Source: Leucoraja erinacea
Taxonomy: Eukaryota
Length of the DNA stretch: 64,000 nt
Reading direction: 5' to 3'
Assembly: GCF_028641065.1 (NCBI RefSeq)
Contig: NC_073406.1
Location: 8,246,001 to 8,310,000, forward strand
Every line of letters starts with the position of its first letter. Position 1 is the stretch's first letter. The notes beneath the pieces were generated by a model that worked only from the letters and a program-made list of their open reading frames with translations, had not been told where the DNA came from and made no database searches. This document shows, in pieces, positions 1-64,000 of the stretch. Both the position numbers and the translations under genes were made by a program.

Positions 1-310
1 AGCACAATGATTGGCTTCCTAGGTCTAGGCATAAGTTCAGGGGCGACCGTGCCTTTGCGGTTGCAGCTCCAAGACTGTGGAACAGCATCACTCTTCCCAA
101 CTGGACTGCCCCCTCCATCTACTCTTTTAAGTCGAGACTTAAAACTCATCTTTACTCTCTGAGGGAGGGCTATATGTATGTATTTTTGTATGTACTTAAT
201 CTATGAACCAATGTTGTATGACGTTAGTACCTCCATCAATGCAAAGCAATTTGGTCAACGAGAGTTGTTTTTTAAATGTGCTATAGAAATAAAAGTGACT
301 TGACTTGACT
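1..310 (+). mobile_element. L2-clade LINE 3' end (5' truncated by window)
   Basis: Translates as GDRAFAVAAPRLWNS...SFKSRLKTHLY, the typical L2 ORF2 C-terminus; ends in aataaaa + (gactt)n tail. Confidence 0.75.
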
Positions 311-2289
311 TCCTGTATTTTTAACATGTGTAGATGGGGCCACGGTGCAGGATTTCACGATGGCACTCCAACAGCACGACACGGGGAGAGACAGCCTGGA
401 TACTTCTGAGCTCTGGTTAGTGTTTGCCTCCCTGGATACAGATGTTACTGTCAGGGAAACATAATGAAAAGGACTTTGGAAACAAAAGCTGCCGTAAACA
501 CAGGAAGAGCGGATTCTCCAGAGACCCAGGTACAATAACACCCGTCCATATTTCCATGGCTTTCTTGAACTTATGCACTGCATTATTAACGAGTAACAAT
601 TTTACACAGTTTTATCTCTTACATTACTTCCTCACTAATGTTTGTTGAAATTGCCACAGCTCAAAAACCATCGGCTTTGATTTTGAATTTGTGTAACAGG
701 TGAAAGTAAATTAGAAACCTGACTGTCATTGTCTGATATAACTTGTTTTCTGTATCGGTCTGTGTGAACGAGGTGTAACAGTCTGCAGAATCATTTCACA
801 CATTCTGCACGATTGCACTGGTGGGATGAACCCATTCTTCAGGTGACTTTCACAGTCACCAGTGAATCCTGGTTGAGAATGGCGGCTATCTCCTCACACC
901 AGAGGGGGCAACACCTTCTTGTGATATCTTCCTGTGCACCCTTTTAAAAACGTCTCAGCTACGTGGCTTCAATGTTGTACTGAAGTGTGGCTTTGCTGCC
1001 AAAGTATGGCCCACATCAGAGGTGTGTTCTTTCAGTTGGGGCATCTAACACCCCCTGCCTGCTCTTTCAGGTGGATGTAATTGATCCCATGTCACTCCTT
1101 AGTAGAGTGAAAGGCCAATGCTTATCGTTCAATCAATATGTTTAGTCTTTGTTGTTTCAGCACAATGCTGCCTGTGGGCAGTTGCTGTGTATAGATCTCA
1201 TGTCCTGATCCTGCATTACAACAGTAACGGGAAAAAGTGATTCAATGGTTACCTGGAGATCACAAAAAAACACCACGTGAGTCTGACACAGACATGCTTC
1301 AAAGGTAATTTATTTGTCACATGCAACTGCAGGGTGAAATTCTTTTTGCATATATTACACATGCAGACGTTGCCATTTTTGACGCCATTATTCAAAGTCC
1401 AATCGGCCCGCCGCACGGTCTATTGGAGCAGTTCCCGCAAACACACGTCCCTCTCCTCGCCCGGCCATCTTTTTGTCCCGTGGGCGTTTCCTGCAGCTGA
1501 CCTTGAAGGCGCTGGTGGCATTAACCCGGTTCACCTTCCGGTGTTGTTTCATTCTATGGTGCCGAGCAATTCTAACGTACTTAGCTTTACTCTGCAGAGG
1601 CCAATTCTTTATCACAGCACTTCAGCCAACATTCACAACCAACGTGTTTTGAATTCCTGCAATAGGGTTTTACATTCATTTTGCTATTTAGTTGAGATGG
1701 TGGTTCATGATGTCCTAACACTGACCTTGACAGAGCTCCTTCATGCAATTATTACCATTTTAATTATACATATTTTTAGAAAAATGAGAGAAAATACTGG
1801 AAACTGGGGTGGCACTTTTCAACATTTTCAAATTTAATTTCAGAATTCCAGCTTTCACGATGTTTCGCCTCTACATTGTTGGAATTCCTTTTCCAAATAC
1901 ACTTTGGTCCTTTTCCACTCAAACTCAATCATATTGTGTGGTGTTTCTCTGGCACATTACCAGCCTATTGTTAGTGTCTGCACTCAGAGAGTGATAGGAG
2001 GTTAATCACAGGGCTAGCTGAGTCACAAGACAACCAGATGAACCCACTTACCAGCAGAAATCCCTGGATCAGGGACAGCAAGCCTGGAATGTCTGTTAAA
2101 CTTCTCAGGGTTGGGGCTCAAAGCAGCCTAACCTCCAGTGGCCAGGCCATTTCAGTCATGGGGGAACATGATTCTCCAAATCTTCCTGAGGTTGAACATT
2201 GTGGTTGAGATGAACATCCTCCATATTACAGATCCTTGCTCAGTTCCCAAATGGCCATATTGGTGGATGTTTCAATACAACATTCAAAT

Positions 2290-2605
2290 TCAGAGTAGGG
2301 GGATTGAGGACCAGAGGACACAGGTTCAAGGTGAAGGGGAAAAGATTTAATAGCAATCCGAAGGGTAACCTTTTCACACAGAGGGTGGTGGGTGTATGGA
2401 ACAAGCTGCCAGAGGAGGTAGTTGAGGCTGGGACTATCCAATTGTTTAAGAAACAGTTGGACAGGTACATGAATAGGACAGGTTTGGAGGGTTATGGACC
2501 AAGCGCAGGCAAGTGGGACTAAAGTTAGCTGAGACATTGTTGGCCGGTGTTGGCAAGTTAAGCCGAAGGGCCTGTTTCCACACTGTATCACTCTATGACT
2601 ATGAC
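2290..2605 (+). mobile_element. CR1-clade LINE 3' fragment
   Basis: ORF 2304..2522 RTRGHRFKVKGKRF...FTQRVVGVWNKLPEEVVEAGTI..FKKQLDRYM is the CR1 ORF2 C-terminus; (ctatga)n tail. Confidence 0.85.
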
Positions 2606-2894
2606 CTAGCCACGGAACCATCATTACACGTCTCACACACCCATCTTCCCTTAACCAATTGGAAATCAAACAGACTCATAATTACCTGTTTGGATGATGT
2701 CACGCTTTCTAATCTGCCTAATACTTTTGTAAGTCATTAAAGAAAATCTATTGCATCTTGTAATACCAACACCAGTTTGCCTCAATGTGTGTTTGGAGAT
2801 TAATTCCTGGAGTTTCCAGGGCAGTCCTGGAGGGGCAGCGATGTAAAACTTAACCACTCAGGATAATGGCCATTATTAGTCAGGGAGATGAATA

Positions 2895-3250
2895 GAAAAC
2901 CAGGGAGGTTATGCTCAACTTTATACACCATTGGTCAGAGCTCAGCTGAAGTACTGTGTATGGTCCTAATCACCACAAGATAGGAAAGATGTGACAGAGC
3001 TGGGTGAGTGCAGAGGAGATTCACCAGGATGTTGCCCGGGATGGAGTGTTTGAGAGGCTGGGTCTGTTCTGCCTGGAATGAAGTAGGCTAAGAACTGAGC
3101 TATATAAAAATTGCGAGGGGTACAGATATTGTAGACTGCAGGCAACCTTTCCCCATATCAGCTAAAAACAGATAAGACAAGACAACATAGATTTAACTAA
3201 GGGGAAAGAGATTCAGAGGGGGTTATGTAACATCTGAAGGGAAATAATTT
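2895..3250 (+). mobile_element. Degenerate CR1 LINE fragment
   Basis: Decayed LVR.QL.YCV.W.P..RKDV..L..VQRRFTRMLPGM-type sequence with stops. Confidence 0.6.
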
Positions 3251-3569
3251 ACAGTACCTATGTGGTTAGGGAGTTGGACTAGTTAAATTGCTTACACAAA
3301 GGCAGAATGAACTTGATGGACCAAATGACAACCTCCTTTGCTGTAGACATTATGTTTCTGTAATGGGGTGGGTGTACCCAACAAACAACATTCTTCCAGC
3401 TACGGAGAGTGGTGCTGCAAAAGATATGACGTTGGAGAGTGGGGCGGATAACAGTACTCGGTGGAATCATGTTCTTTGTGCAAGACAGCCATGGGGAAAC
3501 TTGCTCGTGATGTTTCGGTGGGCCGAAGGGCTGTTTCCACACTGTATGTCTCAAAGGGGGGAGGGGGGG

Positions 3570-3870
3570 GGGCACAGTGGCACAACAGTAGAGTTGCTGC
3601 CTTACAGTGCCAGAGACCCAGGTTTGATCCTGACTACGGGTGCTGTCTGTACGGAGTTTGTATATTCTCCCTGTGACCGTGTGGGTTTTCACCGGGTGCT
3701 CCAGTTTCCTCCCACACTCCAAAGAGTACAAGTTTGTAGGTTCATTGGCTTCAGTAAGTTGTCAAAATTGTCCCTAGTGTATGTATGCGAGTGTACGGGG
3801 TGGTCACAGGTCGACATGGACTCGGTGGGCCGAACGGCCTGTTTCCACACTATATCTATAAAGACTAAAG
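3570..3870 (+). mobile_element. tRNA-derived SINE (V-SINE/HE1-like of elasmobranchs)
   Basis: tRNA-like head (ggcacagtggcac...gacccaggtttgatcctg), core tgtacggagtttg...ctccctgtgaccg...ctccagtttcctcccacactccaaag, CR1-like tail; homologous to copies at 16068 and 25390. Confidence 0.8.
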
Positions 3871-5057
3871 TCTCCTTAATGACATACTATATTAGTGCCT
3901 CCACTCCAGGGAATCCTGCATTAGCAGCTGATCCCTTGCCTGGCTGCTCCAGTGAGCTAAAGGAATGGTAGGTCATTTCCTGCCTGAAGTGGGCCCCGAC
4001 CTGAAACATCCCCTATCCATCTTCTTCAAGAATGTTGCCTGAGTTACTCATGTCTTTCTTTGTTCAAGGCTAATCAAAGGTGTCCTTGTGTGTAAACCAG
4101 CATCTGCAGTTCCTTGCATCCACTAGGTGATATTCTCTCCTTGTACATGGAGCTTGTTGACTTCCATAGTGGAGCTGGGCGCCGCAAACTCCGCGATGGA
4201 GTTGACATCAACAGCAGCAATTCAGAATGATCTTTATGCGAGGGAGCTGGAAGTGACTATGACCTGAACCCTTCGTGGCAGAGTATTCCAGGCATGTAAG
4301 TGAGTATTTGCTTTGCTTTGTAGGAGGTAACATGTCACTTAGGACTGTCATTCTGAACTCCTACCTGCTCATTACAGAAGTTTAGTTGCAATTCTTGATC
4401 TCTATACATTTCTGGCTGGTAAAACCTCAGGCGATGAGCCACCTCCAGCAAAGTCCCTGTGGCTATCCGAGATGCCTTGAATGCTTATAGTTAATTTCCA
4501 TCTTATCCAACAAAAGAAATGTTACCTGTAAACAGACCTTCTTTGGAAGTAAGTTGTGAGTTCAGGTAAGTCTCAAAGGGTGAGGGGAGAGAAGCCTTGA
4601 TTTAAGTGAGAGCAGCATGCAGAGTAAGCAGTAAGGCTGCAAAGTGCTTCCCTGGCAGAGAAAGCCATTTGTGTATTGGCCCTATTAATATATTATTTCA
4701 GTGGACACAGGGTTAGCAAACAACGACAGGAAATGTGAAGGAATTTTATACCAGTCAGGGGTTGAATTTCCTGCCTGGTGCCAAGGAGCGGGACAATACT
4801 ATTCCAGTCTGGGTTAAGCCTCTTTTCAACTGCACAGCAACTTTTTCGATATTTTCACTCTATGAGAAGGAATCAAAATTTTCGAATTTTAGGTGGAAAC
4901 ATCCTGTTGAGTAAACCTGTAGAGATGTTTTGTTCCTATTGGGGAGGAGAGGGTTGACCAGTTAACTGAATATGATCATGGCAGTGTCTATCACGACAGG
5001 TGGCACACCTCAGTCATGTGGAATGTCAAGAATTAAAAAAATCCTAAATCTACAGAC

Positions 5058-5091
5058 CAAAGATTATAGAGGTGCTCCTCTATAATCTTTG
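5058..5091. mobile_element. 34-bp palindromic micro-MITE with 8-bp TSD
   Basis: caaagattatagagg-tgct-cctctataatctttg flanked by direct repeat ctacagac (5050-5057, 5092-5099). Confidence 0.6.
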
Positions 5092-5483
5092 CTACAGACC
5101 GTGTTGATCTGAAATAAAGCAGCAAGTTCTGGTGAAGGTTCTTTGACGTGTAACGTTAATTCTTAAACATTTTTTTTTTACAGATGCTGCCTCACCTGTT
5201 GAATGTGTGTAGTGCTCATTAGATTGTATTTGTGTCAGTAAGAGCAATACCCAAATCTCCCACTCTTTCCCCTCAGCACTACATGTTCACAAACACAGGT
5301 ATCCAAATGTCTTACCTCATTTCTACAGATGTTTTATCTTTCCCCTTCCAACTCTGACAACATTCCTCCCCCTGCCTTGCTGGACGTTGTCTGGAGCAAA
5401 GATCAGGAGCACCCGAGTATGCTGTGGGGGGGGGGGGAGAGGGAGGAGCAGGGAGAGGGCAGGACAGGCCAGGCCCGAGGTGG

Positions 5484-6002
5484 GCAGAGGCCGAGGGCGG
5501 GGACGAGCAGAGGCCGAGGGCGGGGACGAGCAGAGGCCGAGGGGGGACGGGGACGGGGACGCAGGGGACGGGGACGAGCAGAGGCCGACGGGGACGAGCA
5601 GGGGACGGGGACGAGCAGAGGCCGAGGACGGGGACGAGCAGAGGCCGAGGGCGGGGACGAGCAGGGGACGGCCGACGGGGCCGAGGACGGGGACGAGCAG
5701 AGGCCGAGGGCGGGGACGAGCAGAGGCCGAGGGCGGGGACGAGCAGAGGCCGAGGGCGGGGACGAGCAGAGGCCGAGGGCGGGGACGAGCAGGGACGGGG
5801 ACGAGCAGAGGCCGAGGGCGGGGGCGGGGACGAGCAGAGGCCGAGGGCGGGGACGAGCAGAGGCCGAGGGCGGGGACGAGCAGAGGCCGAGGGCGGGGAC
5901 GAGCAGAGGCCGAGGGCGGGGACGAGCAGGGGACGGGGACGAGCAGAGGCCGAGGGCGGGGACGAGCAGAGGCCGAGGGCGGGGACGAGCAGAGGCCGAG
6001 GG
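5484..6002 (+). repeat. GC-rich 23-bp minisatellite upstream of VAMP3 exon 1
   Basis: Tandem unit gcagaggccgagggcggggacga with variant units; explains the low-complexity ORFs at 5312-6295. Confidence 0.95.
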
Positions 6003-6300
6003 AGGGGCAAACAGGTCGCTGGCAGTGCAGGATAAAGCTCCAGTATATTTGGTGGAGGCCGCGCTGGTGCCGTGACGTCTCCGAGCCGCTGAGGACAACA
6101 CCCGACTCCCGGCCGCTGCGTCGACGGCTCCTTGTGAGAAGACATGTAAGTTCTTACCCCGGGGCCTCTCAGCAGTCGCCCCCATCCAGTACCGCACATT
6201 TTATTGATCTCTTTCTCCCACTCCCCGGCGCAATCCCAGGCTTGTGCTGAAGCAAGGCCGCGGGCGGGGGATTGTAGAACCGGGCCGCCGGTCACTCTCT
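6003..6300 (+). promoter_or_regulatory. VAMP3 CpG-island promoter/5'UTR
   Basis: High CpG density; CRE-like tgacgtct at 6073-6080; GC boxes; surrounds first coding exon. Confidence 0.7.
6144..6145 (+). CDS. VAMP3: VAMP3 coding exon 1 (AT of split ATG)
   Basis: gacAT|gtaagt donor; joins to G of exon 2 to form ATG; the split start codon is the known VAMP1/2/3 gene structure. Confidence 0.8.
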
Positions 6301-9300
6301 CAGTGAATGTTCATTTATTAAAGAAAACTCCCCACCTTCAGTTGGTAGCAGAGTATTATGAGAAATTGTTCCAAATGCTGGAGTTTGTCGGAAACTTGTT
6401 GCAGTCTTTGCTGTCAGTGTCTCTGAGGTTCAACAAGTTGAAGTTGCCTTCCTTGAGGCCTGGTTTTGAAGGGAGAGATACATTATTGTACTTTTCGTAA
6501 TTCAAAGTTGCTGACTATTTTGGAATATATCAAGCTTGCTTTTCCCAGAAGATTTATTGGCTGCTGTTTTCAATCATAGATAATGAAAATGCAACAAGTA
6601 GTGTTAACCCTTACTGAAAACTGAAAGATTAGTAGTTATCTAATCATGCTTTTTTTTTATTTAATGGAAAATTGTCGTGTTTCTTCTTTATTGTTTTGGG
6701 TTTGGTCCAAGCGCAAAGTTCCTCGGAAATTTAGTGAATCACCTGACCTATTCAAGACGGGGTGTACAAATTGAGGAATGCTCCGATGCAAAACCCATTT
6801 AAACTATAATGAATGCCGTGTTGGCAAAATGTCGGAGAATAATGTTATATAAATTCAGATTCATCTGATTAAAGCTCTCGTGGCATTTTTCTATTCATAT
6901 ATTTAGTGATGGCTCCTGACCACATGTTTGAAGGAATGGTTTTATTAATATGTGGTTGGATATGTCAAGGTGTACTTCCCAATTCTTAAAGCTAATGCTT
7001 CATATTGTTTGTTGTTGACACTACTTCCAAAACTTTGTACTAAATTTGGTTGAGTTCAAATCTCAGCAGATTAAATGAGAATTTAAAACTCGATTAGTGT
7101 AAAAACGTTGTCAAAAAGTCAATAGATTAATTGTCATTGTCATAAGTGAATATGCCTTGTTGCTGAACAGTTAGGAAAATTGACTACTTTGGCTTGTATT
7201 GAAATTAGTGGCATGGTAGTTGATTAATAGGTCTCCAAACTGGCCCAAAATGCAATTTGTGGCATTTGGGCTTGGACAGTGACTGTAGGTCTTGCCAGTG
7301 AAACTGTGTCGTGTGTCAAAAGTTGATCAAAATTAGATTACATGTAGCTCTGAGGAGTTGATTTGTTAGACATTCCCAGCTGGGCTTGACTATTTTCAGA
7401 TTGGCATTGGCATTCCTTAGATTTGGATTGCTCTTTCTAAGGGAATATTTAATGTCAATTTTGATTTGCAACTCGTTGGTGATTTGCATCTATTAACTGA
7501 GCCATCTGGCAGCATAATTCAGAACAGTGACTATAGGGCATGAATTAAATTGACAGTCTTGAAGAGTCCTCGCCCAAAATGCAGTCTGCCCATTTCCCTC
7601 CACAGATGCTGAGTTCCTCTGGTAGTTTTTTTGCTTGTGATTCCAGCATCTACAGTCTCTTATATCCTCTTAAATAGTGTTGTTGGGAAGCTAAGTAAAG
7701 ATAGTGCCAATTGATACTTACAATGATCATCATGGGATTTCCCAGAATTTGCTCCAATGTTAAGATTGCATTAAACAAATGTGGCAGTATGCATGCTGGT
7801 CATAATCAATTTCTGTTCCCACCTCTCAATTCCTCTGTGCCTTCTCCCATTTTGGTGAAATATATACTTAGTCATTGACCATTTTTTTTTCTCTCCAATA
7901 GTTATTTATCTCTATTTGAATTTGTTGAATCAAATTAATCAAATCCAAAAAAAATTAATCGGGGCTTTTGAAGGTCTTGCATAAAACATCTTGGAGTGCC
8001 GATAAAAGAAGGCTCTGTTAACTTATCCTTTCAAATGTTCATTGAAACTGTGGTACCTAGTTTTTTTTAATCCAATAAATATCTGGGGTTGCATGCCATC
8101 CACCCTCTGGGACTAAGAGAGTGATTGTAAAATCGTGTAGAATTGACGTCAGCGCATGCAATGTTGATTGGGGTGTGGTTAGTTGATTCATTGGTCCCAG
8201 TATTTGAATCTTTTTTTTCCTCAAACAGCAATGTTAAGAGCTTCACAAGAGCATCATCAAGCAGTGCAAGGCCTGACACTGATGAGGGGAGATGGGATAG
8301 TTAATTATATTTGCTTAATTATGTTATGGGATGAGACGAATTGCGAGTTTTAGAGATGAGAACTTTAGAACATGAAAGCAAAGCTGCCAGTGAGTGGAAT
8401 AAAAAGGATGAAAAAGAGGGTATAGCTGGTTTTGTGCTGTCAAGGCTCTAAACTTTAGAACTGAGCCTGAACAATCTATTAGTCACTAGTCCCGAGAACC
8501 TGCCTCAGTTTGACACTGAGCACTTTACATGGAATGTTTTATATAAAGTTGTCTTTGTTGTTTCTTGAGCAGCTGACTTCCATGATCTAACTGCTTGTTT
8601 CAGATTATTATTGTGGCCCTTCTGAGTTTGAGGAAAATGTTTTTTCCTGTGAAGACAGCATACATGTTAGTTTTTCCGAAATGGATTTGAAGCCCCTAGA
8701 TCTCAACATCAGTCTGTATACTGGGGGCTTGCTCTTGGGCTGATTGTTAGTATGTCTGTAGCTTTAATTGTTTCTAGCTTGTCTGAGGTTATTTTTCCTA
8801 CTTTTACTTCCCCAGTTATAAATATATTGCAAAGTGCTGCAGTGAGTACAGACTAATCGATTTACAAATTGATGAATTATTGGTTGAGAATTCCCAAATA
8901 CTTGGGTTGCTTGTGGTGGCGTAAAGAGAGTATGAGAGGGAGAGAGAGAGGCCAGTTGTCTTTTGACCCATTAGTAGTTCTCATTTTGAGATGCAACTCA
9001 GCTATTTGGTGTATATTTCTGCCAGAATTCTTATCGTCTTATCCAATTATCATTGTCTGGACTAGAATTTTTATAATGTTGCTTTCTTGGGACTGATGCT
9101 ATCATGCAATAGCATAGCTGCTTGTACGTTGCGTTCCAGCATGTAAATATGGAAGATTCCAAAGCCCTGTATTAGTTTAATTTTGGAATTTAAGCACCCC
9201 GCCCTCTCAACCACTGTAAGCATTGTAACAATTTTCTTTTGGTTGGGACAAAACATTTTCATCAATGCGTTCTAATTTCATGCCCTTTTACAACTCCAGG

Positions 9301-11089
9301 ATTTCAGAACGCCTACTTTCACAATGATAGTCACACATCAGGTACTTAGTAACATGAAGCAAATTTATGTGGAAATTCTCCCCCCAAAAAAACTGCAGTA
9401 ATGTGATATGAACATAAATCTTTTTCTGGTAATTATGGCAAAGCATAAATAGATCTTGGAGCACCGGAAGAGTTTTCTTGACTTTTGCAATGTATTATGG
9501 GGGATCTAATCAAGCTGATGATGGTGACTTGTCTGAAAGAAAATCTCGCTTCTTCTTCCTCCACCTCCACTATCCCCACCCTGCTGGAACCACAATATGG
9601 ATTTTCCCGTCTGATCTTAAGGACAGTTTTATCTATGACTTCTAGTTTTCACATTGATTCGTCAGCCATGGTAATTTTTTGCTTACACTTGGGTAGTTTT
9701 GGAATAAGTTTCAGCTAGACCTGGGCTTTGTGCTACAATTTGTGTAAACAGCTTGTGGTGGGGAGTGAAAAATGAACAATGGTGGGGAGTGAAATACAAG
9801 AAGTCGTTTGGTTTATATCTTTCACCAGCAAGGAAGTGCTGACTAGGAAGCATTGGAAGCATTCTCTTGCTTGGGAAAATCTTTCTCACGCAGGCATAAG
9901 TACCTCTTGCTCACTTTGAACTCATTGGGTTTTTTTTAATGCTGTGTGTTCCTTTTTAATACAGAGACATTAGAGCAACATACTGTATTCAGGCATTGGG
10001 TGAGATTTTATTCTGCTTGCCTTTCACATTGTAACATACCCTGTAAATCTTCTGCATTTAATTTCATTTTGAACTGCACTCATCTTTTATTATGAGGCAC
10101 TCAGAAACATCAAAGTTGGAAAAAGATACAAAACCAGTTTGAATTATTCATTCATAGGTGTCATGGTAGTTTGTCACTTTTCTCCATTCTTCGAATCTTG
10201 GCTGTCATATGGAGGAAGATTGCTGCTCAGTTCACTGAAGAATGTTCTCGGCCTGAAACATCACCCATTCCTTCTCTCTAGATATGCTGTCTGTCGCTCT
10301 AAGTTACTCCAGCATATTGTGTCGATCTTCGGTGTAAACCAGCGCCTGCAGTTCCTTCCTACACAGTTCACTGAATGATTTAAATTAGAAGCTCCTGGTC
10401 TGTTGGTCTTTGTTTTTAGTAATGAGTCCCCCAATGACAAGGCTTGATTACAGACAGCAACAATTACACATTGCTTTGAGATGGTATTTCTCTGAAGAGG
10501 CCTGTGAGCTTTGGGTAAACACTGGCTGCAGGATAGTGATGGCAATTGTTGCCTCTAGGTATGCACTAGAGAGTGTCGTTTGATTTTGCATGTTTTTTCT
10601 CCATATAAATTAAATTTGTCTTTCACTTGAGCATCTTTCTTTGGATATTAAACTAATGTAAATAATTTGACATCTTTCACTTGGTCTGTTGTCCATGCAG
10701 ATGTGAGAGCAGGAGATGTTGGAGACTGACTCCAAAAGCAGCATTGCAAACGGATGAGGAGCTTCATTGTTTCTGGATTCCAACCTAACAAATGTCAATT
10801 CCTTCACTGTGTACATCAGTAAACCCCTTCATAACTTTTTTCCAATGATCTCACAGTTGTTGCATAAAAATTGATTAAAGCTTTTAACCGGTTAATTCAA
10901 TCCTGAGCTTTTTGTCGAATGTGATGCGCTTAAATTTGTGTGCACTGAAAAGCAGCAATCGCAACTTTCCATCTCTCTGCTCCAATCTTTAATGTATGCT
11001 CTTCATTAATTTGAAGACAAGATGAACTTATCCACTGAACTAATAGTGTTACTAGCATGTGTGTGTAGATGCATTAATTGGGAAACACT

Positions 11090-11460
11090 TTCATAAGTGA
11101 TAGAGTAGAATTTGGCCATTTGGCCCATCAATGCCATTCAATCATTGCTGATCTATCTCTCCTTCCTGGCCTCATTCTCCTACCTTCTTCCCCCCCCGTA
11201 CTAATGAAGAATCTATCTCTGCAGTAAAAATATCTATTGACTGCCTCCTGTGGCAATGAATTCCACAGATTTACCACTCTGACTAAATAAATTCCCCCTC
11301 ATCTCCTTCCTAAAAGAACTTCCTTCAATTCTGAGGCAATAACCTCTGGTCCATGACTCTTCCACTAGTGGAAACATCCTTTCCACATCCACTCTATCCA
11401 GGCCTTTCACTATTTGTTTAGTTTCAATGAGGTCTCCCCTCATCCTTCTAAACACCAGTG
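11090..11460 (-). mobile_element. CR1 LINE 3' fragment
   Basis: ORF 11234..11482(-) RRMRGDLIET.QIVKGLDRVDVERMFPLVEESWTRGY. Confidence 0.85.
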
Positions 11461-13074
11461 CCATCAAACGCTCATTGTTCATTTTTCATTATTGTCTCCC
11501 ATCAACGTGACCTCTTTTGTCCTGGTTTTTACTCACAGGCTGGTAGCTTAAGAAATTATTCTGCTCAGCTCTTCCCCCTGTGGGTAAGGATTTGTTTTTT
11601 TTTTAATTCAAAATGTCATAAGCCTTTTGTGGGCGTGTTCACCACATTATATCCTGTGGGTACCAGGTAATACATAGGTTGACATGTTGGCATTTTTTTC
11701 AGTCTGCACTTGAGACGATATTTGATAAAGGTAGGATTCTGTGTACATTTGCCCGATGCGGCTAAATGCAATGGTGTCTGATTCACCTATAGTTAATTGT
11801 GAGGCAACATTTGTTCAGTTGAATGGTTAAGTACAAGGAATTGTGGATATATGACTAGATTTGTTTTGAGCTAAGCGTTAGTGGAATGCATGATTGGATC
11901 AGAAAGCTGTATGTCTGGAAATGGGAAGAGATGGATGCAGTGGAGTTAAGTTCACTGTGTATACCGCCTCAGACTTGTTAGGTTAAATGTGCTGTAAGTT
12001 GCAGGCAAAGCTTTAATACATTTTAAGTTAGTTCAAAATTAACTTAGCAATATGCTATGGGTGAAATCTCTATCACTATACATTGAATAAGAGAAGTTGG
12101 TGTTAAAATTCATTCAGTCCCATCTTGGTTTAATAATGGAACTTCATTGGTTGGGGCTAGGTTGAACTTGGCTTTTTCTTCTAACATTCAATCTTCAATC
12201 TATCCACTCAAGTGCATTCAGTCTGTTTGCCAGCGATCTCTTACACTAGCTGATATTACTTGGCACTAAATGCATGGAGTTAGGGAACAGAAATAGCTAA
12301 TTAAACTATTGAAATGTTCCACCTGTGACTCTTCTAATTGTCTGGTATGTGTGCTCAAGACCGACAGAGAGAGGAGCACAAAACAAACAGTTGTGGCCCA
12401 GAGTTTGTGGTTAACAGCAAAGCGTGAATGATTACCACAGACTTCCTCGTGTGTAGTGATCTGTGCCAAGCACTTCCCTTTTGACCATCTGTTGCTGTCA
12501 ACTGTCTGGGGATCCTTGGTATTTAATAGCTGGCTCTGCAACTCTTTACTTTATAAAAAACATAAAATAAAAAAAATTCTGCCTTAATGGCTGTAACGAT
12601 ATGAAGGTAGACCAACTAAATGTTAGCCATTATTTTTCAAAGAAGTTGCATGTTTATTTTGCTATGTATTTATTGCTCTACTTAATTTAAAAAATTGCAT
12701 TTTGAGTGCCCCAATGCAAGATGTTCAAGATGTTTGGAGTGTAATGGAGTATTGGCAACCAGTATCATAGCCACAAATCACGCATCCAAAAAATTGGACT
12801 ATGTGGCCATGACGTCAGGACCATTTAAGGTTAGGATGCCTCTGCTTCTCACTGATTTCTATATTTGTTGTACACTGAGAAATCTACTGTTAAACTGAAT
12901 ATACTCAATGTAGCATTATTGCAGCTGAGGCACTAAACTAATTCCCTGAACAATCCCAGTGCAGTCTGAATGGGATTTTTCCTGGGATCGTAGCCACGTT
13001 TATTCGTTACCTGCTTTTCTCCCAGGTTGAAATCAAGATAACACTTATTTTAGTGGCTTACAGCATCATATCAC

Positions 13075-13610
13075 TTGATCCACTTAATAATAATCGTCCC
13101 ACCCAACCCAAATCACCCTCTCCTGGCACTTTCTCTTGCAACCGCAGGAAACGCTACACTTGTCGCTTTACCTCCCCTCTTGACTCCATTCAAGGACATA
13201 AGCAGCCTTTCCAGATGCAGAGGTTCACCTGCAACTACTCCAACCTCATCTATTGCATTCGCTGCTCTAGGTGTCAGCTACTCTACATCAGTGAGACCAA
13301 ACGTAGGCTTGGCGATCGCTTCGCCCAACACCTCCACTCGGTTCACATAAACCTACCTGATGCGATAAACCTACCCGGTGGCACAACGCCCCCTCCCATT
13401 CCGAATCTGACCTTTCTGTCCAGGGCCTCCTCCATGGCCAGAGTGAGGACCGCCATAAATTGAAGGAGCAGCACCTCATATTTCGTTTGGGCAGTTTACA
13501 CCCCAGCGGTATGAACATTGACTTCTCTAATTTCAGGTAGTCCCTGCTTTCACCTCCCCTTCTCAGCTCTCCCTCAGTCCACTCTCTCCGCCTCTTCCTT
13601 TCTTCTAAGT
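13075..13610 (+). mobile_element. Penelope-like element fragment (GIY-YIG endonuclease)
   Basis: PGTFSCNRRKRYTC...SNLIYCIRCSRCQLLYISETKRRLGDRFAQH: GIY-YIG motif with CCHH-like residues; frameshifted. Confidence 0.85.
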
Positions 13611-14503
13611 CTGGAGTTAAACACCCTGGTTTAGCTACACAGCCCCTGGTTGGCCTGTTTTTATTTAAATATTGTCTGGCAGCTGTGTTTCTGGCCATTC
13701 GGTTTATGATCATTTCTCTGGTGTGGAACCCTGACGTAACCTGAGAAGAACGTGCTCCAGATAACCTCTCCCTCTAGTGATGCAACATTGAATTGCAATC
13801 ATATGAAATTGTTTCCTGTATGTCACCACAAGGTGCTGCGATTCAAACTGAAATTCTCAATGTTCAGTGTGCCAGACCAAACTCTTTACAGTGTTGTATA
13901 AATGGAGCACCTTATGGTACTTCTATACTGTTTTAATGGAACTAATGATCCTTGTAACTAGTGATGCACAGATTCCAGAGATAAACATTCTTGTTGAAAT
14001 TAACATTCTCCATGGATATTTATTGTCATAGATGCAATTAAACATTACACAGAGAAATTAATTTTGCTTATAATACCGGTGACACCCCGTGTGGTGAAAT
14101 TTTATCGCATTCCCACGTGTTCATTCCACTGGAACGTCTCCCGATCCCCTCCGTTGCCCACGGCCGGCTCGGCCTGCAAACTGTTGTCCCTCTTCTTCTG
14201 GCCAGCCATCTTGTGGTCTGGGGGCAACCTCCTGCAGCTGACCTAGAGGCGCTGGATTCCTTGTTCATGTCTTGTGGACTAAGTTCAGTATTATTTCGTA
14301 GGTGGCCTTTCTTCATGTTGACAAATGTGCAGAGTGTATGCTTGTGTGGGTCAATGTTGCTGAGCCATTGCTCTGTAGGCTAACTGTAGTATAACAGATC
14401 GATAGAAGAAATGAACTTGACCCCCCAATCTCAACATTTATAATTGAAACTAAAATGGTAGGCATTTGTGATCTGAAGGACTATGCTGTTGCTTCTATTG
14501 CAG

Positions 14504-14597
14504 GTCTGCACCATGTCCCCCAGACACTCCGCCAACTGCTCCAGGACCCTATGGCAGCAACAGGAAATTGCAGCAGACCCAGGCACAAGTGGATGAG
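14504..14597 (+). CDS. VAMP3: VAMP3 exon 2
   Basis: ttgcag| (M)SAPCPPDTPPTAPGPYGSNRKLQQTQAQVDE |gtaaga. Confidence 0.93.
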
Positions 14598-16067
14598 GTA
14601 AGAACCATGTCTCAATGCACAGATATGTTTAATGGTTGGAATATAGAAGTCTACAGAAGACTATTTTCATCCACTAAGCACTCGAGCTAGAGAAGAGCCC
14701 CAAAATTTGTACTTTTGAAATCAAGTCTGCTTTACGATGAATGAACGCTTAAGAGTCACAAACCAAAGATGATTGTCATCTCCTTTGGTTAGTAAACCTG
14801 AAATGCTCAGTGATTGCAAACCAAGTTTACTTTCAAAAGTGCAAATTTGTCCTGAAATAAATAAATGTTGGGAACTTGTGAAACCTGGTTTGATGTTGAC
14901 TGCTCAACATTCTCATAGTCATAAAGGATACAGGCTGATCACCCTTGTGCTACCTAAAACAGTTATTCATTTGGGTCGTGCTACAGTTTATTTGATTGAG
15001 CAGATCTTTAATGTCGATCTGCCTTTGGCTGTTTTAGACAAAAGATTTGATTTCCATCTTCAAGTGAACCAGGCTGCTGGTGCTCCTGGAGCTGACCTTG
15101 TTGACCAGCGATGGTCAAGAATCACTTGCAGGTTGCACAGGACTTGTGGTGACCTACAGTGGAACCTGGTATCTATTGCATATATTTAAGCACCATGCTG
15201 CAGCAGCAGCAGCTGCTGAATTAGGGCTATCCCTTGTCCACTTTGTTTCAGTTTTTTTTTTAATGCAGCCTGTGGCATTCAGCCTGCTTAGAGTAGTTGT
15301 TCTAGTTCTAAACTTGCTTGTTTACAACTCCAAACTTGAAGGATTTTGTGGAGACTTGGTAGTCATGCATACAGTTTCCAGCAAAGGGGGGTTGGGTTAC
15401 TAGATTTCACCTTGCATCTTCTGACATTTACTATATCAGAAACTGTCCAAATGACTTCTACCTACAGTTGTACCCATAATAGGTAGAAATTACATTGAAC
15501 ATCATTAGAACCATCTGCTCTGCAGACGCTAATCCAATCATCTAATTTAATTTCTGTTGCTACTTTATTCTTTATTGAAGTATTTCTCCAGACACTCAAG
15601 GTGCATGTCCTTCACAACAAGACCAGTAGAACACACTTTCAATAACAAGTTTGAAGTTCCTCCCACCTATCTCGGCTTGATATTAGGTTTGCACAGAACA
15701 GAATGACTAGCCCATGTGTTTTTGAGCTATTCACTCTTTCCCCCCCCCACCCCCCTTGCTGATAGCCCTGCTGGGTGTTTCTAATGGGTACATTTGAGAC
15801 CCTGAAGTAAATCCAGCCCCTTACCTTCTCGGGTTATACATTTCAAGCCATGAAGGTTTTAATCTCTGCACTTTCCCCAAATTCTTGCCAGAGACTCAAA
15901 ATCAATATCCTTTGGCTACTTGCAGTCATTAGAAACAGTTCTTTGTTTCCACCCTGATTCTTTTGAATAACTGTTTTACTTGACAAAAGGACTGATTAAC
16001 TACTTGCCTTCATACTCCTCCCACCCCTAATTCCAGAGGAAAATACTCATGGGTTTTCTTCACACTA

Positions 16068-16410
16068 GGTTGTGCAGCTGTCGAGTTGCTGCCTTACAGC
16101 GCCAGAGACCCGGGTTCGATCCTGACTTTGCATGCTGTCTTTGTGGAGTTTGCGCATTCTCCCTGTGACCTCGTGCTCCGGTTTCCTCCCACATTGTATT
16201 GTATTCAATTTATTGTCATTATATCATATTAGAGACAACAAAATGAATTTTCCTTAGTCAAGTAACATAAAAATAAATAATAAATAATCCCAAAGACATG
16301 TGGGTTTGTAGGTTAAATGGTTCGGTAAATTGCCCCCTCGCGATAGAACTTGTGCTTGGGTGAATGTTGGTTGGTGTGGACCAAAGGGCCTGTTTCCCTG
16401 CTGTGTCTCT
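16068..16410 (+). mobile_element. tRNA-derived V-SINE-like copy with nested insertion
   Basis: gagttgctgccttacagcgccagagacccgggttcgatcctgact head; interrupted at ~16195-16288. Confidence 0.75.
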
Positions 16411-16531
16411 CAACTAAACTACACTCTTGCATCTCTGCTACAGTTCAGATAAAAAAATTCCGGGCGCCTTTTACTTCCTATTCATCGTCAAGACTTTTCC
16501 TGTACACTCCGTTCTATTTTGCCACCTTCAG

Positions 16532-16690
16532 GTTGTGGATATCATGAGAGTGAATGTAGACAGAGTTCTTGAACGAGACCAGAAGCTGACAGAGCTGGAT
16601 GACCGGGCTGATGCACTGCAAGCAGGGGCGTCGCAGTTTGAGACCAGTGCTGCAAAACTAAAACGCAAATATTGGTGGAAGAACTGTAAG
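16532..16690 (+). CDS. VAMP3: VAMP3 exon 3 (R-SNARE motif)
   Basis: [53 protein letters not shown]; 159 nt, AG/GT bounded. Confidence 0.97.
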
Positions 16691-17182
16691 GTAAGATCGT
16701 GATTTATTACTTGGCAGTTAGCTTCAGCCATCGTTCCTGATCAGGAATATTTATAACAAAAATAAATCGGTTGCTTAAGTGCTTTTCGTAAACTTTTTTA
16801 TCACATGTTTCTGTATGGAAGTATCCTGACTTGCAATTGAGTCTCATTTGAACATGCAGGCTGGAAGTGACTGAAGTGACTGTTCAAGATGAGTCAATTT
16901 GATTGAGTCTAGTTCCTTAAACTGCTGGCATAAGTTATTCTTGTGGTGAGCTGGCCACATTCTTCCTGGGCTTTTTATGCAATGAGCAGATGTGGAGCTG
17001 TCAAAACACATCCTCTGGGTAATGAAAAGAAGGCTCCCCCGCTGAAAGTTGGAATGAGTGATATTTGCTACATCAGATTGGAACGCTGCATATCCAAAAT
17101 TAATGTTTTTTTGTTATCGCTGCATCTGCAGAAGTGGCATTTCCTGCATTGAAATATAATATTCAGGCTTTTATTCCAACAG

Positions 17183-17234
17183 ATGTGGGCAATCTTAATA
17201 GCGGTCATCCTGATCATCATAATTATCATAGTTG
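17183..17234 (+). CDS. VAMP3: VAMP3 exon 4 (transmembrane anchor)
   Basis: MWAILIAVILIIIIIIV; KNCK-MWAI is VAMP3-like rather than VAMP1/2 (MMI); 52 nt, AG/GT bounded. Confidence 0.93.
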
Positions 17235-17759
17235 GTGAGTATTCCTTCTTGCTTTACTTTCCTTTCCATCTTCTGCACCTGTCTCCAATTCTTAATCTGC
17301 CCCTTGAGTACTAATCCAATAACCTCTGTTTATGGAAACTCAATTCAGAAGATGGTGAAAGTACTTGTGATGGATGCTCAGACTGTCAGGACAAATTTGC
17401 CAATGTACAAGTTCCTACCACCTCGACTCTCGGTCCATGCCGCAGGTGTGGTTCATTTAACCAAGCCGCTTGCTGGTGACCTCTGAGCTTGTGTCAAATT
17501 GGAGCTGTTTAGGAACCCTCAGTAAATGCTGCCGGCAAAACTTGTCTCATTCCAGCAAAGAACTACTGGGTTTAGATTGGAGACTACTATGTACTTGTAC
17601 CGCAAAAGTGGCCAGATTGTGACGCTTTGGTCACTTGTGTGACTTGGTTTCCTGCTGTTAAAGCTGCCTTTTGTTATAACTTCCACAACAAACATGCAAT
17701 CACTGTAGTCCACAATGTGAGTAATCGCGTGGCTGATCTATTCTTTGCTTTCTTTGCAG

Positions 17760-17776
17760 TTTGGCAGACCTCGTAA
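17760..17776 (+). CDS. VAMP3: VAMP3 exon 5 coding part
   Basis: tctttgcag| (V)WQTS* in phase with exon 4. Confidence 0.85.
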
Positions 17777-20107
17777 GACTGACCAAATTCTTGCCTGTTG
17801 GAAATTGGAGGTGGACTTTAAGATTTCAGCTCTACATCTACTGTTTTTAAAATAGTTCATTTTTGTCTCGGCTTAACATGATTAAACATTGGAGGGAATT
17901 ATTGAGTATAATCAGGAGTTTAGAATGTTGTAAATTAAGTATTGATCTTGTCACCTGAAACGTGTCCATCACACACTGAACTTCAGCGGCATAGTTTCTC
18001 AATCTGTTAATTGATAATAGCACCATCTTCTTGGACTTGGATGGGACCAAATTTCTTTGGGCAACTTCAAGTCTTAATGCTTTAATCTAGTGCCTCGTTA
18101 TCCTGGCCTGAAGTTACCTCAAGAATCAACTCCTGATCACGGCCAAACTTCAACGTAATTGTCTGTATTTGTCTTGCTGAACTTTTTTTTTTTTCTTTCC
18201 CCCCCCCCCCCCCCCCTCCCCCACTTCCAAGTAATGCCCTAACTCAAATTTTTTATTTGAGTAAACGGTTCATCAAGTTGAGGGTTATTAGATGAAGTCA
18301 GATTGTGTCATGCCAACATTTGAATTGGCTTCTGCTCGAGTAATGATTGAGCAAAGGATCATGAGTGCTAAATGGAGACATGGTTTCTCTGTACCTCAAA
18401 CCTTGAAGAATACGCTGGACAAGGGGTGCACGTGATTACCTCAGTCTGATTGCACAGAATACACAGCTTGCCACCAATTATAGTGTTGCCTGCTGCATCT
18501 GTGTTATTGTAGAAAGGGAGGATTCTTCACCAAAATGGTATTTCCTTGTCTAGATGTTTTATAACTCTCCATTGAAGCAGAGTGGCCTGTATATGAAGAC
18601 CTTTGCCCTATTCCTGTTTCATTTGACACTTGAGCATTATTAGTTTAGAACTCTCCTTTTCCAGATGGGTTCTTTTAAAAGGTTGAATGAACTATTTGCC
18701 AACTCTTATCTCGTGGAGATTTGTTTGGATTTCACGCTGTACCTCCAAATTGCTGGATTAGAGGAGAATGGAAGATCTACACCACTAATTAGTGATGGGT
18801 GTGGTCTAGTTAAAATCCATCCTTCCAATCTCAACAGGAAAATTCAAAGACTCCTTAAATTTGCAGTGCTAGGTTTTAGCAACCATGTTTTTTTAAGATA
18901 TGCCAGTTGCCTGATTTACCTTGAGAGCTTTTCTATAAAATAGCCAAGAACCGTTTGATTATCTTGTGCCTTAACTGGTCTTCATCCTGGTTTGATGTTG
19001 TGATTTACTGGATCGCCACTGGAAATCTGTGCCTTTCTAACTTGAAATAGACTTTCTTGAACCATGTACAAAGCTTGCTACGTGACAAGGTAGTGTTTTT
19101 GGTACAGTTTACTCCGAGCACAAAGGGGAGAAATGTTTGGTCATGTACACTATGTGGTTACTACAGAAGTAGATTTGGCTCTAGACTTTGCTAAATATCT
19201 TTTTCCACTATAAGCCCTTAAATTAATTACTGCATCGTTGACGTGGGTTCACAAATCCGTATTCTTTCTGCACAAGTTTTCGTTTTTAAATCCTTGTTGA
19301 CCTTGTCCTAAAGTCCTTGACATCTAATCGATCTTGAAGTGCGAACTCCTGCACATCTTGATGGCTACACCAAACAGCAAATGAGCTGCACTGTAGACCT
19401 GTGTGCCAGTTGGGTCGGTTCACTGCACTTGCCATTCAATTTCGTAGTGATAGTTTTGGTTAAAATTTGTCCAGCACTTGCCTTTGCATTGCACTTTGGG
19501 ACACTGAACAGTACATTAGTGATGGGGATTCAGCTTGCGACTGCAGTTTTAGTGACCTGAGTGACAGTTTTTATGCTTTGTGAGATGCTCCTTCATTTTG
19601 CATCTTTCCATATAAAGGGTCAGGCAGAACTGATAACTTGCCTTTACCAACTCTGCTGCTGAACTGCAGAATTGACCCAAAGTGTGTGCAATGTGGATGA
19701 ATTGATTCTTGATGATTGTTTGTTACAATTTAGGCTTTGGTTTAAAATCAGAATTTGAATGAACCATCACCTCGGGTTCAATATTGGTCTGCCAATTTTT
19801 TTTTTTTTTCTAACTTTTTAATGGAATTCACTTAATCAGCAGTTGGGATTTGTAAATTGAGATGATAATTGTAAACTTGAGCAGGTGCCTTAATGGCTTC
19901 AGCCAGCAAGTTTGATGTTTTATTGAGCTTGGTTCTTGTTGCCTTGTGCAGTAGTTACTGCCACTGGGACTTGATCCCAACCGTTACCAAAACCCAAACA
20001 AGTGCCTCTTGCCGAGAGTGCCCCACTTAATTACACTATTACAAAGCTTGTCCAGGGTAGCAATGTGGCTAGGCCTGTTCAATTGCATTTTACGACATGA
20101 AAAATTT

Positions 20108-20113
20108 AATAAA
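20108..20113 (+). terminator. Putative VAMP3 polyadenylation signal
   Basis: AATAAA after ~2.3 kb of U-rich 3'UTR-like sequence lacking recognisable transposons. Confidence 0.5.
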
Positions 20114-20744
20114 ATATTTCACAATCTGAAGGCTTGTCGTTCATGAGGTTGCGTGCACACTACACTGGGTTTGAAATGCTGGAGGAAGAAAATGCAAGGA
20201 AATTTCATTTTAAATGAGCAGTCATCTGGTGTCAGGATTAAGAAACTAGTTGTCTTTCTCCAGAACAAGGCTGGCATTTATTGCATCACAAACCCAATGC
20301 CCTGAAGGTGTTGGTCGTGTAACGCAAGTGATCTTGTTGAAGTGTTGCCCCAGTGGTGGTTTTGCAGATCATAACCATATAACCATGAAAGAAGCCGGGA
20401 TGGTTCTCTCCTTTCTGAATTTTCCCTCCTGCTTCTGGGCAATGAGAAATGCCAATATTGAACAGAAGGAAAATTATAGACTGGCAGTATGGATATGGGT
20501 GGATTTTGTAAACATGGCGAGATGTTGCAGGAGATGGGTCATATGATATTTACTAATATCTACCAACACTATGTGAATGATTGAACTCAATATGAGTATG
20601 TAGGGAGAACATTTGAAGGGAAAGACTAAATTCCTGTTATACTTAAACCCAAGGCCTTTCTTATATTGCAGATCGTTTTCCTATGATGGGATTTTTCCCG
20701 TACCCTGGGAAAAAAGATTTGCTGTTTTATACAGCTATGTAAGA

Positions 20745-20950
20745 TCATCCCTCGGCCTCCTGTGCTGCATTGAATAGAGTCCTGGCCTGCCCACAACTTT
20801 CCCTGTAGCTCAGGCCCTTGGTCCTGGCACTATCGTAAATCTTCTCTGCACTCTTTCCAGCATAATGGCATCTTTCCCGAAGCAGGGTAACCAAAGCCGA
20901 CCACAATACAAGTGCAGCCTCGCCAATCTTGTACAACTACAACACAACGT
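20745..20950 (-). mobile_element. CR1 LINE fragment
   Basis: Reverse strand resembles LYK.LVRLHL.Y.VQ.W.P..RKD...LE.VQRRF. Confidence 0.6.
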
Positions 20951-21630
20951 CTCAACTTCGATAAATGCCACTGCAGGAAGAATTGGGTAATTCTTTCAGA
21001 GGGCACCAATAGTCATTGGTCGAATGGTCATTTTTTTTCAGTAAGCACTTGGAGAACCTTAATTTGTATTGAGGGTTCGGAAGGCTTCCCGGCGAGCCAT
21101 GGAGTGGGTGAGGCTGCTGATCAGATCACAAGCAGATTTAATATGAAGCGCAGAAATCAATGGAGGTCAGAGCCTGCAAGTCGACAGAACCATGCAGCTG
21201 GGGCCTGGGTCAGTGCCACGGAGTGGTCTGGAGAGGACCCGGTAGTGGATGGGGTGGTGCCAAACAATGGGCCACGTGTAGTGTAGACCCGCGGCTGGGG
21301 GGAGAACAAGTGGGGGGCCTAGCGTGTCAGTGCCCTTAGCTGGCGACTATTTGCATACCTTGGGTATATAAGCAAAGAATCTAATTGTGCCTTGTCAGAT
21401 GTGACCTTAAAGATTATGTCGTTCATTCATTCGCATGCTGCAATCTTGAGTAAAAAACAAACTGCTGGAGGAACTCAGCGGGTGCGTGGCATCTGGGAAG
21501 GGCATGGACACCGAAGATCCATTCCCTCCGTGGATGCTGCCGGACCCGCTGAGTTTCTCCAGCACTTCTGCATGTGGGCGGATGTTGCCTCCAGCGCCCG
21601 GCGCCGAGTGACCGCGGACATGGCCCTCTC

Positions 21631-22327
21631 CCGGAACTTTGCTCGGTATCTTTAATCTCCCGGGCCAGATGTTCGCAACATCAGCCCACAACAACTGAAG
21701 GCAGCTCATGTTTAAGAATGAAGGCCGCTCGCTTGATTTTAACTGCGCCTCAAAGACAATGAAGTGTTTGTACCGGGCCGGCTACAACCTCGCTGCTGCC
21801 TCTTCACAGCCCCTTTCACTCTGTGCCCGCACCCAGTGTGATGTTAATGCGGCTCGTTGGGGCTTCCTCGCCCATTCACAACCCGACCCACCCTTTATGC
21901 CTCTAATCAAACTCGAGTGACTTAAACAAGCTCCGGGAGAGTCCATCGAGCTTGTGTTTGGTCTCCACTTTGTGTCAAAGGCCTGACGCGTGGCAACACG
22001 CTCCCGTTCCCCACTCGCCACTTTCCTCGCGGTATCCAGTGGATCGGTGGCGAGATGCTGCCGCGTTGATTGCGCGTCGCGGGTGGCGACTTGTCCCTCC
22101 CCGTGGCCGCGGGGTTGGGGGCTGTGGGAGCTCAATGGCACGGAGGCGTTGCTGCGATTTTCCTCGCTGCGAGGCGCCGTCCGCGCTGGAGGCTGTTGTC
22201 AGGGAACTGGGTCACATTTAATATGGGCAACGGGGCCCCGCCGATTCGCTGCGGATCAGCAAATTGCTTCTTTTGTTCTGGGGGTTTCTTGCGCGAAAAA
22301 AAGAGCAAGAAGGGAAACTGTTCTTTG
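21631..22327 (+). repeat. Local low-copy module A, copy 1
   Basis: Near-identical to reverse complement of 32689-33384, 42292-42931 and 47408-47917; ORF-track translations of the copies are the same or nearly so. Confidence 0.95.
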
Positions 22328-22910
22328 ACAGCCCAAGAGTCACTTTCACCTTCCAGCGAGTTCAATACAACCGTTTCAAAAAACTATGTGTTGTCGAAAG
22401 GAACTGCTGGTTTGCACCGAAAATTGACACAAAACGCTGGAGTAACTCAGAGGCAGAGGCAGCATCTCTGGAGACCCATCTGTGGGGTAATGGTACAATA
22501 CTAAGTACCATGAGAAGGATCTCGACCTGATTCGTTACTCATTCCTTCTCTCCAGAGATGCTGCCTGTCCCGCGGAGTGACTCCAACATTTTGTGCCGAT
22601 CTTCGTTCCAAACTTTGAGCGTTGGAGCACGCACTTCCTCACGCCACAACCTATACACTCAGAGCCGAGTTCCTCCAGCACAATCTTGTGTTTTACTCAA
22701 GATTCAAGACACCTGAAGGCGATGGAGGGCACGCTGGGCTTCATCAGTCAGGGATGGGGCGTAGAAGAGAGTTGATAGATTCGAGAGTAATTCGGTATTT
22801 AACTGGAAAGTGGAAAATGACAAGAGAGAGAACTGTCTCAACGCGTTATCCTCTGCCTTTGCCGGCGAGAGGAAGGCGACTGGGGTATCATTCAGAGGCT
22901 GGAGTGGGGT

Positions 22911-22970
<60 letters not shown>

Positions 22971-23572
22971 TCTTGTGGGCAGTCGGTCCAACACAAAGCC
23001 GAGATACATCAGTGATCGCCTCTGAGGGGATCAATGAACCAGGGGATTGGCAAAGAAGGGAGTTTCTAACTATTGGGGGAGCGAGGCGAATGCATTTTCA
23101 ACACTGGACAGGAAGAAACTACAGATGCTGCTTTGATTCGAAGATAGACACAAAATGCTGGAGTAACTCAGAGCGCCAGGCTGCATCTGTAAAAAAAGGA
23201 ATGGGTGACTTTCAGATGGAGACCCTTCTTCAGTCTGATGAAGCGTCTCGACCCGAAACGTCATCTATTCCTTTTCTCTGGAGATGCTGCCTGACTCACT
23301 GAGTTACGCCAACATGTTGTGTCTATCTTCATCTCCGGACATGTCGGCGCTCCAGTGCATGATGATGGAAGTCTCTCTCCGGCAGCGAGAGCGCCCGCAG
23401 GAAACTATCGATAAACAGAAGAATGTCTAATTGTGTGGACAGTAAATGAACCCCTTCGGAAATGCCAATTATCCGATCGTGGCGGAGTTGCTTCACAATT
23501 CTGTTTATGTCAGATTTAAAAGACTTCTAAACTGCCCGGGCCAGAAGACGAGTCATGCGGGTCCGGGCCAGG

Positions 23573-24076
23573 GTGATTCGATCAAATGAGGACAACCTAA
23601 TTATTAAAACGTGTCCAATCCAACACCAAAACGCGTTCCCAATGAGGAGCGGAGACAGTTAACTGAGTTGAGAGGGGACTTATGCCGGCCGTTGCCGGAC
23701 GGGAGGTGCTGTGAGATTCCTGAGCAGAAAATTGTGATTGTGTCAGGACATGGAGATGATTAGCACGGCGCTGGCTTTGAGCGCGGAGCGTGAAACGGAT
23801 TTGCCATTTACTACAGAGCGAGAAATGAGCGTTGAATAGCATCCCCACTATGACACTGGCCGCCAGCCCCGACCGCCCTGACACCCGCACACACTCAGCA
23901 CCACCAATTTATCGCTTCATTTTCCGCTGCGGGAGGGTCACCGCCGCCCAAGATGCTGATCCTGACGATGCGTTTCATTTGTCGGCGCAGAAGCGAAACT
24001 GATCAAAGTTACACACAAGTATCTAACTGGAGACGGGCGGCGCAACAACATTCCGATATTGTTTCATGGAATCTTT
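23573..24076 (-). repeat. Local low-copy module B, copy 1
   Basis: Reverse complement matches 29611-29951, 39608-40120 and 45307-45521 (shared RVSGRSGLAASVIVGMLFNA... translation). Confidence 0.95.
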
Positions 24077-24649
24077 GCCTCTAATGATGCACCTCGTTTA
24101 GCATACAGCGTGGAAACAAACCCTTCTGCCAACTTGTCCATATCCCTCTAAACATGTACTTTCCACATACGTGTCTAACTGTTTCTTAAACATTGCAATA
24201 CGCTTCAACTACCTCCTCTGGCATTTCGTTCCATACACCCACCAACCACCCTTTGTGTGAAAAAGTTACCCCTCGGATTCCTATTAAATCTTCCCCACTT
24301 CTCCTAAAAGTATTTGCAAAACTCCATGCACCAAGAATCACCAATTTCCATTTTAGTAATCTTATGGGAATTTGAATCCAATATTTTTTTAAATCGCACT
24401 TCTTTCCGCCTCTAACGGTGGGGACAGAATCTCCCGTTGTCTTTGATCAGTTGGTGTTTCAATTAATAATTGGTTATGACTTGTTTGTTTTGCTGGACGT
24501 TGATTAATGGAGAATAATCCTATCAAATGCCTTAAGGAAGGAACACTTAATGCAAAGAGTTGACCAACTGACCATTGGCAGATCAGCTCCGTGTTTCAAA
24601 TCCAGTGGGGAGGAATAATGATGAAGGAATCTCTCTCTCTCTCTCTGCC

Positions 24650-24726
24650 GCGTTACAATGGGCGCGGGCAGCTGCGGGGAGCGGCGACTCCTTGCATTCA
24701 CATGCAAAGTGGCGATACTTTATAAA
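24650..24726 (+). promoter_or_regulatory. HES3 proximal promoter
   Basis: TATAAA 24721-24726, ~110 bp before ATG; Sox-type ACAATGG 24655-24661; Sox/POU-like CATTCACATGCAAAG 24695-24709. Confidence 0.6.
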
Positions 24727-24837
24727 CCCCTCGCCAACGGCGCTCCCGGCTATTTCACCGCTCACCTGTTCTTGCGGAGCAAGCACACCCAGGAAAAAAA
24801 ACACATAACTATAAGGGGAATCAAAAAAGAGTGTGAA

Positions 24838-24909
24838 ATGAAAAATACCAACAAGCCGGCGGGTCGGTTCTTGCTCCCAGTCGCCACACAAACCTGCGGC
24901 CACAGGAAG
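24838..24909 (+). CDS. HES3: HES3 exon 1
   Basis: MKNTNKPAGRFLLPVATQTCGHRK|gtgggt; phase-0 junction RK|ISKP is typical of Hes genes. Confidence 0.75.
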
Positions 24910-25247
24910 GTGGGTGAGAGATTGCTGGAATCTAGCCGATATATGAAGTGTGTCGGGAGGAACTGCGGATAGGCACAAAATGCTGGAGTAACTCAGCGAG
25001 ACGGGCAGATAAACCGCAAATGCTGGTTTGTGCCAAAGAATGACACAATGAGCTGGAGTAACTCCAACTGAGTTACTTCATTCGGCCTTATTTTGGAGGT
25101 AGATAAAAATGCTGGAGAAACTCAGCGGGCGAGGCAGCATCTGTGGAGCGAAGGAAATAGGCGACGTTTCGGGTCGAGTCTGTCTTCGATTTGTGACGTG
25201 TTGATTTGTGGAAATTGCAAAGAAAGTAACGTGTTTGTTGTTTGCAG

Positions 25248-25343
25248 ATTTCAAAGCCGCTGATGGAGAAAAAAAGAAGGGCTCGGATCAACGAGTGCCT
25301 GGAACAGCTGAAGTCGTTGCTGGAAGACCACTACTCTAATAAC
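25248..25343 (+). CDS. HES3: HES3 exon 2 (basic region/helix 1)
   Basis: ISKPLMEKKRRARINECLEQLKSLLEDHYSNN; 96 nt; matches HES3/her3 signature. Confidence 0.95.
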
Positions 25344-25389
25344 GTGAGGACCCAAACCCTCCCGCCGCCGCGCCAACTCTGCCCAAGTG

Positions 25390-25760
25390 TTTAGTTTGGT
25401 TTAGTTTAGAGATACAGCGCGGAAACAGGCCCTTCGGCCCATCGATTCCGCACAGCCCAGCGACCCCCATCTGACACACACTAGGGGCCAGTTAGATTTA
25501 CACCAAGGCAATTAACCTCCAAGACTTTGGAGTGTGGGAGGATACCGAAAATATTGGAGAAAACCCATGCGGGTCACAGGGAGAACGTGCGAACTCCGCA
25601 CAGACAGCACCCGTAGTCAGAAGATAGACACAACACGCTGGAGTAACTCAGCGGGACAGGCAGATTCTCTGGAAAGAAGGGATGTGTCCAGACCCTTACT
25701 CAGGATCGAACCCGGATCTCTGGCACTGTAAGGCAGCAGTTCTACCGCTGCGCCGCCAGT
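25390..25760 (-). mobile_element. V-SINE-like copy in HES3 intron 2 with nested Penelope-derived fragment
   Basis: Reverse-strand tRNA head (caggatcgaacccggatctctggcactgtaaggcagc) and (gttta)n tail; insertion at ~25619-25698. Confidence 0.75.
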
Positions 25761-25850
25761 GTTTTGTGTTGAGTTTTTTTTTTCTCGAGTGCTTTCCTTC
25801 TCAGTACCCCTGCCCCTCTCATTTATTCCCTTCACGTTTTTACGCTACAG

Positions 25851-25932
25851 ATTAGGAAACGCAAACTGGAAAAGGCCGACATCCTGGAATTAACCGTGAA
25901 ACATCTGAGGGATTTGCAGAGTTCTCGACAGG
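25851..25932 (+). CDS. HES3: HES3 exon 3 (loop/helix 2)
   Basis: IRKRKLEKADILELTVKHLRDLQSSRQ(G); IRKRKLEKADILEL is diagnostic of HES3. Confidence 0.95.
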
Positions 25933-26664
25933 GTGAGTGTTATCTCAGCACAGACATTGGCGCGGGGTGGTGATATGTGTTGGCGGTGTATACGGCCAGT
26001 GGAGGGTCGGAGGAGAGGACTGGGTGAATGGTTCTTTGAATGGGATTAAAGAAAATTCACGGCAGGGCGAAAGGGGGCTGCCCGGATTAATCGCTGATGG
26101 AGAAAAAGAGAGGGGGTCGGATCAGCGAGTGCCTGGATTAACCGGGGAAGCGGAGCGGGGAGGGAATGGAATTGTCAGCAGGGGGCTGGGGTGGCGGAGT
26201 AATGGGGAGAGGGTTGGGCAGTTGGGCCGAATGGTCCCAACAGAATAACCTGGATTTGAAGAGAGGATTTCAGGAGGAGTGTTAACGCATCTGGGATGTT
26301 CAACTTTCCCGTGAGCGGACGTGGGTAGAGCCGAGGGGGGAGAGAGTGTGTGTGTACCTCGGACACCCCTAGCGAAGTTGGTGTAGGAAGGTACTGTAGA
26401 TGCTGGTTTAAACCGAAGATGGACACACAAAGCTGGGGTAGCTCAGCGGGACGGGCAGCATCTCTGGAGAAGTCTTCGAACGGTTTCGATCCGAAACGTC
26501 ACCTATTCCTTTTCTCCAGAGATAGAAACATGCTTGTCCGACCCGATGAGTTAGTTACTCGCACCTTGTGTCTATCTTCTGAAGTTGGGACGTGTTATGC
26601 GCAGGGTATAAGTGGAGGTGTTGGCGCGGTGGCCCTGACTGTGTGTGTGTGTGTGTGTGTTTAG

Positions 26665-27122
26665 GGGCGGTGCGGATGTCGAGAGACGGAGCGGCGCAGT
26701 ACCAGGCGGGATTCAGGAGCTGCCTGAACGCAGTCAGCCAGTACCTGCTGCGGAGCAAGGGCACGGAGGAGCACCTGCGGCTGGGCGTACTCAACCACCT
26801 GGTCACCGCTTTCCCCGTCTTCTCCGGCTCCGGCTCCGGCTTCGGCGCGGTGGACGGCGGCAGCCGAAACGAAGGCCGGCTTCTAGTCAATCCGGCGGCG
26901 CAGCCCCAAGGCGAGCTGTGTGGGCCCGCGGCCAAAGCCACCGCCGCCTCCGCGCTTCGACACAGCATCCAGCAGCAAGTAGCTGACATCTCGGCGACTG
27001 AAAATTCCAGCCCAGAGACCCCCGCACAAGAACAGGACGCAGCGCCCGTCGCTGCCCAAACTAAACCCCCCGCCAACCGTGTAGCCTCCCCTGACTTGGA
27101 ACAGCTGTGGCGGCCTTGGTAG
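26665..27122 (+). CDS. HES3: HES3 exon 4 (Orange domain, WRPW)
   Basis: YQAGFRSCLNAVSQYL Orange helix; ends LWRPW* (Groucho/TLE motif); in phase with exon 3. Confidence 0.95.
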
Positions 27123-27248
27123 CTCTCTCACCCCCCTGCGCTGTGCATAGCGTGTGCTGAACTAGTGAGGGGATGAACTGCAGATGCTGAAGATAGATCC
27201 AGAATGCTGGAGTAGCTCGGCGGGACAGGCAGCATCTCTGGATAGAAG

Positions 27249-27439
27249 TGTTTAAGAAGGAACTGCAGATGCTGGAAAATCGAAGGTACACAAAAATGCT
27301 GGAGAAACTCAGCGGGTGCAGCAGTATCTATGGAGCGAAGGAAATAGGCAACGTTTCGTCCCGAAACGTTGCCTATTTCCTTCGCTCCATAGATGCTGCT
27401 GCACCCGCTGAGTTTCTCCAGCATTTTTTGTGTACCTTC
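27249..27439. mobile_element. Penelope-derived inverted-repeat element in HES3 3'UTR
   Basis: Arms 27282-27357 and 27361-27439 are near-perfect reverse complements; flanked by tctctggatagaag duplication. Confidence 0.75.
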
Positions 27440-27550
27440 TCTGGATAGAAGGAACGGGTGAAGTTTCGGGTCGAGACCCTTCTTTGTATATAAGTGTATG
27501 TAACTGCTTTGTAAGAAAATTGTTGGAATATTAATTCTATATCTAGAAGG

Positions 27551-27556
27551 AATAAA
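27551..27556 (+). terminator. Putative HES3 polyadenylation signal
   Basis: First AATAAA after the stop, in AT-rich context followed by a U-rich tract. Confidence 0.6.
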
Positions 27557-27616
27557 GGATTTTTCTTTAGATTCCGTCTCAAGCCTTTTGTAACCTTCCT
27601 ATCTTAAGATCCTTAT

Positions 27617-27785
27617 AGAAACATGGAAAATAGGTGCAGGAGTCGGCCATTCGGCCCTTCGAGCCTGCACCGCCATTCAATATGATCATGGCTGATCATC
27701 CAACTCAGTATCCCGTACCTGCCTTCTCTCCATACCCCCTGATCCCCTTAGCCACAAGGGCCACATCTAACTCCCTCTTAAATAT
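27617..27785 (-). mobile_element. CR1 LINE 3' end
   Basis: Reverse complement of the 3' UTR of the + strand copy at 39410-39590. Confidence 0.8.
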
Positions 27786-28217
27786 ATATTTCCAAAAGCT
27801 TTTTGGAAACCAAGAAGATGTTGGAATCTTGAGCAAAACACGAAGTTCCGGAGGAACTCAGCGGGTCAGGCAGCATCTCTGGAGGGAATGGGCAGACTGA
27901 AGAAGGGTCGCGACCCGAAACGACCTCAGTCCATTCCCTCTACATTTGACGCCTGAACCGCTGAGTTCCCCCAGCAACGTGTGTGATTTAATATTCTCCA
28001 CGATCAGAGGACGCACTCGCAGTGTAAGTAACCCACCGACCTCAATTAATAATCTGGCTACAGGTTAAAATCAGATAGTTATCAGATTAGTGCTATTAGG
28101 TCCCTGTGTTTAATGCCGCACGTGCTGCTAAAATTCACCTGGCATCCCTGCATCTTTTAGCGAGAGAAAGCTAAAGACAATTTCGAAACAGTGCATTTTT
28201 TTACACGAAAAACGAAG

Positions 28218-28540
28218 ATCATAGAAACATAGAAAATAGAAAATAGGTGGACGAAGAGGCCATTCCGGCCCTTCGAGCCAGCACCGCCATTCATTGTGAT
28301 CATGGCTGATCGGCCCCAATCAATAACCCGTGCCTGCCTTCTCCCCATATCCCATGACTCCACTAGCTCCTAGAGCTCTATCTAACTCTCGCTTAAATCC
28401 ATCCAGTGATTTGGCCTCCACTGCCCTCTGTGGCAGGGAATTCCATAAATTCACAACTCTCTGGATGAAAACGTTTTTTTCTCACCTCAGTCTTCAATGA
28501 CCTCCCCTTTATTCTAAGACCGTGGCCCCTGGTTCTGGAC
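28218..28540 (-). mobile_element. CR1 LINE 3' end
   Basis: (catagaaa)n tail; SRTRGHGLRIKGRSLKTEVRK on minus strand. Confidence 0.85.
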
Positions 28541-28893
28541 CAGGGCCCCACGCACACCGCTCTTCCAAAGTTGCCCAGTATTTCAAGGGCCTCCCGGGAG
28601 CAGCGTGAACCACAACACACAGCGAACCGGGGACGAGACATTGGGACGGGGTCCGAATCCTTGTTGAATTTAGCCGGTGTTCCCAGCAGGAAGAGACACA
28701 TGGATACGTTTCGGGAGAGAACCGCGGGATTGAAGGTAGGTTACAGAAAGCTGCATCGCCTTTGGTGAGTCTGAAAAATAAATTATTATTTTTCACGCTT
28801 TCGAATTCCAGCGTCACATTGGCTCAGTGGCCACAATAGAAAACGCCCCTAGTCCCAGATAACCACGGTAGCTGATGTCAAACACTGAGTGTT

Positions 28894-28931
<38 letters not shown>

Positions 28932-29610
28932 GATAACGTGACAATGGTTGTAGATGAGAAGCTGAGCTGACACAGAGCAACATGTCTGTATATGGAAGAT
29001 AAACACAAATAACTGGAGTACACAGTGGGACAGGCAGCATCTCTGGAAATAAGGAATGGATGACGTTTCGGGTCGAGACCCTTCTTCACAATTCATGTTT
29101 GTATATGACTTTGTAATCGATATTCTCTGGGGCCACTGAGTTTCACCGGATGGTTGTGTATTTTATAGGGCGGGTCTCTGTCTGCATGAAGTATCCTCCA
29201 CATAAAGGGCAATGATTGGGGGGATTCTAGCGTCAGTGGACTCACATTATGTTACACTTAATGTTCGGGGTCAGGTGCGAACAATAAAACGGACAAAGCA
29301 CCAATAGCCTTTGTAATGCATTGATCGTGGACACCCCTGTTGGGCAATTGTGTCATTTCATAAACTGTCTGAAGGGGAATAATTGGTGAGTCCGGTTAAT
29401 CATTGACACGATAATAGTCATTAATCGCCAATCCCTGCTTCCTCTCCCCTTCACCGCAGTCATCACTAGATCAAAGGGATCTCACTCAATACAACAACAA
29501 CAGCACAAATCTCACGATGGTCGTATTATTCCGGTTTTACTTGGAGTATTAATACAGGAAGGACGTGGAGGATTTGGAAAGGCCACAGTGGAGGTTCACC
29601 AGAATATTGG

Positions 29611-29951
29611 CGGAATGTTGCTTTCTCCAAAGCGCCGCCCGTCTCTAGTCAGATACTTGTGTGTAACTTTGATCAGTTTCGCTTCTGCGCCGACAAATGA
29701 AACGCATCTTGGGCGGCGGTGACCCTCCCGCAGCGGAAAATGAAGCGATAAATTGGTGGTGCTGAGTGTGTGCGGGTCTCAGGGCGGTCGGGGCTGGCGG
29801 CCAGTGTCATAGTGGGGATGCTATTCAACGCTCATTTCTCGCTCTGTAGTAAATGGCAAATCCGTTTCACGCTCCGCGCTCAAAGCCAGCGCCGTGCTAA
29901 TCATCTCCATGTCCTGACACAATCACAATTTTCTGCTCAGGAATCTCACAG
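29611..29951 (+). repeat. Module B, copy 2
   Basis: Matches copies 1 and 3; has a short deletion after aaacgcatc. Confidence 0.95.
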
Positions 29952-30997
29952 TGCCCCCGCGCCACCCGGCAGCAGCTCTCGCTGTTTGAAAACATTTAGC
30001 ACTGCTCCTCGAAGCTATACCGTTGGCGCTGGGTTGTGCGCTTATGTACCCCACCTGCACCCCCCTCCCCCCCTCGTCTGGCGAAATGCCTGAACTCCGG
30101 GTATCGCAGGTGGTATCGCAAAGTTCCACTGCATTTAATGAAGACGTGAGGCCATTGCTATTAACAAAGGCGAGGACGGAGAACTGCAGATGCTGGTTTA
30201 CAATATGGACACAAAAAGCTCTGCTTACTCAGCAAATTCAGTAAAATGTTGGAGCAACTCAGCGGGTCGGGCAGCATATCTACAGATCTCTTTTCTCCAC
30301 AGATGCTGCCTGACCCGCTGAATTACAGCAGCACGTTGTGGCTATCTTCGAGAATGGAGATGGTTTGTGATACCAATCAATAAGCAAGGTCACATTCACA
30401 TTATGGTGGTAAACCTGTGGAATTCGTTGCCACAGGAGGCTGTGGGGGCCAAGTCAATGGATATTTATATATATGCAGACTCTTGATTAGTACAGGTGTC
30501 GGTGGTTATGGGTGGAAGGCAGCGAAATGGGGTGAAGGAGGAAGAGATACATCGCCCATGATTGAATGGCGGAGTGGACCTGATGGGCCGAATTGCCTAA
30601 TTCTGATCCTATCACGTGTGAACTTTCTAAGGGGTGATCTCCCCTAGAATGGCAGAGCCGCCGCCAGGGCTTGTTTTTATCGGGGTAGCAGCAGACGAGA
30701 CGAAATGCGGTGGAAAGCTTCACTGTGCACGATAGCTGACTTCTGTCAAAAGACACTTGTTTATATCTACACATGTTAATAGAGAAATAATTAGCATGTC
30801 TATAGCCCCCTTCACAACGCCTGGACGTCCTTTACAACCAGTCAAGTACTCTTGAAGTGCAGTCATTGCTGTGATTTAGTGACGGGCCGCAGCCCAGAGA
30901 GCACCGCACGCTGCAGTTCAGTGCAACTGGCCAGTGGTCACCTCTCGTCGGGGGCTCCATCTCCCGGGGATGGTGCACTACACCTGGGCCGTCGCTG

Positions 30998-31585
30998 CCC
31001 CCCCCTCCCCCCCGTCGTCGCCTCTCTCGCAGACCCTATCTCCCCCCCCCTCTCCCCACCCCCCTCTTCCCCACTCCCCCTCTCCCCCCGCTTCCCCCTC
31101 CCCCCCCCCCTCTCCCCTCTTCCCCCCTCTCCCCCCCTCTCCCCCCCTTCCCCCTCTCTCCCCCTCCCCCTCCCCCTCCCTCTCTCCCTCCCTCCCTCCC
31201 TCTCCCTCCCTCCCCCCTCTCACCCCCTCCCCNNNNNNNNNNNNNNNNNNNNNNNNNNNNNNNNNNNNNNNNNNNNNNNNNNNNNNNNNNNNNNNNNNNN
31301 NNNNNNNNNNNNNNNNNNNNNNNNNNNNNNNNNNNNNNNNNNNNNNNNNNNNNNNNNNNNNNNNNNNNNNNNNNNNNNNNNNNNNNNNNNNNNNNNNNNN
31401 NNNNNNNNNNNNNNNNNNNNNNNNNNNNNNNNNNNNNNNNNNNNNNNNNNNNNNNNNNNNNNNNNNNNNNNNNNNNNNNNNNNNNCCCTCTCCCCTCCCT
31501 CTACCCTCTCCCCCTCCCCTCTCCCCCCCTCCTCTCCCCCATCTCCCCCACTCCCCCACTCCCCATCCCCCCATCCCCTCCTCTC
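30998..31585. repeat. CT-rich low-complexity tract with assembly gap (N 31233-31485)
   Basis: Poly-pyrimidine run and N block. Confidence 0.95.
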
Positions 31586-32059
31586 AAACCTCGATCGGGA
31601 TGCTCTCTGTGAGTGGGGAAAACCTGGCAGATATCATTCAATACAACCAAATGTCATACCATGCATGTCTCACACAAGATCAAACCACCTTTATCAGAAT
31701 ACAACATGGGCAGCTATACGTTTCTTGCTGTCGACCATCGCCCATAGTAGTCTAGTAGTCGAATTAAGCAAAGATTTAAGTTGGGCGACGCCTATTAATC
31801 AAGTGTCTAACAAGCCAAATAGATATCGGCCTTATCAAGAGAAATGTTCACGCATGTATTACATCCATTGAAGAGAATGCCCACAAGTCCTTGGCCAGCC
31901 CCAAATTGGAGTATTGTGGAGCCGTATGGGATCCCTTCAACAACAACAACAACAACAACAAGATCACCCAACTCACTTTCCTCTCCCCTGCAACACATCC
32001 TACCCTCCCCAACCCCCCCCCTCCCCACCCCCTCCCCCTCCCCCTCGCCCACCAAGAGA

Positions 32060-32292
32060 TAACTTTTCACACAAAGGGTAGTGGGTGTATGGAACAAGCT
32101 GCCATAGATGGGAATTGAGGCTGGGACTATCCCAATGTTAAAGAAACAGTTAGGCAAGTATATTGTTAGGACACGTTTAGAGGAGTATGGACCAAACGCG
32201 GGTAGGTTGGACTAAGGTAGTTGGGGCATGTTGGCCGGTGTGGGCAAGTTGGGCCGAAGGGCCTGTTTCCACGCTGTATCACTTTATGACTC
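32060..32292 (+). mobile_element. CR1 LINE 3' end
   Basis: Same subfamily as 2290-2605 (ttttcacacaaagggtagtgggtgtatggaacaagctgcc). Confidence 0.8.
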
Positions 32293-32688
32293 TTTGGCAT
32301 TCACTGTATCCAGGCGTTTCACTATTGGATAAGTTTCAATGAGGTCCCTCGCATTCTTCCAAACGTTGTTCTATGCTTCCTCCATTAGTACAGGGGGGAT
32401 TCCTTTAGTAAGCAACGTCCCTCCATTTAATCAATGCAATATGGGCAATATTGTTCAAAAATAATCAACTGTAGATTCGGTGAAATGACCTTGCAGGGAA
32501 TTAGGCGTTATAACAATATTCTAAGGTGATGAATATTCATTATGCCTCCAACCAACTCCCGATTAATGCGTGGACACTATCAGTAACCCAGACAGTAACG
32601 TCAGATTTCTCTATATTCCACCCCCACACCCACCCCTACCGGTTGTGATTTAGCTGAGACCTGAGTCACTTTCGCCTTCTACCCAATT

Positions 32689-33384
32689 CAAAAGAACAGT
32701 TTCCCTTCTTGCTCTTTTTCCCGCAAGAAACCCCCAGAACAAAAGGAACAATTTGCTGATCCGCAGCGAATCGGCGGGGCCCCGTTGCCTATATTATATG
32801 TGACCCAGTTCCCTGACAACAGCCTCCAGCGCGGACGGCGCCTCGCAGCGAGGAAAATCGCAGCAACGCCTCCGTGCCATTGAGCTCCCACAGCCCCCAA
32901 CCCCGCGGCCACGGGGAGGGACAAGTCGCCACCCGGGACGCGCAATCAACGCGGCAGCATCTCGCCACCGATCCACTGGATACCGCGAGGAAAGTGGCGA
33001 GTGGGGAACGGGAGCGTGTTGCCACGCGTCAGGCCTTTGACACAAAGTGGAGACCAAACACAAGCTCGATGGACTCTCCCGGAGCTTGTTTAAGTCACTC
33101 GAGTTTGATTAGAGGCATAAAGGGTGGGTCGGGTTGTGAATGGGCGAGGAAGCCCCAACGAGCCGCATTAACATCACACTGGGTGCGGGCACAGAGTGAA
33201 AGGGGCTGTGAAGAGGCAGCAGCGAGGTTGTAGCCGGCCCGGTACAAACACTTCATTGTCTTTGAGGCGCAGTTAAAATCAAGCGAGCGGCCTTCATTCT
33301 TAAACATGAGCTGCCTTCAGTTGTTGTGGGCTGATGTTGCGAACATCTGGCCCGGGAGATTAAAGATACCGAGCAAAGTTCCGG
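32689..33384 (-). repeat. Module A, copy 2
   Basis: Inverted near-identical copy of 21631-22327. Confidence 0.95.
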
Positions 33385-34352
33385 CCGAGAACTCTGGTTG
33401 AGATGTCCCATCTCTAAATCCCTCCAAAATATTGTTTAAATGAGGAACAATATTATCTTGTGTAGGAAGGAACTCCAGATGTTGGTTTATACCGAGGTTA
33501 AACCTCAGCCGATCAGACAGCATCTATGGAGAAAAGGAATAGGTAACGTTTCGGGTCGATACCCGTCTTCAGTCTGATGCCGCCTGCCCCACTGATTCAC
33601 TCCAGCATTTTGGCTGAAGAAGAATTCTCGATCCGAAACATCGCCTATTCCTTTTCACCAGAGATGCTGTCTGACTCGCTGAGTTACTCCAAAATTAGTC
33701 TCTGGGTATAATCAAAAGGAGAAAGTGGTGCTGGCGTAGGCGCGAAACCAGGAGGAAATATCTGAAGGGTAACGGGTTGTGGTTTTATAGGGTGATTGGG
33801 ATGGGAGAGGAGAACAGTACACAGGTTGAGTGTGGGTGTCAGTATTATGGGGGAGAAGGCAGGAGAATGGGATTGGGAGAGAAAGATGGATCAGCCATGT
33901 TTGAATGGCGGAGTAGGCTTGATGGGCCGAATGGCCTAATTCTGCGCGATGCTGTGATTTTAGTTCTTGGCCACAATTTAACACGTGTCTGCATCAGGGT
34001 TTTGTTTAGATTTATCGACAAGGTGATATCGGGCAATCACCTTGCAACTTAAAACCAAATGCGAATATATTCTCCATGCATTTGTTCATTTATGGAGGAT
34101 GTTCTTTGTTGTGCAAAGTTGCCCGAGTTATTGGTTTTCGGTTTTACTCCAGTATCAATGTTGCTATAGTCCTGGAGTTTGACAAGATTTGAAGTTTGCT
34201 TACACCAAGATGCCCCATCTAAGTGGGGTAGCATGCGTTGAATTCGAAGTTGATTTTCATATGTGGGCAACTCTTTATATTTCTCTGAGAGTGTGGTGGT
34301 GGAGACATTTCGTTGTCTCTGTACTGTACACTGACAATGACAATAAATTGAA

Positions 34353-34406
34353 TCATTTCATTTCATTTCATTTCATTTCATTTCATTTCATTTCATTTTC
34401 ATTTCA
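34353..34406. repeat. (CATTT)n microsatellite, probably a LINE tail
   Basis: About ten CATTT units after acaatgacaataaa. Confidence 0.85.
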
Positions 34407-37400
34407 GAAGGGGGGGGGGGTGAATAGATAGCGTCCTTCTGGGAAACGGGGGGAGGTCAGGTGAAAAGTTGCTAAGGCAAGGATGGTGAAATACCAACTC
34501 CGGGGTTACATAGGATATTGTACATATCCAGTGATTGGAAAGAAAGTCATGTGTATTGAAGGCATTGAAATACATCACGGCGTCCCAAAGCCGTGTTGCT
34601 CTCTCAGAAAAAAATAGACATTATACTCAGGTAATCAATCTACTTTTAATATTGATTTTAAAATATATATCTTGCCATGGGCTCTGATTTAAACCCGTAT
34701 TGGCGGTTTCTATCCCACGTGCAGACGGCAACAGTTCTTGGTACTGACAGTTAGAATTTGTTTAGGGTAAATTCTAGATCTTCCTAGGAAGTTTGGGCCA
34801 GGAAGAGGCACTAGACTGCGACACAGTGTGACTCTGCTCCTTAAACGAGGTTGTTGGAGCCGGTAATAGTTCATCGAGTGCAGTTTGGGGATTTTCCAAC
34901 CAAAAACAAAGTCGGATAAATGATTTTATTAATTGATGTCTGATTTCTAAATTGAAACAATACTTCTTTGAAAGCCACCCCAGATACGATATAGATAGTT
35001 TCGGGAGTGGATAATTTGGCTGCTTTCCTCCGATACTGTTATTGGTCAGATAAAGTTCGGTTATATTTTATTCTATCCTGTCCTTGACTCAACCTAACCC
35101 CAAGTCTCCCTCCATCCTGACCTCTCCAGTTCATTTTAAACAGGGTCCGGTTAGTCATTTGGCAGACAAATGAGACCCGAGCTCTGATCAGAAGGATCTC
35201 CTTGTAACTGACAGGGTCTCACAGTGAAACTGACAAGCCCACGCTCGCTTGACGAGACCTGAACTCCAATTGAGAATCAAAGGCCATTTATCTCTCGCCT
35301 AATAACACCTTCTAGACTGAATCGCCCCTTTCAGAAGTGAATTAGTTGCCATTAACCAAAGGTAATTAGATTCTCTCTTGACCAGAGTGAATGTGAATTC
35401 AAATGAGGATTTGAACTCATGATCTCCAGATGAATAGTCCTTTAGTGTTACCACTATCGAACCTCGCGTCTGGGGATTCAATAACCCAACAGCTTTATGG
35501 TCACTTTTACTGACACCTGCTCTTTATTTGTGGCGCTTTAAACAATGTGGGCTCATATTCCCAGACTGCCTCGGAGTCTTCTGAATCGCGGGCCCAGTAA
35601 CTATCGCTGCATGTTACCGAGCCACTTCACATAACCTGTTCGGTGGCGATGAACAATGGTAAATTATTACAGATACTGGAATTTCGAAAGTCGTGGAAAC
35701 TCCCCCTCTCTATCTGCTCGTGGTTCCAGCAAATTATCTATTTAATGTTTGATATCAATTTCTCGATCAGGAAAGTTATTGAGTTATAATGGATTCTGCC
35801 GTCCCCCACTCGCCCACGCCGACCAGGGTTTATAGCTGGGAAAGGCACAATGTACTGGAGTAACTCAGTAAGCAAGTGGGCAAATGGGATTACCCAGTTA
35901 TAAAACCCGAGGAGATACGAGGAACTGGCCTTGCTCGTTCATGCAAAAAGAAAAATACACAAGGTGCTGCACTAACTCGGTGGATCAGGCAGCATCTCTC
36001 TGGAACATAGATAGGCGATGTTTCGGGTCGTTACATATCCCGATGTCCCGGTCTCTCCAGCCTCACGCCATCCAGTCCCGGTAACATCTTGATGAATCCT
36101 ATCTGCATCCTTTCCAGATTAATGATTTCCTCCCTATAGCTGGGCGACCAGAACTGCACCCAGTGCTCCAAGTGTGGTCTCTTCAACACCTTGTACAGCC
36201 ACAGCATGAAATCCCAACTTCTGTACTCAATAGAGAGACAAGAAAATGCTGGAGTAACTCAGCGGGTCATGTGGCATCTCCGGAGAAAAGGAGTGGGTGA
36301 GGTTTCCGGTTGAGGCCTTTCTTTAGATCTTTTACTGATGAAGGCAAGCAGGCCAGTCGCATCATTCAACACATTGTTTACCTATGTCACCACTTTCAGG
36401 GGACCATGTACCTCTCTGCTCTGTAACATTCTCCGGGCTCTGCCATGTACTGTGCAAGTCCAACCCTGGTTTAACTTACTAAAATTTAATATCTTACACT
36501 CAACAAATTGGTCCAGGTCCTTCTGTAAATTACAGCGTATTCCTCGCACCCCACTGTACCACCAATTTAGGGACCAAATGCCAATTTACTAAATGCGTTA
36601 ACTGCACTGTCGTTAACAATATCTCCTAAACATGTTTTACAATTATGTAGATGCTGGAATTCGGAAATAAAAAAAAGTAAAGATTGTAAATCCTCAGCAT
36701 TTGTGGGAAGAGAAAAAGAGTAAACGCTACAGGGTAATTCTGAGCTGGTTGGGAGAAATAAAGCGACATAAATTGCAAGCGCGAGGGGACAGTTTACACT
36801 GGTTTACACCGAAGGATAGACATCTCTGGATAGAAGGAATGGGTGAGGTTTCGGGTCGAGCTCCTTCTTCAGACGGAGAGTCAGGGGAGAGGGAGACACC
36901 GAGACATGGAAGTGTAAGGTGTGAAATCGACACATCAAGGTGGACAGAGATCAAGGAAAATGTAGAAAAGATCACTTTTAGCTGGGGAAAGTTGACAACG
37001 AAGCAGATAAAGATAACATTTAATTAGGAGTAAGGTGGGGGGGAGAGAGGAAAAGCAGGGATATGTGTAAATGTTAGTGTGGGATATGCCAGAAAGAAGG
37101 TCGCTTTAGCAAATAAAAAAAACATCACATTTGATAAACGTGGTGAGGTTGTACATTTTGAGAGCGGGAAAGAGATTGCGGAGTATAGAATTCGGCGCCG
37201 GATTATAGTGTTTTTTCATTTAAACGCAGCAAACGGGAGTCGCGGATTCGCATCGAACGCGATTCCTGAGCATCATTCGGTGGGTTATTATGGGAGTAGC
37301 GCTTTCATAAAACGCGAAACAAGCAGCATTTACGAGAGATGCCTCGCTTTTGTTAAATGATAGGATGGATATTAACGAGTTTCTTGTGATTGACTTCGTT

Positions 37401-37779
37401 GTGATTTATATTTTGGTGATGAAAAGGAAAAAGAAGGAAGTGAAGTGAATGGGGAGAAAATGATGCCAAGTTTGGAGGAGATGGCGGGAAAGGACCGGTA
37501 AACCGTCTCCGAATTATCTAACTCCGTGACTGTGTGACCTCAAGTCGGGAGGCAGAGGCCAGTTGAGTCCAGGCCTTGGGTGTAAACGCGGGAGGAGGTA
37601 GGGGAAAGAGGCAGAGCGGTCGGGGTAGTCGCCTACTGTATGATACAGGTGGTGATACAGAGCCAGTGGGAATCTATACAGTGTGTGGCACCACCTTTGC
37701 AGAATAGATGCAAGCATGCCAGGATCTTTCCAATAGATTGAATTAAAGATTCAACAAATGCTGCTTGTTTTCCAACCTT

Positions 37780-37921
37780 TTCTTCTTCTTTCGTGTGGCG
37801 TGCGTGCACAGCCTAAAGTCGTTGAACAACTTGTTCTATTTGATCTTCCGTTTGTGCACGTCGAGTTGATTGCATTAGTCGAAACAGGGCGGACCACGTG
37901 AAGGTTGCAATCTTCCACCCC
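37780..37921 (-). mobile_element. Short SINE-like retroposon with (GAA)n tail
   Basis: Flanked by ttccaacct direct repeat; minus strand starts ggggtggaag and ends gaaagaagaagaa. Confidence 0.55.
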
Positions 37922-38299
37922 TTCCAACCTCTGATGCCTGCATTCGATTCTGAACGAGGCTGAAATTCGTTACTCCCAGAAAGTTGTGTTTCTAAACCTT
38001 ATTTTATTACTCGTTGGCCTGGCGTGTAAAAAATGTGATCCTTTTGATTTGACCGGGAGACCACATAGGTTTGAGGGAACGCTGCCCGCTCGCAGACTGA
38101 GAGGATGGTGGGTGCCAATGGTGTGTAGTAATAGGGCAGGAAGGTTTCAACTTCTCTACTTCTGGGATATTGTTGACGGTGGGGGTAAAGAGGAGGGGGG
38201 GGGGGGGGGGTTGAGTTTGCGACCATGGTGCTTTATGAAAGGGTCCAGGGGAGGTTTCCGTGAATGATCCCAGGCTCATTGCGTTAACGTAGGGTGAGA

Positions 38300-38990
38300 G
38301 TTTCACGGCGCTGGGCCTGTTCTCATTAAAAGGATGAGGGGAGACCTCAATGCAACTTACCGAATCGTGAAAGTCCTAGATAGAGTGGATGTGGGGAGGA
38401 TGGTTCCACTAGCTGGAGAGTCTAGGACCAGAGGCCATAGCCTGGGAATAAAAGGACGTACCTTTACAAAGGAGATGAGGAGGAATTTCTTTAGTCCGAG
38501 GGGGGTGGATCTGTGGAATTCATTGCAAGTCGGAGGAGGACATGACTTCAGAATTAAGGGACAGAAGTTTAGGCGTAACATGAGGGGGAACTTCTTTACT
38601 CAGAGAGTGGTAGCGGTGTGGAATGAGCTTCCAGTGGAAGTGGTGTCGGCAGGTTCATTGGTATCATTTAAAAATAAATTGGATAGGCATATGGATGAGA
38701 AGGGAATGGAGAGTTATGGTATGAGTGCAGGCAGGTGGGACTAAGGGAAAAAAGTTGTTCGGCACGGACTTGTAGGGCAGAGATGGCCTGTTTCCGTGCT
38801 GTAATTGTTATATGGTTTATATGGTTATATGGAGAGTCGATGGATATTATTTTAGACGGAGATTGATAGATTCTTGATTAGTAAGCGTGTCAGAGGTTAT
38901 GGCGAGAAGGCAGGAGAATGGGGTTGACAGGGAAAGATAGATCAGCCTTGATTGCATGTATACTTGATGGGCGGAATGGCCTCTTTCTGC
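38300..38990 (+). mobile_element. Nested CR1 fragments (second subfamily inserted ~38528-38832)
   Basis: ORF 38334..38744 fuses two CR1 C-termini (RGHSL..FFSPRGVDLWNS / GHDF..FFTQRVVAVWNELP). Confidence 0.8.
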
Positions 38991-39119
38991 CCCTAGACCA
39001 TTTGGTGTTTCGGCTTCTTGATCAAGCTTCGGGTTAGGGGCGGATTGAGTCTGCATGAGTTTGCAACCATAAAGTTAGTTTTCCCGGACACGTAGGAGAT
39101 TACATTGTTGACTCGGCTG

Positions 39120-39590
39120 GATAGACTCGGCTTGTACTCGCTAGACAGGATAGACTCGGCTTGTACTCGCTAGAATTTAGAGGATTGAGGGGGGATCTTA
39201 TCGAAACTTGCAAAATTCTTAAGGGGTTGGAAAGGCTAGATGCAGGAAGATTGTTCCCGATGTTGGGGAAGTCCAGAATAAGGGGTCACAGTTTAAGGAT
39301 AAGGGGGAAATCTTTTAGGACTGAGAGGAGAAAAACATTTTTCACACAGAGAGTGGTGAATCTGTGGAATTTTCTGCCACAGAAGGTAGTTGAGGCAAGT
39401 TCATTGGCTATATTTAAGAGGGAGTTAGATGTGGCCCCTGTGACTAAAGGGATCAGGGTGTATGGAGAGAAGGCAGGTACAGGATACTGAGTTGGATGAT
39501 CAGCCATGATCATATTGAATGGCGGTGCAGGCTCGAAGGGCCGAATGGCCTACTACTGCACCAATTTTCTATGTTTCTATGTTTCTATGA
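39120..39590 (+). mobile_element. CR1 LINE 3' fragment
   Basis: LYSLEFRGLRGDLIETCKILKGLERLDAGRLFP...FFTQRVVNLWN; (ttctatgt)n tail. Confidence 0.88.
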
Positions 39591-39607
39591 CTCCACCCTG
39601 GATGTGG

Positions 39608-40120
39608 AAAGATTCCATGAAACAATATCGGAATGTTGCTTTCTCCAAAGCGCCGCCCGTCTCCAGTTAGATACTTGTGTGTAACTTTGATCAGTTTCGC
39701 TTCTGCGCCGACAAATGAAACGCATCGTCAAGATCCGCATCTTGGGCGGCGGTGACCCTCCCGCAGCGGAAAATGAAGCGATAAATTGGTGGTGCTGAGT
39801 GTGTGCGGGTGTCAGGGCGGTCGGGGCTGGCGGCCAGTGTCATAGTGGGGATGCTATTCAACGCTCATTTCTCGCTCTGTAGTAAATGGCAAATCCGTTT
39901 CACGCTCCGCGCTCAAAGCCAGCGCCGTGCTAATCATCTCCATGTCCTGACACAATCACAATTTTCTGCTCAGGAATCTCACAGCACCTCCCGCCCGGCA
40001 ACAGCCGGCATAAGTTCCCGCACAAGTCTCCGCTCCTCATTGGGAAAGCATTTTGGTGTTGGATTGAGTTAGGTTAGACACGTTTTAATAATTAGGTTGG
40101 CCTAACTTGATTGAATCGCC
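39608..40120 (+). repeat. Module B, copy 3
   Basis: Longest match to copy 1, including more diverged flanks. Confidence 0.95.
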
Positions 40121-42291
40121 TTCGCTTTCTTAGTATTTTAAATCTGTATTCCCTTTTGAAGCTTTCAAAAAGCGAGAATCGCTCAATGAAAGGTCAAAAA
40201 TCTCACTGCACCCGCACTCTCTCTCCCTCCTCCTCGCCACCCTCCAGTTTCCCACCGCGAACTGGTCGCCCGTGTTAGCAGAACAAACGTCCTCCAACAT
40301 TCTCCGCTCCTCATCTGGAAAAGCCTGGGCCGGGGAACGCTTTGAAGTTACTTTCTACATGTTTGTGGTGACTGATGCCTGCAATTGTCATTCGGGTGTG
40401 TGTTATTAACCACGCTTTGCCGTGATTGATGATCCCCCCAGCTCTGTAACATTAGCCCTACAATGGACTGGCTCAGCAACCTTGGTCACGGGGCAACCTC
40501 GCCACAATTCACCTATCCAGAGCGTTGAAGAGAATTGCCTTCGCAGGTAATTCAATCAACAATAATACACGAAGTCAAGCTTGGTATTGTCCAATTCACC
40601 ACTACCCTACTGAGGACAATGGACTTTTGTCTGAGGAATTGATGCAAACCAACATGCTACAATGCTGAGAACCAAATCCTGCACCGTGTATCTTCCCCTC
40701 TGCTCTATTTATGGTATTGGAGTATGAACTGATTGCATTGGTGTATGCTATATATCTGAGCTGTTTTGATAGCTTGCTAAACAAAGCCTTTCATTACCTC
40801 GGCGCACACGACAAAGATAAATGAAAATCTCCTAAACCATAGGGGAAAGAAAGCGATGTTACTAACGTGTGAACTTTCCAATATTCTGTAAAGTTTTCCA
40901 ATGCTAATGTTATGATTATAGAACTAACTTCGAGAAGTAAGTCTGGCGGGTGAGGGGTAGTTTTTCATTCATCGGCCCTCGGTGAGACCGTGGGTAGAGT
41001 TTCAAGCGTAAAGGCCGGTGTTACATCGCTTAGATTGTTCACAGACTCTGAGAGTTTCTTCTGACGGAGAGGGAGGGGTTGGGGGATGGAGGAGGGTGTG
41101 TTGGTCGGGATGCAGTGAATGGAGAGACGCCAGCTGTCTCTGGAAGACGCAACCGTTTAGACACTCCGCGTTACGGTCATTAGCGATTTCTACCTTTCCC
41201 ACACCACTAAATGGCAGCGCTCCCAGCCAGGCCCCGGGTTTGCTGATGAACCAACGTCTCCATTTATCATCACCCCGCACTCAGTACATTGAGCAGCGGA
41301 TGAATAGATGCACTCACTCGCCCCACTGTGAGCTCCATCCAATCGTGCTAATTGTGCACAAGGGAATCCTCTCGGGTTTTCTGTCTAAAGTTCTCTTTGG
41401 TATTTCACACTGAGTCTGATACAACGGAATGTCATGAGATTTACCAGGTGTTTTCAAGATTATATATATATATATATATTTAGATTTGGGGGGGATCATT
41501 TTCCCGATGGAATAACTACTCTCTGGAAGCCTCTCTGTGTTTGGGATGAAACTACGGCAATCTCAGTGAGCGGTGGACTATGTTAAGGAGGCCAATAACT
41601 TTCTGATAACCCCCCCAAAAAAAGACAATGCAACTGCAGCACAGAATAGAAAATAAATATTAGAATATTAGATATTAGAATAGTAGGAATACAACCCAGC
41701 GGTATGAACATTGATTTATGTCAAGTAATCCTTGCATTCCCTCTCTCTCCGTCTCTTCTCCACTCTTGTCGTCCTGCTAGTTGCACTGTTTGCATCCCTT
41801 CGTTATCCCACCTCTTCCACAACCAACAACGGGCCATTGTGGGCTCTACCTTTCCCGGGGCATTGCCGCCGGCTCTGATTTGTTCTGTACCCTTTCACAC
41901 CTCTGTGTTCTCTCTCCCCTGGCTCTCAACCTGAAGAAGGGCGTCAAGCCTAAATATCACCGAATCCTTCCCTCCGTGTCTATCGTCGGTGTAAACCAGC
42001 ATCTGCAGTTCCTTCCGATACAGAACATTCATATTATCTCGTTAGAAGTTACAGTGGAATTGTATTTAGGGGAATATTCTGCACTTTATATTGAATGAAG
42101 TGTACGCCTAAATATCCCGCATTGACTTCTCCCACCTGACCTTGCAGCATCCATCCTACCATTTAATTTCGGTCAGTCAGTGGTGAATGTGTATGCTCAC
42201 TTCACTCAACACTTCTGCCGATCCAGTCTCCTTTGTGGCTTTTCAACACTTTCTCTTACCACGGACTTTTGCTCCTTTTATTGTCATTATC

Positions 42292-42931
42292 AAAAGGAAC
42301 AATTTGCTGATCCGGAGCGAATCGGCGGGGCCCCGTTGCCCATATTAAATGTGACCCAGTTCCCTGACAACAGCCTCCAGCGCGGACGGCGCCTCGCAGC
42401 GAGGAAAATCGCAGCAACGCCTCCGTGCCATTGAGCTCCCACAGCCCCCAACCCCGCGGCCACGGGGAGGGACAAGTCGCCACCCGGGACGCGCAATCAA
42501 CGCGGCTGCATCTCGCCACCGATCCACTGGATACCGCGAGGAAAGTGGCGAGTGGGGAACGGGAGCGTGTTGCCACGCGTCAGGCCTTTGACACAAAGTG
42601 GAGACCAAACACAAGCTCGATGGACTCTCCCGGAGCTTGTTTAAGTCACTCGAGTTTGATAAGAGGCATAAAGGGTGGGTCGGGTTGTGAATGGGCGAGG
42701 AAGCCCCAACGAGCCGCATTAACATCACACTGGGTGCGGGCACAGAGTGAAAGGGGCTGTGAAGAGGCAGCAGCGAGGTTGTAGCCGGCCCGGTACAAAC
42801 ACTTCATTGTCTTTGAGGCGCAGTTAAAATCAAGCGAGCGGCCTTCATTCTTAAACATGAGCTGCCTTCAGTTGTTGTGGGCTGATGTTGCGAACATCTG
42901 GCCCGGGAGATTAAAGATACCGAGCAAAGTT
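42292..42931 (-). repeat. Module A, copy 3
   Basis: Same orientation as copy 2 and near-identical to it. Confidence 0.95.
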
Positions 42932-44701
42932 GGGATCAAACTTTAATAGAAAATAAATCGTTGGAGAATTGAAAATGTGTTAGATTCAAAGATTCACATC
43001 TATGCTGAAACTTGGTGCATTTTGCCAGTTTTTCACACAGGAGTGAGTTGGCGACCGCAGCCCTTGTTCGATGTTTATAGAATGACAGGGTGATAGAGGT
43101 TCCTGCTGAGCAAAGTGGCCATTCGGCTCATAATGTGCCGTCAAAGTCAAGAATGTTTAATTGTCTCATGCACCGACAGCGGAATTATGAAATTGTTCAT
43201 TGCTGCAGAGAGAAAAGACTTTGCCTTCCATCACAGTGAGGAGGAGGTTCACTTTGATGGATGTTTGCGTAAATTGAATTGTTTGTGTGTCTTGTAGGAA
43301 TTGTCTTTATATGGCTGTGGAAACGGAGTTTCGTTTGAGTCTCACTGAGGTTCAAATGACATGTAATAAAATATTGTATATTGTATTGTTAACGGGGCCC
43401 TTAACATAATAACACACATTATAAATACATAATGATCAATAATACAACAAGCGAATAACAGTAATTCTAGACAATCATAATAGCACTACACCGAGGTCCA
43501 TAGTGCAACCAAAGACAGAGTCCGTGGAAGGTCAGAGTTGCTGAGGTTAGTGTTGTGCAGTGTTCTAGAGCTTGTTGTTGGCGAGAAGAAGCTGCTCTGG
43601 AACCTGGAGGTGTTCGTTCTCAGCCAGATCCATCCGCTTCGCATGTCTTGGTCTGTAAGTTAGACGTTGGGACCGTCAAGTGCTGTTCGGGACACTGCGG
43701 CCTTTAACTGTTGCTAGGGACACTGCCTCCCATCCCATGCGCTACAGTGACCGGCCATGTGTTCTCCTTGAGAATCGAAGTGTTGGCTGTGACTCGGTCT
43801 CCAGGTACACTGCACATTGGTATCACTGTTAATTGTTCCCAGTGTTACATCAAAGATATTCGAGTGGTTAAACTGTCTATCAAAACGATGCTTTTGTTTT
43901 TCTCTCTTACCCGTGGTTACGTGGTCTACACTTTTAGTAAATAAAGACCAGGATACCGACTGATGTTTTGTAGTCTTTCTGGATCTGGGGGAGTAGGTGG
44001 AGAAATGCTAATTCTGGTTTGGAGGAAGTCCACAGCAAAGACATAACCTTCACCGTAGAACATGTTTAAGAAGGAACTGCAGATGCTAGGACAATCGAAG
44101 GAAGGCAATAATGCTGGAGAAACTCAGCGGGTGAGGCAGCATCTATGGAGCGAAGGAATGGCACCCATTCCTTCGCTCCATAGTTGCTGCCTCACCCGCA
44201 GAGTCTCTCCACCCCCCCCCCCCCCCCCCCCGAACCTTAGAACCTCATCAGTTAGAGTGCCCTCCTGACCTCATATCAACATGAAGAAGGGTCTCGACCC
44301 GAAACGTCACCCATTCATTCTGTCCAATGATGCTGCCTTTCCCGCTGAGTTAACCCGGCTTTTTGTGCCTATCTCCCATCTACCTCATTGGCGACCTCTA
44401 AACCTTTTTTTGGTCGGATTTTATTGCAATTCAGTGTTTTATTTTTGCGCTATATGTGGTCCCCTTTATCCTTCATTTCCGTCTGTGCGCTGTTGAATGG
44501 CTTATACATTTCATTCATGGACAGTGTTTTCTTTGACAACAGCATGCAAACAACCTTTCACTGTACCTCGATACACGTGACAATAATAAAATAAAATAAA
44601 CTAATCGTGAAACTCGGCCACTCGGGATAAGACATAAACACCACGCACAAAGCGCAGATGAAATTTAGTGATCTCCTCTATGTTGAGTCTATGCTCTACG
44701 C

Positions 44702-45061
44702 CAGTGGTTCCCAACCTGGGGCCCCTTGGGGTCATGGCAAATTTCAGGGAGGCCACAGACACTTTGGGGGATTTAGGGGGGCACAGGTTCAATGAAGGGG
44801 GCCACAGAGCTACCACCCTGTTGCCTCCTAAATTTCAGTTCTAATGAATGTAAATCTATGTAGTTGAAATATTGTTAATGTTTGTGGAATAGAATAAAAG
44901 AGAATATATGTGCAATTAATAGACACTGATATTTTTATAGAAGGTATATATATTGAAGTACCTTTTTTCCGCTAATAATGTCAGCGGGGGGGGGGGGGGG
45001 GGGCACAGAAAAATTAAACGATCCCAAGGGGGCCATGAGCTAAAAAGGTTGGGAACCACTG
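44702..45061. mobile_element. Non-autonomous hAT (Charlie-like) DNA transposon
   Basis: TIR cagtggttcccaacct / aggttgggaaccactg; 8-bp TSD ctctacgc / ctctatgc. Confidence 0.88.
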
Positions 45062-45306
45062 CTCTATGCTATATGGTTGGGATGGGGAGGGGGGAGGGGC
45101 GTCTGGTCAACAGGCGAAAGGAAATGATGAATTTGTAAGGCTTTAAAGAGTATACAACTGGGGGTAGTAAAGGGGGTTTGCTTGAGATCCGCCACGGTCC
45201 GCATGAATAGCCGGGGGAGTGAGATATCCTCTCATTCCATGCGAATGCCAAGTGCGACCACGTCCTACTTGTCGATTCATTCCCATCATAACAAAACAAC
45301 ACAACA

Positions 45307-45521
45307 AAAATGAAGCGAGGAATTGGTGGTGCTGAGTGTGTGCGGGTGTCAGGGCGGTCGGGGCTGGCGGCCAGTGTCATAGTGGGGATGCTATTCAACG
45401 CTTATTTCTCGCTCTGTAGTAAATGGCAAATCCATTTCATGCTCCACCCTCAAAGCCAGCGCCGTGCTAATCATCTCCATGTCCTGACACAATCACAATT
45501 TTCTGCTCGGAAATCTCACAG
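45307..45521 (+). repeat. Module B, copy 4 (core only, more diverged)
   Basis: aaaatgaagcga...aatctcacag core with several substitutions. Confidence 0.92.
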
Positions 45522-46252
45522 CGGTCTCCAGCTCTCTCCGGCCTTCCCACTTTACACCATCAAGCAGCTCCCTCCATTACACCGTGAAAAAGCGATGACT
45601 CTTCTTAGAGGCAATGCAACAGTTTGTCAGACTGCCGCTAACTTTGTCAGCGCCGTAGGTGGCTGCTATTTGTATACATTGTGTATGCAAGCAGAGAATC
45701 TCACTGTGCCTAGTCACACGTGACAATAAAGTATTCCTATCCATATTCTATTCGAACTTCGGTCTCCATAAGCCTCTGTTTTTTGCCAACCTGTCTTGGG
45801 TTCTCTGACCTTGCTAAGTGGGGACTATCTACGTACGAAGAGCGTGCATTGCTCCACAGAGCTACTGAAACTATGCTCGTGTACATTTCCCAATCAGTTA
45901 GCTTGGAGACTTCTCATTCTGAAAAGTGTGTCTTTGTACAAAGAGTCTGAAGAATGATTCGGACCCGAAACACGGCAGCCACCCTTCTTCTCCAGAGATG
46001 CTGCCTGACCCGCTGAGTTACTCCAGCACTTTGTGTCTATTTTTGTACAAATCAGTTGGCCAAGGGGGAAATAATCATCAGTTCAGTGCACTGGTTGATT
46101 GAGATTTTTAGGAAATAATGTGTATATAATATATATATTTTCGTATGTGGGTTTGCATAGGAAAGAACTGCAGATGCTCGTTTAAATTGAAGGTAGGCAC
46201 AAAATGCTGGAGTGACTCAGCGGGCCAGGCAGCATCTATGAAGATTAGGAAT

Positions 46253-46458
46253 NNNNNNNNNNNNNNNNNNNNNNNNNNNNNNNNNNNNNNNNNNNNNNNN
46301 NNNNNNNNNNNNNNNNNNNNNNNNNNNNNNNNNNNNNNNNNNNNNNNNNNNNNNNNNNNNNNNNNNNNNNNNNNNNNNNNNNNNNNNNNNNNNNNNNNNN
46401 NNNNNNNNNNNNNNNNNNNNNNNNNNNNNNNNNNNNNNNNNNNNNNNNNNNNNNNNNN
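46253..46458. other. Assembly gap within a Penelope-derived inverted repeat
   Basis: N run flanked by oppositely oriented ctcagcggg/cccgctgag arms. Confidence 0.95.
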
Positions 46459-46544
46459 CGGCCTGAAATGTTGCCCATTTCCTTCGCTCCATAGATGCTG
46501 CTGCACCCGCTGAGTTTCTCCAGCACTTTTGTCTACCATATACA

Positions 46545-46594
46545 TGTGTATATATATATATAGACGCTATTGAAGATATAATATATATAATTGA

Positions 46595-46651
<57 letters not shown>

Positions 46652-46690
46652 TTGTGTGTATATATATATATAGTATATATATATATATTA
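46545..46690. repeat. (TA)n/(TG)n microsatellite
   Basis: Direct observation. Confidence 0.95.
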
Positions 46691-47407
46691 TTCAATAGCC
46701 TCTTCAATATTTTCAAACTAGGACATGGTTTTATTTGTGAAGATAATGATACACCTTCTTCTTCCCCTGCCACCTTTATATGGCCTTGTTTAAATTAGCA
46801 AGTTTGTTTGTTGACAGACCAGCGGGTATGTGATGGCACGTTTCCTTGTCACTCTTCCCGTCGCTTCACATTGGGAGTTTTTTCATGCCGGTGCATTTAG
46901 AATGTGGAGAGATTACAGATCCATATATCCCGAGGTTGCAGCCAGTGGAAAAACAACGCAACTGTGTCTTTATATGGCGCCTTTAACACAACAGGGGCCC
47001 TCGAGGAAACGTCTAACAAAATGCAATGGACAACGAGTCACATTGGGAGATGGCCCAAAGTTTGGTCAAAGAAAGAGGCTTGAAGATGCGTCTTAAAGAT
47101 GAAAAAAGGAAAGCAGGGAAGACAGTAATGGAAGGACCTCTACAGCTGGGAGCGTTGAGTGCGGAGGCACCGGTCACCAGCCGTGATTGAATAAGGAAAT
47201 AAAAATATATAACAACAGAGGGTCCACCAAACCGGTGTCACACGCCTCCTGCCGAATAATCCGAAAACATCCGATAACTTTTATTTCGGATGAAGTGACA
47301 TTGTTTTATCAGACACACTCACTCACTCAGACACAGACACACACACACCTATAGTATAACCACAGGGAATGTTTTCTACGCCGCGTAAAAATCTTTTTTT
47401 TTTACTG

Positions 47408-47917
47408 AAAGGAGCAATTTGCTGATCCGGAGCGAATCGGCGGGGGCCCCGTTGCCCATATTAAATGTGACCCAGTTCCCTGACAACAGCCTCCAGCGCG
47501 GACGGCGCCTCGCAGCGAGGAAAATCGCAGCAACGCCTCCGTGCCATTGAGCTCCCACAGCCCCCAACCCCGCGGCCACGGGGAGGGACAAGTCGCCACC
47601 CGGGACGCGCAATCAACGCGGCTGCATCGCGCCACCGATCCACTGGATACCGCGAGGAAAGTGGCGAGTGGGGAACGGGAGCGTGTTGCCACGCGTCAGA
47701 CCTTTGGCCCAAAGTGGAGACCAAACACACGCTCGATGGACTCTCTCTGTCGGAGCTTGTTTAAGTCACTCGAGTTTGATTAGAGGCATAAAGGGTGGGT
47801 CGGGGTGTGAATGGGCGAGGAAGCCCCAACGAGCCGCATTAACATCACACTGGATGCGGGCAAAGAGTGAAAGGGGCTGTGAAGAGGCAGCAGCGAGGTT
47901 GTAGCCGGCCCGGTACA
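47408..47917 (-). repeat. Module A, copy 4 (truncated, more diverged)
   Basis: Matches copies 2 and 3 up to gccggcccggtaca; small indels and substitutions. Confidence 0.93.
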
Positions 47918-49530
47918 GTCCACACCGACTGCCGGAGGTGACAAAAGCAGTTACTCGGTCCTCGCCCTAAACTCCGTCATTGGGCCGTGGTTTTAATTTT
48001 CATCAAACAGCTGCTGGAGACAATTAAAAGCAGCTCTTGAAGAATCTTTACAATGTAGCTGAAACGCTCTTCCCCTTCTCCGTTCCAATGATTCACAATT
48101 AAAGGAAGGTTTTAAAAATATAATTAACACAATTTGTGGACAGATGAAGAGGCCGGATTCTAATCTTGTTAATCCCGAATAAATTGCAGTGTTGTTCGGA
48201 GACAGGTCTCGTTCAATGACTGCCCCCTTTTACAATGGATCAGATGCAGCATGGTACTTCGTCAGCCATTAATTCCTATTTAATTACAGGCTGGAAATCG
48301 ACATTATTCCCCCCGAGTTTGTGTGAAGTAATTTCCTGTCTGTATTTGTAATAGCCTCATGAGATTCTCACCTTTATCAAACGGCTTGTCGTTGGATTGG
48401 AGTTCTACCCCATGGGGCATGGATCCCAAATGGAACGTTATCATGCCTTCGCTGCTATTCCCTCACACTCGCATCAGGACCTCAGTAGAGTGAAGGGTCA
48501 TGCCATTCAACCAGCGTTCTAGCACCAACTTCCATCCACCGTCTCCCCCTCACCCCCTCCCCGCCCGCCGCCCCTTCACTATCTCACACCTTCTTGTCGC
48601 AGTGTCTATCTGATTCCATAGCTAGATCTTCCCGGAATTATTTTAAGATCAGTGCAGTGTGACAAAGTATTTCAAAGTACTTCGCAAAACTAATATAACT
48701 TTTGCAAGGGAATAGGTGAGGTTTCGTGTCGAGACCCTTCATCAGTATCGCCTCGAAGAGACTGTCTCGATCCGAAACGTCACCTATTCCCTTTCTCCAG
48801 AGATGTGTCTGACCCGCTGAGTTATTCCAGCTTCTCGTGTCTATCTTCGGTTTAAACCAGCATCTGCAGTTTCTTTCCACACAGAGCTCTTGCAAAGGTT
48901 AGCTTTGTGCAAGAGTAACATTCAAAGGAATCAGATGTGAGACTTACATCAAGAACAATTAACCTACGTTTCTCCCCCCCCCCCACCCCCACATCAGCCA
49001 GAAGAAGGGTCTCGACCCGAAACGCCACCTATTCCTTCGATCCATAGATGCTGCATTACCCGCTGAGTTTCTCCCGCATTTTTGTCTACCTTCGACTTTT
49101 CCAGCATCTGCAGTTCTTTCTTAAACATCTTAGTTCATGCAGCATCTTTCATTTAGGAAAATGCTCCAAATTGCAATCACAAATCACCAATCTGAAGAAG
49201 GGGCTGACCCGAAACGTCACCCATTACTTCTCTCCAGAGATGCTGCCTGTCCCGCTGAGTTACTCCAGCTGTTTGTGTCTATCTTCACAAATCTATAATC
49301 AGACTGACAGAGGGGCTGAACTAAAGTAAGATATTAAGCAGGATATTTAGACAAATTTTACTGCCTTCATTTCATGAAAGCAACTTGTTCCAAAGTGCTT
49401 TGTTAACCATATTGATAGGTAGCCGTCGCAGCAATGTTCCAGGAAATAAACGAGCACAGCATTTGTTGTTGACAATAACTGAGAGTTGGTAGTGGAAGGA
49501 ACTGGTTTACAGCAAAGAACTGAGAGTTAA

Positions 49531-49697
49531 GGGCCTGTCCCACTTGGGCGTCATTTGCGGGTCACACAGGTGGGGCGCCGCGCGCGACCGCGCGTCACTA
49601 CTTATGTCACCACGCACCATGCACGCATCACGACGTGCGCGTCGTGCGTCGTGACGCGTAAATAACGCGCAAATGACGCCCCAGGTGGGACAGGCCC
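49531..49697. mobile_element. CpG-rich MITE
   Basis: TIR gggcctgtcccacttgggcgtcatttgcg / cgcaaatgacgccccaggtgggacaggccc, flanked by TTAA on both sides. Confidence 0.85.
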
Positions 49698-49776
49698 TTA
49701 AGTGTTGGCCAAGGCACTGAGAGAACAGCCATGCAGTTCCTCAGAATGTTTCATGACCTTGTCTGTACACTGGAGG

Positions 49777-50655
49777 CGATGTAGATCAGCTGACATCTAG
49801 AGCAGCGGATACAATAGATGAGGTTGGAGGAGATGCAGGTGAACCTCAGTCGATGTAGCTGATCTACATCGGTGAAACCAAGCGTAGGCTTGGCGATCGT
49901 TTCGCCGAACACCTCAGTTCGGTCCGCATTAACCAACCTGACCTCCCGGTGGCTCAGCACTTCAACTCCCCCTCCCATTCCGTATCTGATCTTTCCATCC
50001 TGGGCCTCCTCTATGGCCAGAGTGAGGACCACCAGAAAACTGGAGGAACAGCACCTCATATTCTGCTTGGGCAGTCTGCACCCTAGTGGTATAGGGTGAT
50101 TTCACGAAAGGTCACTGGATCATAGATCCTCACCCGCGTGACCGCAAAATCCAACTGAGGTACAAACGTCACTTCCAGTACATGTTATTGATGCTAGAAA
50201 CGCGAACTTTCAAACCTGTCTGCGCTGTAAATAACTGTGCCAGTCGGGGTGACCGTGAGACACAGCTATCTTACTTTAGAGTCCAGAAGATAAAGAAAAA
50301 ACGAAGGTAAAGACAAGAGAGCGCTGAAGGGAAAATAACAGCGGAAGTTGTTGGCCGTGCAGATATAAAGATAGAAAATATCGGGATTTTATCGCGTTTG
50401 CTCACTGCATTTCATCAAAACATCAATAATGCCTTAGTTTTGATGAAATGCAGTGAGCAAACGCGATAATTCCCGATATTTTCTATCTTTATATCTGATG
50501 ATCTATGATCTAGTGACCTTACGTGAAATTACCCTATAAACATTGAATTCTCCCAATTCCCTTAGCCCTAGCTGTCTCCTCCCCTTCCTAGCTCTCCCTC
50601 AGCCCTCCTCCTTTTTCCTTTTTTCCCCCCGCCCCCTCCATCAGTCCTAAGAAGG
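49777..50655 (+). mobile_element. Penelope-like GIY-YIG fragment with 5' inversion, interrupted by a MITE
   Basis: Homologous to 13075-13610; RFTCISSNLIYCIRCSRCQLIYI on minus strand, then LIYIGETKRRLGDRFAEH on plus strand. Confidence 0.82.
50094..50534. mobile_element. MITE with internal palindrome
   Basis: TIR gggtgatttcacgaaaggtcact / agtgaccttacgtgaaattaccc flanked by TATA; internal ~55-bp inverted arms at ~50362-50496. Confidence 0.85.
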
Positions 50656-50695
50656 GAAGGTACACAAAAATGCTGGAGAAACTCAGCGGATGTTG

Positions 50696-51543
50696 CTGCA
50701 CCCGCTGAGTTTCTCCAGCATTTTTGTGTACCTTCGATTTTCCAGCATCTGCAGTTCCTTCATGAACAGTCTGAAGAAGGGTTTCGGCCCGAAACGTTGC
50801 CTATTTCCTTCGCTCCATAGATAGATGCTGCTGCACCCGCTGAGTTACTCCAGCACTTTTGATTTTGCAGCATCTGCAGTTCCTTCTTGAACAGTCTGAA
50901 GAAGGGTTTCGGCCCGAGACGTTGCCTATTTCCTTCGCTCCATAGATAGATGCTGCTGCACCCGCTGAGTTTTTTTTATTTATTTCAAAATAGACTTTAT
51001 TCATTGATAAATATATACAATTCCTGAACCATTCAAACAAACAAATTCATCCGACATTTTCGGAGACTATACAAGTTTTTTCAGTACAATTTTTTACATT
51101 TTTCAAATTTCACCAAACAGTCCCCCCACCCGTGCCACTCTGTGGCCCCTGTCCAAGTAATAAATATATACAGTGTTTACAGTGCGAAAATTCCATTTGA
51201 CTTTTTCACTTCCACAAATAATGTCCCCCACCCGTGCCCTGCACCCGCTGAGTTACTCCAGCACTTTTGATTTTGCAGCATCTGCAGTTCCTTCTTGAAC
51301 AGTCTGAAGAAGGGTTTCAGCCCGAAACGTTGCCTATCTCCTTTGCTCCATAGATAGATGCTGCTGCACCCGCTGAGTTACTCCAGCACAATTTTTATTG
51401 TGTATTGTGTGTTCTTTATCATTGTACCGCTGCTGACAAATTCATTTCACTTGCACTTTATGTGCAATGTGACGAATAGAACTGATTGTATTGTATTGTA
51501 CTTTACTTTTGATTTTGCAGCATCTGCAGTTCCTTCTTGAACA
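50696..51543 (+). repeat. Tandem array of ~125-bp Penelope-derived units with hammerhead-like cores
   Basis: ctgaagaagggtttcRgcccgaRacgtt at 50771, 50896 and 51304; two retroposon insertions interrupt the array. Confidence 0.8.
50972..51238 (-). mobile_element. Poly(A)-tailed LINE 3' end (L1/Tx1-like)
   Basis: Poly-T plus tttatt on + strand; ~16-bp TSD ctgcacccgctgagtt. Confidence 0.65.
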
Positions 51544-51544
51544 A

Positions 51545-52000
51545 AACGTCAGGAGCAAAGATCGCTCCGCTATAAGATCTTTGGTCAGGAGCACGTCGCG
51601 TACGTGTTACGCACGACGTCGGGTGCTGTGGAAACGGCAATGGCGGCGGACTGCACGAAAGTGGCCGCGGGCGTGTGGACGGCGCGCTCGGCGCGGGACG
51701 GCCTGGACAAAAGCATCACCCTGCCGCCCGACGAGATATTCCGCAACCTGGAGAACGCCAAGAGTTTCGCCATCGACATAGGTCAGGGGAGGCGGCTGGA
51801 GCGGTAGTGGGGAGAGGAGCAGAGGCCTGGGGATGGGGAGGGAGGTTGGGGGGGAGATGGAAGGACTGGGCCGCCAAGTGGACGCTCGGCCCACCGCGCT
51901 GCCCTCTGGGACTTGTCGTTCATACAGGTCCCGCCGCTGGTTTGATGACGATGTCCAGGGAGCTGGGGCAAACTACAACTCCCATAACGCACCGCTCACC
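51545..52000 (+). promoter_or_regulatory. PANK4 CpG-island promoter; ZNF143/THAP11-type motif in intron 1
   Basis: Dense CpG around ATG; ACTACAACTCCCATAACGCAC at 51972-51992. Confidence 0.65.
51640..51781 (+). CDS. PANK4: PANK4 exon 1
   Basis: MAADCTKV...[26 protein letters not shown](G)|gtcagg. Confidence 0.95.
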
Positions 52001-53301
52001 TCTCAGCAATACATAAACAAGTGGAACTTGTGGATTAGTGCAAGCAGCCAGTGCAGAACACGTATGTGTTGGACTTTTTAATTACACATAGCAGTGTAGC
52101 ACAGGAATTCGGCGTCTTTAACGAATAGGATGCCAATTTAATCCATTCTGATTGCACGTGATTCGTATCCCTCCGTTACCTACATTATCTACATTACCTG
52201 AAGAAAGGCCTCAACCGAAACGTCACCCACTCCTTCTCTCCAGAGATGCAGAGTTTCGCTGTTTGTGTCACTCGTCGCAGCCAACAATGGACTATTGTGG
52301 TCACCTTCTTTCTTTGGTCATCGTTGCTGCCTATAATTTGTCTTTCGTTCATTTGTTCATTTGTTCTATGTACCTTTCTCTCATTTCCTTCTCTCGTGAC
52401 TGAGTCTGAAGAAGGGTCTTGACCCAAAACCTATCTATTCCTTTTCTCTAGAGATGCTGCCTGATCCACTGAGTCACTCCCAGCTTTTTGTGTCTATCTT
52501 CGGTATAAACCAGCATCTGCAGTTCCTTCCCACACATTTTTTATGCTAATGACTCCAGCCATTAGATTGCGTTGGAAAGAACTACAGATGCCAGTTTATA
52601 CCGAAGATAGACACAAAAAGCTGGAGTAACTCGGGCATATCATGCAGCATCTCCAGAAAAAAATTGTTTATCTTTTGAAGCCCATGGAGTTAAGTCCTAC
52701 AAGGTTTCTTGATGCCTTGGTTCTGTTGCACAGCCTCAATGTCAGGGACAGCAGCTTTCCTTTTGCTTCTGGAATTATACTTTGTTCTGCTTTTGGTCTA
52801 ACTCATGATGAGATCTGGGGAAATCCTAACAGCAGAATCATGTGAGCAAATGCTACCAAATAACATAGTGGATTATATCTATATTTACAGTGCTGATATT
52901 TGAGAGTGTTTAGGTAGTAAGCCAAATTTGATTCCTCCTGTTCTTTATGGATGTGATTTACAATACCAGATAATAACTTAACAGTACAGCTTGACTTGAG
53001 ATTAGCTCCAAAGTGCATATCTTTAGTTTTAGAACAAAGATGTTGTCTCCTACCATGTTCTTTGTTGTATCTGGTTATCAGTCATTTCTTAATGTCCAAT
53101 GGAATAAATCAAATTAGTTTAAACCTGGTTTCCGTGAAGTTGGGGGTCTCCGCTGAGGTAGATCATCGACTTTGATTGCACGTAGTTGCATACTCCAGTC
53201 TGACGTAATTGTACCCTCACTATCTATCTTATGGGCCGTATGTCGGGTTGGTGTGACAGCTGCGCATTATAGAGGTATTTGACTTGTGTTGCCCTGTCTG
53301 A

Positions 53302-53427
<126 letters not shown>

Positions 53428-53902
53428 TGAAGAGTCTACAAATCCACCTATTCCCTGGAGCCATTATCAGTCTAAAATTGTTATAGCTGTAATTGAGGGC
53501 CTGAACGTTTTATCTTTCCAGCCAAGTCGTCTTTTTTACTCCCTTGTCCTGCCCCATCGTTAACAAAAATATACTTTTACCTGTAATTCTGGTATTTCAC
53601 CATGGGTATTTTGTTGTTAACTCCACAGTGTGTCTGGTGTCTTACTGAATGGTCAGGCTCTCAATTTTACAAAATATGTCGATGCTTGTGGTATATTTGG
53701 AAAGAAGGGAAGTAGGTAAATCGGCCCTCAAGTATGCTTATCTCCTAGATTAATTTAATGGCTGAATATGGTGAGAGGAATCTACTGATATTGTGATAGA
53801 GCTAGTGAAGGACACTATGATGGAGTCGAATTTAATGATCTCTGATGGAGAAGGAACATTTTTGAATCTAGGCAATAATTGGATGGTGGGATTAACATGC
53901 AA

Positions 53903-54200
53903 ACATAGGAAATAGATGTAGGAGTAGGCCATTCAGCCCTTCGAGCCAGCACCGTCATTCAATATGATTATGGCTGAGCGTCCAAAATCAGTACCCCATT
54001 CCGACTTTTTCCCCATATCCCTTGATTCCCTTAGCCATAAGAGCTAAATCTAACTCCCTCTTGAAAACATCCAGCGAATTGGCCTCCACTGCCTTCTGTG
54101 GCAGAATTCCACAGACTCACAACTCCCTGGGTGAAACGTTTTTCCTCATCTCAGTCGTAAATAGCCTATCCCGTACTCCTAAATTGGGACCCCTGGTTCT
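53903..54200 (-). mobile_element. CR1 LINE 3' end in PANK4 intron 2
   Basis: Homologous to 28218-28540. Confidence 0.8.
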
Positions 54201-54975
54201 CGTTTGTATTTAATCTAATTAATTTTGCAACAATAGCTTGCTACAGGATTGATGATCATGGAAAACACTGAAGATGTTTCAGTGTCCAGATGGACAAAGT
54301 GTCCGACGGCTGCAGCAATAGAGTTTGAGAATGGTCTGTACACTTGGACCCCTGTAGAAAGTGTACTTGTATCTTGAAGGGAATGAAGTCCTGGGCAACA
54401 AGATACTCATGAGCTGGTGGAATACATAAGCACAATAATTTTTAATAACTTCTCTGGTGATGGAACTTTCTGTTAATGAAACGATGAAAAGTTCCTAAAA
54501 CTAATTGTTCCTGCACAAACTGAAAGAAGGTTCATGATTTAATCTGATTGGCTGATAAGCATAAACCATAATGTCTAAATAGTTATGAAAACTTTGATTG
54601 AAATTAATTTTTAATTGGGCCAAGCCTTCATGTGTCTTAATGTCTAAACTAAGAATATAATCTAGTTTAGTCCATCAAGTCTGGGCAACTTATGCTTTTG
54701 TTTCTTCCTATTTGAATTTTCTGTCGCTTAATATTTGGAGAGGTTTGTTTTTAATATTGTTCTCTTATGGATTCAATTATTTGAAGTCAGGACATGAAAC
54801 CATGCTAATCAACTTATTTCAGAAGACTGATTACAAACTGCCTGAGGTTCCATTGGGGGCCAGTATATTGAATTTCTATGCTGTCAAATTTCACAGTGAC
54901 ATACCTCTCCAAAATAATTATCGGTGTTTGCATTCCATGTTTCAGATCGTGACCTTGTGTTTGTGTTTTTCCAAG

Positions 54976-55184
54976 GGTCATGATGACGAGCCATTGTATG
55001 AGATCTCAGTTCAGGAAGAGATCACTGCCAGACTTCATTTTGTTAAATTTGAAAATGCTTACATAGAAACGTGTTTGGACTTCATCAAAGCCCATCTGGT
55101 CAACACCGAGACCAAAGTAATTAAAGCTACGGGAGGTGGTGCTCACAAGTTCAAGAACCTGATTGAGAAGAAACTAGGACTGAA
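54976..55184 (+). CDS. PANK4: PANK4 exon 3
   Basis: [26 protein letters not shown]...[19 protein letters not shown](K). Confidence 0.93.
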
Positions 55185-57159
55185 GTAAGTGAAAGCTTCA
55201 AAGTTAGTGATAATCATTGGTGACGATGATGAGGGGGGGGGGTGGGGGGGGTATGGGTGGGGGGGGGGGGGGGTGTGGGTGGGGGCGCAATGGGGGGGGG
55301 GGGAATGTGGAGTACAGAGGCAATAAATAAATGATGGGCCTTTGTCTCAAACATTGTGGAGGTTACTGTAAGTGATGAGGAATATTGTACTGCAGATGCT
55401 GGTGTATGTAATCAGAAAACTCCCCGAAACATTGTAAATTATGGGTGTGATAATAATTGGAATGCCTAATTAAACATGCCGGCTAACTTTTGGATGAACT
55501 AGGTCATTTATCCTGTGCATTAATCAGTGGTCTGAAGGACCAGTGTTTGTTTAACCATGGTCCTAACTTTAGCAACAGCATTAGCAAAAAATATGGCCTT
55601 GATGTTCCCATTGATTATTAATACTGAAAAATGAAGAGGCAGATTAGGAATCAGAAAGGTGGTGGGGTAAATCTGGGAGATGTCAGGTACAGTGAGCTGG
55701 GCATATATTGCAGCTGGTTAATACCTTCTGTGCTATGCTACAATACTCCTCTCATGTTGTTCACAGTGGCCAAGGTTTATATTGTGACCAAGTAAAGACA
55801 CAAAGTGCTGGTGTAACTCAGCGGGTCAGGCAGCACCCCGGGAGAACATGGGCAGGTGAAGTTTCTGGTTGGGACCCATCTCGAGACTGATGCTGCCTGA
55901 CCTACTGATTTGCTCCAGCACTTTGTGTATTTTTGTTTTTTAAACCAGCATCTGCAGCTCCTTGTTTCTGCTTTATTTTATGACCCTTCTCTTGTATCTG
56001 GTTGAACTGCCAGCTTTTTATTGTTAAATAAACATTGTTAACTATTGCTATGGAGGAAAATGCTGTTTTATGGAAATTGGGCATTTGGAGTCTAGTTTCA
56101 TTTTTTTTAATATGCTGCTATTATGAATAAAACTGTAGGTTACTGAATAAATAATAGCCTTTTTATCGATGTCCTTGGATATAATGATCATACTGAAATT
56201 TTACTGCCTTCATTTTATACATCGAATAATTCAATCTTATGCTGTTTGAATAGTGATTGAACGCTATGTTCTTTTAACCTCCCTGTTTGACTAAATGTTG
56301 TTCTTTTGGGAGATGTTGTGTGGGAGACATAACAATATTGAATGTCACTGAAATAAGCAGTTCAGTGAAATGAAATGCCTTGTGCATATCTTTATTCCAA
56401 TTATGTGTCTTAGCTGACAAAGTTTTGTTATTTCAGATTTAAAAGTTATAGATCAACTACTTTTGTGAGTGTTTTTTTTAATGCAACACCCTATTAATAA
56501 ATCCCTACCAGTGTGAGTGAATTTCTCTGTCCTGGCAATTTCATTCAAAATCTTCAATTGTTTCTTCCTTCTGCTGTTATACCTCTGCAATCCTTAATAA
56601 TATTTTGGTTAATTTTCCCATTGGAAACCAGCACCAATTGTCGCTAATGCTTTCAACGCTGGTGAATGATGAGAATAATTTGTACTGCTCCCTCGGTCAG
56701 ACCAGGCCATACATGGTACTCCTGAATGTGGCGCAGTATGTGTTGTGTATTTAATATACACCTCACTGTTAGGAGAGTTGAAGTAAATACTGGTCAAAAG
56801 ATAAAGGAATTAGTGAAAATTTTAAAGGCAGGAACGGTGTTTCAGGTAATGATAGATACATGCCATGTCGGTTGGAAATCACATATAATTTCTGTTGCAT
56901 GATTTAGTCTGTTTTCAGGAGAATACAGGAGAACATGCTGTTCTGCTGTTGCTGTGCTCTTCATACACTGGAACTGAACAATTTCAGTCTTAATTCATTT
57001 TAACTTGATTCTCTTGTTAGAACAGAATTCAGGTTAGGTTCTTCATAGTTTATGCTTAATGTGAACAATTCATTTTATAATTTAATTCTGTTGCTTCAGT
57101 CAATATAGTGATTTTGTCACAGCTTTCTGACTGAGGCTTACCTTTCAATATCTTTGCAG

Positions 57160-57343
57160 AGTGGATAAGGAAGATGAAATGACTTGCTTAATCAAAGGTT
57201 GCAACTTTGTTCTGCGAAATATTCCACATGAGGCTTTTGTGTACGTGAAGCATGCAGAGCCTGAATTCCGATTTCAGACAACACACCCAGACATCTTTCC
57301 CTACCTGCTGGTCAACATTGGGTCAGGGGTATCTATAGTCCGG
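57160..57343 (+). CDS. PANK4: PANK4 exon 4
   Basis: [18 protein letters not shown]...[16 protein letters not shown]. Confidence 0.96.
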
Positions 57344-58575
57344 GTAAGTAGGACCTGTCTACCTTAGCCCTGTCAATGATCGACAATAATGCAGTGTGGC
57401 TGTGTTCTGCTTTGGCCGTTTTAGAAAATTGAGAGGATTGTGCCACTCGGTTATCTCTCAAAAGTAAGGGATATCTATAAATTCAGCTACACATTGTGTT
57501 TCAATGTCTTATTGCTATGTGTTGACTCCTTAGCTTTTCAAAGACAGCATACTGAATTGATCCAGAAGCTTGGTTACAATCTTTTAAAATTAATCCATTT
57601 GTCAAAGTACAGTTTTATTTGCAGCTTTGAAGTTATTTGTCCTAGCAATCAATTTTTCAAAGTATGCTGACTTGCATCATGAGTGCCAAGCTTAAAGTGA
57701 AGTGGGGTTTTACCTGATAGAATCGGAATGGGAAGCTAATATAGGTTGTCAGATGTTTTGATTGTACTTTTCACAGAACATCTGCTTGTGTAGTAGCTGG
57801 AACAGGTTGTCTTGTAAAGAAACTATGAACAGACTCGATTTGTATGGATTTGAAAAGGTGAGAGTGAAATGGATACATTCCTAAGTAGTCTTTGTAGGGT
57901 GGAGAGGATATTTCAGTTTGTGTGAGAATTGAAAGTTTAAAAGTAAGGCATTTGTTCTTTTAAGAAAATGAATCTTTGGAACCCTCTACCTTAAAGGGTG
58001 CTGGACTCAGCACCTTTTTTTAACCTGTTCATTGCCATCCTCGAGTATACTCGGGTCATGGCCAATAGTGGAAAAAAAAAACTTGGCAGTGACCAGGTTA
58101 AGGCGAAAGTTACCAGATAAGCAAGGAGTGATCAGTTACCAAGGGTAGACAGGAATACAAAGACGAGCCTACAGACCATCAAAGTACTGGAGGAACTCAG
58201 CAGGTCAGACGGCATTGGAGGAAGGAAATGGACGGACAACATTTTGGGTTGGGGCCCTTCAGACCGCCCGTTATCTACCTGACCCGACCCATGATGCCCG
58301 ACCTGCTGAGTTCTTCCAGCACTTTGTTTTTGCTTGAGATTTCAGTACCTGCAATCCTTTGTGTCTCTGGTTACAACCAGACCAGCTGTAATGCTATGAA
58401 GCAGAAGAGCAGGATTGCCAGCCAAAGTGGCCTATTCCTGTACTTAATCTATATGTTTGAATATATGTTGATGTGTTTGAGAGAGTTGCTTGCACACAAC
58501 TTCTCCTTGAAAATGGGGCATCATAAAATGCTAATTAACACATTTTCTCTTGTTGTGATTCCTCTTGTCCATCAG

Positions 58576-58668
58576 GTGGAATCTGAAGACCAATTTGAGC
58601 GAATAGGAGGAAGCTCAATAGGAGGTGGTACATTTTGGGGACTCGGAGCTTTGCTGACACAAACAAAG
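58576..58668 (+). CDS. PANK4: PANK4 exon 5
   Basis: [31 protein letters not shown]. Confidence 0.96.
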
Positions 58669-59508
58669 GTATTTATGGTTGTTCCATCTCTTGTTCTTAT
58701 ATGCCTAACCATAGCCAGAAGTGCAGGCTTGAAGCAGTCTTTGATTCTGTTTTAAAGTAGAGAACTTCTAGGATTGGCATGGCAGTCCTCTGCCCAAATG
58801 AGATTTAAACAAAATAAAATGGCATGCATTTATGGAGCATATTTCATAATTTCAAAACTTCCGAAGTATCGTACACTTTTGGATTGTAGCCAACCGTATT
58901 ATAATGTGCAGTAGCTGATTTGGCCACAGCAAGTTTAATCGATGATATTGATTGAGGGAGAAATATTGGTTAGGCACAAAGGCAAACGTTCTTGCTTCTG
59001 TTTGAAAGTGCTATGGAATTTTAGATACATCGAAAAGGATGGATGGGGGGGCCTCGTTTATGTTACTCAAAAGGCAGCACCCCTAACAGTGCAGCAGGCC
59101 CTTCCAAATTGCTCATATGTGTGTCAATGTAGATATTGTGCATGTCTTTCTGAAGCAGTACCTGAGAACATGACCTTCTGCTTTGCCTCGCCCCTATTAT
59201 TCTGGCTGACACCTTTAATCAGTTTTAAGAGTTCTTCCACAACAATGATAAGAATGGCAGGTGCATCATTCTGTTGAAGATTTCAGTTAAAATGCTGCCT
59301 TGTTCCCCAAAATACTTGCTCAGAGAAATTGTGCGCTCTTTCGTGTGTTATTCTTCGTGAAAGTATATTATCGTTGTGCTCCATTAACTAAATTAATAAA
59401 ATAATTAGCCACAATTCTGCATTTTCAATTAAAAACGATTTCCTGAAGTTTGCTTTTCTGCATCCATCAGTCAAGATTGACTATTGACATTCATTTTTTT
59501 CTTTCCAG

Positions 59509-59662
59509 CGTTTTGATGAATTGTTACAACTTGCATCAAGAGGGCAGCATACTAATGTAGACATGTTAGTTCGTGACATTTACGGAGGGGCATATGAATC
59601 CTTTGGCTTGACTGGGGACCTTATTGCTAGTAGCTTTGGAAAATCTGCAACTACAGATAAAG
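59509..59662 (+). CDS. PANK4: PANK4 exon 6
   Basis: [27 protein letters not shown]...[14 protein letters not shown]. Confidence 0.96.
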
Positions 59663-60024
59663 GTAGGTGCGCCGGTAGATATTTGGCCGTTGGCTTGTTG
59701 TTTGAGGCAAGGTGGCCACAATGACACAAAGTCTAATTTCACTCATTTCACCTCCATCTTTTCATTTCTGTTTTTGAATTTTTCACTGTAAAATTGTGGA
59801 CCGCACAATTTAATGTGGTATAACTGAAGTTTACCACTTGGTGTATGATGAATAGAATCAGATGTTCATCTGCATTCTTTTCCTCTGTAATAGTTATTAA
59901 GAAAGGTGATGTTTGAGATTTGTGTTGCTTTGCAAAAAACATTAATATCTCATCCATGTGTAACCCCTGTTTACTTCCCCTAACCTTATACAGCATTCAA
60001 TCTGTGTTGTTTTTCTGTACGCAG

Positions 60025-60206
60025 AATTCACTAAAGAGGACATGGCCAAAAGTTTACTTCACATGATCAGCAATGACATCGGCCAACTGGCTTGCCTGTA
60101 TGCCAAACTGCATAACCTTAGCAGAGTTTACTTTGGTGGTTTTTTTATCCGAGGACATCCTGTTACCATGCACACAATTACCTACAGTATCAACTACTTC
60201 ACAAAG
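60025..60206 (+). CDS. PANK4: PANK4 exon 7
   Basis: (E)[26 protein letters not shown]...[26 protein letters not shown]. Confidence 0.96.
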
Positions 60207-60434
60207 GTACCAATTGTGGCGAATGTTGTGGGTGAAGGCGGGTGGCAATGGTTGGGAAGTGGGGACCATGCGAGTTGCTTGTTCCAATTAATCTCAACAG
60301 TCATTCAGCTAAATTGTTTAACAGTTAACTTCTCCCATCAATTCAACCTTATTAATTTCTTTACAAATGTGAAATTCAGTGGAATTACACATTTATTGTT
60401 GTTTATTGCTGGTTTTATCTTATTTGGTGGTTAG

Positions 60435-60516
60435 GGTGAAGTCCAGGCACTCTTTCTGAGACATGAAGGATATCTTGGTGCCATCGGCGCCTTCCTGAAG
60501 GGAGCAGAAGAGGACA
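60435..60516 (+). CDS. PANK4: PANK4 exon 8
   Basis: [27 protein letters not shown]. Confidence 0.96.
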
Positions 60517-61168
60517 GTAAGCACTTATTTCAATGTAATTCAGTTATGGTTAATATTTGGAAGATTATTTTTCACATTTGATTCTGATCTGTCTCTCATT
60601 TAGATCACTTCCAATCTGTATCTTAATGTTATAGATTCAAAGTGAAAAATTACCTGAAACATCGGTCGTCTACTTAGCATTTTTTCTTAGAAACTTAGAA
60701 ATCGCAGCAATTCTGGGAGCAAGGACTCCAAATTTTCCATGATCCTTAATGTGAAGAAGTGTTTCCTGATAACTCCACTGAGTGGACTAGCTCTGATTTA
60801 GTTATGACTCTTCACCAACGGTAACAGTATCTCTACATCAATGCACATGAACCCCTGTGTTCATCTTCGATTCTCTGTGCTCTTAATTCTTATTTAAAGA
60901 ATGTACAGTATCATAATGCAGGCTATCTTCAGAATGTAAAGTCGATCAACTTGATTCATTTGAGTAGAATACTTGCAACTTGTCCAAATTATGGCATTCA
61001 TGGTAATTGCTCTCCATGGTAGAATTTGTGTAGAGTTACTGGGTGTGCATTGATTTTTGGTAAATCTATTTCATTTTAGTAATGTGTAAATTTTCACTGC
61101 TATCAAAACTGTAACCCTTCCATGGCCATCTCATCTTATTACTTTTTACCCTATCTTTTACCTTTCAG

Positions 61169-61269
61169 ATCCTAATCAGTATAGTTGGGGGGAGAACTAT
61201 GCTGGCAGTTCAGGTTTAATGAGCAGTTCTCCTGAAGTACATCCAATGCAGCGGACACGGAGTGGAACG
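61169..61269 (+). CDS. PANK4: PANK4 exon 9 (gene continues beyond window)
   Basis: (N)[33 protein letters not shown]|gtatgc. Confidence 0.95.
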
Positions 61270-62522
61270 GTATGCCTCTCTAATGCGAATTGTGTTTTGT
61301 TATTGCACCAAAAGTTGTATAAAATCTGTTTTATTGAAACTGTTGACAGCAGTCAATACAGTGGGCAACATACTCCTGCATTCATCTGTAAATCTTCTCT
61401 TAGAATAGTGAGTAGCAAGCAGGCTTGTAGATACCAAGGAGTTGTTGAACATACATTTTTGTCTAAGATGGCACAGATTATATTTAGGTGTTTTCAAATG
61501 TCATGTAATGTAATTTGTTCCAAATGATTTGCTAAAAAGTCCTTAATTATGCTTAATGTGGTTTTGCAGATTAATATGTGCTATTTGTTGATCAATACAT
61601 GTGGCCATCAGTGCAGGATTGAGCCTCAGGTTGACAATGGCAAAGTTTTGTAACGGTGTCCTCCACAGTAGGGGCTACATTTGAAATGATAACGCAGTCT
61701 GGAAATAAAAAGCTTTTTATTGAGTTAATTTACGCACTGGGTCTCTTGTGTAAAAAGAAGTGATGCTTTCATTTAATGAAAGGTATGGATAAAGACCTTT
61801 GCTTGAAATCGCCATACATAATTTTTGCACTTTTGATAGCCATCTGAGAGGATTTCCAAACAGGCCCATGGTCGTAATTATTTTGGGGTTTTGTTTACAT
61901 CATTTTTATAAATTGCAGTTTTATTGATGCACCAATGTAAATGTGTATAGGGGGATTGTGAGTTTAGACAGTACTTTTTGTAGACGTTTTCTGGGTATCT
62001 TTGTCGCGTCACTGGACTGATACCAGTGCTGCCAGGTGGAGATTTGCAAAAGCAGAATCTTTACTACCTCATACTGAAGGAAATATTTGGTTACTTCATG
62101 CAAAAGGATGAATTACAAGGATAATTGTTAACACAAAGGTGTTATTTCAAATGTCTCAGACTGTATCATACATTGTTTATACTGTATCATACATTATTTT
62201 TTTGTATTTTTGCATTAAATTACACTACAACTAGCTACTAATTTAAGATTTATTAGCTCATTTCCAATCCAAAGCAAGTAGAATTTCAGCTGTCAGTTTA
62301 AGAATTCTTCGGCAGAGCCAGCCTGCATAATGTAGCCATAATCTGTTTAAGGCTTGACATTTTTTTTTAAATCCACCCTCTTGTATCCACCCTATAATCT
62401 CCCTATTATCTACCTATAAGTCTGGATAGGATTTCTGGAGAGTTGGTGAAAGACATCCACCTGTTGCTTGTTGGGGTATGCAGGGTATATGGTTTAGTTA
62501 TCTCTCTCATTTTGCACATTTA

Positions 62523-64000
62523 CAGTGCCCTCCATAATGTTTGGGACAAAGACCCGCCATTTATTTATTTGCCTCTGTGCTCCACAATTTGACATTTGTA
62601 ATGGAAAAAAATCACATGTGGTTAAAGTACACATTGTCAGATTTTATTAAATTACATTTTTATACATTTTGGTTTCACCATGTGAAATTACTGCGGTGTG
62701 TATACATAGTCCCCTGCATTTCAGGGCAACATAATGTTTGGGACACATGGCTTCACAGGCGTTTGTAATTGCTCAGATGGGTTTAATTGCCTTCTTAATG
62801 CAATAAGAGAGCTCTCAGCACCTAGTCTTTCCATCAGTCTTTCCATCACATTTGGAAACTTTTATTGCTGTTTATCAACATGAGGACCAAAGTTGTGCCA
62901 ATGAAAGTCAAATAAGCCATTATGAGACTGAGAAACAAGAATAAAACTGTTAGAGACATCAGCCAAACCTTAGTCTTACCAAAATCAACTGTTTGGAACA
63001 TCAATAAGAAGAAAGAGAACACTGGTGAGCTTACTAATCGCAAAGGGACTGGCAGGCCAAGGAAGATCTCCACAGCTGATGACAGAAGAATTATCTCTAT
63101 GATAAAGAAAAATCCCCAAACACTGTCCAACAGATCAGAAACACTCTTCAGGAGTCAGGTGTGGATTTGTCAATGACCACTGTCCACAGTAGACTTCATG
63201 AACAGAAATACAGAGGCTACACTGCAAGATGAAAACCACTAGTTAGCTGCAGAATTAGGATTGCCAGGTTCCAGTTTGCCAAGAAGTACTCAAAAGAGCA
63301 CCACAGTTCTGGAAAAAAGTATTGTGGACAGATGAGATGAAGATTAATGGCAAGTGATTTAACCGAGTGATGGCAAGAGCAAAGCATAGAGGAGAGAAGG
63401 AACTGCCCAAGATCCAAAGTATACCACGCATCTGTGAAACACAGTGGTGGGGGTGTTATAGCCTGGGAATGTATGGCTGCTGAAGGTACTGGCTCACTTA
63501 TCTTCATTGATGACACACCTGCTGATGGTAATAGCATAATTAATTCTGAAGTGTATGGACACATCCTATCTGCTCAAGTCCAAACAAATCACTCAAAACT
63601 CATTGGCCGGCGGTTCATTCTACAGTCAGACAATGATCCCAAACATACTGCTAAAGCAACAAAGGAATTTTTCAAAGCTAAAAAAGGGTAAATTATTGAG
63701 TGGTCAAGTCAATCAACCAATCTGAACCCAATTGAGCATGCCTTTTATATGCTGAAGAGAAAACTAGCCCCCAAAACAAGCATAAGCTAAAGATGGCTGC
63801 GAATACAAGCCTGGCAGAGAGCATCACCAGAGAAGACACCCAGCAACTGATGATGTCCATGAATCACACACTTCAAGCAGCCATTGCATACAAAGATATG
63901 CAACAAAATACTAAACATGACTACTTTCATTTACATGACATTGCTGTGTCCCAATCATTATGGTGCCCTGAAAGGGGAGGGGTGGGGGGAGACTATGTAT
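62523..64000 (+). mobile_element. Defective Tc1-like transposon (IR/DR type), right end truncated by window
   Basis: TA|cagtgccctccataatgtttgggaca left TIR; inner repeat ~62720-62745 mirrored at ~63947-63972; transposase pieces (HTH, GRPRK, WTDE, KHSGGG, QSDNDPKH, LNPIEH) broken by stops and frameshifts. Confidence 0.93.

Follow-up and report, generated by a model that had tools for sequence, protein, structure and literature searches.

In the window (the whole stretch of 64 kb that was analysed), a HES3-type gene is accompanied by four copies each of two non-coding modules, A and B. The modules form ordered pairs, their cores are far more alike than their edges, the spacers between them are non-homologous, and the surrounding DNA has retained its CpG dinucleotides. 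In our estimate, the best reading, to which we give about an even chance, is that a two-part hes3 regulatory block was multiplied and has since been subject to concerted evolution.

Results

Four A and four B modules were detected in the 64 kb by self-BLAST and profile searches, and self-BLAST together with alignments placed them where the original prediction had seen them. Pair 1 lies upstream of the HES3-type gene, as had been claimed, and consists of A1 (21631..22327, + strand; GC 0.57, CpG o/e 0.94), the most complete copy, at -3207 to -2511 from the HES ATG, and B1 (23572..24076, + strand; four-way core 23709-23923) at -1266 to -762. Pairs 2 to 4 are found downstream, on the - strand between the VAMP and PANK genes. 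Pair 2 comprises B2 (29611..29976), which has a 15-bp deletion and has lost its 5' shoulder or nearly so, and A2 (32689..33384), the inverted partner of A1 with an identical run of 444 bp. In pair 3, the core of B3 (39608..40120) equals that of B1 at 215/215 sites, and A3 (42291..42931) appears to be a mosaic. Pair 4 contains B4 (45307..45522), the shortest and most diverged B copy (9-10/215 sites), and A4 (47408..47917), which is without the 5' 138 bp, differs from the others at 12-15/506 sites and carries insertions of 4 bp and 1 bp.

The A-to-B order is kept in all four pairs, with pair 1 on the + strand and pairs 2 to 4 on the - strand, and this constant order and orientation, already noted in the original prediction, arose in only 59 of 400,000 random placements. 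The edge-to-edge spacers of pairs 1 to 4 measure 1244, 2712, 2170 and 1885 bp, in line with the predicted 1.2-2.7 kb. All copies are contained within 27 kb, and the remaining 37 kb of the window holds none. The profile searches added weak B matches, an echo of the B shoulder at 40285-40363 (E 0.066) and another at E 9.9. After repeat masking, no further shared module was found in the window, nor was a second copy found of any of six single-copy intergenic stretches.

Two assembly gaps, which the first reading had overlooked, are present: 253 N at 31233..31485, inside spacer 2 in a C-rich low-complexity tract, and 206 N at 46253..46458, inside spacer 4 between SINE-like fragments. Therefore, only pairs 1 and 3 are free of gaps. 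Two runs of G, 59 and 35 bases long, also occur in the region.

Pairwise self-BLAST alignments of the A modules gave 98.9% identity over 696 bp (A1/A2), 99.1% over 641 bp (A1/A3) and 96.5% over 510 bp (A1/A4), and those of the B modules 91.4% over 524 bp (B1/B3), 94.6% over 335 bp (B1/B2) and 95.8% over 216 bp (B1/B4). In the cores, identity is 99-100% among copies 1-3 and 95-98% for copy 4; A1-A3 divergence is 0.8-0.9% over 639 bp, and a 119-codon frame is the same in A1 and A2 and differs by one residue in A3, as previously noticed. A comparison of core and flank identity, which had been proposed as a check, bore out the expected contrast: the cores of copies 1-3 are 0-1% diverged, whereas the edges common to copies are 6-20% diverged and the spacers are unalignable. 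With core/edge borders picked after inspection of the data, substitutions numbered 1/229 in the core versus 11/110 in the edge for B1/B3 (Fisher 2.6e-5) and 1/587 versus 6/108 for A1/A2 (7.6e-5). The B1 5' shoulder (23572-23693, + strand), common to B1 and B3 only, is 10% diverged with 3 indels. Just beyond the common 3' end of A1 and A2 lies a 41-bp micro-inversion (22337..22377; 8/41 substitutions, 80% identity to 32663-32703), which probably represents older homology outside the homogenised core.

The claim that the spacers have no evident mutual homology was borne out. Nominal p<0.05 was reached in 2 of 12 spacer tests, each time with a gappy, chance-like alignment, and in none of 16 flank tests among the units. 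Anchored tests for residual homology outside the borders gave nominal results in 3/12 cases, each of them on the 5' side of B (p 0.01-0.02), and none persisted after correction. For the dispersed repeats in the spacers, the best in-window identity was 74-87% in 9 of 10 intervals and 93% in one, and one interval is a G-run; these transposon fragments thus look older than the module cores. Compared with the duplication, the cores seem much more recent, because the edges are 6-20% diverged, the spacers are non-homologous, and the transposon fragments within them are mostly 74-87% identical.

The 5' half of A3 resembles A1 and A2, and its 3' half and 3' end resemble A4. MaxChi gave p 0.0067 and 0.028 in 2/12 triplets, which did not hold up after Bonferroni correction over 12 (0.08), and the splits 12|34 and 14|23 coexist among the A copies. 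The differences of A4 were not significantly clustered (p 0.20), with p 0.04 for the largest clean gap; of the B4-specific changes, 3/9 are CpG transitions. Identical runs between copies extend over 211-444 bp. Minimal efficient processing segments are given as 134-232 bp for mitotic and 300-500 bp for meiotic recombination, and repeats a few kb apart are stated to recombine with short identity (PMC2583991); the identical runs fall within this range. The pattern is consistent with duplicates of old age that short ectopic gene conversion has made alike, an interpretation that appears well supported. The original prediction of an old multiplication with gene conversion is thus supported by the core/shoulder contrast, by spacers that cannot be aligned and whose transposon fragments look older, and by the apparently mosaic A3, whereas its proposed enhancer role is only plausible, and the motifs cited for it occur at chance level.

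CpG islands are defined by a length of at least 200 bp, GC >50% and CpG o/e >0.6, and all eight modules (8/8) qualify. Full-length modules have GC 0.51-0.61 and CpG o/e 0.91-1.05, with the exception of B4 (0.70). The array and HES3 together are covered by a CpG-retaining domain (21001..52000), in which the median CpG o/e is 0.69 (31 windows), compared with 0.31 at the neighbouring genes (24 windows). No repeat overlaps a module although about 10 would be expected, 45 repeat intervals making up 28% of the other DNA; the p value for this transposon exclusion is inflated, because similarity served to define the modules and the copies cannot count as independent.

The HES3-type gene (24838..27122, + strand) has four coding exons (24838-24909, 25248-25343, 25851-25932 and 26665-27122) and encodes 235 aa with bHLH, Orange and WRPW features, an assignment at the level of the family. 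Its bHLH presumably resembles that of HES3. Searches by tblastn with the protein of this gene, for the WRPW motif, and by nhmmer with each exon and the promoter found no second hes gene in the window, the two N gaps being possible hiding places; the sole extra match was a partial copy of exon 2 in intron 3. Likewise, units 2-4 showed no trace of a hes promoter or exon beside them. The Xenopus names 'hes3.1/hes3.3' were discarded as evidence of tandem hes3, as they merely stand in an accession list. Fumble domain exons were found at the PANK gene. The HES3-type gene lies next to pank4, as does her3 in a cartilaginous fish according to PMC8320183, whose authors suspect that the her3 of elephant shark may instead be homologous to hes5. 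The promoter carries a Sox-Oct composite site, 11 bp and TATAAA (24695..24726, + strand), single-copy in the window and outside the repeated cassette. The layout is the same as at the zebrafish her3 SP site, where a Sox-Oct site precedes the TATA box by 11 bp (PMC2858445).

The modules are non-coding and adjoin a developmental transcription factor gene with HLH and Orange domains. The Hes, TCF, Sox and TAATC motifs named in the original prediction are indeed present, but a comparison with 500 shuffles showed no enrichment (p 0.07-0.76). With 28 patterns examined in each region, nominal excess was seen for TAAT in the A core (p 0.046) and TGACA in the B core (p 0.032); neither octamer nor RBPJ sites were found in A1 or B1. 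The well-documented her3 control element is the Sox-Oct site by the TATA box, which is present once and is not part of any module. In zebrafish, two elements conserved among fish lie at -3155..-3032 and -695..-597 of her3, and a 4-kb upstream piece that holds both drives brain expression (PMC12199784). A and B are placed similarly to these elements, NCR-1 and NCR-2 of zebrafish and gar her3 (about -3.1 kb and about -0.65 kb). NCR-1 and NCR-2 differ from them in being shorter (123 and 98 bp) and rich in octamer and Sox sites, whereas A and B are without octamer, and section 3.7 of PMC12199784 does not describe them as repeated. The likeness is one of position and may be due to chance. Their position, their retained CpG and the absence of transposons from them make an enhancer role of the modules plausible.

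Candidate coding, RNA and transposon readings of the modules were also considered. None of 12 module frames (0/12) matched Pfam, and an A frame and a B frame had no relative among 105 and 2 candidates, respectively, all proteins of near length. In a set of 1.84 billion representatives, another A frame gave one weak match (E 2e-4, 34% over 39 residues), which consists of six stretches in a 1692-aa protein and was taken as compositional; a protein-coding nature of the modules was thus rejected. Searches with Rfam, ARAGORN and plasmid DNA yielded no match in the modules. With simple consensus patterns, no splice donor was detected at the module 3' ends in either orientation, and no splice site was common to the module borders. 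Comparison of the module ends revealed no TIR, TSD, LTR ends or 3' tail common to copies, in agreement with the original prediction that TIRs, TSDs and tails are absent.

Discussion

Under the preferred reading of a multiplied regulatory block, an upstream cis-regulatory block of hes3, with A at about -3 kb and B at about -1 kb, would have been duplicated long ago into four units, one of them inverted relative to the other three. Copies of hes3 were perhaps co-duplicated and since lost, although the searches for remnants came back empty. Transposon insertion and deletion would then have replaced spacers and flanks, while the cores were spared, probably because selection preserved a regulatory function within a developmental domain free of methylation. 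As the cores stayed alike and sit within 27 kb, we infer that they were repeatedly overwritten by short non-crossover ectopic gene conversion, which would have led to 99-100% identity in copies 1-3, with copy 4 drifting away. The likely function would be that of a multi-copy enhancer or silencer array setting the level or domains of HES3.

The identity pattern is accounted for equally well if only unit 1, or none, is functional and copies 2-4 are leftovers of an old duplication, kept identical by conversion wherever no insertion broke the homology. Unit 1 is the most complete, the remaining copies are shortened to different extents, copy 4 shows decay, with CpG transitions among the B4-specific changes, and the motifs are at chance level. 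Yet the same two cores persist in every unit, whereas the rest of the duplicated sequence has disappeared together with any gene or promoter, and the modules are free of transposons; we therefore regard such non-functional leftovers as rather unlikely. The idea that the modules are exons of a multi-copy or repeat-containing lncRNA, which the original prediction had offered as an alternative, would have them read from B to A with A as terminal exon, unit 1 diverging from the HES3 promoter and units 2-4 being on the + strand. On that strand, the common end of A1-A3 is preceded by an ATTAAA at a distance of about 16-25 nt, the A core folds better than shuffles (z -2.39, 1/100), and B1-B3 contain acceptor-like sites. 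However, the lack of any donor near a module 3' end in both orientations and of an Rfam match leaves this idea with little support; moreover, A acceptors, as seen by eye, are not in all copies, A4 is without the terminal ATTAAA, and the other A strand folds well too (z -1.79) while B does not (z -0.32). Exons of an lncRNA are thus improbable.

Errors of assembly or polishing, through which there would be fewer copies, diverged copies made alike by the consensus, or mis-joins at gaps, might be suspected from the N gaps in spacers 2 and 4 and from the long G runs, which suggest a locally poor consensus. A false haplotype duplication would, however, have copied the spacers as well, each copy has private substitutions, indels and unique flanks, and pairs 1 and 3 contain no gap, so that an artefact seems very improbable. 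Local hopping of a transposon family that is young or domesticated, such as a Helitron-like one with variable captured interiors, would explain the high identity, the high CpG and the fixed order of two parts, but we consider it very unlikely in view of the absence of TIR, TSD, tail, tRNA head and transposon protein, the ragged ends common to copy subsets, the 6-20% diverged shoulders, and the confinement of all copies to 27 kb with none elsewhere in the window. The simplest source of 99% identity would be a recent segmental duplication with very fast spacer turnover and no conversion, and the cores are too close for independent dating. Against this stand just two nominal hits in 28 spacer and flank homology tests, spacer repeats that look far older than 1%, graded shoulders and an apparently mosaic copy, which make it highly improbable.

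A more far-reaching version of the preferred reading, which we hold to be doubtful, is a gene-less hes3 control array kept across elasmobranchs and self-correcting via conversion, in which a binding-site change would reach all copies at once. The inverted A1/A2 and B1/B2 flank HES3 and would let the gene flip recurrently between VAMP and PANK4, with an A+B pair always upstream and the distal elements in front changing.

Duplicated conserved non-coding elements (dCNEs; McEwen et al.) are, like the A and B modules, paralogous non-coding elements by a developmental transcription factor (PMC2781166). They sit beside paralogous genes, whereas the present four copies are grouped around a single gene, with 95-100% identity over 215-640 bp. 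The dCNEs are much more diverged from each other. In amphioxus, the repeated Irx-Sowah CNEs are reported to be what is left of a tandem duplication inside the Irx cluster. A table of PMC5010895 gives these amphioxus elements the copy letters a-d. A literature search that covered few subscription journals found no paper on the present array. In the human alpha-globin cluster, the X/Y/Z boxes are near-identical blocks between non-homologous SINE-bearing segments. They are homology blocks maintained by conversion, and near-identical blocks and non-homologous segments likewise occur here; the alpha-globin unit, however, holds a duplicated gene, whereas here four units, one inverted, are without duplicated gene or promoter. 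Homogenised inverted repeats also surround a functional gene at FLNA-EMD and in the Saccharomyces flip/flop system, with frequent inversion of the spacer (PMC8327919, PMC9731477), as the modules flank HES3. The inverted arms there are 8-140 kb in primate X palindromes and 4 kb in yeast and are mostly gene-bearing, in contrast to the non-coding modules of 0.3-0.7 kb here. The inverted copies could flip HES3, inversion being a prediction only.

Gene families and the sequences beside them are familiar cases of concerted evolution, whereas duplicated enhancers usually diverge or vanish. The array would be of modest interest if the extra copies were non-functional or mis-assembled. If the proposed reading is true, conversion would act on cis-regulatory DNA alone, in the form of four-copy, gene-less, 99%-identical candidate modules at one developmental gene. 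The array model predicts structural polymorphism, namely HES3 inversion and unit loss. Trees of paralogues versus orthologues from sharks and rays would then offer a clean test of whether selection or conversion lies behind extreme non-coding similarity.

Arrangement and identity of the module copies

Four copies of module A (21631-22327 on the + strand; 32689-33384, 42291-42931 and 47408-47917 on the - strand) and four of module B (23572-24076, +; 29611-29976, 39608-40120 and 45307-45522, -; strands read from A to B) had been predicted, and self-comparison and alignments recovered all eight in place. A profile search of the 64-kb window yielded no additional full copy of either. Each A forms a unit with its spacer and its B. 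Unit 1 (+) lies directly upstream of the hes gene, with A at -3207 to -2511 and B at -1266 to -762 from the ATG; units 2-4 (-) lie downstream. The predicted fixed order also held, since ordered pairing within 3.5 kb or less arose in only 59 of 400,000 random placements. Spacers 2 and 4 each contain one assembly gap (31233-31485 and 46253-46458) absent from the original prediction; units 1 and 3 are free of gaps, and the A-B order is evident from these two alone. The array is real, and chance is a remote explanation for it. Among the 506 sites of the four-way A core, copies 1-3 show 5-6 differences and copy 4 shows 12-15; across the 215 sites of the B core the respective figures are 0-1 and 9-10. 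A faint echo of the B 5' shoulder, the homologous edge beyond the core, was seen at 40285-40363 (E 0.066), upstream of B3 by about 165 bp.

Age of the duplication and probable gene conversion

The predicted lack of spacer homology was borne out: only 2 of 12 shuffle tests on repeat-masked spacers were nominally significant. The repeat-masked flanks likewise lack homology (0 of 6 tests upstream, 0 of 10 downstream). Ten repeat intervals in the spacers had best in-window identities of 74-87% for nine (one being a G-run) and 93% for one, a rough guide to age as the window may be missing younger subfamilies. B1 and B3 differ at 11 of 110 shoulder positions versus 1 of 229 in the core, A1 and A2 at 6 of 108 versus 1 of 587, and a 41-bp inverted piece past the A1/A2 shoulder has 8 differences. 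Homology outside the cores thus clearly appears older than core identity, and module identity looks unlike that of a recent duplication. Such a duplication is barely credible, given spacers and flanks without homology and spacer repeats and shoulders that look older than the cores. Because nearly all shoulders are kept in unit 1, while each other unit has lost different ones, unit 1 looks like the parent. A long G-rich tract occurs in both spacer 1 (22906-22969) and spacer 2 (30990-31585), in A-to-B orientation; this is possibly a common ancestral low-complexity tract, or poor consensus.

Over ten consecutive informative sites A3 agrees with A1/A2, after which four of the next five follow A4; A3 and A4 also have a common 3' end. 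The mosaic test of A3 gave a MaxChi p of 0.0067 (2 of 12 triplets below 0.05), or 0.08 once corrected. Identical runs between copies span 211-444 bp, long enough for ectopic recombination by figures in the available text of PMC2583991. The comparisons support well that these are old duplicates in which short conversion tracts replace the core sequence; had direct copies crossed over, the spacers would have been duplicated too, and conversion is therefore taken as non-crossover. Alternatively, selection by itself may have produced the core identity.

Alternative explanations

A protein-coding reading was rejected: none of 12 module frames matched Pfam, and protein sets contained no convincing relative. 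Exons of a lncRNA are improbable: an ATTAAA lies just within the end common to A1-A3 on the B-to-A strand, where A folds with z -2.39, but the opposite A strand folds at z -1.79 and B, on the one strand folded, at z -0.32, and the modules have neither a closing splice donor site nor an Rfam (or tRNA) match. As had been predicted, no TIRs, TSDs or tails are common to the copies, which makes a transposon highly improbable. An assembly artefact is very improbable as well. That copies beyond the functional ones are non-functional converted leftovers is unlikely, though less so.

Possible regulatory role

All eight modules pass CpG-island thresholds, and the 31-kb domain around the array (21001-52000) has a CpG o/e of 0.69 versus 0.31 in adjoining genes (p 4e-10). 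CpG retention is expected at germline-unmethylated developmental loci. Dispersed repeats, 28% of the remaining DNA, overlap none of the modules (about ten expected), a test that overstates significance because modules are defined by similarity. According to the available text of PMC12199784, 4 kb of upstream DNA drives brain expression of zebrafish her3 and includes two gar-conserved elements (-3155 to -3032 and -695 to -597). A1 and B1 lie at nearby positions. Because the zebrafish elements are octamer-rich whereas A1 and B1 contain no octamer, and because none of the motifs cited in the original prediction (Hes N-box, class C, TCF, Sox, TAATC) exceeds chance, we infer regulatory function from context. 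The likeliest reading, at about even odds, is that the modules are multiplied copies of a hes3 regulatory block and undergo concerted evolution. Single-copy, repeat-free stretches at 29100-29520, 35150-35800 and 47918-48420 resemble further regulatory elements by eye; none has a second copy in the window.

In the alpha-globin cluster, homology blocks are maintained by conversion, and the array would work like these blocks. Its copies inverted around a gene resemble gene-flanking inverted repeats (PMC8327919, PMC9731477), and the array, a candidate dCNE or enhancer at most, resembles the repeated amphioxus Irx-Sowah elements (PMC5010895) and duplicated CNEs (PMC2781166). Unlike all four systems, it consists of four short gene-less copies at a single gene with 95-100% identity. 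It is undescribed in the literature searched, which excludes most subscription journals, and in the available text of PMC2865518, PMC6010424, PMC3342872, PMC3826495 and PMC3082574.

Identity of the hes gene and its neighbourhood

The window is vertebrate DNA, taken from its gene order and the original suggestion to be that of a cartilaginous fish. One hes gene (24838-27122, +), encoding 235 amino acids with bHLH, Orange and WRPW, lies between a synaptobrevin gene on its left (Pfam Synaptobrevin domain) and a pantothenate kinase gene beginning at 51628 (Fumble domain in all four exons tested). These neighbours are presumably VAMP3 and PANK4; the order VAMP - HES3 - PANK spans about 6000-64000. 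A G-rich 23/46-bp minisatellite (5484-6007) lies immediately upstream of the VAMP first exon. SINE-like fragments (27249-27439, 49521-49700, 50689-50971) are often paired head to head in inverted orientation or repeated as short tandem copies, and 49521-49700 appears by eye as a small GC-rich palindromic element. Frames at about 62850-63900 are what we take to be a broken Tc1-like transposase remnant; Pfam gave no match for the single piece scanned. Within intron 3 lies an incomplete and diverged second copy of exon 2 of the HES gene (26089-26143; nhmmer E 4.6e-7; 57 of 72 columns identical).

A Sox-Oct composite site (24695-24726, +) lies exactly 11 bp upstream of TATAAA in the hes promoter, the layout reported for zebrafish her3 in the available text of PMC2858445. 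The pattern is weak by itself (chance expectation 0.47 in the window), yet position and spacing match her3. In the available part of PMC8320183, the elephant shark gene called her3 (possibly a hes5 homologue, its authors suspect) also adjoins pank4. Taken together, these features make it likely that the gene is HES3. The same paper places hes5 genes next to pank4 in chicken, gecko, coelacanth, gar and Xenopus; the interval would therefore have switched its hes gene between lineages.

Proposed history and consequences

An ancient duplication of A-spacer-B, with one inversion, would have produced the four units, a structure seen directly and presumed to be old. All but the cores then eroded, and selection may have spared these. 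Copies 1-3 are probably still undergoing conversion, which copy 4 escapes. Units 2-4 might be left over from lost hes gene copies, a suggestion we keep tentative because no vestige of a hes promoter or exon adjoins any of them; two hes3 genes are reported in spotted gar (available part of PMC8320183). With roughly equal probability either way, the array may act on HES3 as a series of enhancers or silencers. HES3 is flanked by two sets of inverted repeats, A1/A2 and B1/B2, and a crossover within either set would therefore invert the gene. After a hypothetical crossover in A, HES3 would keep an upstream A+B pair while the outer neighbourhoods were exchanged.
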